From positions 1 through 64,000 of the forward strand of contig CALUHR010000009.1 in the NCBI GenBank assembly GCA_944320495.1: a DNA stretch of 64,000 nucleotides, given 5' to 3'. Under the pieces are notes generated by a model, which was given only the letters and a program-made list of their open reading frames with translations, did not search any database and was not told where the DNA came from. Of the stretch, positions 1 to 64,000 are shown piece by piece. The DNA is from Candidatus Methanomethylophilaceae archaeon. Lineage in GTDB: Archaea > Thermoplasmatota > Thermoplasmata > Methanomassiliicoccales > Methanomethylophilaceae. How positions within the stretch are numbered: position 1 is the first letter of the stretch; every line of letters starts with the position of its first letter. The position numbers and the translations under genes are program-made.

Positions 1-179
1 ACAAGACGGTCCTGATCGTGGCCCACAGGATGCGCACCATCGAGGATGCGGACAAGGTCGTGGTGCTGAACAACGGAACCGTCGAGGAGCAGGGCTCTCC
101 TGAGGATCTAAGGATGGCGGGAGGGACCTTCGACAGGATGGTGCATCTACAGAGGATGTCCGAGGATTGGAGCATCTGA
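1..179 (+). CDS. 3' end of ABC transporter ATP-binding/permease half-transporter (partial)
   Basis: Frame from nt 3 reads KTVLIVAHRMRTIEDADKVVVL...WSI-TGA (H-loop). It is closely similar to the C-terminus of 54096..55844. Confidence 0.85.
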   Translation, partial: KTVLIVAHRMRTIEDADKVVVLNNGTVEEQGSPEDLRMAGGTFDRMVHLQRMSEDWSI

Positions 180-254
180 AACGGAAACACAAATCACGGG
201 TGGCCCCGGGCCATCCGTGGAAACCATTTCCCGGGGCCGATCAGTCCCTGTATT

Positions 255-297
255 ATAGAATATAAAGAATAAAGGGGCCCGGGGCCCCGTTCGGGTT
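255..297 (-). terminator. Putative terminator of ferredoxin gene
   Basis: The minus strand reads GGGGCCCCGGGCCCC then TTTATTCTTTATATTC directly after the stop. Confidence 0.5.
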
Positions 298-462
298 TCA
301 GGCGGAGATGCAGCTGGAGGGGCACTCGTCGATGCAGGCTCCACAGTTGCTGCACTTGGAGGTGTCGATGATCGCGACGTCCTCGCAGGTGATGGCGTTC
401 TCGGGGCAGACATCCACGCATGCACCGCATGCGACACATTCGGAAGCGTTGATTGTTGTCAT
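298..462 (-). CDS. 2[4Fe-4S] ferredoxin, 54 aa (not in ORF track)
   Basis: MTTINASECVACGACVDVCPENAITCEDVAIIDTSKCSNCGACIDECPSSCISA has two CxxCxxCxxxCP motifs. A GC hairpin and T-rich tract follow. Confidence 0.95.
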   Translation of the reverse strand: MTTINASECVACGACVDVCPENAITCEDVAIIDTSKCSNCGACIDECPSSCISA

Positions 463-522
463 TTGAATTACCTCTGATATCCTGATTTTTCTGAAGGGTA
501 TTTGAATGTACCGATTTTTGAG

Positions 523-661
523 TTAGGAATGTCTGAAAATCGACAGCAAATGTTAGTTCATCCTAACCCATTCATCAAACATCCCGGAAACATCTGGCTA
601 CCCCTTGTTTAGATTGCTATGATGCAATCGTATCAGGTTCTCCAAAATCAGGCAACCCTAA
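523..661. promoter_or_regulatory. Three TTAG-N6-CTAA-like boxes (DtxR/IdeR-type) upstream of ferredoxin
   Basis: TTAGgaatgtCTGA (523-536), TTAGttcatcCTAA (553-566) and TCAGgcaaccCTAA (648-661) lie in an AT-rich intergenic region. Confidence 0.4.
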
Positions 662-706
662 TTTCAGTAGGTTTAGGGACACCGATATTCTGGCGGCGCC
701 CCACCG

Positions 707-2119
707 TCATTCGACCTGCGAGGACACCAAATCCTCCACGATGTCCAGGAACTGCTCCTTCTTGTCAGGCGGGATCGTCGCACCGGCCGCCACAGTATGC
801 CCTCCCCCGTAGCCCCCGACCAGCTCCGCCGCAGTCTTCATAACGCTCGACAGGTCGAGGCCACGGTCGACCAGACGTCTGTCGGCTCTGGCAGAGACCT
901 TGGTCCCGTCATCGGAGTCCGCGAACGCGATTATCGGGATGTTGCGGGCGCATTCACCGGAGCTGAGGACCATCCCTGCGACGATCCCCACAACGGTCTC
1001 CTTTATCTCGGAGCCGGCGTCGAACCACTGGATGAAGCGCCTCTCCCTGAGCAGATGGTTGTCCTTGATGTACGACATCGCCGATGAGATGTGCCTGCGG
1101 TGCTCCGCACGGTTCCTCTCGGCATCCTTGAGAGCCGACATGTCCCCGCGGCATATCCTCAGCCCGGTCTCGGCATCCTCGTACCTGCCACACGAGTTCA
1201 GGACCGTGGCGAACTCCTTGGCATCCCTCAGGCCCGTCCCGCGGGGCATGTTGGGGAACGAGTACATCTCGCCGAAGGCCCTCGACTCCTGTTCCGGACC
1301 GACAAGCTCGAGGATGCGCTCGGTGGCGCGCTCCCTCTCCTCGGAAGAGAGGTCGTTCCATACCCTCCACCTACCGCCGTCCTTGCCCCTGATCCCCATA
1401 GAATCCAGGAACTGGAGGCATCCGGACGCGTTATCACTGAGCCCCGGGATCTGCGGATCGCTGCTGAACTGGAGATACTGGTTGATCGGACGGGTCTCCC
1501 TGCCGAAGAACCTCAGGTCGTGATCGACGACCAGGTCCCCGTTGGCGCTCGCATCGTCGACGATGACCCTATTGAGACTCACAAGACCGGAATGCCCGGA
1601 ATCCTGGAAATCGCCGACCGCGCCGACGACCGCCAGGTACGCCAGGTCCACGTTCGACGGGTCCACCGCCTTCGACAGGAGATACGTCATCCCGGCTCCG
1701 CAGACCTCGTATGATCCGTCCATGCCGTAGACGTGCGGATTGAGGTGGGTGATCCCGGTGAAGCTGTCGAGGACGGTCTGCTTCCTCCTCCACCTCGGAT
1801 CCGGGACATGATGGTCGGTGACTATGATGCCGTCCCTGGTGAATTCGGAGAGGTATCCGCTGCCGAGGTCACATATCCAGACCAGGCTCTGCTCAGACGA
1901 GTTGATCGCCTCGACGGTCTCCTCCGATATCTTCTTCTCGAACCGGACCTCGTGCGTCTTGCCGAGCCTCTCGGCGGTGATGTCCGCCACCGCGCCCGCC
2001 GATATACCGTCGGCATCGATGTGAGAGATGATCAGGATGTCCTGCGCGTCCCTGAGCTGCGACGCCGCCGCATCGAGGTCCCTCTGCATCCTGCGTAGAT
2101 CACCAGCGGAAGCCGGCAT
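707..2119 (-). CDS. recJ: RecJ-like DHH/DHHA1 phosphoesterase (ssDNA exonuclease)
   Basis: Motifs SHIDADG, ICDLGS, TDHH and the C-terminal DHHA1 GGGHTVAAG. Confidence 0.85.
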   Translation of the reverse strand: MPASAGDLRRMQRDLDAAASQLRDAQDILIISHIDADGISAGAVADITAERLGKTHEVRFEKKISEETVEAINSSEQSLVWICDLGSGYLSEFTRDGIIVTDHHVPDPRWRRKQTVLDSFTGITHLNPHVYGMDGSYEVCGAGMTYLLSKAVDPSNVDLAYLAVVGAVGDFQDSGHSGLVSLNRVIVDDASANGDLVVDHDLRFFGRETRPINQYLQFSSDPQIPGLSDNASGCLQFLDSMGIRGKDGGRWRVWNDLSSEERERATERILELVGPEQESRAFGEMYSFPNMPRGTGLRDAKEFATVLNSCGRYEDAETGLRICRGDMSALKDAERNRAEHRRHISSAMSYIKDNHLLRERRFIQWFDAGSEIKETVVGIVAGMVLSSGECARNIPIIAFADSDDGTKVSARADRRLVDRGLDLSSVMKTAAELVGGYGGGHTVAAGATIPPDKKEQFLDIVEDLVSSQVE

Positions 2120-2861
2120 GCTCCCTCACCAGCCTTTCGTAGATCGTGTCGGCTATCCTCTCCAGGTTCACGGTATCGGCACGGTTGTACTCGGTCAGGA
2201 TCTCGAGCGCGTCGCGATCCCCGTGCCTCTCCCACATCTTCCAGAGACGCACGGCATCGGCACCGTCTACGCCCTCGATGTCCTCGGACCTTGTTATCCC
2301 CATCTCGATCTCCAGGGGCTTCAGCCCTCCGCGGTAGCCGACCTTCCTGGATGCGAAGCGCAGGTCGAACTGCGGTATGTCCCAGTCAACCTCCGGGAAG
2401 CTGTTCCTGAGGACCGGCACGTCGAAGCAACTGCCGTTGAACGTAACAAGGATCGAGACACCGTCCAGCGCCTGTGCCAGAGCGTCCGGGGTCAGGTCTA
2501 TGCCCTCCGTCAGGGTGACCGTGTCGGCAGGACGGTGTACTGTGACGACGGTCACCAGGGAGTCCCTGGACAGCCCGTCGGTCTCGATATCCAGATACGC
2601 GGCGGAGTCCCTGAAGTGACGGTACATCCTCCACACCTCCCCCTTCGGCATCATGTCCGCCAGCGAACGGGAGTCCCCGTCATCGAGGAGTTCCGATGCC
2701 TGGGTCAGCAGGATGTCGCCCCTCTCCTTGACCTCTGGCCTCATCGTGTGCACCGAATCGGCCGATAGGAATTCATCCCAGGTGCGGACACCGTCCTCCC
2801 ATATCGCCTTCTCCTTCTTGGCGCCGACGGACGGCAGAATCTGGAAAGTGTGTGTTATCAT
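2100..2861 (-). CDS. RNase H-like (YprB/RNase_H_2) exonuclease-domain protein
   Basis: YLDIETDGL, TFNGSCFDVP, LKPLE and YNRADT motifs. Start taken at MITHTF; the ORF track extends to 2972. Confidence 0.8.
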   Translation of the reverse strand: MITHTFQILPSVGAKKEKAIWEDGVRTWDEFLSADSVHTMRPEVKERGDILLTQASELLDDGDSRSLADMMPKGEVWRMYRHFRDSAAYLDIETDGLSRDSLVTVVTVHRPADTVTLTEGIDLTPDALAQALDGVSILVTFNGSCFDVPVLRNSFPEVDWDIPQFDLRFASRKVGYRGGLKPLEIEMGITRSEDIEGVDGADAVRLWKMWERHGDRDALEILTEYNRADTVNLERIADTIYERLVREHAGFRW

Positions 2862-3051
2862 GGACGGCGGGTGTAGTCCGCCGCCGTGGTTAAGGTTATC
2901 GGACCCTGGTGGACCCAACCCGAATATGGGTTGATGGGGATCCAAGTGCCAGTCCTCCGAGTGCGCAATCATCCAACTTCCGCAAGGGTAGTTTATGTCC
3001 GACGGGGTAGCTCGGAACCGCTTTTAACCTCCGCTCGGATAGTTGAGAGAC

Positions 3052-3156
3052 ATGAGATGCACCTACTGCGGACACGAAATCCCCGCGCTCTACCCGTTCT
3101 CGATGTGCCCCACATGCGGACAGCCTGTGGACAGGCCAGCGGGCTCGGGCAACTGA
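3052..3156 (+). CDS. Small zinc-ribbon protein, 34 aa (not in ORF track)
   Basis: MRCTYCGHEIPALYPFSMCPTCGQPVDRPAGSGN has CxxCG and CPxCG knuckles. TTTTAA lies about 25 nt upstream. Confidence 0.6.
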   Translation: MRCTYCGHEIPALYPFSMCPTCGQPVDRPAGSGN

Positions 3157-3231
3157 GCAAAACTCCCGGCCCCGCCGCTTGCAATGGAGCCGGGAAAAGC
3201 ATCTTTTTATGACCATCCATTCACGAGAGAC

Positions 3232-3954
3232 ATGAGGTACAAAGAGATCCTCCCGGGCGTCCGCATCACGAGCGACAGATGCCTGGTGCTCAAAGAAGGG
3301 CCGACCGTGGTCCTCGGGGACCTTCATCTCGGATACGAGCGCGCCCTCGAGCAGGAGGGGATGTACATACCCAGGATAAACACGGACTCGATCCGCGACG
3401 CCCTCAACGACATCCTCTGCCGCTACGAGCCTGAGAGGGTGGTCCTGCTAGGGGACGTGAAACACGACTTCAAGCGTGCCGGGTTCGAGGAGAAGCGCGA
3501 GGTCAGGAGGATCATCGGACTGCTCTCCGAGGCCGCCGAGACGGTCGTCATCAAGGGGAACCACGACAACTACATCCAGAACATCATCTCCGACCTGGGG
3601 ATCCTGGCTGTGGACAACATCGATATCATGGGATACAGGCTGGAGCACGGACATGTGGACTCGGGCGTGAGGCCTGTGATAATCGGGCACGAGCACCCGT
3701 CCGTCAGGATCCCTGGGTCTGTCGGGGGCGGCATGAAGATCCAGTGCTTCGTCCATGCCAGGAAGGACGGGGTCATCGTCCTGCCGCCGTTCAGCCCGTT
3801 CTCGTCCGGGAACGACCTGGTGCTCGACAAGGAGTGCGTGATGGCCCCGGCCCTGAAGAGCTCCGACTTCGCCTCCGCCGAGATATACGGCGTCACCGAC
3901 ATGGGACTGATGGATCTGGGCACCCTCAGGGACCTGTCGGAGGTCACCCTCTGA
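3232..3954 (+). CDS. Metallophosphoesterase (calcineurin-like, ICC/COG1407-type)
   Basis: GDLHLG, LGDVKH, KGNHD and GHEHP motifs. Confidence 0.85.
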   Translation: MRYKEILPGVRITSDRCLVLKEGPTVVLGDLHLGYERALEQEGMYIPRINTDSIRDALNDILCRYEPERVVLLGDVKHDFKRAGFEEKREVRRIIGLLSEAAETVVIKGNHDNYIQNIISDLGILAVDNIDIMGYRLEHGHVDSGVRPVIIGHEHPSVRIPGSVGGGMKIQCFVHARKDGVIVLPPFSPFSSGNDLVLDKECVMAPALKSSDFASAEIYGVTDMGLMDLGTLRDLSEVTL

Positions 3955-4071
3955 ACGGAGCTTAATAGCCGTCTGGATTCCTATAAACGCGCGCGTAATA
4001 AAGAACGATGGAGCCAAGGTAGGTCCATTAAAATATGAGAAAGGCATTTGCTCAATCAAGGAGAAATCAAA

Positions 4072-5109
4072 ATGACAATGACTCCTAGAGACAGAGTACT
4101 CGCTGCTATGAAACAGGAATCCCTGGACAGGCCCGCTGTCGCCATCTTCACCCAGTCCGCCACCCTCGGACAGATGGAGAAGACCGGTGCCGCCTGGCCC
4201 GAGGCCCACAAGAACGCCGAGATCATGGCCAAACTCGGTGCCGCCCAGGCCGATGTCTTCGGATACGAGTGCGTCAGGGCTCCCTTCTGCCTGACCGCTG
4301 AGTCCGAGAGGCTCGGCGCCAAGGTCCAGGTTGACAAGAAGGACGCCTCCCCCATGATCAAGGGACACCCCTTCAAATTCGACCCCATGTCCGGAGAGTA
4401 CGACGACCCCTCCGTCATGATGTCCCCCGAGGAGTTCATCCAGGGCGGCAGGCCCGCCGAGGCCATCAAGGCCATGGAGATCCTCGCCAAGTCCCACGGA
4501 GAGAACTACGCTGTCGTTGCCGGAAACACCGGACCCTTCACCCTCACCGGAAACCTCGTCAACACCGAGAACATGATCTTCGGAATGATGATGGCTCCTG
4601 AGGAGGTCGACAAGTGGGTCGACGCCGTCAACCCCATCGTCACCGCCTACACCAACGCCCTCATGGACGCTGGTGCCGACGTCGTTCAGTGCTCCGAGCC
4701 CTCCGGATCCACCGACATGCTCGCTCCCGACATGTTCGAGGAGGCCACCGGACGCCACATCAGGGTCTGCCTGAAGCCCAGGGCCGACAAGTACACCGTC
4801 CTCCACATCTGCGGAGACACCTACCCCATCCTCGACCAGATGGATGCCACCGGAGTTTCCGGACTGTCCATCGAGGAGAAGGTCGAGCCCGAGAAGGCCG
4901 TTGAGAAGGTCGGACACAAGACCGCCCTCGTCGGAAACGTCGGATCCGTCAGGCCCCTGTTCCAGGGAACCCCTGAGGAGGTCGAGGCTGCCGCCAAGAG
5001 GTCTGCCGCCGCTGGATTCAACATCATCTCCTCCGGATGCGGAATCGCTGTCGCCACCCCTGACGCCAACATGGAAGCCATGGTCAGGGCCATCAAGAGC
5101 CTGGCATAA
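4072..5109 (+). CDS. mtaA: Methylcobamide:CoM methyltransferase (MtaA/MtbA, UroD fold)
   Basis: PFCLTAESERLGA, TGPFTL, EPSGS, LHICG, GNVGS and SSGCGI motifs. Codon bias is strong, as in a highly expressed gene. Confidence 0.85.
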   Translation: MTMTPRDRVLAAMKQESLDRPAVAIFTQSATLGQMEKTGAAWPEAHKNAEIMAKLGAAQADVFGYECVRAPFCLTAESERLGAKVQVDKKDASPMIKGHPFKFDPMSGEYDDPSVMMSPEEFIQGGRPAEAIKAMEILAKSHGENYAVVAGNTGPFTLTGNLVNTENMIFGMMMAPEEVDKWVDAVNPIVTAYTNALMDAGADVVQCSEPSGSTDMLAPDMFEEATGRHIRVCLKPRADKYTVLHICGDTYPILDQMDATGVSGLSIEEKVEPEKAVEKVGHKTALVGNVGSVRPLFQGTPEEVEAAAKRSAAAGFNIISSGCGIAVATPDANMEAMVRAIKSLA

Positions 5110-5134
5110 GCGCATAGCAGTAACCCAAACCCTT

Positions 5135-5162
5135 TCCCCCTTCGGGGGGGGATCTTCTTCTC
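5135..5162 (+). terminator. Hairpin terminator after mtaA
   Basis: TCCCCC-TTCG-GGGGGGGA followed by TCTTCTTCTC. Confidence 0.6.
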
Positions 5163-5481
5163 CCAAATCCTTGATGAATCTTCGGAACGGCAGGCTTCGC
5201 TGTTCCGATAGGATCGAATATGATGGTTGATGGTCAGAGCTCTGACTTCACCAGGTCAAGAGATCGTATACGTTCTTCTGTTCTCCGTCAGGATCATGCT
5301 TATCCTCAGATGCTCACCATAATAGTCTGAAGATTCACCAACGGGATCAATCTCAGCATGAGCAACATAGGCATCACCGTAGAGACATCCATCTGCGGGA
5401 TGCTGCTTGTCGCCGATCAGACGGACCCTGCCAGCACATCACCTGCTGAATCATCGAGAGAAATGGGATCCATTCGGGGAT

Positions 5482-5528
5482 GAGAAAAGATGATGCCGGC
5501 ATCCCTGCGTGATTCCGGGGATGCCGGC
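5482..5528 (-). terminator. Hairpin terminator after argF
   Basis: 11-bp stem GCCGGCATCCC...GGGATGCCGGC, followed on the minus strand by ATCATCTTTTCTC. Confidence 0.6.
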
Positions 5529-5554
5529 CCGACCGTACGGTCGGATCAAGGGTT

Positions 5555-6475
5555 TCAGTCCTTCATGAGGGTGTACAGGACGGCCTTCTGGGCGTGGAGC
5601 CTGTTCTCGGCCTGATCGAAGACGACGCTGTGCGGTCCCTCGATGACCTCGTTGGTGATCTCCTGTCCCCTGTGGGCGGGGAGGCAGTGCATTACGATGC
5701 AGGTGGGCTTCGCGATGGAGATCAGGTCATCGTTGATCTGGTAGTCGTGGAAGAGCTTGATGGCATCGGCCTCGGGGGTGCTGTCCCCCATGGAGATCCA
5801 GGTGTCGGTGTAGAGGACGTCGGCGTCCTTGCAGGCCTCCTTCGGCTCATGGGAGGCGATGATCTTGGACCCGTTCTTCTCCGCGATCTGGGACGCCTTC
5901 AGCATGATCTCGGCGTTGGGCATGCGGACAGCGGGGCAGCAGGCGACCATGTCCATGCCCATGATGGCGCAGGCGTAGAGCAGAGAGTTGCACACGTTGT
6001 TGCCGTCCCCGAGGTACACCAGCTTCTTCCCGCGGAATCCTCCGAGCTTCTCCTTGATGGTGACCATGTCCGCGAGGGCCTGGCAGGGATGCTCGAGGTT
6101 GTCGAGTCCGCTGATGACCGGAACGGTCGCCCACTCGCCGAACTTGTCCATCATCTTGTAGTCGAAGGCGCGGTACATGATGCCGTGGACGAACCTACTC
6201 ATGACACGGGCGGTGTCCTCGACGGTCTCGCTGTGGACGCCCATCTGCATCTTGGACTCGTCGATGTAGAGCGCGTGGCCGCCGAGCTCGGTGATGGCCA
6301 CGTCGAACGAGATCCTGGTGCGGGTGCTGGGCTTCTCGAAGATCATCGCGAGGGTCTTACCCTTGAGCGGGTCGCCGTGGTGTCCGCGCTCGGCCTTGAG
6401 CTTGATCGCAAGGTCGACAAGATCCGGCCACTCGGCCTCCATGTCTGAAACGGAGATGAGATCTCTCTTTGCCAT
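5555..6475 (-). CDS. argF: Ornithine carbamoyltransferase
   Basis: FEKPSTRTR, HPCQALAD, GDGNNV, YTDTWISMG and HCLPA motifs. Confidence 0.95.
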   Translation of the reverse strand: MAKRDLISVSDMEAEWPDLVDLAIKLKAERGHHGDPLKGKTLAMIFEKPSTRTRISFDVAITELGGHALYIDESKMQMGVHSETVEDTARVMSRFVHGIMYRAFDYKMMDKFGEWATVPVISGLDNLEHPCQALADMVTIKEKLGGFRGKKLVYLGDGNNVCNSLLYACAIMGMDMVACCPAVRMPNAEIMLKASQIAEKNGSKIIASHEPKEACKDADVLYTDTWISMGDSTPEADAIKLFHDYQINDDLISIAKPTCIVMHCLPAHRGQEITNEVIEGPHSVVFDQAENRLHAQKAVLYTLMKD

Positions 6476-6544
6476 GCCAGGGTGAAGTGGCGGGGGTTCA
6501 TATACTGTGTGAATGGGGGACGGGGTTCGGGGAGTCCCCGCGCA

Positions 6545-7645
6545 TCATCTCTTGACGATGATGCAGACAATGTCCTCGTCCGCCACGATGTGCTCCATAC
6601 CGACGGTCTGGCCGGGGAACTTGGCGCTCTTCCCCCAGATCATCGCGTAACGGAAGTTGTTCTTGAAGTCGCGGTGGATGAGCTCGCAGACGTCACCGAC
6701 GGTGTTCCCCCTCTTGACGATGAGCGGGATGTCCAGGTCCGCCTCCTGACCCTGCGGTTTGAGGAAGATGCGGATCATGTCGATCGTGTCGTAGAGGCCC
6801 TGCTGGAGGTCCTTGATCCCGTATCCGGTCGCGGCGGAGATGGGGATGCAGCGGTAGTCCTTGTGGAGGTCCAGCGCCGCCTCGAGCTCGCCCGGCTTCG
6901 CGAGGTCCACCTTGTTGATGGCCATGATGGCCTTGATGTACACACGGTTCCCTGCGAGGACGTCGAGCATCTGCTCCACGTCGATGTCCTCGCGGACGAC
7001 GACGGTGGCGTTGACATGGCCGTAGGCGGCGGTCATGTCCTTGATCGTATCGACGTCGATCTTGGTGAGCTTCAGCGTCGGCTTCACGAGGATTCCGCCG
7101 TGGTCCGAACCGGTGATGACGACGTCCGGCTTCTTCTGGTTGAGGCGTATGCCGGCGTTGTACAGCTCCCTGAACAGTACGTCCATCTTAGGGTTGAAGA
7201 CGTCGCATACCAGCAGGATGACATCGGCGGATCTGGCGGCCGCGATGACCTCCCTTCCGCGTCCCTTGCCGCGGGACGCGTCCTTGATCAGACCGGGCAT
7301 GTCCAGGATCTGGATCTTGGCGTGGTTGTACTCCATGATCCCCGGGACGACATCGAGGGTGGTGAAGTGGTAGGCGCCGACCTCGGACTTCGCACCGGTG
7401 AGCTGGTTCAGGAGGGTGGATTTACCGACGGACGGGAATCCGACGAGGGCGACGGTGGCGTTTCCGGCCTTCTTGACGTAGAATCCCTTGGTGGGGCCCT
7501 TGGACGAACGGCGCTTCTCCTCCTCCATCGTGAGCCTGGCGATCTTCGCCTTCAGCTTCCCGATGTGTCCCTCGGTGGCCTTGTTGTACTTGGTCTTGGA
7601 GATCTCGTTCTCCAGCTCCTTGATCTGATCCTCGATCGTTCCCAT
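6545..7645 (-). CDS. DRG/RBG1 family OBG-type GTPase with TGS domain
   Basis: GFPSVGKS, YHFTT, DMPGLI, NKVD and a C-terminal TGS domain. Confidence 0.95.
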   Translation of the reverse strand: MGTIEDQIKELENEISKTKYNKATEGHIGKLKAKIARLTMEEEKRRSSKGPTKGFYVKKAGNATVALVGFPSVGKSTLLNQLTGAKSEVGAYHFTTLDVVPGIMEYNHAKIQILDMPGLIKDASRGKGRGREVIAAARSADVILLVCDVFNPKMDVLFRELYNAGIRLNQKKPDVVITGSDHGGILVKPTLKLTKIDVDTIKDMTAAYGHVNATVVVREDIDVEQMLDVLAGNRVYIKAIMAINKVDLAKPGELEAALDLHKDYRCIPISAATGYGIKDLQQGLYDTIDMIRIFLKPQGQEADLDIPLIVKRGNTVGDVCELIHRDFKNNFRYAMIWGKSAKFPGQTVGMEHIVADEDIVCIIVKR

Positions 7646-7669
7646 GACCCCTCACCGTCTGCTGCCGAT

Positions 7670-8602
7670 TCACTGGCCGAAGTACTTGGAGACGTAGTCG
7701 GCCGAGTCCTTCTCCAGGGTGTTCCAGAACACTTCTGACGGATCGAATCCCTGGTCGTCGATCCTGGAGATGAGCTCCGCGGCGACCTCTCCGAGGTCCC
7801 AGTCGGCCTTGTTGCGTTCGACGGCCTGCTCGATCGCGTCGTCGTCCATCTCCATCATGACCGCGGTAGCCGCGTCGTAGAGGCAGGAGGCGGCATCGAA
7901 GATGTAGTCGATGTCGTCGGCGACCTCCGAATCGGGATCCATCTCCCTGAGGGTCTCGGAGAGCATCTCGCTCATGTCCATGAGCCTCTTGGCCGCCATG
8001 ACCTGGTCCATGATGTCGGGGTCGATCTCCATGAGGTCCCTGACGAGCCTGAAAGCCGTGGTCATGAGGCCGTAGGCGGAGTCCTCCCCGGCGACGACGG
8101 TGTCTGGGGACGCCAGGCTGTCAACGATGGTCAGGATGAGCTCGGGGGTGCTCAGGGGTTCCTCGTCCTCGAGGCCCTCGAACTGCAGGATGTCGGCCAG
8201 GGGCACGACCCCTCCCTTGTAGGGCTCTCCGGCAGTGGAGCTCTCGAGCATGCCGCTGATGAGTCTGACTATGGCGGCGCGGCGGATGTCGTCGCGGGTC
8301 GCCACGTCCCTGTCCCTCAGGTCCTCGGAGAGCATGTCGGCCGCATCGGCGTATTCACCGGCGGAGATCTTGTCGAGGGTCCCCTCGACCTCCTCGTACC
8401 AGGGCTCCTTCGTGAAATCGAGCTCCTTCGCCATGTCCACCATCATATGGACCGTCTCACCGAACATGTCGGGCAGATCGAAGGACTCGTCCTTCGAGGT
8501 GTCGAGGGCGGTTCCGCAGTACATGCAGAAGCCCCTGCCGTCGATCTCGTCGAGGAGGGTCTCGCGCTGGCAACCGGGACATGTAACGACTACGAAGCTC
8601 AT
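7670..8602 (-). CDS. Hypothetical acidic helical protein with N-terminal zinc ribbon
   Basis: CPGC...CMYCG at the N-terminus; codon usage matches the core genes. Confidence 0.75.
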   Translation of the reverse strand: MSFVVVTCPGCQRETLLDEIDGRGFCMYCGTALDTSKDESFDLPDMFGETVHMMVDMAKELDFTKEPWYEEVEGTLDKISAGEYADAADMLSEDLRDRDVATRDDIRRAAIVRLISGMLESSTAGEPYKGGVVPLADILQFEGLEDEEPLSTPELILTIVDSLASPDTVVAGEDSAYGLMTTAFRLVRDLMEIDPDIMDQVMAAKRLMDMSEMLSETLREMDPDSEVADDIDYIFDAASCLYDAATAVMMEMDDDAIEQAVERNKADWDLGEVAAELISRIDDQGFDPSEVFWNTLEKDSADYVSKYFGQ

Positions 8603-8796
8603 TGGGTCCCCCTAATCTGGTGCTCATATAAAGGTGATGTCGGACCGCCGCGTGTTCCGTTCTGTGATTCCAGCGAAGTACGGACCCGCCGCCCCCCGCT
8701 GAGCTCACAGATCAACAAGGGGATTCGGGCGCGACGGACGTGAAATCGGAAGCCATTCCAGCAAACAATAAAATAGACCGCATGATGGCTTGTGCG

Positions 8797-10290
8797 ATGA
8801 CAGATAACGTCGGGGGCAAGAAATCCCTCGTGGCGGGGTTCCGCGACGATTTCAAGGCCCTCTCACCCAAGCAGCTCCTGGCGATAGTGGCGGCGATCGC
8901 ACTCGCCCTGCTGCTCGAATACATGGGACTGACCAGCCAGTGCCTGGGAGTCCTGATAATTGCCGTCGTCCTCTACATGATACCCCACTTCCTGAAGGTC
9001 ATCTCCGTCAGGGTGAAGGTCGTCATAGGGGTGGTTTTCATACTGCTGTCGCTTCTCGTCGGCACATACGCCAGCGGAAGCTTGGACGATGTGAACACGG
9101 AGATCCGCGACACCGACACGGTGGCCGGGATCCAGCTCGAGTACGACGAGGCCGAGGGCGCGTACGTCCTCAGCTACGAGATCAACCCGAACGGGACGCT
9201 GTCCTTCACCGGCAGCAGCATCGGCCCGGACGTCGATGCCGCCGCGGACCTCTGGGTTCCAGCCAGCGGATCGCTCACCGCCCAGATCAAGGTGACCGGT
9301 CTCGATCCAGGCGACACGTTCGCCGTCTCCGCCGTGGATGCCAACGGCGATGCCGTGACCCTCTCCGGGGTCTCGGTCTCGCAGTCCTACGACGCCGGGA
9401 CGGGCGATGAGCCGTCCACGACCACAGTCACTCTGACGGTCGAGGACGTCGCCGTCCTGCTCCAGGACGAGAAGGAGGGCATCTACTACAACCTGGTCCT
9501 CGGAACCGAGGACGGACACGGGCTCTCCCTGGAACCCGTCGAGGATTCGAACCTGAGGGTCGCCGTCCTCCAGCAGGAGAGCAACATGATCGCCTTCCAC
9601 TCCTTCCACTCTACGAAGGACGTCGATTCCCAGGAGTTCAAGTCCTCCGACCTGACGCTCGGCGCGGATGGATGGTACAGCGGCAAGGCTGTCCTCGAGG
9701 GCGTCTCCGCGGGGACCATCGGGGCCATAGCGGTTCAGATGGGCGAGGGCGACAGGGCGTTCGCCGGATACTCGTTCATCTACGACACCGGCATGACGTC
9801 CGGCGACTTCACGAAGGCCTGCTTCTACGGAGGGGCCTACATGACCTTCGAGATCGCTCTCCTATTCTTCATCATCCTGGCGTTCTCCGCCCTGATGAGG
9901 CGCAGCGCCATGAAGACCCGCGAGAAGATGGAGGCCGAGGGAAGGCTGTATCCCCAGGGATACGGACGCTGCAAGTCCTGCGGCGCCATGGTCCTGCCCG
10001 GGGAGGTCGTCTGCAGGAAGTGTGGCGCCTACATCGATGTGCCGGAGGAGATGAGGAAGCACAAGAACGACTACGTGGTCTGCTCCGAGTGCGGTGCGGA
10101 GGTGCCGGCAGATGCGGCGGTATGTCCGAAGTGCGGCGCGAGGTTCGATGAGAAGGAGGAGGTCGAGGTGTCCCATGCCGACGGCACCGTGGATGTGACC
10201 ACCGAGACCGTCCCCTGCCCCCACTGCGGCGAGCAGATCCCTGCTAACGCAGACTGGTGCCCCAAGTGCGGCAAGAAGGTCAAGGACTGA
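8797..10290 (+). CDS. Membrane protein with extracellular beta domain and C-terminal multiple zinc ribbons
   Basis: N-terminal TM helices, a large acidic loop, one TM helix, then six CxxCG knuckles. The start is uncertain (8740, 8782 or 8797). Confidence 0.8.
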   Translation: MTDNVGGKKSLVAGFRDDFKALSPKQLLAIVAAIALALLLEYMGLTSQCLGVLIIAVVLYMIPHFLKVISVRVKVVIGVVFILLSLLVGTYASGSLDDVNTEIRDTDTVAGIQLEYDEAEGAYVLSYEINPNGTLSFTGSSIGPDVDAAADLWVPASGSLTAQIKVTGLDPGDTFAVSAVDANGDAVTLSGVSVSQSYDAGTGDEPSTTTVTLTVEDVAVLLQDEKEGIYYNLVLGTEDGHGLSLEPVEDSNLRVAVLQQESNMIAFHSFHSTKDVDSQEFKSSDLTLGADGWYSGKAVLEGVSAGTIGAIAVQMGEGDRAFAGYSFIYDTGMTSGDFTKACFYGGAYMTFEIALLFFIILAFSALMRRSAMKTREKMEAEGRLYPQGYGRCKSCGAMVLPGEVVCRKCGAYIDVPEEMRKHKNDYVVCSECGAEVPADAAVCPKCGARFDEKEEVEVSHADGTVDVTTETVPCPHCGEQIPANADWCPKCGKKVKD

Positions 10291-10515
10291 CAAACACAGG
10301 GCCCGCAAGGGCCCGACCGCGGGGTTCGCCCCGCGGTATCAATTGTTGTGACAGGTTTCATCAATGGTTTGGGCGTCCGTTCCAAGCCCAAATTCTCATG
10401 CGAGATTCCCGGGAGCAGAGCAATGCCAGCCCCCTCTCGGGCGTAATCATCCCCATCCTGACGATGGGACATGTAGAAGCTAAGGGGAGAGGCCGATTGG
10501 CCCCTCCCTCGTTTG

Positions 10516-10959
10516 TCATCTCTCGATCTCGAACTCGATCGGCTTCATGACGATGTTCAGAATCTGTCCGGCTGCTCCGAGGATCAGTCCGGCCATGGCC
10601 ATCATGTAGCCGGCTCCGCCGAAATCGATATGTTGCTCTATTATGGCCAGGTTCCCGTCCATGATGAATAGCAGCGCGAGGATCGTCAGTATGATGGGGG
10701 GTATCGCGAGCCTTGCCCTGCCGGAATACTCCCTGAACACGAGCGACAGGATTGCCGGTACCACGGTGAGGATGGCTATGGGGACGATGAGGGCGACGCC
10801 GATGGACAGCGTGAACGAATACGTGCTGAAGTCATCGTTGGTTACCAGTTCCCATCCTGGCAGCGATGCGCCGGAAATCCATGATGCGCTCAGTCCGACA
10901 ATCATTAGGATCGCGCCTATCAGGGGTATCAGCGCGTAGACGTTGATGACGATCCTCAT
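10516..10959 (-). CDS. Hypothetical 4-TM membrane protein
   Basis: Four hydrophobic segments; its ATG overlaps the upstream TGA (ATGA). Confidence 0.7.
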   Translation of the reverse strand: MRIVINVYALIPLIGAILMIVGLSASWISGASLPGWELVTNDDFSTYSFTLSIGVALIVPIAILTVVPAILSLVFREYSGRARLAIPPIILTILALLFIMDGNLAIIEQHIDFGGAGYMMAMAGLILGAAGQILNIVMKPIEFEIER

Positions 10960-11774
10960 TGCGAGCCCTCCTCGGGTTGGAAGTAGTAGAGCAGATCCTC
11001 CACGCCTCCATACTCCTTCACCGTGGACTTCAGCCTCTTCACATCCCTCAGGGTGACCCCGTCCTGGCAGAGCATGACGATGAGTCTGTAACGGATCCTA
11101 TCGCTCCTGATGTCGCCGATTATGCCGGATGCATATCTTATCGCGAATCCCAGAACGGCGCCGATGATCAGGATGGACCCATAGGGTACTGTGTACCAGG
11201 CGATCGTGACGTTCATCACGATCAGGAACTGCAGGTATTCGAGAACGGTCCAGTCGTACGGTTTGTCTATGATGCTGTAAGCTCCGTCCATCATGCCGCC
11301 GAGGAAGACAAAGAGGATGCACAAGACCGTGATCATCTTCCCGATCCTGGCCACGATTCCGGTGATCTGGTTGAACTCCCTGTCCTTCTCCAGCATCTTG
11401 TCGACGTCCTTGCGGACGGTCCTGAAGTGCTTCCTGAGCCCCTTGTCCCTCCTGCATCTGGATTTGAGCTCGCGATACTCCCAGATGACCTCTTCGTCCG
11501 ACATCTCCAGGAGGTCCTTCCCGGACAATGCGCCGTAGTGCTCGTCCTGGTCGATCTCATCGAAGGGATTGCCGAAGGGCCTCCTGTCGGATCCGCCGTC
11601 GCGGTCGTCCCATGTCGACGTGTTCACCTCGGGTCCCGCGCGCGGGTCCTCGTTCCGGACGCTCCTGCGACGGTCCTCCTGTTGACTCTCCTCCCGCGGA
11701 TGCTGCTGGCCCGAGGGTTTGGCCATCCTGTCGAGGAAGGAGGTGTCGATATCTCTGCTGTCTTGATCGCTCAT
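10956..11774 (-). CDS. Hypothetical membrane protein with charged N-terminus
   Basis: Two TM segments after a disordered charged region; coupled to the next gene. Confidence 0.7.
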   Translation of the reverse strand: MSDQDSRDIDTSFLDRMAKPSGQQHPREESQQEDRRRSVRNEDPRAGPEVNTSTWDDRDGGSDRRPFGNPFDEIDQDEHYGALSGKDLLEMSDEEVIWEYRELKSRCRRDKGLRKHFRTVRKDVDKMLEKDREFNQITGIVARIGKMITVLCILFVFLGGMMDGAYSIIDKPYDWTVLEYLQFLIVMNVTIAWYTVPYGSILIIGAVLGFAIRYASGIIGDIRSDRIRYRLIVMLCQDGVTLRDVKRLKSTVKEYGGVEDLLYYFQPEEGSQ

Positions 11775-11957
11775 CGATTCACTCCGTGCGGCAGGTGCCG
11801 GATATCACGATGGCGGTCACCATGCCATATGTTGTATGCAATATCGAGTGCATTCAATTATAAATGTAGAGTGGACAGGATTCGAATCGAATGAGAATCG
11901 ATAAAAGGTTGAGAGTGGAAAGGATGTTTCGGAGGGGGAAGTCCCCCTCCGTTGGGA

Positions 11958-13133
11958 TCACTTCTTCCTCTTGCGGAAGGTGACCTTGGAGTCCTTCATG
12001 TTCATGACGGCATCCTCGAGCTTCTTGATGAGGTCGCTGGCGGTCTTCGTGAGGTCCCAGCCAACCTCCTTGCCCATGACGGCTGTGCCGTTGATGAACA
12101 GTCTCGCGCTGATGCTGTACTTGAAGTTGCCTCCGGCGTCGTTGTAGCGGGACACGTGCATGGTGAGGGACTCCGGCTTGTAGACCTTGGAGATCTTCTT
12201 CACCATGTCCTCGATGTCCGCGTAGATGACATCGGTGGCCTCCTTCTCGTTGTCGTCGAGTCCGCTGATCTGCACGAAGAGCATGTCCCTCTCGCGGCAG
12301 GCGGAGAGCAGCTCGATGACGTCGTACTCGGTGAGCACTCCGACGAGCTCCTTGCCCTCGATGACGGGGAGGGTGGAGATCTTGTTCTCTACCATGATGT
12401 CGACGGCCGAGGCGATGTCCTCGTCCCAGCTGATGGTCTTCACCGACGTCAGAGCGATGGACTCCACGGTGATCTGCGAGCGTGCGCTCTTCTCCAGGTC
12501 CCCGATGGTCTTGTTGTCCTTCTTCCAGTTGTTGTCGATGATCTCCCTCATTCCGACGATACCGACGACCTCGTTGGTCTCGTTGATCACGGGGATGGTC
12601 CTGTAGTCCTCGCGGATCATGAGCTCGAGGGCGTCATCCATGAGGTCGTTGACCCTGACGGACTCCACCGGGTTGCTCATGATCTCCCAGACCTTGATCT
12701 CCTTGAGCGCCTTGATGTCCCTGACGATCTCGATAAGCCTGTTCCTCTGGATTATTCCGGTGACCTTCTTGCCGGTCAGGACGGGGAGCTGTCTGCAGTT
12801 CGTGGAGACCATCATCTCCGCGATCTTGGTGATCTCCATGTCGGCGGTCACCGTGGGCAGGTTCTTCACGAGTCCCTTCACCTTGGCGTCGAGGGTCACA
12901 CTCTTCTTCCTGAGAATCGAGGCGTAACTGACCATTCCTACGAACTCTCCGCCGTCCACGACCGGTACGTCCTGGTACTTGCTGTCCTTCATGACCGCAA
13001 GCACATCGGCGATGCGATCGTCGGAGGACACGGTGGGGAATTCGGTAGACATGATGCTCTGGACAGATATGCCGTCGATCTGGGATCTCAGCATGGCCAG
13101 CTTCTTCAGGTCTTCAAGGTCCTTTACTCCCAT
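11958..13133 (-). CDS. 4xCBS + C-terminal HPF/RaiA-like domain protein (candidate Hib ribosome hibernation factor)
   Basis: Four CBS repeats (about aa 25-280), then a roughly 100-aa beta-alpha-beta-beta-beta-alpha-like domain ending DLTKTASDLIKKLEDAV. CBS content is certain; the Hib call is inference. Confidence 0.7.
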   Translation of the reverse strand: MGVKDLEDLKKLAMLRSQIDGISVQSIMSTEFPTVSSDDRIADVLAVMKDSKYQDVPVVDGGEFVGMVSYASILRKKSVTLDAKVKGLVKNLPTVTADMEITKIAEMMVSTNCRQLPVLTGKKVTGIIQRNRLIEIVRDIKALKEIKVWEIMSNPVESVRVNDLMDDALELMIREDYRTIPVINETNEVVGIVGMREIIDNNWKKDNKTIGDLEKSARSQITVESIALTSVKTISWDEDIASAVDIMVENKISTLPVIEGKELVGVLTEYDVIELLSACRERDMLFVQISGLDDNEKEATDVIYADIEDMVKKISKVYKPESLTMHVSRYNDAGGNFKYSISARLFINGTAVMGKEVGWDLTKTASDLIKKLEDAVMNMKDSKVTFRKRKK

Positions 13134-13310
13134 AATACACCTCTGGATATGATATTCCCATCCAACGCATTTAACACATTGCTTCGGACATCCGTGTTGG
13201 ATGAATGATTCTACGAAATCCGCAGATTGTCGATATACCGATTACGAAAAAGGAAAATGGTTTGACGGGGGCCATGCCCCCTGGAGGACGCATCCGACAT
13301 CAGTATGATG

Positions 13311-15026
13311 TCAGAGCTCGGAGAACGGCTTCCCTGCGATGAGCTCGTCGATGGTGACGGCGATGCCCTTGACCGGGATGCGCTTCTGCTCCTTGCTGTC
13401 CCTGTCCCTGATGGTGACGGTGCCCTCCGCGGCCCCTCCGGGGAGGGAGTCGTAGTCCACGGTGATGCACCAGGGGGTGCCGACCTCGTCCATGCGGGCG
13501 TATCTCTTGCCGATGGTGCCGGAGCCGTCGTAGTAGGCCTCCACCCTGTGGGAGTGGACGCTCTCGTAGATGGAGCGGGCCAGGTCGTCCAGGCCGTCCT
13601 TCTCCATCAGCGGGAACACGCCGACCTTGATGGGCGCGACCTCGGGCTTCAGCCTGAGGACGGTGTAGTCCTCGGCGTCGTCATGAGAGTATGAGTGCTC
13701 CAGCACGGTGTAGAAGATCCTGTCCAGCCCGTGGGAGGGCTCGATGACGTGGGGCACGACACGGTCCCCCGCGACCTTCTCCTTCACGGTGGCGACCTCG
13801 AAGAACCTGTCGTCCAGGACGATGTCCTCCCCGTCGACGGTGACAGTGAGCTTCCCGTCGACGATGTCGGCGGGGGTCTTGGACTCCATCGCCGCGGCGA
13901 TGTCCTTGGCCTTGCCCTTGAACTCGGGGCCCAGGGCCTTGTGCTTGGCGCGGACCTTCTCGACCTCCATCTCCCTCGGCTCGTCGAACCTGCGGAAGTG
14001 GGTGAGGTCGGCGCCGGAGAACTGGGCGTGCCTGGAGAGGTCCCAGCAGCCCCTGTCGGCGATGCCGGTGATCTCCGTCCATCCGTAGGAGAGCAGGGCC
14101 TCGGCGTCCCAGCAGTCGGCGGCGTAGTGGGCCATCTCGTCCTTCTCGTGCTGTCTGAACCTGAGCCTCTTGGGGTCGACCCCGAGCCTCACCAGGAGCT
14201 GCCTCGTCGTGTAGACGAAGTACGCGAGGACGCGGTTGGCGATGATGCCGTCCTCGACGGCCTTCCCGACGGTGGTGGTGATCATGCCCTCGCCGGTGTT
14301 GGGGACCAGGTCGATCTCCTCGTTCTCGATCTCGTGGAAGCGGGGCCAGTCCTTGTCGTCCGGGTCCACGAAGAGCTCGACCTCCATCATGTTGAACTCC
14401 CTCATGCGGATCATGCCCTGCCTGGGCGCGATCTCGTTGCGGTATCCCCTGCCGGTCTGGATGACTCCCAGTGGCATCTTCTCCCTGTTGTAGCGGTAGA
14501 GGTTCTGGTAGTTCACGAATATGCCCTGAGCGGTCTCCGGCCTCATGTACCCCACACGGCTGGATCCAGGGCCGATGTTCGTCTTGAACATCAGGTTGAA
14601 CTCCTCGACGGGCCCCAGGTCGCCCCCGCACTCGGGGCATTTCACGTTGTACTTGACGAACGCCTCCTCGAGCTCCTTGGGGGTGAGGACGTCCGCGTTG
14701 TCGAAGAACTCCTTGACCATGTGGTCTGCCCTGAACGGGGACTGGCACTTGGTGCAGTACGTGATGTAGTCCGAGAACTCGTCCACGTGCCCGGACGCCT
14801 TGAAGACGTCCCTGGGGTTGACGGTCTCGGAGTCGATCTCGATGAAGCCCTCGCGGCCCTTGTATATGGCGCGCCAGACATCGACGATGTTGTTCCTCAG
14901 GGAGCATCCCAGGGGGCCGTAGTCGTACATGCCGGCGACGCCGCCGTATATCTCGAAGGACGGCCAGATGAATCCCCTGCGCTTGCAGAGGGACATGAGG
15001 TCGGCGGAAACCGATTCATCGCTCAT
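13311..15026 (-). CDS. glyS: Glycine--tRNA ligase (class II, archaeal/eukaryal type)
   Basis: YDYGPLG, RPETAQGIF, FRQH, HYAADCWD and IEPSHGLDR. True start MSDESVSADL overlaps the upstream stop. Confidence 0.95.
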   Translation of the reverse strand: MSDESVSADLMSLCKRRGFIWPSFEIYGGVAGMYDYGPLGCSLRNNIVDVWRAIYKGREGFIEIDSETVNPRDVFKASGHVDEFSDYITYCTKCQSPFRADHMVKEFFDNADVLTPKELEEAFVKYNVKCPECGGDLGPVEEFNLMFKTNIGPGSSRVGYMRPETAQGIFVNYQNLYRYNREKMPLGVIQTGRGYRNEIAPRQGMIRMREFNMMEVELFVDPDDKDWPRFHEIENEEIDLVPNTGEGMITTTVGKAVEDGIIANRVLAYFVYTTRQLLVRLGVDPKRLRFRQHEKDEMAHYAADCWDAEALLSYGWTEITGIADRGCWDLSRHAQFSGADLTHFRRFDEPREMEVEKVRAKHKALGPEFKGKAKDIAAAMESKTPADIVDGKLTVTVDGEDIVLDDRFFEVATVKEKVAGDRVVPHVIEPSHGLDRIFYTVLEHSYSHDDAEDYTVLRLKPEVAPIKVGVFPLMEKDGLDDLARSIYESVHSHRVEAYYDGSGTIGKRYARMDEVGTPWCITVDYDSLPGGAAEGTVTIRDRDSKEQKRIPVKGIAVTIDELIAGKPFSEL

Positions 15027-15868
15027 TTGGATCCCGTGATGGCGCAGAGGATGTCCACATCGTAGATCATCCCGATGATCTCGTCCTTGTTCCCGTGCAC
15101 GGGCACCTGTCCGTAGTCGTTGGCGACCATGGCCTTGGCGACCTCGGAGAGCCCCGTCTTCTTGAAGACCGAGTAGGGGTTCGTGATCATGACGTCCTTG
15201 ACCAGCCTGTCGTCCTTCAGGTACTTGTCCGTGGCCGTGTAGAACAGCGGCAGGACGTTTCTGGCCCCGGCCATGTTGCCGATGTCGGCGATGCCGAGCT
15301 CCTTCAGGTCCTCGGTGTTCTTCACCTGGTCGCTGAACAGGTCCCTGTCCGTGAGGATGCCCACGAACTTGCCCTGGGCGTCCAGAACGGGCACCGCGGA
15401 CACGTCGCTGACGCGCATGGCTGACACGGTGTACGAGAGGGGGTCGCCCTCCCAGGCGGTGACGCACTTGGTGCGGATGACGTCCTCGGCCTTCATGGGC
15501 GTCTTCATGTCCCTGACGATCTTCAGGAGGTCGGTCGGGGTGATGATGCCGATGAGCATGCCGTCCTCGACGACGGGCAGCCTGTGGATCCTCAGGGTGC
15601 TGAAGATCTCGGCGGCCTTCTCGATGGGGGCGGTGGGCTCGATGGTGATGCAGTTCTTCTTCATGATGAGGGAGAGCTGCTCCTCCTCGAAGTTCCTGAA
15701 GATGTCCCTGCGGGAGACGATCCCCATGAGCTTCCCGTCGCTCGCGCGGATGACGGGGAGTCCGGTGAGCCCGTTCCTGACCATCAGGTTGATCGCGTCG
15801 GCGCGGGAACCGGGGACCTCCACGACGATGGGGGCGGCGGTCATCACGTCGGCTACTGTCAGACTCAT
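15023..15868 (-). CDS. CBS domain protein (4 CBS)
   Basis: Repeated LPV...GKLxGIVS CBS signatures. Confidence 0.9.
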   Translation of the reverse strand: MSLTVADVMTAAPIVVEVPGSRADAINLMVRNGLTGLPVIRASDGKLMGIVSRRDIFRNFEEEQLSLIMKKNCITIEPTAPIEKAAEIFSTLRIHRLPVVEDGMLIGIITPTDLLKIVRDMKTPMKAEDVIRTKCVTAWEGDPLSYTVSAMRVSDVSAVPVLDAQGKFVGILTDRDLFSDQVKNTEDLKELGIADIGNMAGARNVLPLFYTATDKYLKDDRLVKDVMITNPYSVFKKTGLSEVAKAMVANDYGQVPVHGNKDEIIGMIYDVDILCAITGSK

Positions 15869-16309
15869 TTAGTTCGAAGCCTCCGAAGACCTGACCACCA
15901 TCACGGGGCAGCTGGAGGCCCTGACGACCCTCTCGGCGACGCTTCCCATGAGGAGCTTGGACATGCCCGTCCTTCCGAGGGTGCCCATGACGATGACGTC
16001 GTAGTTCGCGGACTCGTCGAGGATGACCTTGACGGGGGTGCCCTCCTTGATGGAGAGTTCGACGGGGACGTTCTCGGTCGCACCGAGGTCGCGGACGAAG
16101 TCGACCGCGTCCTTACCCTCCTTCTCGAGGGTGTTGTAGACGTTCATGACCGCAGTGTCCATGGGCATGTTGGTCAGGATGGTCTGGTCCAGGACGTACA
16201 GGGCGGTGACGGTGCCGCCTGTGAGCTTCGCCAGTTCCATGGCCGTCCTCACCGCAGCCTTCGTGTATTCGCTTCCATCGGTCGGGACGAGAATCTTCTT
16301 GAATGCCAT
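15869..16309 (-). CDS. Universal stress protein (UspA family)
   Basis: KKILVPTDGS and VMGTLGRTGMSKLLMGSVAERVVR. Confidence 0.95.
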   Translation of the reverse strand: MAFKKILVPTDGSEYTKAAVRTAMELAKLTGGTVTALYVLDQTILTNMPMDTAVMNVYNTLEKEGKDAVDFVRDLGATENVPVELSIKEGTPVKVILDESANYDVIVMGTLGRTGMSKLLMGSVAERVVRASSCPVMVVRSSEASN

Positions 16310-16311
16310 CT

Positions 16312-17352
16312 TCAGAACCTCCGAATGTTCAGACGGATCCGGTCGCCCCTCATGACCGCTCCCTGTTCGTCCCCGTCGGGGGATGGGAGGATGGTCACGG
16401 GACCCGGACCTGTTGCCCGCGCATTGGCTTTTGAACGATTTAATATCTTGCAGGACACGCGCGTGAGCGCGCGTATACAGTCGGAGGGGTCGCCTCCCTG
16501 CGACGAGGCGGCCTCTGCGAACACGGCCGCTTCGGAGAACATGTCCGGCTCGCAGAGCATGCCGTTGTCCGTACCAAGTGCCAGATCGGCGCCGAGGGCC
16601 TGTGCGCGGGCGACCGGCGGCTCCCTCCCGAAGTATCTGTTCGATGTGGGACAGACGACGATCGGGACCTCGGCCTCGGCGCATTTCGCGATGTCGTCGT
16701 CGGTGGCCTCGCACATGTGCACCACGAACGCCGGGTCCAGGGACAGGACGAAGTCGATGTCCTCCCGTACCCTCTCGCTGACGTGGATGGCGAATACCAT
16801 CCTGCGGTCACGGACCTCGTCTGCCACCGATTCGATGTACCGGTGGTCCATGTCCGATTCGCTCGATATGCCGATCCCGTCTGCCACGGAGAGGATCTCG
16901 TCGATCTCATCGGGGTCGAACTCAGGGGATGTCGGGCGTCCGAGGATCACCGCATCCGGGCACGCCTCCCGGAGCATCCTGCATCCCTCGGCGCCGCCCT
17001 CCCTGAAATCCACGAACGTCTCGGACCCGCGTCCGGACGAGGCGGCGGCGAAGCGACCCATGTTGCCCATCAGGTCAGTCCTCGACGCGGAGCGGAGGTA
17101 CCTGTGCTTCAACCCGTCCGGCGGGGCCACGAGCTCCTCGAGGGAGAGTCCGGGCGGTACGTCCAGGCCGTAGTCCGCGCAATGGGTGTGCATGTTCACG
17201 ACGTCGCGTACGATGAAGCCGGTGACGTCCGGTTCGACGGGGCAGTCCCCGTATCCGATTTCGGAGACGAGGCCGTCCTCGGCGATGACCCATCCACGGC
17301 GCTGGCCGTGCGCGTCGACAATCGTGCCTTCGGCTGAGAGGATGTCCTTCAC
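16312..17352 (-). CDS. Amidohydrolase-superfamily metal-dependent hydrolase
   Basis: NMHTHCAD, IHVSE, VHMC and LGTDNG; GTG start. Confidence 0.85.
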   Translation of the reverse strand: MKDILSAEGTIVDAHGQRRGWVIAEDGLVSEIGYGDCPVEPDVTGFIVRDVVNMHTHCADYGLDVPPGLSLEELVAPPDGLKHRYLRSASRTDLMGNMGRFAAASSGRGSETFVDFREGGAEGCRMLREACPDAVILGRPTSPEFDPDEIDEILSVADGIGISSESDMDHRYIESVADEVRDRRMVFAIHVSERVREDIDFVLSLDPAFVVHMCEATDDDIAKCAEAEVPIVVCPTSNRYFGREPPVARAQALGADLALGTDNGMLCEPDMFSEAAVFAEAASSQGGDPSDCIRALTRVSCKILNRSKANARATGPGPVTILPSPDGDEQGAVMRGDRIRLNIRRF

Positions 17353-17397
17353 GGCTGCCGGATGTCCGGTCCGGCCGATAACTGTTGCCTTCCGGGC

Positions 17398-18333
17398 TCA
17401 GGCCCAGTACGGCTTCTTGACGAACTTGTACGCCATCAGGACCGCGGTCGTGGCCTCTCCCATGGCGGTGGTGATCTGCTTCACCTTGCCGGGGTAGCTC
17501 ACGACGTCGCCGCAGGCGAAGATGCCGGGGCGGTTGGTGCTCATGTCGAAGCCGACCTTGACGAGGCCGTCCGGGTTGAGCTCGAGGCCCCATCTCTCCA
17601 GGTCCTCCAGGTCGGCCGAGATGCCGATGTTGATGACGGCGAGGTCCGTGGGGACGATCATCTCGTTGCCGTCTACCGAGAGGGTGACGGACTCGACGTG
17701 GTCGGTTCCGTTGATGGAGACGAGGTTGGCGTTCATGATCGTGCGGACCTGGCTAGCCTTGAGGTGGTCGACGGTGGACTCGTCCGCCCTGAACTCGGGC
17801 CTCCTGTGGACGATGGTCGTTTCGGTGACGCTGTCCGCGATGAGGGCCATGTCGATGGCGCTGTTGCCTCCGCCGAACATCGTGACCTTCTTGCCGACGA
17901 GCTCCTCCTTCACGGGGAGGATGTACGTCACACCCTTCTCGAAGAACTCGTCCTCGCCGGGGCATCCCATCTTCTTGGGCTTGAAGCTGCCCATGCCGAT
18001 CGCGACGATGACGGACTTGGCGTGGTACTCGCCGGCGTTCGTACGTACGATCAGCTCCTGGTCGCCGTTGGCGATCTCGAGGACCTTCTCGTTCTCGTGG
18101 ATGTCGCACTCGGCGGCCTCGGCCTGGGCGTAGAGCTTGTCCGAGAGCTTCCTGGCCTGTATGGTCTCGAATCCGGGGTAGTTGTGGATACCCTTCTCGG
18201 GGTACAGGCTTACAAGCTGTCCTCCGACGCGTCCGGCATCCAGGATGAGGGTACTCATCAGTTTGGACCTGGCGTAGATCCCGGCGGTCAGGCCGGCGCA
18301 TCCAGCCCCGATGATGACGACGTCGTAGCACAT
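17398..18333 (-). CDS. NAD(P)/FAD-dependent oxidoreductase (thioredoxin reductase/ferredoxin-NADP reductase-like)
   Basis: IIGAGCAG, GGGNSAID, HRR and GIFACGD. It lacks the TrxR CxxC, so it is closer to the FNR-type. Confidence 0.85.
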   Translation of the reverse strand: MCYDVVIIGAGCAGLTAGIYARSKLMSTLILDAGRVGGQLVSLYPEKGIHNYPGFETIQARKLSDKLYAQAEAAECDIHENEKVLEIANGDQELIVRTNAGEYHAKSVIVAIGMGSFKPKKMGCPGEDEFFEKGVTYILPVKEELVGKKVTMFGGGNSAIDMALIADSVTETTIVHRRPEFRADESTVDHLKASQVRTIMNANLVSINGTDHVESVTLSVDGNEMIVPTDLAVINIGISADLEDLERWGLELNPDGLVKVGFDMSTNRPGIFACGDVVSYPGKVKQITTAMGEATTAVLMAYKFVKKPYWA

Positions 18334-18546
18334 TGGAGCCACCGAATAAGGTGGACCTATAAAAAAGTGATATATCCCGATATACGAAAACAGGGATTTC
18401 CAAGATGAAAAAAGCAGAATTACATAAACCATACTACGAATTTCGTAGGAATCACTCCTATTTTGGACAGGCCGGTGACGCATTAGTCTCGCATCCAGCC
18501 ATGAACGCATTTAAACACAGCACGTCGATACAGGGAGGGGGATTCC

Positions 18547-18921
18547 ATGGACTCTGAAATCAGCAAGGACGAGCTCTACACCGAGAAGCTCATGAACATG
18601 ATCCTTGACATCGTGGACGACATCATCATCATTCATGACTCGTGCCACACCGTCATATGGATGAACAAGGCGGCCGAGAAGGCCTTCGGGAAGTCCGCAG
18701 ACCAGGTGATCGGGAGGAAGTGCTATTCGCTCTTCGGGAACACGGTCTCCTGCAGCGACTGCGTCGTCAACCAGATGAACGTGGGCAGCCCTCAGAACGT
18801 CAAGCGCAGGATCATCCCCGGGACGAACCTCGTGTGCGACTGCGCGGCGGTGCCCTACTACGAGGGCGGCAAGCTGAAGCTGGTCGTCCAGCATCTGCGC
18901 CCGGTCTCCGACGGCCAGTGA
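18547..18921 (+). CDS. Stand-alone PAS-domain protein
   Basis: WMNKAAEKAFGKSADQVIGRKCY PAS core with CxxC. Confidence 0.75.
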   Translation: MDSEISKDELYTEKLMNMILDIVDDIIIIHDSCHTVIWMNKAAEKAFGKSADQVIGRKCYSLFGNTVSCSDCVVNQMNVGSPQNVKRRIIPGTNLVCDCAAVPYYEGGKLKLVVQHLRPVSDGQ

Positions 18922-18951
18922 CTATATCTATGGAAAAGGGGATTTGCGGCC

Positions 18952-19053
18952 ATGGAGTTCGACATCGGAAACTTCGTAGCGATCATCGTGGCAGGAGCCA
19001 TCTACTACGTCATCCTCGCCATCGCCAACCGCAAGAGGGCAAGTGAGCAGTGA
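18952..19053 (+). CDS. Small single-TM protein, 33 aa (not in ORF track)
   Basis: MEFDIGNFVAIIVAGAIYYVILAIANRKRASEQ; its TGA overlaps the next ATG (TGATG). Confidence 0.6.
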   Translation: MEFDIGNFVAIIVAGAIYYVILAIANRKRASEQ

Positions 19054-19451
19054 TGAACCAGCTGCCCGAGAACGTAGTGAGGATGCTCAGGCATCCCGAC
19101 ACCAACAAGGTCCTGTCTATGGTGTCGCCGGACGGCTTCCCCCACAGCATCGTGCTGGGCGCCGTCATCGTCGGTGACGACGACCGGATCTATGTCGGAG
19201 AGGTCTACATGTACCGCTCCTCCCAGTATCTCGAGGCCTGTCCCAAGGCCGAGTTCCTCGTGTGGAAGGGGAAGGAGGGATACTCCCTCAGGGTGGAGGC
19301 CGAGGGTCGCATCACCGAGGGACCGGAGTTCGATCGTCTGAGCGAGGTTCTGGGCAGGAAGAACATGCACGTCAACGCTCTATGGGTCTTCAGACCGTCC
19401 GAGGTGTGGGACGAGAGTGCCTCGTACACCTCCGGCGACAGGGTCGTGCGA
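19053..19451 (+). CDS. Pyridoxamine 5'-phosphate oxidase-like FMN-binding protein
   Basis: VLSMVSPDGFPH split-barrel motif. Ends at in-frame CGA 19449-51 overlapping the next ATG; standard-code end is 19478. Confidence 0.75.
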
Positions 19452-19675
19452 TGGACATCGCCCGCACCCGCAAACTGAGCGGGTTGCTCGCAGCCCTCTC
19501 CGCCGTATGCATATGCATCGGCGGCATACTCTTCTTCACTGGCTCGGAGGCGGCGGGGATAATCCTGATCGTCGCCTTCGTCGTTGTGCTCGTCCTGTGT
19601 CTGGGCATCAGGAGCTTCATCAGGGCCTTCGCCTTCGAGAACATGAGACGCGGTGCCGGAAAGGATCGAGAATGA
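19451..19675 (+). CDS. Small 2-TM membrane protein
   Basis: MDIARTRKLSGLLAAL... with two hydrophobic helices. Confidence 0.65.
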   Translation: MDIARTRKLSGLLAALSAVCICIGGILFFTGSEAAGIILIVAFVVVLVLCLGIRSFIRAFAFENMRRGAGKDRE

Positions 19676-19718
19676 AGGAAATCGTTTTCATCGGAGGCCT
19701 TCCGGCCCCCGATTGTTC

Positions 19719-19889
19719 TCAGTACCTGCTCCTGTCGGCAGGCTGGTGCTTCCTGAAGCAGTCCCTGCAGTAGACGGGCCTGCCCTGAGTGGGCTTGAAC
19801 GGGACCTCGCACTCCTTGCCGCAGTCGGAGCAGACCGCTTTGAAGAACTCCCTGGGCTTGTCGTTGTCCCTGTAACCACCGTATGCCAT
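19719..19889 (-). CDS. CxxC-x17-CxxC zinc-binding protein
   Basis: KAVCSDCGKECEVPFKPTQGRPVYCRDCF family signature. Confidence 0.85.
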   Translation of the reverse strand: MAYGGYRDNDKPREFFKAVCSDCGKECEVPFKPTQGRPVYCRDCFRKHQPADRSRY

Positions 19890-20027
19890 GTTGTTTTCTC
19901 CTCGGGTTCGAGGTATCCAATAAATCCCCGACTCTGAGCGAGCGGAGGTTACCAAACGCCTCGGCACCGAATCATCGTCCATCTATTTAACGAAGACAAT
20001 ATGATTCCCAGCGGTCGGGAAACCCTG

Positions 20028-20939
20028 TCAGAGGTCTCCGCCGCAGTCGGGACACATCCAGATCCCCTTGTAGCAGATCAGCATCCCGCCGCAGCGCGGG
20101 CACACCTTGGACTGCTTCCTGTCGTCGGAGAGCAGTACCTTCTTGCCACCGAGGTCATCGTTCGCCCATCTGACGAGTTCGGATAGCTCGTGGAAGCGGT
20201 CCTCCTTGTCTGGTCCGTAGAAGCGGAGGTTGTCCGCCTCGTTGTACAGGCGGGTGCGCATCCTCCTGATGGCGCGGACGACGTTGTTGTACGTCCCCTC
20301 GTTGACCGAGGTCTGCGGGAGCACGTTCTTCCTGTAGCGCACATCCAGGTATTCGATGGATGTGTCGAGGAACCTCTCGAACGCCTCCTCGTCGGGGTAC
20401 ACGGGCACGCTGAGGATCAGGTCCCTCTTCCTGGAGAGCTCCGGGTTCCTGGCTATTATCCTCTCCAGGATGATGCGGGTCTCGTCCCTCATGGTGCCGC
20501 CCACCTGCCCGTAGATCTTCCTGATCGCCGGGAGGTCGGAGGCCCTGGCTATGCCGGCCAGCCTGCGGGCCGCACGGGAGAAGTCGGGTCCGCGGGTGTG
20601 CTCCATGGTGTCGATGAGCCCCGGTATGGCCTCATCGTCCTCATGGAGCATCGTGAGGTAGCCGAGGCAGGCCATGGACACGCCGTCGCCCGCCTCGTCC
20701 CTCATCATAAGAATCTTGTCGTAGACGCCGCGCTCCCTCACATCGCCCAGGAGGGTCACGAGCTCGGAGCGCACACGGGCGTCGTCGAAGTCCAGGTACG
20801 GGGTCAGACAGGGGAGCTTCCCCGGATCGTAGTTCGCTACGAGCCAGCGGTCCTCGGATATGGCCCCGGGACGTCCCCCGGAGACCTTGTCCACATCGTC
20901 GAGGAACCTCTCGAGGTACTCGACGTTCGTGACCGCCAT
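20028..20939 (-). CDS. HEAT-repeat-like protein with C-terminal zinc ribbon
   Basis: Helical repeats (DARVRSELVTLLGD) and a terminal CPRCGG...CPDCG. Confidence 0.7.
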   Translation of the reverse strand: MAVTNVEYLERFLDDVDKVSGGRPGAISEDRWLVANYDPGKLPCLTPYLDFDDARVRSELVTLLGDVRERGVYDKILMMRDEAGDGVSMACLGYLTMLHEDDEAIPGLIDTMEHTRGPDFSRAARRLAGIARASDLPAIRKIYGQVGGTMRDETRIILERIIARNPELSRKRDLILSVPVYPDEEAFERFLDTSIEYLDVRYRKNVLPQTSVNEGTYNNVVRAIRRMRTRLYNEADNLRFYGPDKEDRFHELSELVRWANDDLGGKKVLLSDDRKQSKVCPRCGGMLICYKGIWMCPDCGGDL

Positions 20940-20954
20940 CCGACCCACGTCCCT

Positions 20955-21176
20955 TCAGAGGTCCCTGGAGTCGAGGGCCTTCTTGAGGATCGCCGCCTCC
21001 TCCTTGGAGAGCGTGATGCCCTTGCCCATCTTCTCATGGTCGGGGGACCACTCCCTGACATCGTACTTGGGGTCCCTCTCGTTCCAGCTGATGAGGTTGA
21101 GCTCCTTCGTCCATCCTTTGGAGGACTCGGAGAGGACTGCGATCTTCTCGACGATTTCATAGACAATCTCAGGCAC
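20955..21176 (-). CDS. PC4/YdbC family ssDNA-binding protein
   Basis: KGWTKELNLISWNERDPKYDVREWSPDHEKMGKGITL; GTG start. Confidence 0.9.
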   Translation of the reverse strand: MPEIVYEIVEKIAVLSESSKGWTKELNLISWNERDPKYDVREWSPDHEKMGKGITLSKEEAAILKKALDSRDL

Positions 21177-21334
21177 TTTGCCACCTGGGGGCGCCAATCC
21201 GCCGTATATTTATTAACATTAGGCTGGACGTGACGAAGGGAATCCCGCAATGATTATACGCCCCGTCATCAGTTCTCCGAACGGTTGGTGTAATTGGCTC
21301 GAAATATGGCACCGTCGGAGTGTGTTGACAAGAG

Positions 21335-22615
21335 ATGATCGACCCTCTGATCATAGCATATATCGCAATCATTGCCCTGCTGCTGGTCTGCTCAGCGTTC
21401 TTCTCGATGTCCGAGACTGCGTTCACGAGCGCCAGCCAGGTTCGTCTCAAGAAGATGTCGAAGGATGGGGACAAGAGGGCCGAGAAGGCGCTCTACATCC
21501 TCGGGAACTATGACAAGTTCCTGACGACCATCCTCATCGGGAACAACCTCGTCAACATCGCGGCCACCTCGATAGCGACCATCGCGTTCGCCATGCTCCT
21601 CGGAGAGGCGACGGGTTCGCTCGCATCCACGGTCATGATGACGCTGGTGGTCCTCACGTTCGGCGAGATCACACCCAAGACTCTCGCCAAGAGGCGTCCG
21701 GAGAGGACGGTCCTCAAGATCGTGGGAGTCGTCAACGCCATCGAGATCATCTTCTCGCCCCTGTCCTGGATGTTCGGGAAGCTCACCGGATACATCGGCA
21801 GGAAGACGGGAGGGGAGGACAGCTCCACCATGACCGAGGACGAGCTCGAGGTCATGATCGACGAGATCGAGGGCGACGGGGTGATCGAGAAGACCGAGGG
21901 CGAACTCATCAAGTCAGCCATCAGGTTCGACGACACATCCGTCTCGGAGGTCTACGTCCCCAGGATGGACATCGTCGGTATCGATGCCGGCTCCGCCCCC
22001 GAGGACCTCGGGAGGCTGATCTCCACCACAGGATTCTCGAGGATCCCGGTGTACGAGGGCAGCATCGACAACATCATCGGCGTCGTCTACGCCAAGGAGT
22101 TCTTCACCCGCAGGTTCAACGGCGAGAGCCCGACCATCAGGGACCTGATGAAGCCCGTGAAGTACGTCCCGGAGACCATGAGCATCGCCACGATCTTCAG
22201 CGACTTCCAGAAGACCAAGATCCACATGGCGGTGGTTCTGGACTCCTACGGCGGGACCATGGGGATAGTCACGCTGGAGGACATCCTGGAGGAACTCGTC
22301 GGCGACATCTGGGACGAGAGCGACGACATCCAGCAGGACATGGTCCAGTTGCCGGACGGCACCTGGAGCGTGAAGGGCACGGCCAACATCTTCGACACCA
22401 TGGAGAGGCTGGGCGTGGATTTCGATCCCGGCGAGTACGAGGACTACTCCGTCACCGGGTACGTGTTCTACAGGCTCAACAGGGCCCCGGTCCGGGGCGA
22501 CACCGTCGAGACCGGTCGCGTCAGGATCACGGTCAAGGCCGTCAAGGGCCGCAGGGCGGTGGAGTGCGTCTTCGCCGTCAGCGAACCTCCTCAGGAGGAG
22601 GTCGCTGAGGAATGA
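21335..22615 (+). CDS. HlyC/CorC (CNNM) family transporter with CBS pair
   Basis: AFFSMSETA, TILIGNN, FGEITPK, FSRIPVY and IVTLEDILEELVGDI. Confidence 0.9.
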   Translation: MIDPLIIAYIAIIALLLVCSAFFSMSETAFTSASQVRLKKMSKDGDKRAEKALYILGNYDKFLTTILIGNNLVNIAATSIATIAFAMLLGEATGSLASTVMMTLVVLTFGEITPKTLAKRRPERTVLKIVGVVNAIEIIFSPLSWMFGKLTGYIGRKTGGEDSSTMTEDELEVMIDEIEGDGVIEKTEGELIKSAIRFDDTSVSEVYVPRMDIVGIDAGSAPEDLGRLISTTGFSRIPVYEGSIDNIIGVVYAKEFFTRRFNGESPTIRDLMKPVKYVPETMSIATIFSDFQKTKIHMAVVLDSYGGTMGIVTLEDILEELVGDIWDESDDIQQDMVQLPDGTWSVKGTANIFDTMERLGVDFDPGEYEDYSVTGYVFYRLNRAPVRGDTVETGRVRITVKAVKGRRAVECVFAVSEPPQEEVAEE

Positions 22616-23052
22616 TCCACATCCGCCAGGAACTCCGAGAGGACCCTGGCGGCAACCTCTTTCCTGGCGGGGTGCGCCTGCACCTTGCCGGTTATCGCTA
22701 TCACGTCGCCGTGGTGCGCCGGTTCGTAGATCCCCTGAACGGCCTTCTGCTTGTCGAGCCTGATGTAGAAGACGCAATCTTCGTCGATGCGGTTGTCTAG
22801 GTCCGAGAGGATCCATCCCCTGATCTCCGGCCCGAGGTCGGTGAAGAGCTTCCTGTACTGCCTCTGATGGGTCAGCCTGGCCTCGAGGATGGTCATGACG
22901 TTTCCGTGCTCCCCGACCGATTCGTCCTCGGAGTACTCGTCCGTCTCCCCGAGGAGGTTCTCCATGGTCTCCTCGAGCAGCTCCTTGCGTTCGGTGGCGT
23001 AGCAGAACGTCTGCACCCTTATCCAGTGAAAAGCCGAGTTAGGCAATCTCAT
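22591..23052 (-). CDS. Archaeal RNA-binding protein (DUF54-like)
   Basis: CYATE, GEHGN and YIRLDKQKA motifs. Confidence 0.75.
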   Translation of the reverse strand: MRLPNSAFHWIRVQTFCYATERKELLEETMENLLGETDEYSEDESVGEHGNVMTILEARLTHQRQYRKLFTDLGPEIRGWILSDLDNRIDEDCVFYIRLDKQKAVQGIYEPAHHGDVIAITGKVQAHPARKEVAARVLSEFLADVDHSSATSS

Positions 23053-23524
23053 CGACCTCCTCGACGGGAACCATCCCGTACATGCCCTCCGGATCGGAGG
23101 ATGAGAAGACCACGACCCTCTTGCCCTTGAGCTTCAGGGCGACGCCCCCCTCCTCGCCGACGCGGGTGTAGGACTTGTGGCTGACCCCCTTGAGGTTCCA
23201 CTGGGAGTAGTTCCTGATGTTCTCCAGGTCCCCGAACCTCTTGTCTATGATCTGGTCGCGGGGGTACTCGCGGCTCCTGAAGAGGTACGTGATTCTCACG
23301 CCGTTCCCGGAGACCTCGACGTCCATGCGGGCGACGAAGCACAGCAGGATGGCAGCGACGAACACGGCGGCCGACAGGGGAACTATCCACGAGGGCATGC
23401 CCGAGTCCGTGAGATACGCGGTGTACGCCATGCACGCCAGTGTCGCGACGAGCACTGCTGTGACTATCCAAGTGAGGTTCCTCGGGAGCAGCGGCGCGCT
23501 CTCCCTGCGGGAGGGGTCTTCCAT
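23039..23524 (-). CDS. Hypothetical 2-TM protein with PH-like cytoplasmic domain
   Basis: Two TM helices then a beta-rich domain; its TAA overlaps the next start. Confidence 0.65.
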   Translation of the reverse strand: MEDPSRRESAPLLPRNLTWIVTAVLVATLACMAYTAYLTDSGMPSWIVPLSAAVFVAAILLCFVARMDVEVSGNGVRITYLFRSREYPRDQIIDKRFGDLENIRNYSQWNLKGVSHKSYTRVGEEGGVALKLKGKRVVVFSSSDPEGMYGMVPVEEVDEIA

Positions 23525-23624
23525 GTGACCGCGATTCGTATTCTCGATATTAATCTGGGGGTGCCAGGACTCTATCATTCGAATAGTAACCTTTATATCA
23601 TAGCTACATATCCTGGGGTTTGCT

Positions 23625-23699
23625 GGTCCCCTAGCTTAGCCTGGTTGGAGCGCCCGGCTGATAACCGGGAGGTCTTGAGTTCGAATCTCAAGGGGACCA
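23625..23699 (+). tRNA. tRNA-Ile(GAT)
   Basis: Acceptor stem GGTCCCC/GGGGACC, anticodon stem-loop CCCGG-CTGATAA-CCGGG and T-loop GTTCGAATC. TATA-like TTTATAT at about 23592; CCA is not encoded. Confidence 0.97.
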
Positions 23700-24176
23700 C
23701 TCACTTATCTCATCACAATCTTGGAGTTCTCTTTCACGGACGAGGAGTCGATTGACAGCATTGTCCCCATATTGGAAAGGGAGGGCTACCCGACTTCCAA
23801 GTGGCCCTGCTCCCATCAAGGCCTGAAGGCGGTTAGATTGCGCTTCTACAGGATATTGAAGGGGCTGATGGATGGGGGGCGCACACATTCTGTCAGAATC
23901 TCGGGGACAGCCGTCAGAAGACCTGTCTCAAGAAGTGGGATGGGGATCATCGCGTCCCGATAGGTTTTCTGGTCTTGCGAGATGGGGCCAATCTGCTATT
24001 GCTTTCAACAATCTACTGAGGCGACTATTCACATCGTCGGATTACACGTTGCTCATTGCTTTGAGAATCTGTTCTCTATTCCGGTGGCAAAGTTGTTGGT
24101 TCTTCAGAATGGCGAGGAATCCTTGGATCTGTTGCTCCGTGGATTATGCGCGGTTATCGGTTCATGCCGATACGGT

Positions 24177-24542
24177 TCGTTTCTCGCCCCTCTTCTCGGC
24201 TTCAATGTCGTTCAATGTACCTGGAGACACCGTCTCCAGATGTCTGTCTATGATTCCGGCGGCCTGCTCGACCAGGGCGGCGACCTCCATTCCATTCTCG
24301 GTTATGATCCACTTGCGTGCCTTGTATCCGCGGGTTCTGGCGTCGGGGTACTCGCTCCTCAAGAGCCCGCACTCCTCCAGCATGAGCAGGCGGGAGCGCG
24401 CCATGTCGTAGCTCCTGGTGATGTCATCCCTCACATCGACCTCCTTGACGGACCCGCGATGGTAGATGTATAGCAGGATCGTCGCGGCGTGCTTCTTCCC
24501 CAGCACCTGGATTCCGGTCAGCTGTTCCGTTTCCGAAGTCAC
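24177..24542 (-). CDS. Winged-helix (HxlR/MarR-like) transcriptional regulator
   Basis: VLGKKHAATILL...RLLMLEECGLL...WIITENG. In-frame CGA at 24177-79; standard TGA is 5 codons later at 24162. Confidence 0.75.
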
Positions 24543-24601
24543 GGCAAGGGGGATAGAATCCTCTTGAACGTCACTTTTGTCAGTTGTTAAGACTTATGTC
24601 A

Positions 24602-24625
24602 GATTATAGGTAGTACTTTATAATC
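24602..24625. promoter_or_regulatory. Inverted repeat / back-to-back TATA between wHTH gene and adhesin
   Basis: GATTATA-N10-TATAATC in the divergent intergenic region. Confidence 0.4.
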
Positions 24626-24770
24626 AGTATATCATAAAACAGGCAATCGACGGCAGGTGTGCCCCTTCTGGGCGATACGCCGGATCCGTCGGCACGGTTG
24701 CAACCGGGAGCGGGAGGAGGTCCCGACGTGGCTGATCCGTTTTCTGCTCCGGGCGTGACCTGGAGGACAA

Positions 24771-27700
24771 ATGATTCAAATCGAGAAAAGGAGGATCGCC
24801 GCCGCACTCGCGGTGCTGGCGGTTGCTGTCGTGGCGATGGGAATCGTGGCGGAGGCCTCGGATTCCCAGGCCGACGACCATGTTTCCATCCCCGCCCCTC
24901 TAGCAACGGAGGTGCCCGGGCTCACCGCGATCGAAGCAGCGTTCGATGCTGATGGAGAGACCATCGACACGTCCATGTTGCCTGAGGACCTCAAAAAGTA
25001 CCTCACCGTTACAGGAACGGTCAATGAGGTGGAAGTAGAGCTGACTTCGGCGCAGTACGATGTCACTACGGATTCTGGGTTCCTGACCCCGGGGGACTGC
25101 ACAGTTACCATCTCATCAGGTGAGATCTCAGACACCGTGACCGTTGCGAATGTTCAACCAGTTGGCATCTCAAACCTGGAATTCAACACCGATGACCTCG
25201 GACAGGTCTTTGTTACCACAGATAATGAGACTGTTGGCGAGAAGGTGACAGTAACCGCTGTATTCTCCAACGGTGTGAGACAAACTCTCTCCCCGGACAT
25301 GTACACAGTTAACTTCAACAAGGATGTCGGAACACAGACGTTCAGCATCTCGGTTAACTTCAATGGAGAGAACATTCCTGGCTCCTTCACCTACGAGGTC
25401 TCTGAATTGGAGATGACTGGTCTGAGGGTCGATGTAGGGGGGAGTAGTGAATTTACAACGAGCATGAACTCGTACCGTTTGCATGATGCCCTGGCTGTTT
25501 ACGGAACATTCAACGATGGGAACGAGTACAGACTGCCTGCCTACGGATTCGACTATGAGGTTGAGGGATCCCTGCTGGCCGGCCCCACAGAGATAGAGGG
25601 TCCGTACCCAGCGACAATCACTGTAACACCCAGCGACAACGACTCCGAAGCCCAGCCCGTGGAGACGACCATCCAGGTTACTCCCGTTAAATTGGAACGT
25701 ATCAGCGCCGAAGACCAGAGGATGGGCTCTTATCAGGCGTACACGACGGTCGATAACGGCTCGGAGTGGTTCTCAGTAAGAGCATACTTCGTGGATGGGA
25801 ATTCGACAAATCTGTCAACTGGCGATTATTCAATAACATACGAGGGCGTCGGTGAAGGTGAGCCGCAAAGCTTCAGATATGGCCATGGGACCATAACCGT
25901 GCATTTCACGGAAAATGGAATAACGAAGACCGATACCATCTCGGGATACAATGTCACACGGGCTCTCGTGGAATTGCCCGATCTGAACACCGGTACGATC
26001 TCCTATGGCGACACAGCGGATTGGCTTATGACCGGCTTCGACGACAGGCTTCGGATCACCACATCTGAGGGGCTGAGTTACTCCGTGGACCCCAACGATG
26101 ATACGAGACTGCATTTCACTGCGACCGAGGCGGGGAAGTACACGGTCGTCGTGAGCCCTCTGAACGACAGCATAGTGCTTGTCCAGCGTGGTACGGACGA
26201 CCCCCTCTTGGAGGGTGAGGTGAACCAGTACACGTACACCCTGACAATCTCCGCCGCCCAGTACGACATAGAGCTCACCCTCGACGATGACATAATCGCT
26301 GGGGAGAGCGGATATCTGACGATCGAGCTGACGGGTCCGAACGGGGAGTCCGTCCCGCTACCAAGTGTGATATCGTACAGATACTCCGGGACCAACATGC
26401 TGGGGAAGCCCATCGAAGGTACGGGACTTCCGACGGATGCGGGAACATGGAATGTGTACGTGACGGTCCCTGCGAGCGGGAACTTCAGGGAGACCGGAAA
26501 ATACACCGGGGATTTCATCATAGACCGCGTGGTCCATGGAGCTCCGACACCGGTGGGCATCCCGTACGACGGGGTTGCGCATTCGGTCGAGTTCGGCACC
26601 GGCGTCGACACCTCGTTCTTCGAGGTCACGGGGGACGAGCACACCGATGTCGACGAGGGCTACGAAAGCACCCTCATCATCAGCGACGATTGCTGGAACA
26701 ACCACTGCTGGACCGGAGGCGAGAGGTCTGTAGTCGTCTATTGGAACATCGTCCAATCTCCCAATGACTTCACCGAGAAGCCATCCATCACGGGATGGGA
26801 TTTCGATGAGAGCCCCAACAGCCCTTCCGCGAAAGCGACGTTCGGCGATCAGAGCGGGATCGTATTCACGTTCTCCCAGAGCAGGGACGACGCCGATTCA
26901 TACAGGACCATGGACGAGATAGAGGTCTGGTCGGCGGGTACGTGGTACATGAAGGCCACCTCGCCAACCGATGGGCGGAACTACACTTCGGTCACATCAG
27001 AACCTCTTGAGTTCCAGATCGGCAAGATGCAGGTAGACTATCCTGCTGAGGACACCTCGACATTCGTATACACCGGCGGCACGCTGTCCTACAACCCCTT
27101 AGGATTTGATGAGTCGTTCATGACGATGACCGTCACCCAGAACGGTTCGACCTTAGAAGACGTCACGAACGCGGGGACGTACACCGTGACAGTCACCCTT
27201 GACGGGAACCATGAGTGGGACACGTCTTCGGCCCACGGGGACCTGAACGATGAAGGAGACCCGACGTTCACATGGACCGTCGGAACAGCGGAGAACACCG
27301 TCGAATCGTTCGACATATCGGGCTGGACATACGGCAGCGGCATCAACACACCCTCGAACGTCGTCATGTCGTTCAGCGATGACTACACGGTCGAGTACTC
27401 CAGAAGCCGTGATGACGGTTTCCGCCCTGCGAACGAGATAAGCTCCTGGGATGCGGGGACGTGGTACGTCCGCGTCACCTCCGGGTCATCCGACAACTAC
27501 ACCTCGGATCAACTGACTAAGAATATCGTAATCGCCAAACTCGCCGTAGACTATCCATCCGAGGACGCTAGTGACTTCGAATACACCGGCGGCACGCTGT
27601 CCTACAACCCCTCCGGATTCGATGAATCGTTCATGACGTTGACCGTCACCCAGAACGGTTCGACCTTAGAAGACGTCACGAACGCGGGGACGTACACCGT

Positions 27701-30700
27701 GACCGTCACCCTTGACGGGAACCATGAGTGGGACACGTCTTCGGCCCACGGGGACCTGAACGATGAAGGAGACCCGACGTTCACATGGACCGTCGGCAAG
27801 ATGGGGATCGATGCAGGCCTGAATCAGAGGGACTTCACGTTCAACGGAAGCCCCCAGACCCCTACGATAACCGGCGACAGCACGCAGTTCTCTGTCAAAT
27901 GGGAGAACCAGGAGTCCACAGTGATTGATTCTTACGAGGTCTATCTGACCCTCAATGACAAGACGAACTACGAATGGGACCACGATGGGGAGCAGTACGG
28001 GGACTCCGTCTCCGGAGACGTCCTCACCCTCGTGTACAGGATAGTCGGCCAGACCTACGACCTGACGATCCAGATCGGAGATGGAGGGAGCGACGTGTCC
28101 TGGACGTACGGGAACGCGCATCTGCAGGTGAGTTGGAACTCGGACATACCCACGGAGATATCCGAGAAGCTGAAGGACCAGGACGATTACGGGAGCGGTT
28201 GGTTCTACGTGTTCAACGGCATAGACGGTACCGAGTACTACGGTAAAGACTGGCCCACCGATGCGGGAAGCTACAGCGTGTACCTGTTCATATCAGACAC
28301 GGGGATCTATGCGAACAAGACGTCCAACACCGTCACGTTCTCGATCGACCCGGCCAAGATTACCGAGCACGATATCGAGGACCACGGCTGGACCTACGAC
28401 GCTCAGTCCCACTCCGTCCTTTTCGACGGTGAGGAAAACATCGTCCCAAATGCTACAACGGTCGATGGTACGACTCCGACATGGTCGTACTCCATGTCAT
28501 CCGACCCTTACGAGTGGGGTACACCATTCCAGATAACCAAGTCGGGAACCTACACCGTCTGGTACAGGGTGTCCGCAGAGAATCATGAGACCATCATCGA
28601 CAGCTTCACACTGACAGTTGGAAAGGCCGAAATCACTGGAATCGTCATACCCGGGGGAGATTGGACCTATGATGGTGAGTATCACGGTGCGATGTGGAAC
28701 GGGGAATCCGACGGAGTGCCGAGCGGCTCCGCCTTGGGGAATGACATCTCCTGGACGTACAAAACCGATGTGAACGGGGAGTTCACCGGTGAGATACCGA
28801 CATTCAGGAACGCGGGAACGCACACAGTCTACTATAGAGCGGATGCGGATAACCACGACCCTGCCTACGGGTCCTTCGAGGTCCATGTAGGGAAGAGGAC
28901 GATCGACCTCGCCTTCAGTACCAACACCAGCGTGTACTCCAACTCCGAACCGTCCGTCCAGGGATGGGACTTCGAGCTCGACGGGTCCGACGTATGCTCC
29001 GGGGACAGCCTGGACACCCTCACGAACCTGGTCGGGATCTCCCTGGAGCAGGGAGTGACCAGATGGAACGTCGGATACTACGACCTTGTCGCCACCATCT
29101 CGGACACCAACTACGAGCTTAGATACGACGGGTCCGATAAGTTCGAGATCACGAAGCGGCCGCTGTCCCTCGAGGATGCCACGATCGTCTATGGGGACGA
29201 GGCTCCTGGACTGTCCGCTATCATCGGCAACATCGCCAACGGTGACACGATCGACGATGCCGTCACCGGGACGGCCGACCTCGACGGGTACGTTCCGGGA
29301 TCCGACTATGGCCGGTATAAGATCGCTGTGGGACAGCTCGCTGCAGGCGCGAACTACTCCATCGATCCATCGGAGACTGCGACGCTCACGGTGAGCCAGC
29401 GGCAGATCACCGTGGAGATCCAGAACGACAGCAGCACCTACGGCGACGCCATAGACGCCCTAGAGGGGATCGTCATCGATGGAAACCTCGCCCTCGATCA
29501 CACCGAGACGGACGTGTTCAAGCTGTACCTCACCGACGAGGGAGACAGCGGCGAGATAGACATCTCCGTGACGGTGAACGCTGGGACCTACCACATACAT
29601 GGAACTGTGCTGAACAACAACTACGCCATCAGGTTCTTGGGCAAGTCCGACGGCGGAACGGAGCCCGCTCCGGAGTACGGGACGTACATCGTGAACCCGC
29701 GGTCGGTCACGATCGAGATCGTGACGGAGAACGGGAGCATGGACTACACCGGCGACCCAGATGCAGTGTTAGAAAAGGTATCCAGCATGTTCAGGGTCGA
29801 CAACGATCCAGATTCGAACTTCCCCGAGCCGGATTTCGTGTTCATGAAGGACGATGATGAACTGGGCCAAATCCCGACGGATGCGGGAAAGTACACCGTC
29901 AGACCGGTCTACAGCAGCAACACCAACTACGTCCCTAGCTCGGACCTGAAGGCGACGTTCACGATCAACAAGATCGACTACGACCTCCCGACCCTCGGAT
30001 GGGACGTCATGAACGATGGGAACTCCGTGAGCGTGACCGAGTACAACGGAGGGGAATACACTGCAGTCCTCTCCTCGGAGAGCACGAGGTTCACCGACGG
30101 ATCGACCGTCATCACGGGCATCGATGACTCCAGGCTGACAGTGAGCTATTCTATCGTGCACGAGGGCCCCACCGTCGGAGGGGCCGTCGATGCGGGCACC
30201 TATGTAGTGACAGCCACGTTCCATTCGGACAGCGGGAACTACAACATCCCTGAAGACATGACGTATGATCTCGAGGTCCAGCCCGCACAGGTGACCATCG
30301 TCTGGGAACCAACCGGCGACCGCTTCACATACGACGGAACCGACCAGAAGTCCGAGGTCACCGCGCACTACGTCGACGTGAAGGGGATTGATATACCTCT
30401 GACGGTGACCATCGAAGGGACGTTCGAGATCCCCAGGACGGAGGCCTACGTCTTCACGGCAGGGTTCAGCGACAGCGACACCGGGAAGGGGAACTACGCC
30501 CTCCCTGACAATCCGACCAGGAGCTACTACATGGACAGGATGCCTGTCACGATCAGCGTCTCCGACCAGAAGGTGCAGTACGGGGATCTGCTTGACGCCT
30601 CCGGATGGTCCTACGAGTTCACCGACGGAACGATACTCGAGAAGGATCTGGAGGAGGGCGGATACGTACAGCTGTACGTCGACAGGAACGTCACCGGGGA

Positions 30701-33700
30701 CAACCCCCTCCCCGCGGATCAGGCGTATGCTGATGCGATAAAGTACACGATTCAGCTGAGGAACGAGTACTACGACATCACCCCTGAGTACGGCGACCTC
30801 AAGGTCACTAAGCGCTCGATCGTGATCACGATTCCAACCATCGAACGCACGTATGATGGCCAGCCGGCAGACCTGGGAACCCTCACGGACATATAGCAGT
30901 ACGTCACAGACGGCTCGATCCTCACATCAGACAACATACTGAGCCTGACGCTATGCTACGGGGAGGGTGGCACCGGCGATGCGCCCACCGACGCCGGCAG
31001 TTACGAGGACATGGTCTGGTGCATATGGAACAACGAGCGCTACGACGTCGATGTGATCCCTGGGGACCTGGTGATCAAACCCGATTCCCTGGAAGTGACC
31101 GTAAACCCCGAGAGGCCCAGTGCCGAGTTCAACGATGAACAACAGAGTCCGAACGTGGGGTACACGGTAACTGGAACGAACAGCGGGATCAGCTTAAGCT
31201 CCGAAGTCTACACCGTAGGGTACAGGATCGGCGATGCCTGGGTGGACGAGGCCCCATCGTTCACCGATGTCGACGAGTACACCATCACCTACAAGATAAC
31301 GCCCGACAGCAACAACTACCTCCCCTACGAGGGCAGCTTCATATTCGTGATCACAGGAACGACGAACAGCTTCACGACCGAGTTCGACCAGGACGACTGG
31401 ACCTACAGGGAGGGCAAGGGAACAAGCGTGGAACCCGTCTCGAAGTTCGGAAACCCAACGGTCAGGTACTACACCGACCCGAATCACACCGAGGAGTACA
31501 CGGGAGGGATGGACAATGACACCCCTGCGGGGACGTACTACGTGGTCGTCAGCGTTCCCGCCGACGGGGACAACTATCCGGAACTGACAGGTTACTACGA
31601 GTTCACCGTCAACAGGGCGACCCTCCATTATGAGTGGGACCAGACGATGAGCATCACGTACACCGGCGATGACATCACCAACACCCTCACCGTGGACCAT
31701 TGGTCCGTGAACGGTGTCGGCGAGGCGATCGCGGTCGGCGGGACCGGGGAAAGCGTCGTCATGTACAGCAACCCCTCCGTCGACGTTACCATCGATAGCG
31801 GGAGACTGTCCATGACGGCGACGGATGTGGGCAGATACAGCGTCGTCCTGACCATAACCGATCCCAATTACATGTGGGACGGCGAGGATGCGGACACCCT
31901 CACCATCGAGACCGCATGGGAGATCGTGGAGGACCTCATGGAGAACGGCTGGACGGAGGATCCGGGGATCGACAGCATCGTCTTCGGTGAGATCCTGAGC
32001 CCGCGCGGGACTCCCGAGCATGGCACTGCAACGTACTACTTCTCGCGGTCTTCCAACCTGGAATCGTTCAACAGCACCGAGAGACCGACGCAGGCCGGAA
32101 CATACTACATGCTCGTCGTGGTCCGTGCAGTCACCGACGGAGGCGTCCATTACGAGAGGCTCGTGTCGGAACCTATCGAGTTCGAGATCCAGGTCAGGAC
32201 GATAGACGTCCCCAGCATCGTGTTCTCCACCAAGTTCTCACCAGGGGACGTGCAGACTGTCGATCTGTCCGACCTCGGAATGGACCCTGATGACCAGGCC
32301 TACGTGTCCATGAGCGGGGACAGCGGAACCTCCGCCGCCACGTACACGGCAATCCTGACCCTCACGGACAAGGTCAACTGCGCGTGGAACGTCGAAGGGG
32401 GCACTAGCACGGAGGACCAGTCCGTGCAGTGGACCATCACGCCTCTGGAGGTGGAGTTCGACACTGACGACTTCGGCAGCCACGACGATGACGCGTACTA
32501 CGACTACGACACTACCCTGAAGACGTACAACCCCAGCTTCTACGACTCCAAGTTCATGGACATCTCCGGCAACACGGGAAGGGATGCTGGCACATACACA
32601 GTCATCGTCACCCTGACATCGACCGACTACGTCTGGAAGGGCATCGAGGAGAGGTCCGTGACAGTCGGCTGGAACATCGATCCGAGAGCGCTGACGATGC
32701 CGACCCTCCGCTACGATACGATGGACGGCGCCAGCCTGGTCATCCCTTACGGGGGTTCCAGCATAACGGTGACCCTCAACGGGTTCGATGCCCAGACCAT
32801 GGGCATAGTCACCCACGGGACCACTGTCTCGTCGTCGGATGACGGCACGATATCGTCCACTGTGGGCATAGGAAGCTACAGTTTCGATATATCCCTGAAG
32901 ACCTCCAACTATGTGTGGGTCGGACAGGACGTTGACGTCAGGTCGATCCAACTCACTCTGAACGTCACGGCTAACCGCGTGGATGTGCCGGACGCGATGG
33001 AGAGCGAGTTCGAATACGACGGCGAGTCCCATTCGATCCTATTCGACGACACGTCGAACCTCATCATAGAGAACAATGTCCATACGAACGCCGGCACCTA
33101 TGTCGTCACGGTCCGTCCCGCCGAAGGATTCTACTGGCAGGACGGCACGTCCGACGCTGTCGAGTTCACTCTGACCATCGATAGAGTCACCGTCGTGATT
33201 ATGGTGGATGGGGACATAGAGGTCTGCTATGGGGAGGACATTCCCGAAATCGGATGGACCTACGCAGAGGGAAGCGACCGGTTCGTGAACGAGGATCTGA
33301 CGAACGGAACCATCGTGGTGACGATAATCCCAGGGGCCTCAAATGGAGATAATGTCGGAACATATCTGATACAAATGACGGCCGTTGCTGGCAACAACTA
33401 CATTGTCACCTGTCTGAATGGCAATCTGACAATCAATCCCGCGATAGTGGATGTGCCATCGGACATCGGGAACGTTCCCGGACTCGCCTACGACAGCGAT
33501 GGCGTCACGTTCGATCCTGCCATCCAGTGGGGTGATGAGTATGACGAGGGGACGATGTCCGTGAGCGACAACTTTGGCACCGACATCGGTGTACAGACCT
33601 CGTACCTGCACCTGAGGGATCCCATCAACCATGTCTGGAACACAGGAGCATCTGCCGACATCGAGTTCCATTGGGAGATCGTGAAGAAACCCGTGTCCAT

Positions 33701-35198
33701 CGTCATCCCAGACCAGGAGGGGTCTAATGTCCCAGGCGTGCCTGGACAGACTGTCGATCTCGGAGAGTACGAGGCGAGCGGAGAGCCTCTGGACATCGTG
33801 ATCGGAGGATTTGACAGCACCTGTATGCGTGTCGAATCGGACCCCGAGGGATGCTTCGCGATCGATCCCGTCACAGGCGTGATGACCATAACCGCCAAGG
33901 ACCTTGGGACATACACGATCCGCTTCTACCTGGTGGACGAGCACTACGAGTGGTCGTCCCCCACCAACTCCATCCTCATGACTCTCGCATCCCCGACACC
34001 AAAGGATGCTCTGATCATGACATTCACCTTCACGATTGTAGCGAATTCGGAAGGGGAGGAGTACACGGTCGAGGCGGGACACAATTCCCTCGTTTATGAC
34101 GGCGAGGAGCAGTCCTACGTACCAGATGGCTTCGACAGCGACCATATGACCCTAGGCGGGACCACGAATGCTACGATTCCAGGGACCTACACCGTGACGG
34201 TCACCCTGAAGGACCCCATCGACCGCTGGGGCTCTCTTGATGACGACGGGGATGGCACCATCTACATAACATGGACCATCACGAAGAGACCGGTCACGTT
34301 GACCGCCGAGAGTGGCAGCATGGCTCTCGGAGGAGACATGCCCGAACTGGACGTCCTCGGGACCGACGGTTTCGTCGACGATGGACTGGACGATCTCTTC
34401 ACGGTATCGTTCGACCTCGTCGACCCTGATGTCCCTGGGGAGTACACCGTCAGAGTCGAGAAGGTCGGTGACCATGCCGCCCTTGCCCACTACGACATTG
34501 AGTTCGTAGACGGTAAGATCCTCGTCATGTCGGGGGACTTCCGGGAACTCTTCGTCCTAGATGGCGTCACTGATCCGGAGACCTACAACGGTACGTACAT
34601 CACCAAGCCGATATCGTCCCCTCACCTCACTCTGGGGGAGGAGTACACCGTGACCTATGCCGACAACATAGACGTGGGGGTGGCGACCGTCACCATCACA
34701 GGATTGGGCAACTACTCCGACCAGAGCCTGTCCTTCCAGTTCGAGATCCTGAAGGCCGACCCGCCAATCAGGTTCGACCAGGAATCGGTGTCCAGATATC
34801 CCGATGACGGGTCCTTCACCAACCCCTTGGTGGTTCCCGACTATGTGGTGACCGAGGGTTCCGCTACGTACGTCAGCAGCGATCCATCCGTAGCATACGT
34901 GGACCCCGTGACCGGCCTTGTAACGACAGGTTCCGCAGGGACCGCGGTCATTACCGTGACGGTGCCGGGCACGGAGAATTACAACGATTCTACCGCCTGG
35001 TTCACGGTGATTGTCAGTAGCACCCCGATGGTCGTCATCCCTGGCGACGATGATGTCATCGTCCTTCCGGGACCCGAGACCGTGAAGTGGTATCAGAAGG
35101 ACATTTCCCTCTACATACTGCTGATCGTCATCCTCGTCGTCGGGTTCCTGCTGTACATCGTCTACACCGTGTGGAAGCGGAGGGGTGACGGGCAGTGA
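24771..35198 (+). CDS. Giant adhesin-like surface protein (Ig-like/MBG-like repeats), 3475 aa with one in-frame TAG
   Basis: Signal peptide, Big_3-like modules, many (N/D)AGTYTVTV modules, a Big_2-like module and a C-terminal TM followed by KRR. Track ORFs 24771..30896 and 31011..35198 share one frame, separated only by TAG at 30894-96. Confidence 0.85.
27033..27796 (+). repeat. Near-identical ~250-bp intragenic direct repeat
   Basis: 27033-27283 matches 27546-27796, with a 513-bp (171-codon) period. Confidence 0.9.
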
Positions 35199-35497
35199 GC
35201 GCACACGACTGCATGGCCCTGATCGACGTCCTGGGCGAGAAGCACGTGCTGGAGATGTTGCTCTTCCTCCGCGAGAACGGGACATGCAATAAGAGCCAGC
35301 TGTACAGCGCTGTCTCCCGCGGTGCACGTATGCCGGACAAGCTGGACATGATGGAGGTCGTCGGGCTCATCGTCATCGACAGCGTCGACGGCTCCAGGTG
35401 CCACCGCGTCTCCCTGACGGACCTGGGCCGGAGGGTGAGCGACTTCCTTCATGACCTGATGGATGGCGCGTCCAATCGTGACCCGGCTGTCGCCCGA
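35195..35497 (+). CDS. Winged-helix transcriptional regulator (paralog of 24177..24542)
   Basis: VLGEKHVLEMLL...VSLTDLGRRV. Ends at CGA 35495-97; the standard-code ORF runs through a hairpin to 35671. Confidence 0.75.
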
Positions 35498-35714
35498 CGT
35501 TCCACGGCCGCCGACAAACGACTTACGGGCCCCCGGCCCGGAAACCCCTTCCGGCGTTCGTCCGGACGCCGGTATCACGATTCCTGGATCCTTCACATCC
35601 CGGTGGTAAGTGTCTGCGATTCGTGCGACCTCGGTGTCATCTTTTCAGAATTGTTATATGCCATATGTTAGCATCAGAGCAACATATAAATCCGCACGTC
35701 GGGAGTTGCGGCGC

Positions 35715-36665
35715 ATGGTTCTCGGGAAGAGTGGGGCGGTCCTCTGCGCATTCATGGCGGCCGTGTTCTACGCGATCAGCTCGCCGGTCTCGAAGGTCCT
35801 GCTGGAGGACGTCTCCCCGTACCTCATGGCGGCCCTTCTGTACCTGGGGACGGGCATAGGCATGACTACCGTCCGCTCCGTCACGGGCGCAGGGAGGCGC
35901 GAGAAGCCCTACGGCCGCAAGGACCTGCCGTACGTCGTGGCGATGGTGGTGCTGGACATAGCGGCGCCCATACTGCTGATGTACGGGCTGCTGAGCTCCC
36001 CCGCGTCCTCGGTCTCGCTTCTGAACAACTTCGAGATCGTGGCCACGACAGTCATCGCCGTCGCGCTCTTCGGCGAGCGTGTTTCGGCGAGGATGTGGTT
36101 CGCGGTGGCGGTGATAACCCTGTCGGTCATCCTGCTGTCGTTGGACGGCGTCACGGGGCTGTCATTCAACCACGGCTCGCTCGCCGTGGTGGCCGCATGC
36201 GTCTGCTGGGGACTGGAGAACAACTGCACGGGGAGGCTCTCGTCCACCGGGCCGTCCAGGGTGGTCGCCATCAAGGGGGTGTTCTCCGGTCTCGGAGCGC
36301 TGGCAATCGCCCTGTTCATGGGCATGGGCTCCCCCACGCCGCTGGAGGTCGTCGCCGCCCTGCTGCTCGGGTTCGTCTCCTACGGGCTGAGCCTTTACCT
36401 GTACATCTCCGCCCAGGCGGCCCTGGGGGCGTCGAGGGTCAGCGCGTACTACGCCTCGGCGCCGTTCATCGGCGCCGTGCTCTCCCTCGCGATCCTGGGC
36501 GAGTCGCTGTCCGGAACGTACCTCGTCGCCCTCGTCGTGATGGCCGCAGGGGCCGCGATCATGACCTGGGACACCCTGCGCGCCGATCCCGGGGACCCGG
36601 ACGGACCGGGCCCCGGCGAGGGGACGCTCAGGCGGTCGGCGCGGGTTCGTAGGCGTACTTCCTGA
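35715..36665 (+). CDS. DMT/EamA family transporter
   Basis: Ten TM helices with duplicated EamA halves. Confidence 0.85.
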   Translation: MVLGKSGAVLCAFMAAVFYAISSPVSKVLLEDVSPYLMAALLYLGTGIGMTTVRSVTGAGRREKPYGRKDLPYVVAMVVLDIAAPILLMYGLLSSPASSVSLLNNFEIVATTVIAVALFGERVSARMWFAVAVITLSVILLSLDGVTGLSFNHGSLAVVAACVCWGLENNCTGRLSSTGPSRVVAIKGVFSGLGALAIALFMGMGSPTPLEVVAALLLGFVSYGLSLYLYISAQAALGASRVSAYYASAPFIGAVLSLAILGESLSGTYLVALVVMAAGAAIMTWDTLRADPGDPDGPGPGEGTLRRSARVRRRTS

Positions 36666-37263
36666 CGAACGGGATCAGCATGCAGCCGATGGCGTTGCCG
36701 ATCAGGACGAGCACGATAAAGATCAGCGAATCCAGGGTGAACGCGCCCGCGGAGCAGACGTAGAACATGTCGGCGATGGAGTGTTCGAATCCCGCCAGGA
36801 TGAACACGGGGACGCAGAAGAAGATCGCCAGGAAGCTCTTGCGCTGCTTGTAGAAGTCGACGGCGATGAACATCAGGATGCCGCACATCAGGCCCTTGAA
36901 GATCACGGTGTACCACTCGAGGGCGAGCTTCCCGTCCACCAGGGCGGGGGCGTTGTCGTAGGGCATCATCAGACCGATGAATAGGCATCCGATGAAGTTC
37001 CCGATGATGATCACGAGGATGTTCTTGAGGTAGGACGGGGGGTTCTCGACCGCGTATCCCACCTTGCCGGTGTAGAGGTCGAACCCGAAGGCGACGACCG
37101 TGAGGAGTCCGACGGAGAACATGATGGCCCCGACCCATTTGACGTCGCAGGCGAGGTATACGCACCCGCCGATGGAGATGGCGATCCCGGCCAGGAACGC
37201 CCTCAGCAGAATCCGCCAGTAGCGGCCTTTGTCAGAGCTCGTGGTAGTAGACGATGATGTCAT
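36628..37263 (-). CDS. Formate/nitrite transporter (FNT) family protein
   Basis: FDLYTGK, GNFIG, AGFEHSIADM and GNAIG. The start is uncertain because it overlaps the GNAT gene. Confidence 0.85.
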   Translation of the reverse strand: MTSSSTTTSSDKGRYWRILLRAFLAGIAISIGGCVYLACDVKWVGAIMFSVGLLTVVAFGFDLYTGKVGYAVENPPSYLKNILVIIIGNFIGCLFIGLMMPYDNAPALVDGKLALEWYTVIFKGLMCGILMFIAVDFYKQRKSFLAIFFCVPVFILAGFEHSIADMFYVCSAGAFTLDSLIFIVLVLIGNAIGCMLIPFVRKYAYEPAPTA

Positions 37264-37717
37264 GGTATGCCCCGTCGATGTGCCTGAACCCTCCGGGTAT
37301 CGTTCCGACCCGGTGGAACCCAAGGCTCTCATAGAGGTGTCTGGCTCCGGCGTTCTCCGCCACGACGGCGTTGAACTGCATGATGCGGAATCCCAGCCTG
37401 CGGGCCTGCTCCAGCGAGTCGAGGACCAGCGCCCTGCCGACGTGCATCCCGCGGGCCTCCGGATCGACGGCGTAGCTCGCGTTGGCGATGTGCCCGCAGC
37501 GCCCGACGTTGTTCGGGCGGATCTCGTACATGCCGACGATGCGGCCTTCCGACTCGGCCACGGCGCAGTATGAGAAGCCTCCGAAGAACACGGCCTCGCC
37601 ACCCTCGGGGATGGTATCCATCTGCGGGAACGCCTCCCCGTCCTCCACGACGATGTTCCAGATCCTGGCCATCTCGCGGAGGTCGGAATCGCGGCTTTGC
37701 CTGACCAGAACCTCCAT
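37232..37717 (-). CDS. GNAT family N-acetyltransferase
   Basis: ANASYAVDPEARGMHVGRAL, QFNAVV and LYESLGF. Confidence 0.9.
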   Translation of the reverse strand: MEVLVRQSRDSDLREMARIWNIVVEDGEAFPQMDTIPEGGEAVFFGGFSYCAVAESEGRIVGMYEIRPNNVGRCGHIANASYAVDPEARGMHVGRALVLDSLEQARRLGFRIMQFNAVVAENAGARHLYESLGFHRVGTIPGGFRHIDGAYHDIIVYYHEL

Positions 37718-37804
37718 GGTCTGATGTCATCCCGTCCATACGATTTAAGGGAGCATGGCGGGGTCCTTCCCACCCTTTAAATCGGCCATGGCGTTCGCGG
37801 TCTC

Positions 37805-38731
37805 ATGCCCAGCGTTAAGCCGGTGAAGGCCGGATGGTGGAACGCCCTCAGGCCGTGGACACTCCACGGAGCGGTCGTGCCGGTGCTCATAGGAGGCGTC
37901 GTCGCATACGGCGACGTCGGCTTCGACGCGCTGTCCTGGGTCATGTTCGTCCTGATCCTGGTCGCGGGATGCCTGATACAGTCCGCATCCAACCTCCTCA
38001 ACACCTACGGCGACTTCAAGGCGGGGACCGACACGGTGGAGAACGAGACCAGGTCCCCCGAGCTGGTCACGGGCGTCCTGGATCCGCACTACGTCAAGAT
38101 GGCGGGGATCGCCTGCCTCGGGGCCACATGCCTGCTGGGTCTGATCTTCATATGGTACAGCGGATGGGAGATTCTCGTCTACGGGATCCTCGGGGTCCTG
38201 GGCGCCGGCATGTACACGACCGGCCTGTCCTACAAGTACCACGGCCTCGGCCAGCCCTCGGTCTTCCTGATGATGGGCATCCTGATGCCCCTCGGCACAT
38301 ACTGCGTTCTCGGCGGCGGATGGTTCTCCTGGGAGGTCCTCTGGCTCAGCATACCCAACGCGTTCCTCATCACAGCGGTCCTCTGCGGGAACGAGACCCG
38401 CGACTACGAGGAGGACAGGAAGGCGGGCGTGCGCACCCTCTGCAGCCACTTCTCGAGGGACGGGGCCCTGAGGCTGTACCTGTTCATGACCTCGATCGCC
38501 TATCCGATACTGCTCGTCCTGATCGCCGCCGGCATCGCGCCGTGGCCCTGCGCCCTGGCGTTCCTGTGCCTCTGGGACATGCGCATCCTCTGGCACAACG
38601 CGAAGATGTCCGCCGGCGACGCCCACGCCAACTTCATGCTGGTGCCCCTGTGCTTCAGGATGAACTGGCACTTCGGCGTGCTTCTCGTAGTCGGCTATAT
38701 AATCGGCGAGTTCATCATCCCGGTGATCTGA
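37805..38731 (+). CDS. menA: MenA/UBIAD1-like prenyltransferase (UbiA superfamily)
   Basis: RPWTL, SNLLNTYGDFKAGTD, YKYHGLG and GNETRDYEEDRKAGVRTL. Confidence 0.75.
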   Translation: MPSVKPVKAGWWNALRPWTLHGAVVPVLIGGVVAYGDVGFDALSWVMFVLILVAGCLIQSASNLLNTYGDFKAGTDTVENETRSPELVTGVLDPHYVKMAGIACLGATCLLGLIFIWYSGWEILVYGILGVLGAGMYTTGLSYKYHGLGQPSVFLMMGILMPLGTYCVLGGGWFSWEVLWLSIPNAFLITAVLCGNETRDYEEDRKAGVRTLCSHFSRDGALRLYLFMTSIAYPILLVLIAAGIAPWPCALAFLCLWDMRILWHNAKMSAGDAHANFMLVPLCFRMNWHFGVLLVVGYIIGEFIIPVI

Positions 38732-38732
38732 C

Positions 38733-39479
38733 ATGGAAGAGGAGCTCAAGAAAGGGGTCCAGTTCGAGGGCAAGGAGGAATACATCAAGGATGTGTTCAC
38801 CGAGATCGCGGACTACTACGACGAGATGAACGAGATCATGTCCATGCACATGGTCCAGGGCTGGCACAAGTTCATGATGCGCAAGGCCGGCGACATCGCC
38901 GGGAAGAGGTGCCTCGACGTGGGCACCGGCACCGGGGAGATCGCCTTCCATGTCGCGAGGACCGCCGGTCCCGGCTCCACGGTCATCGGCGTGGACATCA
39001 CCCCGAGGATGCTGGAGCTCGCCGCGAAGAAGGAGAAGGAGCTCGACCTGCCGGTCAAGATCGACTGGAGGGTCGGGGACGCGCTCAACCTGGACATCCC
39101 GGACGACTCCGTCGACCTGGTCACATCCGGATACATGCTCCGCAACGTCACGGACATCCAGAAGGCGGTCTGCGAGATGCACCGCGTCCTGGCGCCCGGC
39201 GGCAGGGTCGTCGTGGCCGAGCTCTCCAAGCCGAAGAACGGCGTCATCCGCTTCTTCTACAACATCTACATGAAGAGGGTCAAGAGGTACGGCCGCAAGT
39301 ACGACAAGGGCAAGTCCATCGACGGCCGCCAGTCCGCCTACGAGTGGCTGACCTCATCGATAGAGGGGTTCCCCTATGGGGAGGACATGGTCAGGATCTT
39401 CCGCAAGGCCGGGTTCGAGGACGCCAGGTTCTATGTCAAGTCCTTCGGCGCCGTCAACATCTACGTGGGGACGAAATGA
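38733..39479 (+). CDS. ubiE: UbiE/MenG family quinone C-methyltransferase
   Basis: VFTEIADYYDEMN, LDVGTGTGE, GDALNL, GYMLRNVTD and YEWLTSSI. Confidence 0.8.
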   Translation: MEEELKKGVQFEGKEEYIKDVFTEIADYYDEMNEIMSMHMVQGWHKFMMRKAGDIAGKRCLDVGTGTGEIAFHVARTAGPGSTVIGVDITPRMLELAAKKEKELDLPVKIDWRVGDALNLDIPDDSVDLVTSGYMLRNVTDIQKAVCEMHRVLAPGGRVVVAELSKPKNGVIRFFYNIYMKRVKRYGRKYDKGKSIDGRQSAYEWLTSSIEGFPYGEDMVRIFRKAGFEDARFYVKSFGAVNIYVGTK

Positions 39480-40111
39480 GGGAGTACAACCTCTACCTCT
39501 TCGACTTCGACAACACCCTGTACGACACGAGCGCCGGCATCCACAGGATCCTCGAGGAGGTCCTGCCGGTCATCGGCGTGGATTACCGCAGGGAGGAGTT
39601 CACTAGGTACCTCGGGATGTCCATGGATGACATCTTCGACACGTATTCGAAGCGTCCGGACGCGTACGACGAGTATCGCTCCAGGTTCTACGATGCGGTG
39701 GCCACGAACTCCTACAGGGAGTCGGAGCCGTTCCCCGAGACGCTCCGCGTCCTGAGGGCCCTCAAGGACAGGGGCAAGCGCATCGGTATAGTGTCGGGGA
39801 AGATGCGCTACAAGATCGTGGACCTTCTGGAGGACCAGGGGCTCGGGGACATCCCCGAGACAATCGTGGGGTGGGACGACACCGACGCCCACAAGCCCGA
39901 CCCCGAACCGGTGGCGCTCGCGTTCTCGAGGTTCGACGTCCCCCGCGACAGGACGCTCTTCGTCGGCGACAGCTACAACGACGCCGGGGCTGCCAACGCC
40001 TTCGGTGTGGACTGCGCCATAGTCAAGCGTCCCGACGGATTCATGGCCGAGGACCTGCCCTGCAGGTACGAGATCCCCAGCCTGGAGGATCTGCTGGTCT
40101 GGGACGAGCGA
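39476..40111 (+). CDS. HAD-superfamily hydrolase (PGPase-like)
   Basis: FDFDNTL, HKPDPEP and FVGDS. Ends at CGA 40109-11; standard TGA is at 40132. Confidence 0.85.
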
Positions 40112-41185
40112 TCGCAGCATCCCCTGGGATGACAGCCTCATCAGCAGGTCCCGGGCCTCGCATATGCCGGACTCGGCGGACGCAGTGAGCAATCTTATCG
40201 CATCCCTGTCCGGCATCTCGATGCGTCCGGACAGTGCCAGGGCGCCGAGGTTGTACATGGCCGTCGGTTCTCCGGCATCCGATGCGCTCCTCAGCAGCGT
40301 CTCCGCACGTTCGATATCCCTGTCGATGAGCATGGATCCGAGCATCGACTGGGCGTAGACGAACCCGGCGTCGGAGGCCATCTCCATCCATTCCATCGCC
40401 TTGTTCTCGTCCCTCTCGCCGAGCGAACCGTCCATGAGCATCAGCGCGAGGTTGTACATCGCCTTGACGTCGCCGTCCAGTGCAGCATCTGTGAAGTATC
40501 CCTCCGCCTCCGCGAACTCACCGCGCTCGTAGAGGATCCCTCCGATGCACAGGCGGGCGTCGTTGTCACCCTGGTCCGCAGATGCGCGGAACCATCTCTC
40601 GGCCTCCTCGCGGTCGACGGGTATGCCGTCACCCGCGTCCAGCATCATGGCGAGATCGTACTGGGAGTCCGGGTCGCCCGCCTCGGCGGCCCTTCTATAG
40701 AGCTCCGCCGCGCGCGGCTTGTCCGGGAAGACGCCCTCGCCGGTGCGCAGGATATGGGCCAATATGCCGGCGGCCTCGGTGCTGGTGGACGCAGCCCTCT
40801 CGAGCCACATGACGGCCCTCTCCGGATTCGCCGCCACCCCGTTCCCTCCGCGGAGCATCGTCGCGGCGTTGATCATGCCCTTCTCGTATCCCGCCTCCGC
40901 GGCCCTCTCGAAGAGGGCGAGAGTCCGAGCGGGGTCGATGCCCATCATGATGCTCCCGAGGTTGCACATGGCCTTCGTGTTCCCGAGGTCGGATGCGCGC
41001 TTGAGGTACTCCGCGGCGGTGACCGTGTCCTGGGGGACGCCCTCGCCGACGATGTACATGTAGCCGAGCGACGACGACGCGTCCGCATCGCCCAGGTCCG
41101 AGGCCTGCCTGTACAGCTCGGCCGCCCTGCCGGGGTCCTGTTCGCGGACCTCGTCGCCCATCTTCCTGATCTCGGAGGCTTCCAT
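40112..41185 (-). CDS. Sel1-like repeat protein
   Basis: About nine SLR units (A..GD..A...LG.MY..G.G). Ends at CGA (40112-14); the standard-code ORF runs about 217 codons antisense through the HAD gene to 39461. Confidence 0.85.
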
Positions 41186-41256
41186 GGGGGCGGAGGATGG
41201 TCGGTTCACGCTTAACCTTTAGGATGATTGATATCGGGGATGCGCATGCAGGTCGC

Positions 41257-41583
41257 ATGGCAAAGGCGAACGGGGTCATGGCGGGTCTGTTCTACATCGT
41301 GTTCGGGATAATCTGGATTGCGATGTGCGGGGCCATCCCGTCCGCCATCGGCTTCCTGTTCATGGTCGTGGGCGCCCTGGTCATCGCCTTCGGGGCCCTC
41401 ATGATCGTCAGGACGATCAGGGGCGGCGGTCCGCAGTCGTTCAGGGCGAGGACCTCCCGCCCGGAGGAGCCGTCCGAAGGGGAGCAGGAGCCGAAGGAGT
41501 ACAGCGGATACTGCCCGTACTGCGGCTCCCCCGCCGAGGAGGGCTACGAATACTGCCGCGTGTGCGGCAAGAGGATAGGGTGA
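41257..41583 (+). CDS. 2-TM membrane protein with C-terminal zinc ribbon (copy 1)
   Basis: Two TM helices plus YCPYCG-x9-CRVCGKRI. Confidence 0.75.
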   Translation: MAKANGVMAGLFYIVFGIIWIAMCGAIPSAIGFLFMVVGALVIAFGALMIVRTIRGGGPQSFRARTSRPEEPSEGEQEPKEYSGYCPYCGSPAEEGYEYCRVCGKRIG

Positions 41584-41587
41584 GACC

Positions 41588-41866
41588 TTGGACCGTCGCG
41601 ACCTGGTGTTCGTGATCCTGGTGGTCCTGGTCGGGGTGTCCGCCCTTTCGGTCATAGCCTACATGCTGTGGCCCGAGGGGTCCATGCCCTTCCCGTTCGG
41701 ATTCCTCCCCTTCATCTTCCTGTTCTTCCCGATCATTATACCGCTGAGCTGGAGGGGCAAAGGGAGCGCGAGGGTCGAGGACCCTGACGACTACTGTCCC
41801 GGATGCGGATGTCCGCTCGATCCGGAGTACGACTTCTGCACCGTATGTGGCCGGAGAATACGCCGA
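41588..41866 (+). CDS. 2-TM membrane protein with C-terminal zinc ribbon (copy 2)
   Basis: TTG start; YCPGCG-x9-CTVCGRRI. Ends at CGA 41864-66 overlapping the next ATG; standard end is 41908. Confidence 0.7.
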
Positions 41867-42198
41867 TGCCGAGATGGGTCGGATGGGCGCTGCTGGCGGT
41901 CGGCATAATCTGGTTCTTCTGCTCGCCGGCGGTCATCGTGATCTACGGTCCGATAGGCATCCCCGTGCTCTTCGTCTCGTTCGTCCCTCTGATCCTGGGT
42001 TCCCTGATCATATCGGGGATGACCGGCAGATGGGCACCGCAGGTCTCCGTTCCAGCGGAGGATGCCCCGTCGGCCGAAGAGACGGACGGCGATGCCGACC
42101 TGGCCGCATCCGGATACTGTCCGTTCTGCGGATCGGTTGTCGAGGAATCCGACAGGACATGCGCCGTATGCGGAAGGTCGCTGCGCGGCAAGAGGCGA
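41866..42198 (+). CDS. 2-TM membrane protein with C-terminal zinc ribbon (copy 3)
   Basis: MPRWVGW...YCPFCG-x9-CAVCGRSL. Ends at CGA 42196-98; the standard-code ORF crosses a hairpin into the convergent gene (end 42327). Confidence 0.7.
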
Positions 42199-42240
42199 CG
42201 GGAGCATCGCCGGATCCTGGGAGAATCCAAGGGGTTTGGG

Positions 42241-42267
42241 CCTCCGCCGGACGGATGCCGGCGGAGG
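42241..42267. terminator. Hairpin between convergent genes
   Basis: CCTCCGCCGG-acggatg-CCGGCGGAGG, a perfect 10-bp stem. Confidence 0.6.
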
Positions 42268-42275
42268 GATGGGTA

Positions 42276-43709
42276 TCAGAAGGCCTTGGCCTTCTTGGAC
42301 TCGTACACGGCGCGGATGGCCTTGTAGAGCATGTACACGTCCATCTTGGCGGTGACCTCGATTGGCGCGTGCATGGACAGCACAGGGACGCCGATGTCCA
42401 CGGTGTCGATGCTGTGGATGGAGATCTCGGACGCGATGGTGCCCCCTCCGCCCAGGTCGATCTTCCCGAGCTCGCCGATCTGCCACCTGACGCCGGCATC
42501 CCTGAAGATGGAGATGACGTAATCCATCATCTCGGCGGACGCGTCGTTGGTCGAGTACTTGCCGCGGGATCCGTCGTACTTGGCGAGGCAGGGTCCCATG
42601 TTCATGAAGCAGCAGTTGTTCCTCTCCATGACGTCGGGGAAGGCGGGGTCGAACCCGGCGCTGACGTCGCACGAGAGGCAGACGGAGTTCCTCATGACGT
42701 CGCGGACCTCCGCGCCCTCGTCCTGGGCCAGGTCCTCGATGAAGTCCCTGAAGAAGAAGGACCTCATCCCGGTGACACCGTCGGACCCGGTCTCCTCCTT
42801 GTCCGCGAATATGGTCACGGTGGTGTACTCGGGGTTCTTGGTGTCCAGCTCGGCCATGAACTCGGCGTAGGCGCAGGAGCTGTCGTCCTGGCCGTAGGCG
42901 GCGATCATGGATCTGTCGAGCCCGAGGTCCCTCGGCTTGAACGCGGGGACGGCGCAGAGCTCGGCGGTCTCGAAGTCGTCCTCGGTGATGCCGTACTTGT
43001 CGTTGAGGATCTTCATGATCGCGAGCTTCACCCTCTCCTTGACCTTGTCGTCCTCGTAGGGGAGGGAGCCGATCAGGAGGTTCATCTGCTCGCCCTCGAT
43101 GACCTCGGAGGCGCCCTTGCGCATCTGATTCTGTGCGAGGTGCGGCAGGAGGTCCGTGATGAGGAACGCCGGCTCGTCATCCTCCTCGCCGATCCTGACC
43201 TTGACGGTCTCACCCTTCTTCGTGTACACGACTCCGCGGATGGAGAGCGGGATGGTGGTCCACTGGTACTTCTTGATCCCGCCGTAGTAGTGGGTCTTGA
43301 AGTAGGCCATCGCCCCGTCCTCGAACAGGGGGTGGGGCTTGAAGTCCAGCCTGGGGCTGTCGATGTGTGCGACGGTGACGCGGACGCCCTCGGACACCGG
43401 CCTCTTGCCCTTGGTGCACATGAGGATGGTCTTGTTGCGGTTGACCTTGTAGAACTTGGATCCGGCCTTCAGCTTGGATCCGCGGGCATACTCCCTGTAC
43501 CCGTGCTCCTCCAGTATCGGGAGCACGTAGTCGACGACCTCGCGCTCGGTCTTGTACGAGAGGAACTCCTTGTATCCCTCGCAGAACTCGTCGGCGTCCC
43601 TGAATGATTTGGGGGACTCCTCCGGGAGGCTCTTGCGGTTGGTGAGTATGTTCTCGGCCAGCTCCTGGCCCTTGCTCTTCTTCACCATGCGGACCCGTAG
43701 GGTCGCCAT
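42276..43709 (-). CDS. M18 family aminopeptidase
   Basis: AHIDSPRL, YGQDD, DKEETGS, SCDVSA and MHAP. The start may be the MVKK ATG at 43688. Confidence 0.9.
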   Translation of the reverse strand: MATLRVRMVKKSKGQELAENILTNRKSLPEESPKSFRDADEFCEGYKEFLSYKTEREVVDYVLPILEEHGYREYARGSKLKAGSKFYKVNRNKTILMCTKGKRPVSEGVRVTVAHIDSPRLDFKPHPLFEDGAMAYFKTHYYGGIKKYQWTTIPLSIRGVVYTKKGETVKVRIGEEDDEPAFLITDLLPHLAQNQMRKGASEVIEGEQMNLLIGSLPYEDDKVKERVKLAIMKILNDKYGITEDDFETAELCAVPAFKPRDLGLDRSMIAAYGQDDSSCAYAEFMAELDTKNPEYTTVTIFADKEETGSDGVTGMRSFFFRDFIEDLAQDEGAEVRDVMRNSVCLSCDVSAGFDPAFPDVMERNNCCFMNMGPCLAKYDGSRGKYSTNDASAEMMDYVISIFRDAGVRWQIGELGKIDLGGGGTIASEISIHSIDTVDIGVPVLSMHAPIEVTAKMDVYMLYKAIRAVYESKKAKAF

Positions 43710-43746
43710 CTATACCCGTCTTTCGATGGTATCCTCGGCGACCGCG

Positions 43747-44511
43747 TCGTATCGAGGACGCCTCCCAGGGCGGCACCCAGGAGATCCCGTGGATGTCCAG
43801 GCGGTCGGGTGACACGATCACGGTCCTGTCATCCGGATGGCTCTCGAGATATTCCCTGAGGCTTCTGGCGTAGGCGCGGCTGCGAGGTTCGATCTGGACT
43901 GCGACCGCACTTCCATCCATGCTGTCGACGGTGAACGCCTCGGCGCGGTTGCCCGACCTCCAGCACGCGAGTTCCGGATGCACCCTGCGCATCTCGAGCA
44001 GGACTGCTGACACGGTCATGGCGTCCAGGAGGCTTTCCGGTTCGTAGCCGGGGGATGTTCCCGCCAGAACCCTCATGATCCCTGTGTCCGAGCAGAGCAG
44101 GATGGAACCCGCCCGAGATCCCTTCGAGAATATCGGGATCTCGACCGTGGCACCGGAGCTCTCCAGCGCATCCAGCGGTCCGCGCAGGTCCCTGAGGCGG
44201 AGCCCCGGGGAAACGCTCCCGTACATGAACTTCCGGTTGTTCCCCGACAGCTGCCTCGGTATGCTGCGGAGGATCCACAGGCATTTGGCGGAGAAGGCCT
44301 CGCCCCGCTCATCCGCGATGGAGTCCTCGAGATCATCCAGGATACATGAGAGCACCTCGTCCACGGAAGCGATGTCGCGCGTCTCAGCCCAGGCATCCAC
44401 GGCCTTCGGGATGCCGCCTACGGCGATGTATTCGTCGAAAAGCGTGCGCATGTCCGCGGGACCGTCCGATCCGTCGGCACCCAGCCTGGAGACGAACTCT
44501 CCGAACGGCAT
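43747..44511 (-). CDS. DUF4143-type ATPase-associated protein lacking the N-terminal AAA domain
   Basis: MPFGEF, YIAVGGIP, NRKFMY, SDTG and WRSGNRAE. Ends at CGA (43747-49), 37 nt before the aminopeptidase start; standard-code end is 43210. Confidence 0.6.
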
Positions 44512-44621
44512 GGGGTCGGGGATGCCCCGGAGTGGACTTGGTGTCGAGCGTTGCACAAGTTGCGCAACGATGAGCAACCTAAAGAATGATGGCCCGGGGC
44601 GGATGCCCCGGGTGAAGAGGT

Positions 44622-45398
44622 TCAGATGGCTCCGCAACCTTTGGCGGCGCCGATGCACTCCTGGCATCCGTCCCCGATCTTGGGGAGGCCGCGCTCCAGG
44701 AGCATGAGGACGTTGTTGAGGCACTCGGCCATTGTCCTGTTTACCATGTCGATGTCCACGGGCTCGTCCTTCCAGACGTCATAGTCCGTGATGGTGGCGA
44801 GGCTGCAGTAGCACAGGCCGAGCTCCCTGGCGAGCTGGCACTCGGGGACCACGGTCATGCCGATGATGTCGGCGAAGTGCCTGAACATGTTGCTCTCCGC
44901 CATGGTGGAGAACCTGGGTCCTTCGATGCAGAGGTAGGTTCCTCCGAGGTGGTGCTTGAGGCCGAGCTCGGTGGCCGTGGCGTCGAAGATGCCGTTCAGA
45001 TACGGGCAGAACGGGTCCGGGATGGAGATGTGGACCGCCCTGTCGTCGAAGTAGGTGTAGTCGCGCCTCTTGGTGAAGTCGATGAACTGGTCGGCGATGA
45101 CGAGGTCCCCGGGGGCGTAGTCCTCCTGCAGGGATCCGACGGCGCAGGCGGAGATGACGTACTTGCATCCCAGCTCCTTCAGCGCCCACATGTTGGCCCT
45201 GTAGGGGACGTTGGTCGGGGGGTGCTGGTGCTGCTTGCCGTGGCGGTAGAGGAACGCGACCTCCACGCCGTTAATCCTGCCTATGAGTATGGGGTCGGAG
45301 GGTTTGCCGTACGGGGTGTCGGGGAAGACCTCCTCGATCATCTCGAAGGTGTCCGGGTTGTAGATCCCGGTGCCTCCGATGATAGCTATCTTGGGCAT
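44622..45398 (-). CDS. mtnP: S-methyl-5'-thioadenosine/-inosine phosphorylase
   Basis: IIGGTG, RHG, NMWAL, EGPRFST, GMTVVPE and TDYD. Confidence 0.92.
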   Translation of the reverse strand: MPKIAIIGGTGIYNPDTFEMIEEVFPDTPYGKPSDPILIGRINGVEVAFLYRHGKQHQHPPTNVPYRANMWALKELGCKYVISACAVGSLQEDYAPGDLVIADQFIDFTKRRDYTYFDDRAVHISIPDPFCPYLNGIFDATATELGLKHHLGGTYLCIEGPRFSTMAESNMFRHFADIIGMTVVPECQLARELGLCYCSLATITDYDVWKDEPVDIDMVNRTMAECLNNVLMLLERGLPKIGDGCQECIGAAKGCGAI

Positions 45399-45485
45399 GT
45401 CCGGTTTATTGTGACGCTGATAATAATATGATTGGAACGCGGACCGCTCACTTGTTGAAGGGTCCGCGTTCCTGGAACGGTTTCA

Positions 45486-46136
45486 TCAGGCGATGTGCCT
45501 GGTGGCCTCGTAGGGCGTGACGTGGAGGGCCCTCTCGGCCTCCTCCGGGGTCATGCCGGCCCCGAGGGCGACGACCAGCGCGGCCTTCTCGTCCATCAGG
45601 TTCTCCGGCGCGTGGGTGTCGGAGTCGATGACCATGTCGGCGCCCACGGCGCGGGCCATGTTGACGACGTGCCCGTTGGTGATGTTGTGCCCCATGCGGC
45701 CCGTGACCTCGATGAGGACGCCGTTGTCCTTGGCGAGCTGGGTCTCCTCAAGGGTGATGAACCCGGGGTGGGCGAGGACGTCGATCTCCGGATCCTCGGC
45801 GGACGCGCGGTTGGTGCCGGGGGCGACCGGCTCGGTGACTGTCTCCCCGTGGACCACGATCCACTCAGCCCCGTACTTCCTGGCGAGCTTGGCGACGTGC
45901 CCGATCTTGGACGGCGGGACGTGGGTGATCTCCACGCCGGGGATGACCTTGATGTAGTCCTCGCACAGCTCCACGGCCTTGGCGACGTTGGATGCGACGA
46001 ACTCCACGTTCGTCATGTCCACGTGGTCGGTGATGGCGATGACGTCGTGTCCGAGGACCATGGCCCTCCTAACCAGCTCGGCCGGGATGAGCTCCCCGTC
46101 GCTGAAGACGGTGTGGGTGTGGAGGTCGGCCCTCAT
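45486..46136 (-). CDS. PHP-family phosphatase, candidate histidinol-phosphatase
   Basis: DLHTHT, ITDH, HGET, AHPG and DSDTH; coupled to the end of the his cluster. Confidence 0.8.
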   Translation of the reverse strand: MRADLHTHTVFSDGELIPAELVRRAMVLGHDVIAITDHVDMTNVEFVASNVAKAVELCEDYIKVIPGVEITHVPPSKIGHVAKLARKYGAEWIVVHGETVTEPVAPGTNRASAEDPEIDVLAHPGFITLEETQLAKDNGVLIEVTGRMGHNITNGHVVNMARAVGADMVIDSDTHAPENLMDEKAALVVALGAGMTPEEAERALHVTPYEATRHIA

Positions 46137-46738
46137 TGCGCCCTCTCCCACAGCTTGCGGTATACCTCGGACATCGGGAGGCCGGTCTTCTCGATTGCGA
46201 CCATGGTGTGGTAGATGAGGTCGGCGAGCTCCCAGGCCATCTCGTCGGTGTCCTTGTCCTTGATGGCGAGGGCGAACTCGCCGGCCTCCTCGATGACCTT
46301 CTTGCACATGCGGGTCTCGTCGTTGTACAGCTTGCAGGTGTAGCTCTCCTCGGAGGGGTTCTCGAGCCTGTCGATGAGGACGCGTCTGAGCTCAGGGATG
46401 ATCGCCATGGTCTCCTCGGTGGATCCGAGGATGACCTCGTCGAAGCAGGAGGGCTTGCCGAGGTGGCAGGCGATGCCCCCGACCTGCTCGACCCTCGCCA
46501 GGAGGGTGTCGCCGTCGCAGTCGGCCTGCAGGGATTTGATCTTCTGGAAGTGCCCGGACTCCTCGCCCTTCTTCCACATCCTCTGCCTGCTCCTGGACCA
46601 GAAGTGGGTGTATCCGGTCTCCTTCATCAGGCGGACCGCCTCCTCGTTGGCCCAGGCGACCATGAGCACCTCGTTGGTGATGTAGTCCTGGACGACCACG
46701 GGGATGAGTCCGTTCGCATCGTACTTCAGTTCGCTCAT
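46133..46738 (-). CDS. hisIE: Bifunctional PRA-CH/PRA-PH
   Basis: [22 protein letters not shown] and KKVIEEAGE. Confidence 0.93.
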
Positions 46739-47487
46739 CTTACCTCGACTCCCTTGTCTCTGAGATACTGCTTGACCTCCGCCACGGTGCACTCGCCGTA
46801 GTGGAAGATCGATGCCGCGAGCGCGGCGGATGCGCCGGTCTGCGAGAACACGTCGTAGATGTGCTCCATGCTGCCGCAGCCGCCGGACGCGATGACCGGA
46901 ATGCTGACCTCGTCCGTCACGGCCGAGGTGAGCGGTATGTCGTAGCCGTTCTTGACGCCGTCCGTGTCCATGGACGTGAGGAGGATCTCCCCCGCCCCCA
47001 GGTCCTGGGCCCTCTGGGCCCATTCGATGGCGTCGATGCCGGTGCCCCTGGTGCCCCCGTGGGTGAAGACCTCCCAGTGGTCGCCCACGCGCTTCGCGTC
47101 TATGGCCACGACCACGCACTGCCTCCCGAAGCTCTCGGCGCATTCGCCGATGATGGACGGGTCCTTCACGGCGGCCGAGTTCACGGACACCTTGTCCGCC
47201 CCGGCGTTGAGCGCATCCCTCATGTCGGTCACGCTCCTGATGCCCCCTCCGACGGTCAGCGGGACGAACAGGTTGCTGGCCGTGCGTGTGACGATGTCGA
47301 GCATGGTCTGCCTCGTCTCGAGGGAGGCGGTGATGTCCAGGAAGGTGATCTCGTCGGCGCCCTGGGCCTCGTACTCCGCGGCCATGGTGGGCGGGTCCCC
47401 GACCTCCTTGAGTCCCTTGAAGTTGATCCCCTTGACGACCTTGCCCTCCTTCACGTCCAGGCAGGGTATGATCCTCTTCGCCAGCAT
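46735..47487 (-). CDS. hisF: Imidazole glycerol phosphate synthase cyclase subunit
   Basis: [29 protein letters not shown] and ALAASIFH. Confidence 0.97.
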
Positions 47488-47491
47488 GGGA

Positions 47492-48040
47492 TCACCCGAT
47501 GACCTCGCGGTCCTTGGTCGAGAGCTCGGTGCCCCTCGGCCTCACGGCCTGGGAGAGCGCCTTGCCGACGGCCTTGAACGCAGCCTCCACGATGTGGTGT
47601 TCGTCGAATCCCCTGATGACCACTATGTGCAGGGTCATCCCGGTGGACATGGCGAGGCTCCTCATGTAGTGCGTGTAGAGCGGGTCCGGGAGGTCCACGT
47701 CAGCGTACGGGCGGTCGACCAGGTCGAGGGACGCCATGACGAGGGCGTCGTCCATGGGCACCACGGCAGTGGCCATCCTCTCGATGGGGCCGTCGCCGAG
47801 GGCCTGCCTGAGGGCCTTGCCGACGGTGATGGCGCAATCCTCGATGATGTGGTGGTCGTTGTCCCCCTCCGCGCTCATCGTGAGGTCGAAGGATGCGTAC
47901 CTTGCGAGCGTCTCGGTCATGTGCTTCAGGAACTGGATGTCGCTGGTGACGTCGAAGACGCCGCTACCGTCCAGGTCCAGGGAGACCGAGATGCGGGTCT
48001 CCCTCGTGCTGCGCTCAATCTGGGACTTCCTGGCGCTCAT
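47492..48040 (-). CDS. hisB: Imidazoleglycerol-phosphate dehydratase
   Basis: RSTRET, DHHIIED, PMDDA and HHIVEA. Confidence 0.93.
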
Positions 48041-48066
48041 GTTAACGTCCACGCGATGTACCGCGC

Positions 48067-48072
48067 TTATAA
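48067..48072 (-). promoter_or_regulatory. TATA box for hisB-F-IE-PHP
   Basis: TTATAA lies 26 nt upstream of the hisB ATG. Confidence 0.6.
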
Positions 48073-48093
48073 GGGCATTTCTGAGCCGATGCT

Positions 48094-48510
48094 TCGGGCC
48101 CTCTCGGAGACGATCTCGTTGGACGTCACGATGTTGAGGCGCGGGCAGTCGGCGCAGATGCCGAGGTCCCCGCTGTATCCCTCGAAGACGTACAGCGCCT
48201 TCAGCAGGCCGCTCTCCTTCACGAAGTTGCAGATTCCGCAGAGCGACTCGGTGACGTCCGCTCCGTTGGAGATCTCGTCGGCCATCCTGGCTATCTCGGC
48301 GTAGAAGTCGTCCTTGTAGGCGCTGCGGTCGATCAGGTTGTTCCCGCCCCGCATGCCCTTGAGGTACTGGGACACCGCTGCGCTTGTGACGCCGAAGAGC
48401 TTGGCCACCTGTGTCTGGGTCATGCCGTGGCTGGTCACCAGGTCCCTGGCGAGCGCTCCGCGCGCTGTGGGCAGAATGTGTGTGACTATGAGCTCGCACG
48501 GCATCTTCAT
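48094..48510 (-). CDS. HTH transcriptional regulator (COG2522-like)
   Basis: PCE, MTQTQVAKLFGVTSAAVSQY and C-terminal CxxC motifs. Ends at CGA (48094-96); the standard TAA at 48067 is part of the hisB TATA box. Confidence 0.8.
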
Positions 48511-48558
48511 GAGCGGTGTAACGACGTTAACGACTTCAAGATATCGGATGCCAGCGAC

Positions 48559-49170
48559 TCACTTCGGGGCGTTCTGGATCTTGGATGAGACGGCCTGTGT
48601 CTTCCCGGAGAACGCCACCCCATACAGAACGGTCATCCCATCCATGCCGTGCGCGTAGTTCCTGTCGACGATTTGGCCCAGGGCCCTCTCGGCGGCCGAG
48701 CGTAGCTCGTCCTTCCCGATCCTGTCTCTAGTCATGCGCTTAATCTCGATGACGACGTTTGGACCGCTCCCCCTTAGACGCTTCAGTCTGATGTCGTGAC
48801 ACTCGTCGCCTGATTCGAAGTCAGCGGTGATGTCGTAGTCCCTGAAAAGGCTCATTAGAGCCCGGTCACGAACGTCTGGTACGAGTGATCGTTGTCCAGC
48901 ACCCTGCCGCTGATGGCGCTCTGGAGCAGATCCCTCGGGCACATTCTCCATGCGTCCTGTGTCGTTGCAGCGGATGGCCTTGGACAGTCCCCTCATGGAT
49001 GACGACATCCCTTCCGCATCGATTCTGCGTATGATGGTGTCCGCGAACACGCCGTACATCCCCCTATCATGTATCCTGGGGGCGTAACCCGTGTCGGTTG
49101 GTACGGCTATCAGATATCTAGAAACGCGAGCACGTTGTAGATTCCGTTGCCGGCAATCTGCAGCATCTAG
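48559..49170 (-). pseudogene. Frameshifted C-terminal remnant of an AAA-ATPase/PD-(D/E)XK nuclease gene
   Basis: VIEIK, ALGQIVDRNY and YGVAFSGK are present. LDNDHSYQTFVTG and GIYNVLAF lie in other frames, and there is no N-terminus. Confidence 0.65.
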
Positions 49171-49202
49171 ACCGGATGCCTATCCGATGCCTCCGCAAAT
49201 TA

Positions 49203-49236
49203 TTCGTTTTTCCTAATTATATTTAGGAATACCATA
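49203..49236. promoter_or_regulatory. Imperfect TTAG-N6-CTAA boxes flanking the TATA of the iron ABC operon
   Basis: TTCGtttttcCTAA, then TTATAT, then TTAGgaatacCATA; the same bases form TTCCTAA-N6-TTAGGAA. Confidence 0.45.
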
Positions 49237-49304
49237 AAAATAAATATGCCCGGTCCATCCCATCGGTGTCGGGAAACGGAGGTTCATGGAAAAAGGGTGA
49301 ATCC

Positions 49305-50453
49305 ATGAACAGCAAAATAGTGGTAGCCGTGGTGGCCGTCATAATCGTGATGGCGGCTGCGGCGGCTGTAGTGTTGACCAGGGATGGTGGGGAGGACGGT
49401 ACCGTCGAGGGAGTCACCGTCACCGATAGCTCGGGACGCGAAGTGTTCGTTCCGACACCTGTGGAAAGGGTGGCCATAACCGATCCAACCATCGTAGAGA
49501 TATTCGCACAGGCTGTAGGCGAGGGCTGGGAAGACTATGTGTGCCTGCTCCCGCAGGACATCGAAACCAGGGAGCCTGCGAAGTGGGCTCTGCTCAAGGA
49601 GACCTATCCGGAACTGGCCGACGTCCCGCTCTGTGCCGATGTGTATGGAACGGGTGCAATACCTGTCGATGACATCCTCAACTCGGAGCCCGACCTGGTG
49701 CTTCTCGCCGGCGCGACGGTGAACTATCTGCCCGGAGCGGAGGAGCAGATATCGGCTCTCGGTGACATACCCTGCATCTATCTCGAATTCTACGACAAGT
49801 CGTTCACCGACGGCATCGCCGAGGCCAACTACGGCATCCTCGGGGAGATCTTCGGGACGCAGTCGGTGGCCGACAGGATCGTGGACTACTACAACGAGAA
49901 GGTCAGCATCGCGAAGGACCGCATAGCATCCGCAGACAGGTCCTTCACGTACTACGTCGAGCTCCCGGGCTCCGACCCATCCGTCTACGGCAGCGTCGTG
50001 GCCATGGGATGCCCCGAGTTCGATATCCTGGGCGGCACCAACGTGTGCAGCAATCCGGCAGGAGTCGACATGGAATGGAACATCGAGAAGATGCTCCAAT
50101 CAGGGGACGGCGGTCCGGACTACATCGTCCTCATCAGCACCCCCTACTACAACGGGCCGGCGACCCTCGGATACGGATCTACGGCCACGGCGGAAGAGAT
50201 CCAGGATTCGTTCGAACCGTACCTCGAGAGGGCCGGATGGGACAACTTGAAGGCCGTCGAGGAGGGGAACGTCATGATCAACTACGGGGAGCTGAGGAAC
50301 AGCGCCCTCGGACTCATCGACCTCTACTCCGTCGCCGCGATGATCTATCCCGATCTGTTCACACTCGAGGAGGTCGAGCAGATCGCGGAGGACCTGGACG
50401 CCATGACGCCATTCGGATTCGAGGGTGTCTGGTACTACCACGTCGGAGCCTGA
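49305..50453 (+). CDS. Fe-siderophore/cobalamin ABC transporter substrate-binding protein
   Basis: N-terminal anchor helix, VTVTDSSGREV...PVERV, EPDLV and WDNLKAVEEGNV. Confidence 0.9.
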   Translation: MNSKIVVAVVAVIIVMAAAAAVVLTRDGGEDGTVEGVTVTDSSGREVFVPTPVERVAITDPTIVEIFAQAVGEGWEDYVCLLPQDIETREPAKWALLKETYPELADVPLCADVYGTGAIPVDDILNSEPDLVLLAGATVNYLPGAEEQISALGDIPCIYLEFYDKSFTDGIAEANYGILGEIFGTQSVADRIVDYYNEKVSIAKDRIASADRSFTYYVELPGSDPSVYGSVVAMGCPEFDILGGTNVCSNPAGVDMEWNIEKMLQSGDGGPDYIVLISTPYYNGPATLGYGSTATAEEIQDSFEPYLERAGWDNLKAVEEGNVMINYGELRNSALGLIDLYSVAAMIYPDLFTLEEVEQIAEDLDAMTPFGFEGVWYYHVGA

Positions 50454-50458
50454 TCCCA

Positions 50459-51499
50459 TTGGGGGCCACAGCCGGGCGCGAGCTATACCGCAGGATGACG
50501 AGCCGCAGGGTCGCGATGATAGCGATGTTGGCGGCGATGGCGGTGGTACTGTTCGTAGTGAACTGCACATTCTTCATGAGATGGAGCCCGCTGGAGGCCC
50601 TCCAAACCATATTCGACCCGGGTTCGGTGAGCAGGTCGCTGGATTCGGTGGTCTGGAGCTATCGCATCCCCGAGAGCTGCTTCGCCGTACTGGTGGGGGT
50701 GGCCCTCGGGATGGCCGGTGCTGAGATGCAGACGGTTCTGAACAACCCCCTGGCGGAGCCCTACACCCTGGGGATATCCATGGCGGCCGCATTCGGAGCC
50801 GCCCTGGTGATAGGCTTCGGGTTCGGGACATCGTTCCTGGGCGGCTATGCGATGATCGTCGGGGCGTTCCTCATGTCCATGGTGGCCTGCGGGGCGATCT
50901 ATGCCGTCTCCAGGAGGAGGGGATCGTCGAGGACCACCATCATACTCACCGGGGTGGCGATGCTGTTCCTGTTCCAGGCCCTGGTGAACGCCGTTCAGTC
51001 CCTGGGTGGTAAGGAGGTGTCCAATTCCATCACTTTCTGGATGTTCGGCAACCTGGCCAGGTATCCGGACGAGATGGGATACGTGCTCGTACTGCTCATC
51101 GTCGTGGTCCTTGTGGCGGCGCTGTTCGCCATGAACATGTGGAAGCTCTCAGCGCTGAAACTGGGGGATGCCAAGGTCTACAGCATGGGCGTGGACGCTT
51201 CCAGGCTCAGGAGGAACACGATCATCGGGATATCGGTGGTCACGGCGGTCGCTGTCAGCTTCACCGGAACCATCGGATTCGTCGGGCTCGTGGGCCCCCA
51301 TGTGGCCAGGATGCTCGTGGGGGACGACCAGCGCTTCCTTCTGCCGATGTCCGCGCTTTGCGGCGCGGTGTTCCTCTGCGCCTCCTCCGTGCTGATCAAG
51401 GGGCTGGACCTCAGTCTCCCGGTGGGTGTGGTCACATCTCTGATCGGCGTTCCGTTCTTCCTCTATCTCGTACTGACTCGCAGGAGGTCGCTGGCATGA
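50459..51499 (+). CDS. FecCD/BtuC family permease
   Basis: YRIP, QTVLNNPLAEPYTLGIS, WMFG and GFVGLVGPH. Start is TTG 50459 or ATG 50495. Confidence 0.92.
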   Translation: MGATAGRELYRRMTSRRVAMIAMLAAMAVVLFVVNCTFFMRWSPLEALQTIFDPGSVSRSLDSVVWSYRIPESCFAVLVGVALGMAGAEMQTVLNNPLAEPYTLGISMAAAFGAALVIGFGFGTSFLGGYAMIVGAFLMSMVACGAIYAVSRRRGSSRTTIILTGVAMLFLFQALVNAVQSLGGKEVSNSITFWMFGNLARYPDEMGYVLVLLIVVVLVAALFAMNMWKLSALKLGDAKVYSMGVDASRLRRNTIIGISVVTAVAVSFTGTIGFVGLVGPHVARMLVGDDQRFLLPMSALCGAVFLCASSVLIKGLDLSLPVGVVTSLIGVPFFLYLVLTRRRSLA

Positions 51500-52263
51500 C
51501 ACTCAGGACCGTGAATCTGAGTTTCTCATACGGCGGAGACCGGATACTGAGGGAGGTGTCGATAGAGGCCGGTTCCGGGGTCACCGCCCTGTTGGGTCCG
51601 AACGGTGCGGGGAAGTCCACGCTAGTGAAGTGTCTGTCGGGAGTCATCCGCCCGGATGGGGGTACGGCCGAATTCAACGGCATTGACCTGCTGGATACTC
51701 GTCGCGGAAGTCTTAGAATGGGCTATCTGGCACAGGATCTTCCGGCGGTCTCGGAGACCAATGTTCTGGAGATGATGCTCCTCGGGAGGATCAACTCCCT
51801 CGGCCTCGAGGTGGGCGTGGAGGACCTGGACAAGGCTTACGGCGCATTGGAGGACGCCGGCATAGAGGATCTGGCGGCCAGGGACTTTAATGAACTCAGC
51901 GGTGGGCAGCGTCAGATGGTCATGGCCGCCCAGTGTCTCGTCGACGATCCCGATCTGATAATACTTGACGAGCCGACGAACAACCTGGACATCCGCAGGG
52001 AGTTGGATTTGTTCGAGATGATGACCCGTTACACGGAGGAGCACGGCATCACCACACTGATGGTCCTGCACGATGTGAATTATGCCTCCAGGTTCGCGGG
52101 AAATGTCGTCGTTATGAGGGATGGCAAGGTGTATTCCACCGGCACTCCTGAGGAGGTCATCACGGAGGGGATGCTCCGCGATGTCTACGGCGTCGAGGCC
52201 AAAGTGGGGAGAGATGTCTTCGGGAATCCCCATGTGGAGGTCCTCCATTCGATCCGTCTCCGA
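51496..52263 (+). CDS. FecE/BtuD family ABC ATPase
   Basis: GPNGAGKST, LSGGQRQ, DEPT and LHD. Ends at CGA 52261-63 (255 aa); the standard code fuses it in frame to the next gene. Confidence 0.88.
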
Positions 52264-52302
52264 TCCCATTCCACAGTCCAAACACGATCGGAAGTGTATG
52301 TT

Positions 52303-54099
52303 ATGAGTGAAAGCAAGGAGAAGAGACAGGGGAGGTTCTCGAAGCTCGCCGGTTATGCCGGAGGTCACAGGTACCTCACCTACGCGGCCATGATCCTGTC
52401 CGGATTGAGCGCGGCCATCTCCGTGGTGCCCTTCTATTACATCTGGAAGATGATCGAGGAGGTCCTCCGTGTGATGCCCGACTACGACCGGGCGGTCGGT
52501 CTGGCGAACGACGGATGGATGGCCCTAGGATTCACTGCCCTGGGGGTGCTGGTGTACATCGCGGCGCTCATGTGCTCCCATGTGGCGGCGTTCCGTGTCG
52601 CGAAGAACATCCGGAAGACATGCATCGAGCATGTCATCGAACTACCCCCGGGCGCGTTCGACATGATGGGATCGGGCAAGGTCAGGAGGACCATACAGGA
52701 TTCCGCCTCCGCCACCGAGACGTATCTGGCGCATCAGTTCCCGGATATGGCGGGCAGTGTCGTTCTGCCGCTAGCCATCCTGGTGATGCTGTTTCTGTTC
52801 GATTGGAGGCTGGGCATCGCCAGCCTCGTGCCCGTGGCCCTTGCCTTTCTGGTCATGTGGACCATGGTCGGCAGCAAGGTCATGAAAGAGCATATGGCGG
52901 CATACCAGGAGGCTCTCGGAGATGTCAACAAAGAGGCTGTGGAATATGTCCGCGGTATATCGGTCGTCAAGGCGTTCCAGCAGACCGTCGAGTCGTTCCA
53001 GGCGTTCAAGGAGTCGATACTCAGGTACAGCGAGTTCGTCATCAAGTACACAAGGTGGTGCAGGGGCAGGATGTGCCTATTCGTGGTCGCATCGAACCTG
53101 GCTTTCGCCTCTATTGTGATCATGGCGTTGGCCATCGACGGCTCTCTTGATTGGACGCCGGAGTTCCTCTCCGACTTCCTGTTCTATGTGATATTCACCC
53201 CGCTGGTCGGGGTGCTCCTCATGAGGATAATGTTCGCCAGCAATGAGGGCTACATCGTGGATGACGCGCTGTCGAGGGTCGATGACCTCATGGCCATCCG
53301 GCAGCTCCCCGAGCCAGATGATCCCAAGATCCCTTCCGATTCGACACTGAGGTTCGAGAATGTCACATTCACCTATCCCGGGGCGGACCGCCCGGCGGTG
53401 GATTCGTTCTCGCTGACGATGTCACCCGGTACCGTCACTGCGCTGGTGGGTCCGAGCGGCAGCGGCAAGAGCACCGTAGCCAATCTCGCCTGCAGGTTCT
53501 GGGATCCACAGTCCGGCAGGGTGATTGTCGGTGGCGTCGATCTCCGGGAGATCGGCGGGGCAAAGCTGGGCGAGATGATCTCGTTCGTGTTCCAGAGTTC
53601 CCATCTCATCAAGGGGACGCTGGCCGAGAACGTGAGAATTGCCAGACAGGACGCCTCTGTCGAGGAGGTGCTTGCAGCGCTTCATATGGCGCAGTGCGAT
53701 GACATACTGGCTAAGCTCCCGGAGGGTCTGGAGACGAATATAGGCCCAAGAGGCGTGTACCTCTCCGGGGGAGAGGTCCAGAGGGTGGCGATCGCACGCG
53801 CGATTCTCAAGGACTCCCCGATTGTGATACTCGACGAGGCCACGGCCTTCGCCGATCCCGAGAACGAGTACCTTGTGCAGCGTGCCTTTGAGAACCTATC
53901 CAAGGACAGGACAGTCCTGCTCATAGCGCATCGTCTCACGACAGTACGGGATGCCGACCAAATCTGCGTCATGAGGGACGGCCGCATTGTGGAGGTCGGG
54001 ACGCACCCAGAGCTGTTGGAGTCTCGTGGGGTTTACAGCAGGATGTGGAGCGACTACCAGCAGGCTCTTTCGTGGAAGGTTCAGGGGGCGGTGCAGTGA
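52303..54099 (+). CDS. ABC half-transporter (TMD-NBD), IrtA/YbtP-like
   Basis: Six TM helices, GPSGSGKST, LSGGEVQR, DEATA and IAHRL. Confidence 0.88.
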   Translation: MSESKEKRQGRFSKLAGYAGGHRYLTYAAMILSGLSAAISVVPFYYIWKMIEEVLRVMPDYDRAVGLANDGWMALGFTALGVLVYIAALMCSHVAAFRVAKNIRKTCIEHVIELPPGAFDMMGSGKVRRTIQDSASATETYLAHQFPDMAGSVVLPLAILVMLFLFDWRLGIASLVPVALAFLVMWTMVGSKVMKEHMAAYQEALGDVNKEAVEYVRGISVVKAFQQTVESFQAFKESILRYSEFVIKYTRWCRGRMCLFVVASNLAFASIVIMALAIDGSLDWTPEFLSDFLFYVIFTPLVGVLLMRIMFASNEGYIVDDALSRVDDLMAIRQLPEPDDPKIPSDSTLRFENVTFTYPGADRPAVDSFSLTMSPGTVTALVGPSGSGKSTVANLACRFWDPQSGRVIVGGVDLREIGGAKLGEMISFVFQSSHLIKGTLAENVRIARQDASVEEVLAALHMAQCDDILAKLPEGLETNIGPRGVYLSGGEVQRVAIARAILKDSPIVILDEATAFADPENEYLVQRAFENLSKDRTVLLIAHRLTTVRDADQICVMRDGRIVEVGTHPELLESRGVYSRMWSDYQQALSWKVQGAVQ

Positions 54100-55844
54100 C
54101 CCTCAGGGAATACGCCATGCGCAGGTTCGCCCTGTCTGAGAACGGATATCTTAATCTGAAGCGCAGCACATTGGCGGTCATCCTGCATGACATCAGTCTG
54201 ATCGTACCGGTGATGATCCTGTTCATGCTCGTGTGCGACGTCATGGGCGACAACCCATACGATTTCGGGCTAGATCCTTGGATGTACATCGCTCTGTGCG
54301 TCGTGTCTGTGGCGCTGATGTATGTGACGTACCAGCATCAGTATAATCGCACGTACTTCGACACCTATGTCGAGAGCGCGGAGGTCCGCATCTCCCTGGC
54401 GGAGAGAATAAGGATGCTTCCCCTCTCGTACTTCTCCAAGAAGGACCCTACGGATCTGACGGTCCGCATAATGGGTGATGCCACCATGCAGGAGTCGGCC
54501 ATGACCCATTGGTTCCCGGAGCTCATCGGGGCGATGATCTACACCGTCGTCATGGGAGCGTGCATCATCGTGTTCTCACCCGCCATGGGTGTGGCCTCCC
54601 TATGGCCGGTGCCGTTCGCGTTTGCCATCGTCCTCCTGTCCAAGAGGGTCCAGAGGAGGTTCGCCGACACCAAGAACCGCAGGATGCTGGAGGTCACAGA
54701 GGGAATCCAGGAGTGTCTGGAGTGCCTGAGGGATCTGAGGGGCAACAATGCCGCGAATTCTTACGCGGAAAGACTCTTCTCCAGGATGGACAGGGTCGAA
54801 GGCAGTGAGATCCGCTCCGAGCTCGCCACCGCCGTGTTCGTGGTGGGGGCCCAGCTGCTTCTCAAATTCGGCATCGTCACCACAGCCGTGGTCGGAGGGA
54901 TCCTGCTGATCGATGGATCGATCGACGTAGTAGTTTTCCTGGCGTTCCTGATATTGATCTCCAGGCTCTACGATCCGTTGAACACGGCTCTGCAAAACCT
55001 CGCCGCGATGATCTCCGCGGAGTACAACATGGAGCGTATGCAGGAGATCAATGATCAGCCCGTGATGACTGGGACGACCGATTTCCGTCCGGACGGCTAT
55101 GATATAGTGTTTGACCAAGTCGGATTTTCATACGACGGAGGGGTCACGGTGTTGGGGGACGTATCCTTTACGGCGAAGCAGGGTGAGGTCACGGCGCTGG
55201 TGGGTCCCAGCGGCAGCGGTAAGTCCACGGCAGCGAAGCTCGCCGCCAGATTCTGGGATGTAGGCTCCGGAAGGATAACCATAGGGGGCGTGGATGTCTC
55301 GACGGTGGATCCGGAGACTCTGCTGTCGTGCTTCTCGATCGTCTTCCAGGATGTGACGCTGTTCAACACCACGGTGATGGAAAACATCCGCATCGGTAGA
55401 CGCGGGGCCACTGACGAGGAGGTCCTTGCTGCAGCGAGGGCGGCCAACTGTGACGAGTTCGTGTCCAGGCTTCCGGACGGGTATTCGACTGTCATCGGTG
55501 AGAACGGTGCCAAGCTATCGGGTGGTGAGAGGCAGAGGGTGTCGATCGCTAGGGCGATACTCAAGGACGCCCCGATCGTTCTGTTGGACGAGGCGACAGC
55601 CTCGCTCGATACAGAGTGCGAGACCCAGGTTCAGCATGCGCTCTCCATCCTTGTCAGGGGCAGGACCGTCCTCATCGTGGCGCACAGGATGCGCACGGTG
55701 GAGGGTGCCGACAGGATCGTGGTGCTATCTGGCGGGAGCGTATCCGAGCAAGGTTCCCCGAGAGAACTGATGGAAGAGGATGGGCAGTTCGCCCGCATGG
55801 TCTGCATTCAGCGGTTCTCGGACGAGTGGTCCATCAGGAGCTGA
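54096..55844 (+). CDS. ABC half-transporter (TMD-NBD), IrtB/YbtQ-like
   Basis: GTG start overlaps the upstream TGA; GPSGSGKST, LSGGERQR and DEATA. Confidence 0.88.
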   Translation: MTLREYAMRRFALSENGYLNLKRSTLAVILHDISLIVPVMILFMLVCDVMGDNPYDFGLDPWMYIALCVVSVALMYVTYQHQYNRTYFDTYVESAEVRISLAERIRMLPLSYFSKKDPTDLTVRIMGDATMQESAMTHWFPELIGAMIYTVVMGACIIVFSPAMGVASLWPVPFAFAIVLLSKRVQRRFADTKNRRMLEVTEGIQECLECLRDLRGNNAANSYAERLFSRMDRVEGSEIRSELATAVFVVGAQLLLKFGIVTTAVVGGILLIDGSIDVVVFLAFLILISRLYDPLNTALQNLAAMISAEYNMERMQEINDQPVMTGTTDFRPDGYDIVFDQVGFSYDGGVTVLGDVSFTAKQGEVTALVGPSGSGKSTAAKLAARFWDVGSGRITIGGVDVSTVDPETLLSCFSIVFQDVTLFNTTVMENIRIGRRGATDEEVLAAARAANCDEFVSRLPDGYSTVIGENGAKLSGGERQRVSIARAILKDAPIVLLDEATASLDTECETQVQHALSILVRGRTVLIVAHRMRTVEGADRIVVLSGGSVSEQGSPRELMEEDGQFARMVCIQRFSDEWSIRS

Positions 55845-55855
55845 AACATAAAAAC

Positions 55856-55880
55856 GGGCCCCTTCGGGGGTCCTTTCTTC
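55856..55880 (+). terminator. Hairpin terminator of ABC operon
   Basis: GGGCCCC-TTCG-GGGGTCC followed by TTTCTTC. Confidence 0.65.
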
Positions 55881-56040
55881 TGTAGGTCGAGGGGATGCTG
55901 GGCCATTGGCGGACCCCGAACGCACTCCAATGGCAACGACCTCCATGCAGGCGTGCGCGTGCTTTCCGTTATTGGCGTCCAGATCCTCGAGATCGTCTGG
56001 GCAGTCTCCGATTTATACCATGCACACCACTCCGCCCTCC

Positions 56041-56718
56041 ATGGACAGGGACGAGGTCCAGAGGGTCAAGACCAAGCCGACGCTGGCTGATTTCGCCGAG
56101 ATGACCCTCGCCGTCTTCATAATGGCTCTGGGCGTCATCATCACCGTCAGGTCCCTCCAGGGCGTCTCCCCGGTGTCGTCCCTCACATACGTCCTCAGCC
56201 AGGTCGCCGACGTCTCACTGGGGACGATGACGTTCATCGTCTACTTCGTGTTCGTCCTGTTCCAGTGCGCCGTCTACAGGGACAGGGGTATGACCATCAG
56301 GGTCTTCAGCCAGCTGCCGTACACGATCCTGTACAGCGTCTGCATGGATGTGCTCGATTACGCGCTCGCGCCGCTCAGCGCGGAGACGCTGGCGGGCCAG
56401 TGGGGGCTCGTCCTGATCGGATGCATGCTCACCAGCCTGGCCATCGCCATGGAGGCGGACGCGAACGTGTCGATGCTCCCGGACGACGGTCTGATGCTCG
56501 CGGTCCACAGGGCCACGAAGATCCCCCTCGGCAGGAGTATCATCGTCGTGAACATTGTGTCCATAGCGGCGGCCTTCGCCATCTCCCTGGGTGTCCTGGG
56601 AGGATTCTACGGGGTCGGTCTGGGAACGATATTCATGGCCATCGCCCAGGGGTACATAGTCAAGGCGATGACGCCGATGTTCAGAAGGTTCCGCAAGCAC
56701 GGCCATCTGGATCTCCGA
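56041..56718 (+). CDS. YczE/YitT-like membrane protein
   Basis: GVSPVSSL and GLGTIFMAIAQG in a multi-TM protein; TTTATA lies upstream. Ends at CGA 56716-18; the standard-code ORF runs antisense through hisA to 57663. Confidence 0.75.
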
Positions 56719-56775
56719 CGGCCGTGCCGGTGCGGGACGGGTTTCACGGAAATGCCGTCGTCACGATGTGTGGGA

Positions 56776-57489
56776 TCAGGCGGTCCAGGGGGTCTCCCAC
56801 TCCCAGGGCCTGATGACCTCGGTGTACAGGGCCAGTCCGACGACGGCTCCCTCTGCCCCCGCATCGGCGAGGATCCTCGCGTCCTCCTCGGACGTGATGC
56901 CCCCGGACGCTATGACCGGGCACGGGCAGGCCGAGATGAATCCGCGGGCCTGGGACTCGTCTATTCCTTTCCTCTGACCTTCCACATCGACGTTGGTGTT
57001 CAGGACGCCGGCCAGCGGGAGGTCGCGGATCTTGTCGAACATCTCCTCCACGGTCATCTGCGCGGACTCCTGCCATCCCTTGATGGCGATGCGTCCGCCC
57101 TTGGTGTCCATGGACAGGACGATCCGTCCGGGGTGGCGGTCGGCGATCTCCGCGAGCCATTCCGGTTCCTTGACGGCCTTGGTGCCTACGACCACGCGGT
57201 CCGCCCCTGCGGCAACGAGCTCGTCGACGGTCTCGGTGGACCTGATCCCGCCCCCGACCTCTGCGGGGACGCCGCATTCCTCGATGATCCTCTTGAAGAC
57301 GGGGATGTTCCCCTCCTTCCCGAAGGCGGCGTCCAGGTCCACCAGGTGGAGGTATCTGGCGCCCTTGGAGATCCACATCTCCGCCACGGAGGCCGGATCG
57401 GGCATGACGATCTGCTGGCTGCCGGGGACTCCCCCGACGAGCTGGACCACCTGGTGGTCCATGACGTCCACCGCGGGTATGACCCTCAC
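56776..57489 (-). CDS. hisA: ProFAR isomerase
   Basis: VIPAVD, LHLVDLDAA, VGGGIR and ASGG; GTG start. Confidence 0.95.
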   Translation of the reverse strand: MRVIPAVDVMDHQVVQLVGGVPGSQQIVMPDPASVAEMWISKGARYLHLVDLDAAFGKEGNIPVFKRIIEECGVPAEVGGGIRSTETVDELVAAGADRVVVGTKAVKEPEWLAEIADRHPGRIVLSMDTKGGRIAIKGWQESAQMTVEEMFDKIRDLPLAGVLNTNVDVEGQRKGIDESQARGFISACPCPVIASGGITSEEDARILADAGAEGAVVGLALYTEVIRPWEWETPWTA

Positions 57490-58088
57490 AGTACCGACTC
57501 CGCGAATGAGATGAAGTTCCTGAGGAATGCCATGCCCGACGCGCTGCTCTTCTCGGGATGGAACTGGGTGCCGTACGTGTTGGCCTTGCGGAAGAACGCC
57601 GGCACGGTCTTCCCCTCGTATTCGGTGGTGCCGATGGTGACGTCCTCGTCCGGACTGCCGTAGTAGGAATGGACGAAGTAGAAGTGGTCGTCGGGCACGC
57701 CGTCCATCAGGGGATCCCCCGATTCCACGGTGTTCCAGCCCATGTGGGGGACGATCTCGGCCTCGAGGGGCACAACGCGTCCCTTTATGACGCCGAGTCC
57801 GGGGGACCTGCCCTCGTCGCTGCCCTCGAACAGGATCTGCATGCCTATGCATATCCCGAGCGCGGGGGTCCCGGAGAGGAGCCTCTCCATGATCTCGTCG
57901 CGGTAGGGCTCCAGCCTCTCCATCGTCTTGTCGAAGGCCCCGACGCCGGGGAAGACTATGCATTCCGCATCGAGCACTTCCCTCATGTCGGTGACCACCT
58001 CGACCCTGGCGCCGCAGTTCTCCAGCGAGCGCCTTATCGAGTACAGGTTCCCGACGCCGTAGTCGGTGAGCGTGATGCTCAGCGGCAT
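57486..58088 (-). CDS. hisH: Imidazole glycerol phosphate synthase glutaminase subunit
   Basis: DYGVGNL, PGVGAF, GICIGMQ, PHMGWN and QFHPEKS. Confidence 0.96.
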   Translation of the reverse strand: MPLSITLTDYGVGNLYSIRRSLENCGARVEVVTDMREVLDAECIVFPGVGAFDKTMERLEPYRDEIMERLLSGTPALGICIGMQILFEGSDEGRSPGLGVIKGRVVPLEAEIVPHMGWNTVESGDPLMDGVPDDHFYFVHSYYGSPDEDVTIGTTEYEGKTVPAFFRKANTYGTQFHPEKSSASGMAFLRNFISFAESVL

Positions 58089-59134
58089 TCCTCGATCACC
58101 TCGGCGGTCTTCTCGAGGAGCAGGGCGTTGAGCTCCGGTGTGCCCACGGTGGGCCTGACGCAGTTCTCCGTCCTCCTCTTGGCGCCGAAGTCCCTGATGA
58201 GGATGCCCCGCTCCTTGAGGCCGGACACGAGTGCGGTGTGGTCCACGGGGGACCTGGCGAGTATGAAGTTGGCGTCGGAATGGAAGGTCTCGAACCCGAG
58301 CTTCCTGAGGCCGGCCTCGAGCTTCGGGCGCTCCTGTCTGACCATGTCGACGCTGCGGCGTATGAAGTCCTGGTCGTGCACGGCGGCTATGGCGGCCCCC
58401 TCGCTCACGGCGTTCAGCGAGTAGGGGATCTTCACGCTGGCCATCATGTCGGCCAGCTTCCTGTTGGACGCCATGTATCCGACGCGCATCGCCGCGAGGG
58501 CGTACGCCTTGGAGAAGGTCCTGGTGACGACGAGGTTGTCGAACTCCCCGACCCTGCGGATGAGCCCCTCGCCGGAGTACTCGGTGTACGCCTCGTCGAT
58601 GACGACGATGCCCTCGAACCTGGAGAGGAGGTCCTCGATGTCCCTGTCGCGGAAGCAGTTCCCGGTGGGATTGTTGGGGGACGGGATGATGGTGAGCTTC
58701 GCCCCCGTCCTGACCATGGAGTCGACGTCCAGCTGGAAGTCGTCGGTCAGATCGACCATGATCGCCTTGCCGCCGTTGCTCTTGACGAAGTAGTCGTAGA
58801 GCGAATACGATGGGTAGGGCAGGGCGGTGTCGTCCCCCCAGTTGGTGAACGTTTTGAAGATGACGTCGATCATCTCGTCGGACCCGTTCCCGGCTATGAT
58901 GGTGTCGGGGTCCAGGCCGTAGAGCTCGCCCAGGGCCTCCCTCAGGCCGCCGGAGTAGGTGTCCGGGTAGGCGTTGAGGTCCCACTCATGGGTGCGGAGG
59001 TACTCCGCCGCGGCGGGGTTCGATCCGAGGACGTTGGTGTTGGTGTCGAGGCGCACCTCGCCGTGCAGCTTGGGGTTGTAGTACTTGACGAAATCCCTCG
59101 CCGTCTCCCTCATTATGCTGCGGTCCGCGTCCAT
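58079..59134 (-). CDS. hisC: Histidinol-phosphate aminotransferase
   Basis: GNGSDE, PNNPTG, DEAY and RTFSKAYALAAMRVGY. Confidence 0.95.
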   Translation of the reverse strand: MDADRSIMRETARDFVKYYNPKLHGEVRLDTNTNVLGSNPAAAEYLRTHEWDLNAYPDTYSGGLREALGELYGLDPDTIIAGNGSDEMIDVIFKTFTNWGDDTALPYPSYSLYDYFVKSNGGKAIMVDLTDDFQLDVDSMVRTGAKLTIIPSPNNPTGNCFRDRDIEDLLSRFEGIVVIDEAYTEYSGEGLIRRVGEFDNLVVTRTFSKAYALAAMRVGYMASNRKLADMMASVKIPYSLNAVSEGAAIAAVHDQDFIRRSVDMVRQERPKLEAGLRKLGFETFHSDANFILARSPVDHTALVSGLKERGILIRDFGAKRRTENCVRPTVGTPELNALLLEKTAEVIEECR

Positions 59135-59997
59135 CAGTTCACCAGCCTCTCGATGGCGGTGGTGAGGATTCCCTTGGCCCCGATCTTCTTCAGTTCGAGG
59201 ATGGTGTGGAAGGTGTCCTTGCTGTCGATGACCGCGTGGAGCGCGACGTATCCGCTGTTGCCGGCGATGTCGAGGATGGTGGGCCCCTCGAGTCCGGGGA
59301 CGATCCTCTCGGCGTCGGCGATGCGGTCCTTGGGGACGTTGGCCATGAGGTACTTCTTGCGCTCGGCGTCGATGACGCTCCTGATGGAGTCCGCGAGCTC
59401 GTCTATGGCGTCGCCGCACCTGTCCATGGCCTCGCGGCTGGTGAAGATGCAGGCCTGGGAGTCCAGGATCCTGGCGGCCTCCACCATCCTGTTCATCTTG
59501 AGGGTGGATCCGGTGGACACGAGGTCGACGATGAAGTCGGAGATGCCGATGTAGGGCATGACCTCGGCCGCGCCGGTGACCTCGATGACCTTGACGTCCT
59601 TGCCGATGGACTCGAAGTAGAGCCTGGCTATGTTGGGGTACGAGGTGGCGGCCCTGCTGCCGTCCCTGATCTGGGACGCATCGGTTATGCCACTGCTCTC
59701 GGGGACCGCCACGGCCATGTGGCAGTATCCGAACTCTAGGGGCAGCCTCTCGACCAGTTCGTATCCGGACTCGGCCACCTGGTCCTGGCCGGTGATTCCA
59801 AGGTCGATGGCTCCGGAGGCTATGAACTCAGGTATGTCCTGGGCCCTGAGGAACAGCACCTCCACATCATGGTTCCTAGCTCTGATGTAGAGCTTCCTGC
59901 CGATATCCTCTCCAAGGTCGATCCCCGACTTGGTCAGGAGCTCGACCGCCCTCTCGTTGAGGCGCCCTTTGTTTGGCACACCGAATTTAAGCGTCAT
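59134..59997 (-). CDS. hisG: ATP phosphoribosyltransferase (long form)
   Basis: PNKGRL, RAQDIP, ATSYP, DLVSTGSTL and PGLEGPT. Confidence 0.96.
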   Translation of the reverse strand: MTLKFGVPNKGRLNERAVELLTKSGIDLGEDIGRKLYIRARNHDVEVLFLRAQDIPEFIASGAIDLGITGQDQVAESGYELVERLPLEFGYCHMAVAVPESSGITDASQIRDGSRAATSYPNIARLYFESIGKDVKVIEVTGAAEVMPYIGISDFIVDLVSTGSTLKMNRMVEAARILDSQACIFTSREAMDRCGDAIDELADSIRSVIDAERKKYLMANVPKDRIADAERIVPGLEGPTILDIAGNSGYVALHAVIDSKDTFHTILELKKIGAKGILTTAIERLVN

Positions 59998-60092
59998 GTT
60001 GCCTCGCTCCACCCAATGTCTGATGGTATAAGGACATTTACGGTTGCGAGTCCTGGGAGTCGCTAAATACGTCGCAGGGGAATCATCGGGTC

Positions 60093-60644
60093 ATGGATGT
60101 CTCGGAAGTCCTTTCGGGGCTGAGGGGTCAGGCGGGTACCGTGGACGCCCAGCTGATGTCTGACGGGCTGTTCTCCAGGATACTGGCGGAGGAGTCCACG
60201 GTGGTCGGTGCGGGGGGCACGATGCCGGTCAGGAACGTCGGCATCGAGGAATGCTCCGAACGCGACCACAGGTTCTGCATCTTCCTGCGTCCCGGAGGCA
60301 TAGACAGCCAGAGGGGGCCGGGGACCCACACGATGATCATGAGGGACGGTCAGGGACGCGTCGTCGGATACGACATCCCCCGGGACGAGATACCGATCTG
60401 GCGCAGCAGGACGGACGTGATCTTCCTGTCCGACGACTTCGTGATGTTCTCGGATGCGATAACCCACGGGCAGGTCACCATGGAGATCCACTCCCGCCCG
60501 TACAGGGGCGAAGGCGACTGGATCCCGGAGTCCTGCAGGTCGATAATCTGGTTCCCGTGCTCGACCAGCTCGCTGATACTCGGGGAGTCCTACGGCGTCA
60601 CGGTCGGGACGGTCTCCGCGGCGATCGTCGCGATGGATCTTTGA
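60093..60644 (+). CDS. Hypothetical protein
   Basis: Fills the gap between hisG and asd with genome-typical codon usage; no recognisable motif. Confidence 0.65.
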   Translation: MDVSEVLSGLRGQAGTVDAQLMSDGLFSRILAEESTVVGAGGTMPVRNVGIEECSERDHRFCIFLRPGGIDSQRGPGTHTMIMRDGQGRVVGYDIPRDEIPIWRSRTDVIFLSDDFVMFSDAITHGQVTMEIHSRPYRGEGDWIPESCRSIIWFPCSTSSLILGESYGVTVGTVSAAIVAMDL

Positions 60645-60678
60645 AGAAGGTCCGGGGCATGGGCCCCGGGAAGGAATT

Positions 60679-61743
60679 TCAGAGGATGCCGGTGGCCTTG
60701 GCCAGCTCAGCGTTGAGGACGGATCCGCCGGCGCCGCCCCTGAGGGTGTTGTGGGACATGGCGAAGGCCTTGTAGTATCCGTTGCTCTGTCTGAGTCTGC
60801 CGACGGTCACGGCCATGCCGCGTGCCCTGGCGGGCCTCCCGGCCATGGCGTCGAACACGGGCTGGGGGCGGTTGTCCTCGGTCCTGACGATGATGGGCTG
60901 CTCGGGAGCGGACGGAAGTCCGAGCCTCTGGGGCTCGCCGCGGAAGCCGGTCAGGCATGCGGACAGCTCGTCGAGGGTGGGCTGCTGCTCCATGTCCAGT
61001 ACGAGGGACTCGAGGTGGCCGTCGACGACGGGGACCCTGGCGCAGTTCGCCATGACCTTGAATCCGGCGTAGCGGAACTCCCCGTCCTCGTAGGTGCCGA
61101 GCATCTTGGCGAGCTCGGTCTCCATCTTCTCCTCCTCGTGGCTGATGAAGGGCACGACGTTGCCGACGGCGTCGAGCGACGGGACGCCTGGGTAGCCAGC
61201 TCCGGAGAGCGCCTGGTAGGTGGACACGAAGACCTGCCTGAGCCCGAACGCCTGGTTGATGGCGTGGAGGGGAGCGGCGATGCCGGTGGACGAGCAGTTC
61301 GCGTTGGTGACGATGTATCCGCCGGTCTCGGAGTAGGTGGGCTGGTCCCTGATGGAGGCCATCTGGGCTGGGTTGACCTCGGGGATGATGATGGGCACGT
61401 GGGCGTCCATCCTGTGGGACCCCGCGTTGGTGAAGACCGCCACGCCGGCCTGTGCCAGCTCGGTCTCGGTGGGTCCGGCGAGGTCCGACGGGATGCCGCT
61501 GAAGGCGATCCTGCAGTTCTTGGAGATCTTGGCGATGTCCATGGTCTCGATCCTGCGGTCCATGGTGTCGTCCAGGTACTCGTGGTCCCTGACCTTGAGG
61601 ACGTCTCCTAGCCTCTTGCCGTTCGACCTCTCCGATGCGTAAAGCCCCTCGATCTCGAACCAGGGGTGGTCCTCCAGCATCTGGATGAACCTCTGACCGA
61701 TCATCCCCGTTGCACCGAGGACTGCGACGCTGATCTTGCTCAT
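60679..61743 (-). CDS. asd: Aspartate-semialdehyde dehydrogenase
   Basis: LGATGMIG, PEVN, NANCS, RVPVVDGH and HNTLRGGAG. Confidence 0.96.
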   Translation of the reverse strand: MSKISVAVLGATGMIGQRFIQMLEDHPWFEIEGLYASERSNGKRLGDVLKVRDHEYLDDTMDRRIETMDIAKISKNCRIAFSGIPSDLAGPTETELAQAGVAVFTNAGSHRMDAHVPIIIPEVNPAQMASIRDQPTYSETGGYIVTNANCSSTGIAAPLHAINQAFGLRQVFVSTYQALSGAGYPGVPSLDAVGNVVPFISHEEEKMETELAKMLGTYEDGEFRYAGFKVMANCARVPVVDGHLESLVLDMEQQPTLDELSACLTGFRGEPQRLGLPSAPEQPIIVRTEDNRPQPVFDAMAGRPARARGMAVTVGRLRQSNGYYKAFAMSHNTLRGGAGGSVLNAELAKATGIL

Positions 61744-61784
61744 TGCGGATACACTCCGATGCGCGTGCATCCCCGCTACGATAT

Positions 61785-62540
61785 TTAATGTGTCGATGCG
61801 GACCTGTTGATGAGGCTGGCTATGTATCCGGCCCCGAACCCGTTGTCGATGTTGACGACGCTCACGCCGCTGGAGCAGGAGTTGAGCATGGCAAGGAGTG
61901 CTGCCACGCCTCCGAACGACGCCCCGTATCCGATGCTGGTGGGGACCGCGATGACCGGGCAGTCCGCCATCCCGCCGACGACGCTGGCCAGAGCCCCCTC
62001 CATGCCGGCGACGGCGACGATGGCGTTCGACGACATTATCTCCTCGGCATGGGCCATCAGCCTGTGGAGTCCGGAGACGCCCGCGTCGTAGATGCGGACC
62101 ACCTTGTTGCCCAGGGCCTCAGCGGTCTGGGCCGCCTCCTCGGCCACGGGTATGTCGCTGGTGCCCGCCGTGACGACGGCTATCTGTCCGCGGCGCTCCT
62201 CCGTCGGCGTTCCGGCTATGCCTATGCGGCTCACGGGATCGTACCTCAGCCCGATCAATCCGGACACCGCTTCGGCGGATGATTGCGGCAGACGTGTGAT
62301 GATGACGGATCCGGACCCGGACGCTAGGAGCCTCTCCGCTATGGACGCTATCTGTCCGGGGGTCTTGGTCTCGCCGAAGATGACCTCCGGCACACCCTGG
62401 CGCATCCCACGGTGGAGGTCCACCTTGGCGAACCCCAGGTCCTCGAACGGCTCCATGCGCAGCATGAGCGCGGCGTCATCGGGGGACACGGCCCCTGCGG
62501 CCACCTGGCCGAGCAGTCTCCTCAGCTCCATCTCATCCAT
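61785..62540 (-). CDS. larB: Nickel-pincer cofactor biosynthesis carboxylase LarB
   Basis: DLHRGMRQGVPEVIF, AGTSD, VAGMEGAL, PTSIGYG, CSSG and NIDNGFG. Confidence 0.92.
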   Translation of the reverse strand: MDEMELRRLLGQVAAGAVSPDDAALMLRMEPFEDLGFAKVDLHRGMRQGVPEVIFGETKTPGQIASIAERLLASGSGSVIITRLPQSSAEAVSGLIGLRYDPVSRIGIAGTPTEERRGQIAVVTAGTSDIPVAEEAAQTAEALGNKVVRIYDAGVSGLHRLMAHAEEIMSSNAIVAVAGMEGALASVVGGMADCPVIAVPTSIGYGASFGGVAALLAMLNSCSSGVSVVNIDNGFGAGYIASLINRSASTH

Positions 62541-63297
62541 CTCTCACATCCTCCGATATCGAAATCCTGGTGAACCATCCCGAGAGGGCGGCCCCGATCT
62601 CCCCGCTGCGTCCCATCGCCTTATCCCTCTGCGACGCGGGCATCTCGACCCTTGCCGATGTCCCGTCGGTGCGGACGCGGAAGCCGCTGAAACCGAGCCC
62701 GCGCACCACATCCTCGCTGCTCTCTACGATGTCCAGCAGTTCCCGGGTGAGCGGTACGCCGGTGTCCACCCTGGTCGCCCGGCACGAGTCGGACGGCAGG
62801 TCCCATGTGACGAGCCCGTCGACCCTGGAGAGATCCCTGATGCGGTCCTTGGTGAGGCCCGCGTCCCTGAGCGGCGAGACGATGCCCAGTTCTCTGATGG
62901 CCCTCATCCCCGGCCTGTCATCCTCCGCGTCCGAGGCGTTTGTCCCGTCTGCTATGACGGGATATCCCATTCCGAAAGCCGCTTCGCGTATGGCGGAGAA
63001 CATGGCGCGCTTGCAGTGGTAGCAGCGATCGGCCCTGTTCTCCGAGATCTCCGGGATCCCGAGGAAGTCAATGTCCAGGACCATGGGTTCCAGCCCCTCC
63101 TCCAGGCACAGTACGATGGCGCGCTCGACCTCCGTCTCGCGGGACAGATGGGTCCTCACGATGACCGGGAGGACGTCCGCTCCCGAGGCATTGGCGCGGT
63201 GCAGGAGGAAGGCGGAGTCCGTGCCTCCGGAGAGGGCTATCGCTACCTTCCCGTTGGCGTCGAAGAAGGATTGGAGGGTCTCTTCGCTCACGTCCAC
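62533..63297 (-). CDS. larE: PP-loop sulfur transferase LarE
   Basis: ALSGGTDS, RCYHCK, DGTNASD, RPG and PSDSCRATR. Confidence 0.88.
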   Translation of the reverse strand: MDVSEETLQSFFDANGKVAIALSGGTDSAFLLHRANASGADVLPVIVRTHLSRETEVERAIVLCLEEGLEPMVLDIDFLGIPEISENRADRCYHCKRAMFSAIREAAFGMGYPVIADGTNASDAEDDRPGMRAIRELGIVSPLRDAGLTKDRIRDLSRVDGLVTWDLPSDSCRATRVDTGVPLTRELLDIVESSEDVVRGLGFSGFRVRTDGTSARVEMPASQRDKAMGRSGEIGAALSGWFTRISISEDVRDG

Positions 63298-63333
63298 TCT
63301 CAGACCGACGGCGGTTAAAATCTGTTCCGCCGG

Positions 63334-63606
63334 TCACTCGAAGATGTGCTTCTGCCTCTCCTTCGAGATCGACAGCAGGACCTCGGCGATCTGGGACGCC
63401 TCGAACTCCGTCAGGCTGACCTCTTCGCAGAGCTCCTTGTAGTGCTGCTTGACCTCGCGCTCCTTGTCTTCGTCCCAGTAGCGCTGGTGTGAGTTCTTCT
63501 TGGCCTTCGCCAGCTCGTCGGCGATCTCCATGCGGGTGGCTATGAGGTCGATGATCTGCTCGTCGATCGCCTCGATCTGAGACCGGAGCTCATCTGTGTC
63601 GGACAT
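63334..63606 (-). CDS. Chorismate mutase (AroQ type)
   Basis: LRSQIEAIDEQIIDLIATRM...KK...DEDKE. Confidence 0.85.
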   Translation of the reverse strand: MSDTDELRSQIEAIDEQIIDLIATRMEIADELAKAKKNSHQRYWDEDKEREVKQHYKELCEEVSLTEFEASQIAEVLLSISKERQKHIFE

Positions 63607-63731
63607 TTCGATCACATCTACCTCAAGGCGAATAGATAAACTTTGGCGGACGCGACGGGGATGCCTCGCTCTCCCGGATTACATCGTGTCACTGCTGACC
63701 TTTAAATCCTGATACCACGATTCGAATAATT

Positions 63732-64000
63732 ATGGACATAGTGGAATCAAAATTCAAGTCCACTCCTGCGCAGGCCGCGGTGGTGGACCTCTTCCTGAGG
63801 GTGGGGGTCAGGATCGAGGACGGTCGCGCATGGTGCGACGGCATAGTCCTCGGCGACTGTGCCATCGGACGCGCGGCGGGCGTGGACCGCAGGGTGGTGA
63901 GGGCCACCATAGAGAAGATAGCGGGGGATCCAGATCTCCTGAGGATCTTCTCCAAGCTGAACTGCACCCTGTCCATGGTGGACATGGCGCCCGAGATCGG
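63732..64000 (+). CDS. ACT-domain amino-acid metabolism regulator (COG2150-like), partial
   Basis: MDIVESKFKSTPAQ...IGRAAGVDRRVVRATI; runs off the window end and is not in the ORF track. Confidence 0.75.
   Translation, partial: MDIVESKFKSTPAQAAVVDLFLRVGVRIEDGRAWCDGIVLGDCAIGRAAGVDRRVVRATIEKIAGDPDLLRIFSKLNCTLSMVDMAPEI

Follow-up and report, generated by a model that had tools for sequence, protein, structure and literature searches.

The DNA analysed here (the window) is a 64,000-nucleotide stretch of contig CALUHR010000009.1 from a gut methanogen with a 1.8-Mb genome, a member of the Methanomethylophilaceae genus that holds Ca. Methanoprimaticola. A preliminary description of the window listed eleven positions at which a gene appeared to end at CGA, and at all eleven an in-frame CGA indeed closes a gene-like frame. 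The first belongs to a PNPOx-like gene (19050..19451, forward strand) ending at CGA 19449-19451, the final A of which also opens the following ATG in a CGATG overlap. From this ATG starts a small ORF (19451..19669, forward strand), tentatively regarded as a gene, which itself ends at CGA 19667-19669. The reverse-strand gene at 24177..24542 ends at CGA 24177-24179 with a TGA five codons further on, which makes this the weakest of the eleven sites, as originally judged. In the adhesin-like gene on the forward strand an in-frame TAG (30894..30896) joins two long open frames (24771-30893 and 30897-35198), and the small gene behind it (35195..35497, forward strand) ends at CGA 35495-35497, with the next standard stop 58 codons on. 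A HAD hydrolase gene (39476..40111, forward strand), which begins in an ATGA start overlap and whose orthologues end at this place with TGA or CGA, is closed by CGA 40109-40111; it converges with a Sel1-repeat gene (40112..41200, reverse strand) closed by CGA 40112-40114, and the two terminal codons share the palindrome CGATCG. Two zinc-ribbon genes lie on the forward strand, the first (41588..41866) ending at CGA 41864-41866 in a CGATG overlap with the second (41866..42198), which ends at CGA 42196-42198. The remaining sites belong to a gene of unknown family (43747..44724, reverse strand; CGA 43747-43749), an HTH regulator gene (48094..48510, reverse strand; CGA 48094-48096), an ABC ATPase gene that begins in an ATGA start overlap (51496..52263, forward strand; CGA 52261-52263) and a DUF6198 gene (55906..56718, forward strand; CGA 56716-56718).

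None of the eleven genes contains a TGA, TAA or TAG upstream of the CGA in its coding part, and the Pfam matches stop upstream of the CGA in every case. Under the standard code the frames would read on for 5 to 315 codons to the next stop. This reading sends three of them antisense through their neighbours, namely the Sel1-repeat gene from 40114 (217 codons), the gene of unknown family from 43749 (179 codons) and the DUF6198 gene from 56716 (315 codons, across an opposite-strand gene), and it fuses the ABC ATPase gene to the next ABC gene at 52261. When all 24 in-frame CGA codons lying behind coding sequence in the window are considered, the sequence that follows is non-coding after 22 and coding after none, which is far beyond chance. 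The accompanying claim that genes hold no internal CGA is borne out for the window; for the genome it is not strictly true, as one internal CGA is present in each of aRF1, a flavodoxin gene and the junction of GmhA with GmhB.

The same behaviour is seen across the whole genome (G000). In its coding cores (214,215 codons) none of the other 63 codons is as rare as CGA, which occurs only eight times, with TAA found 9 times, TGA 40, CGG 327 and CGT 549; other A-ending codons, for example TTA and CAA, are likewise rare. CGA is the first stop-like codon in 370 of 1,523 gene-like ORFs, or approximately 24% of genes. Genome-wide, the in-frame GC3 of the 30 codons past CGA, TGA or TAA is 0.57, as compared with 0.76-0.85 past seven control codons that served as mock stops, and with 0.86 past TAG. 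The coding signal ends at CGA genome-wide in the same way as it does at TGA and TAA. A codon log-odds model gave 351 CGA codons behind coding sequence, of which 324 are followed by non-coding and only three by clearly coding sequence. This model was used in place of a looser GC3 screen for internal CGA codons, the 243 matches of which were mostly spurious. Two candidate internal CGA codons, in an ankyrin ORF (C8:98215) and between tandem flavoprotein genes (C1:9793), were also set aside, as in each a new gene probably starts in the same frame two to four codons later.

Stop/start overlaps of the operon-type CGATG form are found at 80 of the 370 CGA-ended ORFs, and the ATG frame is clearly coding in 43 of these. 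The CGA share of stops falls from 41% in the lowest codon-adaptation quintile, which may include false ORFs, to 7% in the highest (p = 2e-32). A backup stop lies within three codons of 23% of CGA stops and 13% of TGA stops, an excess that is confounded by the CGATG overlaps. The +4 base is T at 54% of CGA stops, against 23% across all genomic CGAN, and no motif beyond this +4 T is shared around the CGA sites. TAG, which had been taken as a probable pyrrolysine codon, behaves as sense, judging from the high GC3 behind it and from a PylS gene (G000:C9:67854-68522) that scores above the family cut-off. The working stop set of TGA, TAA and CGA, which agrees with the set originally proposed, thus follows from four observations: coding ends at CGA, orthologues have TGA there, TAG behaves as sense and a PylS gene was found.

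Next to be considered is what decodes CGA. It had been suggested that tRNA-Arg(UCG) has been lost, freeing the codon. Instead, the gene is retained in G000, where it has an intact cloverleaf, and in four other members of the genus, so that the loss of the cognate tRNA by which a sense-to-stop reassignment might be recognised is not found. In all five of these genus members the anticodon stem carries a mismatch at 31-39, a position occupied by a Watson-Crick pair in other genera. An altered aRF1, one of the routes suggested earlier, is likewise not supported; the NIKS and YxCxxxF motifs are both kept. The codon-reading YxC motif is YRC, and no aRF1 motif change sets this genus apart from the sister genera in which CGA is sense. 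A G-to-S change in the GTS loop (RGRGTE to RGRSTE) was found only in G000 and G018, in 28 and then in about 90 aRF1 sequences. It was rejected as a requirement for the CGA stop because G013, G008, G015 and G043 lack it yet stop at CGA, and it may accompany the higher CGA usage of the G000 species.

A weakened cognate tRNA would also suit a reading in which CGA is poorly decoded, ribosomes stall, and the protein is freed by rescue, either through aPelota/ABCE1 with peptidyl-tRNA hydrolase or through unspecific action of aRF1. The near absence of CGA inside genes is consistent with this, the genome holds a second, Pelota-like match to the eRF1 family, and the yeast work casts release at CGA as rescue of slow decoding (PMC7379694). 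However, a quarter of all genes, including those at CGATG-coupled operon junctions, would then depend on rescue, and the tRNA-Arg(UCG) gene is retained and conserved. Moreover, the +4 base bias resembles that of stops read by release factors, for which a bias of this type is known. Stalling followed by rescue is therefore regarded as an improbable explanation, albeit the best surviving of the alternatives to a CGA read by the release factor.

Examination of the few in-frame CGA codons that do lie within genes shows that two of them are conserved. Within the genus, each of 44 distinct aRF1 genes contains exactly one CGA, at Arg78 in 42 and at codon 11 or 25 in the others, while the other arginine sites, the flanking codons and the neighbouring synonymous sites drift. 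CGA78 aligns to arginine in all relatives and the frame continues through it. No programmed frameshift site was found at this codon, nor a conserved RNA element beside it, the flanking synonymous sites being no more conserved than the rest of the gene. The possibility that aRF1 of G000 itself ends at CGA was discarded, as the extra length of its open frame is at the 5' side and the gene terminates at a standard stop. The second conserved site is the GmhA-GmhB junction, where every one of 14 species carries CGA; in other genera a lysine codon is found there and the fusion is a true one. As tRNA-Arg(UCG) is retained and these in-frame codons are conserved, CGA gives the impression of a fourth stop that is leaky and depends on context, and that highly codon-adapted genes avoid. 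A test for an unassigned codon, also raised in the preliminary description, was negative, given that the tRNA is present, CGA closes 370 frames and both aRF1 and GmhA-GmhB preserve the codon within their frames.

These two sites also bear on the third mechanism that had been raised, in which mRNA editing converts the C of the terminal CGA to U and the ribosome meets an ordinary UGA. The exchange of CGA and TGA at orthologous stops would be accounted for by such editing. However, genes contain about 41,000 out-of-frame CGA trinucleotides, so an editing system would need knowledge of the reading frame, and the in-frame codons of aRF1 and of the GmhA-GmhB linker align to arginine or lysine and have to be translated as sense. 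We know of no such C-to-U mRNA editing in archaea, and we consider this explanation very improbable.

Comparison with orthologues indicates that the CGA codons occupy true gene ends. In 81 of 89 orthologue pairs the stop of the relative lies within three codons of the G000 CGA (TGA in 69, CGA in 10, TAA in 2), which is as good as the benchmark for TGA-ended G000 genes (333 of 360 pairs), and CGA stops are conserved between species. It could be argued that CGA is merely a very rare arginine codon and that these gene ends are tolerated losses of TGA followed by junk tails; tRNA-Arg(UCG) is present, A-ending codons are rare in general, and backup stops are often close behind. At the TGA stops of relatives, however, G000 has TGA 137 times, CGA 27 times and TGG, the product of an equally likely transition, not once (binomial p = 1.5e-8 for CGA versus TGG), with any other codon found at most three times. 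This imbalance therefore speaks so strongly against tolerated stop loss that the reading is close to refuted. Against it stand also the conserved CGA stops and the CGATG start overlaps, as well as the length of the standard-code tails, which are at least 100 codons in 101 genes and at least 200 in 58, reach 624 codons and cross neighbouring genes. We give this explanation hardly any credence.

The CGA-stop signature was present in all six sampled species of the genus (G000, G013, G018, G008, G015 and G043), which are represented by independent assemblies. The CGA share of stops is about 24% in G000 and 5-11% in the sampled relatives. The G+C content does not explain the high share in G000, as G043, at 60.8% G+C, uses CGA for only 6.5% of its stops. 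In most other Methanomethylophilaceae genera CGA is read as sense. A sliding-window stop-likeness score had also marked genera g16 and g23 as using CGA as a stop, but the ORF-based test gave sense in both; the score is misleading here because rare codons just behind true stops inflate it. A CGA stop is possible in genus g15, for which the ORF-based test was positive in four of four cases, a small sample. A sequencing or assembly artefact, or a modified base read as C, can practically be dismissed. Nothing was found in its favour, the sites share no motif beyond the +4 T, and the same CGA codons recur at the same positions in dozens of assemblies, single-contig genomes among them, which were produced by different projects with different assemblers.

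Taken together, it is likely that in this genus CGA serves as a fourth, weaker stop beside TGA and TAA, with TAG as sense (pyrrolysine), and that aRF1 and tRNA-Arg(UCG) compete for it; both termination at CGA and the competition are deduced from sequence comparison. In this model the single aRF1, with its YRC motif, would read CGA as a near-cognate of UGA and would compete with a retained but detuned, 31-39-mismatched tRNA-Arg(UCG), so that CGA would mean arginine wherever the tRNA wins. With high G+C, CGA stops would then spread as TGA mutates from T to C, mostly in weakly expressed genes. Selection may exploit the resulting ambiguity at the two conserved in-frame codons: CGA78 of aRF1 is a plausible feedback sensor of the release-factor level, and the linker codon would give rise to GmhA on its own as well as to the fusion. 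Points against the explanation as a whole are that the genome encodes the cognate tRNA with its cloverleaf intact and that no aRF1 motif change separates the genus from sister genera in which CGA is sense; moreover, the model does not account for how aRF1 might accept CGA while sparing CAA and CAG. A stronger version, in which the stop is deliberately leaky, CGA78 gauges the factor level, the linker codon sets the ratio of GmhA to fusion and the tRNA is kept mainly for such read-through sites, is put forward tentatively, and we lean slightly against it.

To our knowledge, all established code changes in free-living cells turn a stop into sense or exchange one amino acid for another, and sense-to-stop changes are known to us from a few mitochondria only. 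The latter comprise AGA and AGG in vertebrate mitochondria, TCA in Scenedesmus mitochondria and TTA in Thraustochytrium mitochondria (NCBI tables 2, 22 and 23), and they resemble the present case in that a standard-code sense codon ends genes. Those organelles, however, have tiny genomes that hold only some dozens of genes and are served by separate translation systems, whereas the present host is a free-living archaeon; the codon also differs, the cognate tRNA is kept and the sense reading is retained at conserved sites. The closest report from an archaeon concerns two Njordarchaeales assemblies with a suspected CGA stop and CGG as tryptophan, a possibility that the author raises without deciding on it, noting that stops are beyond what the method can infer (Melnykov 2026 preprint, 10.64898/2026.04.02.715157). 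There too CGA is absent from recognisable domains, but that lineage differs at phylum level, has about 50% G+C, has no tRNA(UCG) that could be found and has reassigned CGG as well, whereas here CGG stays arginine-like, tRNA-Arg(UCG) is encoded and the analysis extended to gene ends. No publication was found that establishes CGA as a stop in the present lineage.

Several better-studied systems display parts of the proposed mechanism. At CGA, yeast eRF1/eRF3 competes with the arginine tRNA and can release the peptide, and the UGA-biased eRF1 variants L123R/F/Y, altered in the YxC motif, enhance this release (Wada and Ito 2019, PMC7379694). The archaeal aRF1 described here is naturally YRC. The yeast reaction is weak and was detected with reporters as a side activity, whereas in the archaeon hundreds of genes would normally terminate in this way. 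In trypanosomatids and ciliates a tRNA-Trp with a 4-bp anticodon stem reads UGA (PMC13092985), which is another instance of a shortened or weakened stem accompanying a shifted balance between tRNA and release factor; in that case the altered tRNA gains a stop codon, whereas here the altered tRNA is the cognate one and the codon would move towards stop. Methanogens read TAG ambiguously or completely as pyrrolysine (PMC12626013; 10.1101/2024.09.30.615893), and these studies concern the same organism family and a codon read by a tRNA and aRF1, with TAG apparently sense here also; they describe stop to sense, whereas the present change would be sense to stop. The string 'CGA' does not occur in one of these two papers. 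The aRF1 site invites comparison with prfB.

In bacterial prfB, release-factor synthesis is autoregulated via a UGA frameshift site in the factor's own gene. The CGA of aRF1 is similar in being a putatively factor-read codon placed early in the factor's own frame and conserved against synonymous drift, as would be expected of a prfB-like site. Unlike in prfB, no frameshift is involved: CGA78 lies in an uninterrupted frame opposite a conserved arginine, so that escape at this codon would be in-frame read-through by tRNA-Arg(UCG). This conserved codon is a candidate for release-factor feedback in archaea.

For gene annotation the practical consequence is that table 11 calls would misplace between a fifth and a quarter of the gene ends of this species and 5-11% of those of its relatives, with spurious tails as long as 624 codons and spurious fusions that pass into protein databases and gut-methanogen pangenomes. 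If true, the reading would show that a single omnipotent release factor can extend to a fourth codon, and would supply a natural template for the engineering of further stop codons or of codons with an ambiguous meaning. Confirmation would make this the first known case of a sense codon turned into a stop in a free-living cell, and the relatives at 5-24% usage, together with sister genera that read the codon as arginine, would constitute a graded series for a codon changing its meaning.

The source genome (G000; 1.77 Mb in 14 contigs, 62% G+C) was analysed using our own composition-based gene calls rather than curated annotation. In stop-to-stop frames with high GC3, the distribution of in-frame CGA along the frame was strongly U-shaped, with 813 occurrences in the first decile, 10–55 per decile across the five middle ones (0.3–0.8) and 329 in the last. 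GC3 fell from ∼0.8 to 0.58 immediately past CGA, and no drop was seen past CGG, CGT, AGA, TCA or CCA. Moreover, in a count made without an assumed stop set, no codon flanked by coding sequence on either side was rarer than CGA (8 of 214,215, followed by TAA 9, TGA 40, TAG 100, CGG 327 and CGT 549). When CGA was allowed as a stop, the 1,523 gene-like ORFs ended at TGA (1,055), CGA (370), TAA (50) or TAG (48), and GC3 over the next 30 codons was 0.57 for CGA, TGA and TAA alike, 0.86 for TAG and 0.76–0.85 for seven other codons treated as mock stops. A codon log-odds model found non-coding sequence after 324 of the 351 CGAs that have coding sequence upstream. Under table 11, tails of at least 30 codons would be added to 182 genes and of at least 100 codons to 101, the longest being 624. 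The proposal of the preliminary description that coding ends at CGA thus holds across the genome.

Within the window, which corresponds to contig C9:1–64000 of G000, all 11 CGAs named in that description were found in frame and terminating gene-like frames, with no TGA, TAA or TAG upstream in the coding part of any of them. There are 24 in-frame CGAs behind coding sequence in the window; non-coding sequence follows 22 and coding sequence follows none. Pfam domain matches stop short of each CGA: the HAD_2 match ends at residue 183 of 211 in the gene ending at CGA 40109, the Sel1 repeats end before residue 366 in the gene ending at CGA 40114, and the zinc ribbon and DUF6198 matches likewise end before CGA. 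Under the standard code, the ABC ATPase gene ending at CGA 52261 (255 codons; start at 51496 in an ATGA overlap) would become fused to the next ABC gene. At 19449 and 41864 the ATG of the next gene begins with the A of CGA. The genes ending at 40109 and 40114 form a convergent pair whose ends lie back to back, with no spacer, on the palindrome CGATCG (40109–40114). Genome-wide, TCG directly follows 14% of CGA stops, so shared palindromic gene ends may be common in this genome.

The assignment of TAG as a probable pyrrolysine codon is supported by PylS, encoded just beyond the window, and by the coding signal, including the high GC3, that persists past in-frame TAG. In the adhesin-like gene (24771–35198, plus strand), a TAG at 30894–30896 links two open frames of 2,041 and 1,433 codons in frame, and the sole Pfam match, an MBG_3 domain, lies near the junction. 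Since coding continues past TAG genome-wide, the two frames are probably one protein of ∼3,475 residues with pyrrolysine.

Loss of tRNA-Arg(UCG), one of the routes first suggested for CGA termination, did not take place, as the gene is present in G000 (contig C13:413317–413390, plus strand) alongside those for GCG, CCG, UCU and CCU. Its cloverleaf is intact but for an A–A mismatch at pair 31–39. This pair is mismatched in all five members of the genus (the Methanomethylophilaceae genus to which Ca. Methanoprimaticola sp. MG2 belongs) where the tRNA was found, as A–A, U–C and, three times, C–A, and is Watson–Crick in other genera; U32 with C38 occurs only in G000, the others having C32 with A38. 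With this mismatch in its anticodon stem, the tRNA may be a weaker competitor.

G000 encodes one archaeal release factor, aRF1 (contig C2:85936–87165, minus strand), and a further, weak match to the eRF1 family is probably Pelota. An altered aRF1 had also been proposed; the NIKS, YxCxxxF (as YRC) and GGQ motifs are nevertheless intact, and the aRF1 comparison found no motif distinguishing the genus from sister genera in which CGA is sense. In the GTS loop (residues 25–30), glycine is replaced by serine (RGRSTE) only in G000 and its sister species G018 (95% DNA identity), ∼90 relatives having RGRGTE; this change is not needed, because relatives lacking the serine stop at CGA too. The base at +4 is T at 54% of terminal CGAs (41% excluding CGATG) and at 45% in relatives, against 23% over all genomic CGAN, and is C or G at conserved read-through sites; such a bias is of the kind that accompanies stops read by a release factor. 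Given this bias, the single release factor and the precedent of yeast eRF1/eRF3, which release peptide at CGA against an Arg tRNA and do so more strongly with R, F or Y as the x of YxC (PMC7379694), we infer that aRF1 would compete with tRNA-Arg(UCG) for CGA, which it would recognize as a near-cognate of UGA. Indeed, the aRF1 here carries R at this position, as in one CGA-enhancing yeast variant (PMC7379694). Stalling at CGA followed by rescue is a possible alternative, as is C-to-U editing of the terminal CGA, though editing would have to discern the frame among ∼41,000 out-of-frame CGAs within genes.

Terminal CGAs also show signs of a weaker stop. When genes are ranked by codon adaptation, the lowest fifth has CGA at 41% of its ends, a share that falls steadily to 7% in the highest fifth. 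An extra in-frame stop lies within three codons of 23% of CGA ends versus 13% of TGA ends (P = 9 × 10−6), a difference partly confounded by CGATG overlaps.

Across the genes at 38.7–44.8 kb, same-genus species share the end residue, some using TGA and others CGA. The comparison with orthologue stops that the preliminary description had called for was made in five relatives, whose orthologues of CGA-ended G000 genes gave 89 pairs. In 81 of these the relative's stop lay within three codons of the G000 CGA (TGA 69, CGA 10, TAA 2); the corresponding figure for TGA-ended genes was 333 of 360. In the reverse test, at 191 exact-end alignments to relatives' TGA stops, G000 had TGA in 137, CGA in 27, TGG in none and any other codon in at most three. 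Tolerated loss of the stop is ruled out (P = 1.5 × 10−8), because TGG and CGA are each one AT-to-GC transition from TGA, yet TGG was never seen.

Mapping over relatives, sampled at 50–240 kb each, found the gene-end signature in all six sampled species of the genus. The CGA share of gene ends was highest in G000 (∼24%, whole genome), followed by G013 (11%), G018 (8.5%, 50-kb sample), G008 (7%), G043 (6.5%) and G015 (4.6%). An ORF-based test read CGA as sense in sampled genomes of five other genera of the family (g11, g12, g16, g17 and g23) and of two other families. In a further genus, g15 (G058, contig C1:100001–340000), coding sequence contains almost no CGA or CGG, and non-coding sequence follows in all of only four gene-like ORFs with CGA as the first stop-like codon; g15 may be a second lineage with this trait. 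An assembly artefact is excluded, since the same CGAs recur in assemblies from many projects.

The absence of internal CGA reported earlier stands for the window and gives way elsewhere in the genome, in aRF1, in a GmhA–GmhB linker and in a Flavodoxin_4 gene. At three CGA sites a genome-wide log-odds scan found strongly coding sequence both before and after the codon; it also gave a small number of weaker candidates. Codon 78 of aRF1 is an in-frame CGA aligned to a conserved Arg. Across the genus, each of the 44 distinct aRF1 genes has exactly one CGA, at codon 78 in 42 and at codon 11 or 25 in the other two; the flanking codons vary, as do other Arg sites (AGG, CGC, AGA, CGT). From its conservation, the CGA at codon 78 could hypothetically serve a feedback role. 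Arg186 is CGT in all 44 genes, despite AGG being the preferred codon.

GmhA (SIS) and GmhB (HAD) are a single frame family-wide (contig C13:193621–194700, minus strand, in G000). In this genus, 14 of 14 species have CGA as the linker codon, and other genera, in which the gene is a plain fusion, have AAG or AAA (Lys). As the HAD nucleophile motif starts three residues past the linker CGA and no conserved start codon follows, GmhB needs read-through; one hypothesis, drawn from the conservation of the linker CGA, is that it would give two products. In the Flavodoxin_4 gene (contig C8:55685, plus strand), one Pfam domain spans the in-frame CGA, and the closest orthologues encode Arg there by other codons. 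This looks like a recent change, the gene being either read through or freshly broken. Two further candidates are likely false positives, as a new gene probably begins in the same frame within a few codons of the CGA. In an ORF of no known family (contig C5:178733, plus strand), the frame past a first CGA encodes two predicted membrane helices before it reaches another CGA; the ORF represents either one read-through protein or two genes.

A possible CGA stop has been raised for two Njordarchaeales assemblies, by a method that its author states cannot test stops (Melnykov 2026, 10.64898/2026.04.02.715157). The Codetta screen gave no match to Methanomassiliicoccales or Thermoplasmata terms, the term CGA is absent from the preprint on TAG as pyrrolysine (10.1101/2024.09.30.615893), and a literature search on CGA in the Methanomethylophilaceae group found nothing. 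The sense-to-stop codes, NCBI tables 2, 22 and 23, are all mitochondrial. At the level of gene sequence, the data presented here establish CGA as an end of reading frames, one that is conserved and interchangeable with TGA.

Follow-up and report, generated by a model that had tools for sequence, protein, structure and literature searches.

The HAD–Sel1 gene pair and its orthologs

The window, the whole stretch of DNA that was analysed, comprises 64,000 nucleotides from the 1.77 Mb genome (G000) of a gut methanogen of the Methanomethylophilaceae (order Methanomassiliicoccales). Two convergent genes meet in it, with the following features.

39476..40111, plus strand: HAD-family hydrolase gene of 211 codons, followed by CGA (Pfam HAD_2, E 1.3e-34; coding score 0.93)
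40112..41185, minus strand: Sel1-repeat protein gene of 357 codons, followed by CGA (Pfam Sel1, E 2.2e-52; coding score 0.66)
40109..40111, plus strand: CGA ending the HAD hydrolase gene (sequence, ortholog ends)
40112..40114, minus strand: CGA ending the Sel1-repeat gene (sequence, ortholog ends)
40130..40132, plus strand: first standard stop (TGA) 3' of the HAD CGA, possibly serving as back-up (sequence)
39464..40111, minus strand: 216 open codons past the Sel1 CGA, antisense to the HAD gene and codon-aligned with it, noncoding (frame and coding score)

The HAD product matches HAD_2 with 120.3 bits (cut-off 23.8) over residues 8-183 and Hydrolase with 91.1 bits, and the matches above cut-off place it in the HAD superfamily. 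The Sel1 product matches Sel1 with 174 bits (cut-off 30.7) in five stretches, which makes it a Sel1-repeat protein. On the plus strand positions 40100-40111 read TGG GAC GAG CGA, the end of the HAD gene, and the Sel1 gene ends with ATG CTG CGA, the reverse complement of 40112-40120. With one gene ending at 40109-40111 and the other at 40114-40112, the two CGAs adjoin as CGATCG (40109-40114). The initial annotation had described this palindrome, and it is exact in the sequence of both strands.

For the HAD gene taken alone it is not necessary to read CGA as a stop, because the frame runs for six further codons and then meets the TGA at 40130-40132. In the independent assembly G018, which is 96% identical and carries CGATCG too, the codon matching this back-up TGA is CGA as well. 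Without CGA as a stop the Sel1 gene would, as was initially estimated, gain about 217 antisense codons: under table 11 the frame is open to 39461. No Pfam family matches this extension. The antisense frame of the HAD gene lacks stops that begin with T because GC3 is about 0.9, and there are 939 antisense ORFs of this type of at least 250 codons genome-wide. Contigs from two public runs (two studies) span 40034-40142 with zero differences. A contig from the RNA run X17, which comes from a related strain, spans 39997-40292 with 23 differences.

Orthologs end where the two CGAs stand. The HAD gene has a standard stop (TGA) at about the same place, after ...SL.ELL(DW), in 12 of 15 loci, and CGA comes first in the other three (G018, G013, G010). 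A Sel1 ortholog converges on the HAD gene in 13 of the 15 relatives' loci, and 12 of these 13 can be resolved. Every one of the 12 stops no more than 3 codons from the CGA in G000, eight on TGA and four on CGA, and none of them carries the long Sel1 extension, whose presence in orthologs would have spoken for arginine at this codon. The TGA directly follows ...QGML or ...QGLI in G013, G009 and G011 and lies 2-3 codons earlier in five genomes; after the same residues CGA is found in G018, G004, G001 and G003. Relatives were also expected to have TGATCA at this site. G009 indeed reads TGA/TCA, G013 is intermediate with CGA/TCA, and G000 and G018 read CGA/TCG. As far as sequence comparison can tell, the HAD and Sel1 genes both end on CGA, back to back, at a site that was in all probability TGATCA in their ancestor.

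The arrangement recurs in the genome. Among 277 convergent pairs of neighbouring genes, 25 abut exactly; CGA is involved in 24 of these 25 and stands on both sides in 10. Back-to-back gene ends on CGA exceed chance.

CGA across the genome and the genus

That both strands independently place CGA at a gene end, as the initial annotation put it, is supported by these ortholog ends and by counts across the whole genome. Within the window CGA also ends the following genes and gene models.

19050..19451, plus strand: PNPOx-like gene, below the Pfam cut-off (coding score, Pfam)
19451..19669, plus strand: gene model (coding score)
24177..24506, minus strand: gene model (coding score)
35195..35497, plus strand: gene model, next standard stop 58 codons further on (coding score)
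41588..41866, plus strand: zinc-ribbon protein gene (Pfam match reaches residue 89-90 of 92)
48094..48510, minus strand: HTH protein gene (coding score, Pfam)
56020..56718, plus strand: DUF6198 protein gene, 315 codons to the next standard stop (Pfam match from residue 27 to 218, with 232 codons preceding CGA)

Among 1611 confident genes of G000, 1110 stop on TGA, 367 on CGA, 82 on TAG and 52 on TAA. Inside coding sequence the codon is nearly missing, with 5-9 in-frame sites genome-wide as opposed to 370-580 for other rare codons. Where both flanks are strongly coding we counted 9 CGA, 584 CGG, 514 CCA, 579 TCA, 373 CTA, 59 TGA and 12 TAA. A second count with stricter flank thresholds set internal sites against transitions from coding to open noncoding sequence; it gave 5 and 127 for CGA, 46 and 323 for TGA, and 332,405 and 2,728 for all sense codons together. 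By these counts CGA appears to be excluded from coding sequence and to stand at coding-to-noncoding transitions in proportions like those of TGA. If CGA is read through, the overlap between gene models grows from 25.9 kb to 107.3 kb. Out of frame the trinucleotide is very common (97,784, or 1.52 times expectation). Of the few internal CGAs that exist, one lies within a Flavodoxin_4 domain, and CGG still behaves like a sense codon in G000. A naive codon table of stop-to-stop ORFs puts CGA at 4.4 per thousand, a figure that stems from noncoding tails and leaders and was set aside.

The choice of reading frame also matters for the relatives. Assigning frames through an all-against-all tblastn of stop-to-stop ORFs proved unusable, because at a GC3 near 0.9 antisense frames are also open and conserved; G000 itself then showed 67-194 in-frame CGAs and 7-16 TGAs. 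Relatives were compared instead through queries limited to confident G000 genes.

For 51 CGA-ended genes of G000 an ortholog was found in 400 kb of G046. The ortholog stops at the same aligned codon in 29 cases, no more than 3 codons away in 44 and no more than 10 away in 49, and its stop is TGA in 45, TAA in 2 and CGA in 4. Among TGA-ended controls the counts at these three distances are 114, 162 and 177 of 178. Four other genomes agree, with the ortholog stop no more than 3 codons from the CGA of G000 in 17 of 22 genes in G008, 19 of 23 in G047, 19 of 22 in G090 and 18 of 22 in G113. CGA thus seems to occupy the position of the orthologs' standard stop.

CGA is lacking from coding sequence throughout the genus and in its sister genera. 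In 39 of 40 other genomes of the genus we found 0-3 CGAs per 1.9-12.7 thousand aligned codons; larger alignments contain one in 79,269 codons (G046), one in 38,222 (G008) and one in 35,510 (G090). The genus g15, of the same family and with a normal code, has 47 CGAs in 34,423 codons, 24 of them aligned to arginine, and none of its 106 genes ends on CGA. The proportion of genes that end on CGA ranges from 3% to 33% across the genus. In G047, CGA ends 41 of 126 genes; eight CGAs also lie inside alignments in this genome, which counts against a reading as stop. The sister genera hardly end genes on CGA (one doubtful case in 99, in G090), yet they avoid the codon and carry a CGA in the gene for the release factor aRF1. 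Hence, avoidance of CGA and its use as a terminator are separable.

Release factor, tRNA and proposed leakiness

If CGA acts as a stop, what reads it? There is one aRF1 gene. In 38 of 41 genomes of the genus it contains a single in-frame CGA, which is codon 81 and stands at a conserved arginine, whereas synonymous sites on either side vary. The CGA-poor sister genera likewise have one CGA in the gene, at codon 28 or 14; outgroups have 0-5 CGAs, scattered over it. The frame stays in phase for 332-333 codons beyond the CGA, so no frameshift is needed and a bypass would be read-through. No change was found in the NIKS, GT(E/S) and YxCxxxF motifs of aRF1. The only clade-linked change near the motifs is alanine for serine or threonine at position 122, beside YxCxxxF, in the CGA-poor clade. 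A serine for glycine in RGRSTEL of G000 was discarded as a motif change; the other 15 sequences listed have glycine there. A second conserved CGA is found at the junction of gmhA and gmhB, where 32 of 36 genomes have CGA, three have TAG and one has AGA.

Of 62 genomes, 48 have a gene for tRNA-Arg(UCG), G000 among them, with compensatory changes in its stems. Since a tRNA with the anticodon UCG has been kept under selection, CGA can probably still be read as arginine. In the genus the 31-39 pair of this tRNA is mismatched at all 57 loci (40 genomes), whereas it is Watson-Crick at all 18 loci outside. With the patterns used, which intron-bearing genes escape, the tRNA was not found in 14 of the 62 genomes, including two complete ones. 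Candidates from a looser pattern in G008, G015, G047, G019 and G005 were dropped; ARAGORN left them uncalled or called them tRNA-Pro(CGG).

Several properties of the CGA-ended genes hint that the codon is a leaky terminator. Their codon-adaptation scores are lower (0.729 vs 0.851, p 3e-28), and only 11 of them are among the 160 best-adapted genes. A standard stop follows within 10 codons in 115 of 367 CGA-ended genes, compared with 251 of 1110 TGA-ended genes (p 0.001). The next base is T after 56% of CGAs and after 29% of TGAs (chi-square p 3e-22). The CGA in the aRF1 gene, the CGA between gmhA and gmhB, and the tRNA with a broken 31-39 pair suggest a leaky stop that is read by both aRF1 and tRNA-Arg(UCG).

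We therefore propose that CGA is a fourth termination codon and not an ordinary arginine codon. Its role at gene ends is shown by the comparisons of genes and orthologs above; the steps that would make it leaky are more conjectural. We infer that aRF1 itself recognizes CGA, a codon that differs from UGA by one transition, and that it would compete there with a tRNA-Arg(UCG) that has been retained but weakened. CGA would be a leaky stop because of this competition with a tRNA whose 31-39 pair is broken. Plentiful aRF1 would then terminate at the early CGA in its own gene and less aRF1 would be made, which would amount to autoregulation. Read-through of the CGA between gmhA and gmhB would yield a fusion protein, and a T following CGA probably favours termination. 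For G000 we consider this explanation as a whole very probable.

With much less assurance, though on balance in favour, we extend it to the whole genus (62 species genomes) and probably, in weaker form, to the sister genera. The genus would use a four-stop code with a leaky CGA, contested by aRF1 and a tRNA-Arg(UCG) that has been weakened deliberately. Termination capacity would be sensed through the early CGA of the aRF1 gene, and CGA or TAG would permit read-through fusions such as GmhA-GmhB. It would be the first cellular sense-to-stop reassignment, graded from 3% to 33%.

Alternative explanations and known systems

The most serious alternative is that CGA is unassigned or "hungry". Ribosomes would stall there for want of an efficient tRNA, a rescue pathway or slow near-cognate release would end translation, and gene ends would drift to such sites. 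The broken 31-39 pair fits this idea, as do the absence of tRNA(UCG) hits, with the search pattern used, from 14 of 62 genomes, the unchanged decoding motifs of aRF1 and the avoidance of CGA in sister genera that do not end genes on it; in yeast, action of eRF1 at rare CGA codons has also been reported (PMC7379694, in the part of the article available to us). A stall site at a quarter to a third of all gene ends (367 of 1611 in G000, 41 of 126 in G047) would be costly, however, and a GGQ factor would still be required for release of the peptide. The conserved single CGA in the aRF1 gene and the exchange of CGA and TAG between gmhA and gmhB also indicate that the codon is treated as a stop. We regard a hungry codon as improbable.

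The other alternatives fare worse. Under the standard code CGA would always be arginine and the long C-terminal extensions would be real proteins overlapping their neighbours. The frames are open and a tRNA(UCG) gene exists, but the coding signal ceases at CGA, orthologs have TGA or TAA at its position, the extensions lie antisense to known genes without matching any family, and CGA hardly occurs in some 80,000 aligned codons of one relative (G046). Nor would the standard code explain why the loss of a stop always leads to CGA, and we give it very little credence. Editing of C to U in the mRNA could turn an in-frame CGA into UGA, as the two differ by one transition. CGA is very common out of frame, though, and general editing would alter many serine and other codons; for frame-specific editing at about 370 sites we know of no machinery in archaea. 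Editing would also leave the CGA at a conserved arginine of aRF1 unexplained, and it appears just as far-fetched as the standard code. Least probable of all is a sequencing or assembly artefact, for example a miscalled T in a methylated GATC context. The site does contain GATC, and among contexts CGATC leads with 84 of 311. We rejected a GATC-linked base-calling error because TGATC stops are also common (139) and many different contexts hold CGA ends too. Independent assemblies (G018, G013 and others) show the same codons, as do contigs from two studies, and errors would be blind to the reading frame.

A fourth stop codon would have practical consequences. Table 11 would give false C-terminal tails, some of them hundreds of residues long, to about a quarter of the proteins of G000, and genes beneath such tails may be missed. 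The same annotation errors would be expected at 3-33% across a genus that is common in animal guts. Codetta and KACI are blind to a sense-to-stop change, and both leave such codons uninferred. We found no report in the literature of CGA as a stop in Methanomassiliicoccales or Methanomethylophilaceae; supplements of two code-screen papers may list CGA as uninferred for these genomes. In bacteria and archaea, every code change known to us assigns a new amino acid to a stop or sense codon, and sense-to-stop changes are known only from mitochondria. If our explanation is true, this is the first such change outside organelles and a natural example of release-factor feedback combined with a near-cognate stop. 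The family would also offer a graded series of codon change, from normal use through avoidance with an aRF1 sensor to a broken tRNA stem and rising use as terminator.

The closest parallels in outcome are the mitochondrial codes in which AGA and AGG (vertebrates, NCBI table 2), TCA (Scenedesmus, table 22) or TTA (Thraustochytrium, table 23) became stops. There, as in G000, a codon for an amino acid (arginine in vertebrates) has left coding sequence and stands at gene ends. Organelle genomes are tiny and hold a handful of genes, whereas G000 belongs to a free-living cell with 1.8 Mb and about 370 CGA ends. It also differs in having retained a gene for the cognate tRNA and in carrying the codon within its own release-factor gene.

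Among archaea, the available part of one preprint describes two Njordarchaeales assemblies whose recognisable domains lack CGA, and its author considers that CGA might be a stop (bioRxiv 10.64898/2026.04.02.715157). These genomes have about 50% GC, CGG is read as tryptophan, and no tRNA(UCG) was found in them; the method cannot infer stops, and the question of CGA is left open there (bioRxiv 10.64898/2026.04.02.715157). As far as that part goes, the likeness to G000 is an archaeal lineage without CGA in its domains. Njordarchaeales belong to a different phylum-level lineage, CGG still behaves like a sense codon in G000, and here gene ends, ortholog stops, aRF1 and tRNA have been compared.

The proposed feedback on aRF1 resembles prfB, the gene for bacterial RF2, which is autoregulated through an early in-frame UGA and requires a +1 frameshift. 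In both cases an early in-frame codon is thought to be read by the gene's own factor, so that plentiful factor would curb its synthesis. Because the aRF1 frame continues in phase, bypass would not follow the prfB mechanism but would be read-through, presumably by tRNA-Arg(UCG), and recognition of CGA by aRF1 would be a prerequisite. Such recognition has a parallel in yeast, where eRF1/eRF3 reportedly act at rare CGA codons (PMC7379694, available part). A factor of the eukaryotic and archaeal type would there treat CGA as a near-cognate of UGA, as we propose for aRF1; according to that part of the article it is misdecoding at a rare sense codon in yeast, while CGA would be a normal gene end in G000.

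Stops with a dual meaning are also known: TAG is both stop and pyrrolysine in Methanomassiliicoccales, and Condylostoma and Blastocrithidia have context-dependent stops. A tRNA-Trp with a 4-bp anticodon stem reads UGA (PMC13092985, available part), and the tRNA-Arg(UCG) of the genus likewise has only four stem pairs. As proposed for CGA, one codon is read by a release factor and a tRNA, and CGA and TAG interchange between gmhA and gmhB. The direction of change would be opposite: in the known cases a stop gained a sense reading, whereas in G000 a sense codon would have gained a reading as stop.

CGA in frame and at gene ends

Our results show that CGA behaves as a stop when it is in frame in the genome under study (G000; 1,768,794 bases in 14 contigs, GC about 61.5%). 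The trinucleotide itself is frequent, at 1.52 times expectation. Coding quality was judged with a codon log-odds score trained on strongly periodic ORFs, in which CGA and the three standard stops (TGA, TAA and TAG) were set neutral; a codon counted as internal if it had 40 well-scoring codons on each side. By this measure there are 9 internal sites for CGA, compared with 584 for CGG, 514 for CCA, 579 for TCA and 373 for CTA; TGA has 59 and TAA 12. With stricter thresholds, CGA has 5 internal sites and 127 transitions from coding to open but noncoding sequence. The corresponding numbers are 46 and 323 for TGA, and 332,405 and 2,728 for all sense codons pooled.

A simple four-stop gene caller gives 1611 confident genes that together span 82% of the genome. 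They end on TGA (1110), CGA (367), TAG (82) or TAA (52). From a CGA end it is a median of 26 codons to the next standard stop (maximum 736), and reading CGA through increases the pairwise overlap of gene models from 25.9 kb to 107.3 kb. In the window, which is C9:1–64000 of this assembly, nine gene models end on CGA, and two very long ORFs contain none:

24759–35198, plus strand, two giant adjacent adhesin-like ORFs of 2045 and 1433 codons with MBG and Ig-like domains

The GC content of this stretch is 0.56–0.58, versus about 0.60–0.64. Internal TAG sites (86) outnumber those of TGA and TAA, and the TAG-ended confident genes are short and score poorly. Methanomassiliicoccales use TAG for pyrrolysine or read it through, and the abundance of internal TAG in G000 agrees with such a use. 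Two genes outside the window have an internal CGA:

G000 C8:55277–55840, plus strand, Flavodoxin_4 gene with internal CGA (locus L320)
G000 C5:177965–179086, plus strand, gene with internal CGA (locus L321)

The Flavodoxin_4 domain (Pfam E 5e-23, residues 44–185) spans the in-frame CGA, which is followed by CCC; the gene is either read through or truncated. In the other gene CGA is followed by CTG, as in aRF1, with a hydrophobic helix-like stretch downstream. There is no Pfam family match, and read-through may yield a form with a membrane anchor.

The CGATCG junction and the stops of relatives

One site in the window carries a CGA on each strand, between two convergent genes:

39476–40111, plus strand, HAD-family hydrolase gene (Pfam HAD_2, E 1.3e-34)
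40112–41185, minus strand, Sel1-repeat protein gene (Pfam Sel1, E 2.2e-52)

The initial annotation placed both gene ends on abutting CGAs, and this is what the sequence holds: the plus strand at 40100–40111 reads ...TGG GAC GAG CGA, the minus-strand gene ends ...ATG CTG CGA, finishing at 40112, and each CGA of the CGATCG at 40109–40114 is in frame with one of the genes. Under table 11, which reads CGA as Arg, the HAD frame extends 6 codons to a TGA and the Sel1 frame stays open for 217 codons, to 39461, the gain that had been estimated. Such a long open frame is unsurprising in itself, because GC3 is high (about 0.85–0.9) and codon-aligned antisense frames therefore seldom have a stop that begins with T; the whole genome has 939 codon-aligned antisense ORFs that reach 250 codons or more, versus 986 sense ORFs. 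Contigs of two public runs from two studies, one of which may be the source sample, match 40034–40142 without a difference, and the same CGA codons are present in independent assemblies of related species.

Orthologs of the HAD gene occur at 15 loci in genomes of the same genus. Twelve of the 15 close with a standard stop near the equivalent position (for example ...SLSELLDW TGA), and CGA comes first in G018 (96% identical), G013 and G010. The TGA that backs up the HAD CGA in G000 is itself CGA in G018. Sel1 is convergent on HAD at 13 of the 15 loci, and in all 12 that could be resolved it ends within 3 codons of the CGA in G000, eight times on TGA and four times on CGA. On the HAD strand the junction reads TGA-TCA in G009, CGA-TCA in G013, an intermediate, and CGA-TCG in G000 and G018. 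Hence, the double stop that the initial annotation suspected in relatives does exist.

The same holds at genome scale. When G000 genes were compared with 400 kb of G046, a genome of this genus, the orthologs of 51 CGA-ended genes had their stop at the identical aligned codon in 29 cases, no more than 3 codons away in 44 and no more than 10 in 49; these stops are TGA (45), TAA (2) or CGA (4). For 178 TGA-ended controls the numbers are 114, 162 and 177. In further samples of 200 kb each, the ortholog stop lies within 3 codons for 17 of 22 CGA-ended genes in G008, 19 of 23 in G047, 19 of 22 in G090 and 18 of 22 in G113. This comparison does not depend on the coding score and shows, at the level of sequence, that the stop position of orthologs is CGA in G000.

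We surveyed the spread of this usage by tblastn searches of 20-kb samples from relatives with confident G000 proteins. Of the 40 further genus genomes, 39 have CGA 0–3 times per 1.9–12.7 thousand aligned codons; G055 has six, none on Arg. There is a single CGA in 79,269 aligned codons of G046, in 38,222 of G008 (also this genus) and in 35,510 of G090 (a sister genus), and sister genera of the same family (g10–g14) have just 1–2 per sample. In another genus of the family (g15), and likewise in six further families of the order, CGA is normal, with 4–39 per sample and Arg as the commonest aligned residue; G113, a g15 genome with the normal code, has 47 in 34,423 codons, and 24 of these align with Arg. 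CGA is the first stop-like codon in 0 of 106 genes in G113, 1 of 99 in G090 (a doubtful case), 3 of 109 in G008, 10 of 247 in G046, 367 of 1611 in G000 and 41 of 126 in G047. The nearest named relative is Candidatus Methanoprimaticola sp. MG2 (aRF1 identity 91%).

Genome-wide counts, ortholog stops and the hexamer series all support CGA as the stop of the HAD and Sel1 genes, and several independent kinds of sequence evidence show that it marks gene ends in G000 and its genus. We found no report that Methanomassiliicoccales or Methanomethylophilaceae use CGA as a stop. A preprint on two Njordarchaeales assemblies, in its accessible part, describes domains without CGA and raises a stop role as possible, with a method that by its own statement cannot infer stops (bioRxiv 10.64898/2026.04.02.715157). 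The accessible part of the 2021 Codetta screen gives no archaeal sense-codon changes, leaves 218 archaeal sense codons uninferred and holds no mention of Methanomassiliicoccales that we could find.

Signs of a weaker stop

CGA-ended genes have a lower codon-adaptation score (0.729 vs 0.851, Mann-Whitney p 3e-28) and make up 11 of the 160 best-adapted genes versus 23% overall. Of 367 CGA ends, 115 have a standard stop in the next 10 codons, compared with 251 of 1110 TGA ends (Fisher p 0.001). In 56% of CGA ends the next base is T, compared with 29% of TGA ends; A follows CGA in 7% (chi-square p 3e-22). At two conserved putative read-through sites, in aRF1 and between gmhA and gmhB, the next base is C or G. 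We take adaptation, back-up stops and next base as signs that CGA is the weaker stop.

Among 277 convergent neighboring pairs 25 abut without a spacer, 24 of them with CGA and one as TGA-TCA; 40109–40114 is one of the 25. The preference for T is automatically satisfied here, because CGA-TCG and CGA-TCA supply it. Successive genes can also overlap:

19050–19669, plus strand, two successive small genes, both CGA-ended

The CGA of the first overlaps the next start as CGATG. This arrangement is found at 73 of 311 CGA ends, versus TGATG at 74 of 1004 TGA ends, which hints at coupled termination and re-initiation.

With ARAGORN, G000 shows the full set of five tRNA-Arg anticodons that an archaeon should have, including the one for CGA:

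G000 C13:413317–413390, tRNA-Arg(UCG) gene (ARAGORN)

Searches of 62 genus genomes detected the gene in 48, and it is under selection, since its stem changes are compensatory pairs. At all 57 genus loci read, from 40 genomes, positions 31 and 39 form A.A, C.A or U.C, leaving the remaining four pairs of the anticodon stem undisturbed; at all 18 loci from sister genera or other families they pair as C-G or U-A. The four-pair stem is peculiar to the genus, and its occurrence goes with the increase in CGA gene ends; it may weaken the tRNA in competition with aRF1. G047 (loci L208–L217 and L352) has the most CGA ends, an aRF1 gene without CGA, TAG at the gmhA-gmhB junction and no match for tRNA(UCG) in an assembly just 87% complete; with that proviso, reassignment may be completed there.

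The junction in question lies outside the window:

G000 C13:193621–194700, minus strand, GmhA-like (SIS domain) and GmhB-like (HAD type) parts in one frame (loci L322–L357)

The joint reads ...LFG(S/N/Q) CGA AVFIDRD..., with no start codon between the two parts. Among the 36 genomes read the junction codon is CGA in 32, AGA in one (G016) and TAG in three (G047, G052 and G017). Because CGA and TAG take each other's place at this conserved joint between domains, CGA appears to be used as a leaky stop, and GmhA-GmhB is probably a fusion made by programmed read-through. The AGA variant would agree with insertion of Arg on read-through.

aRF1 and the proposed mechanism

The only aRF1 gene of G000 has one of the genome's very few internal CGAs:

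G000 C2:85942–87174, minus strand, aRF1 gene, sole copy

Codon 81 is an in-frame CGA (...NIKSKTTMKNVQSAIDSIAA[CGA]LKTYK), in a column with Arg or Lys in all 15 other sequences listed. The CGA comes after the NIKS motif, so full-length aRF1 requires read-through. Of 41 genus genomes, 38 have CGA at codon 81, against a background of varying synonymous sites nearby; the exceptions are G047 (CGC), G060 (AGA) and G005 (AAG), and in the latter two the single CGA is instead at codon 14 or 28. CGA-poor sister genera likewise have a single CGA, at codon 28 (five genomes) or codon 14 (one genome). In several samples the CGA of aRF1 is the sole one in thousands of aligned codons. The aRF1 genes of normal-code relatives have 0–5 scattered CGAs.

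We found no change in NIKS or YxCxxxF between the genus and CGA-using relatives. Among the columns that set the genus apart from these relatives, position 122 (PIT-A-FLYRCDS) lies closest to a decoding motif. All 41 genus genomes and 5 of the 6 sister genomes have Ala there; the 14 others all have Ser or Thr. Ala122 is no more than a candidate.

These observations can be joined into what we infer to be a coherent mechanism. aRF1 would recognize CGA as a terminator, tRNA-Arg(UCG) would compete with it and make the stop leaky, the in-frame CGA would let aRF1 regulate its own synthesis, and the CGA between gmhA and gmhB would yield a read-through product. Recognition by aRF1 is plausible because eRF1/eRF3 act on rare CGA codons in yeast, according to the accessible part of that study (PMC7379694).

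By analogy, the CGA in aRF1 could be a feedback sensor. Bacterial prfB carries an in-frame UGA that is used in feedback, and the CGA in aRF1 would play the same part. The two differ in how the codon is bypassed: by frameshift in prfB, but by read-through in aRF1.
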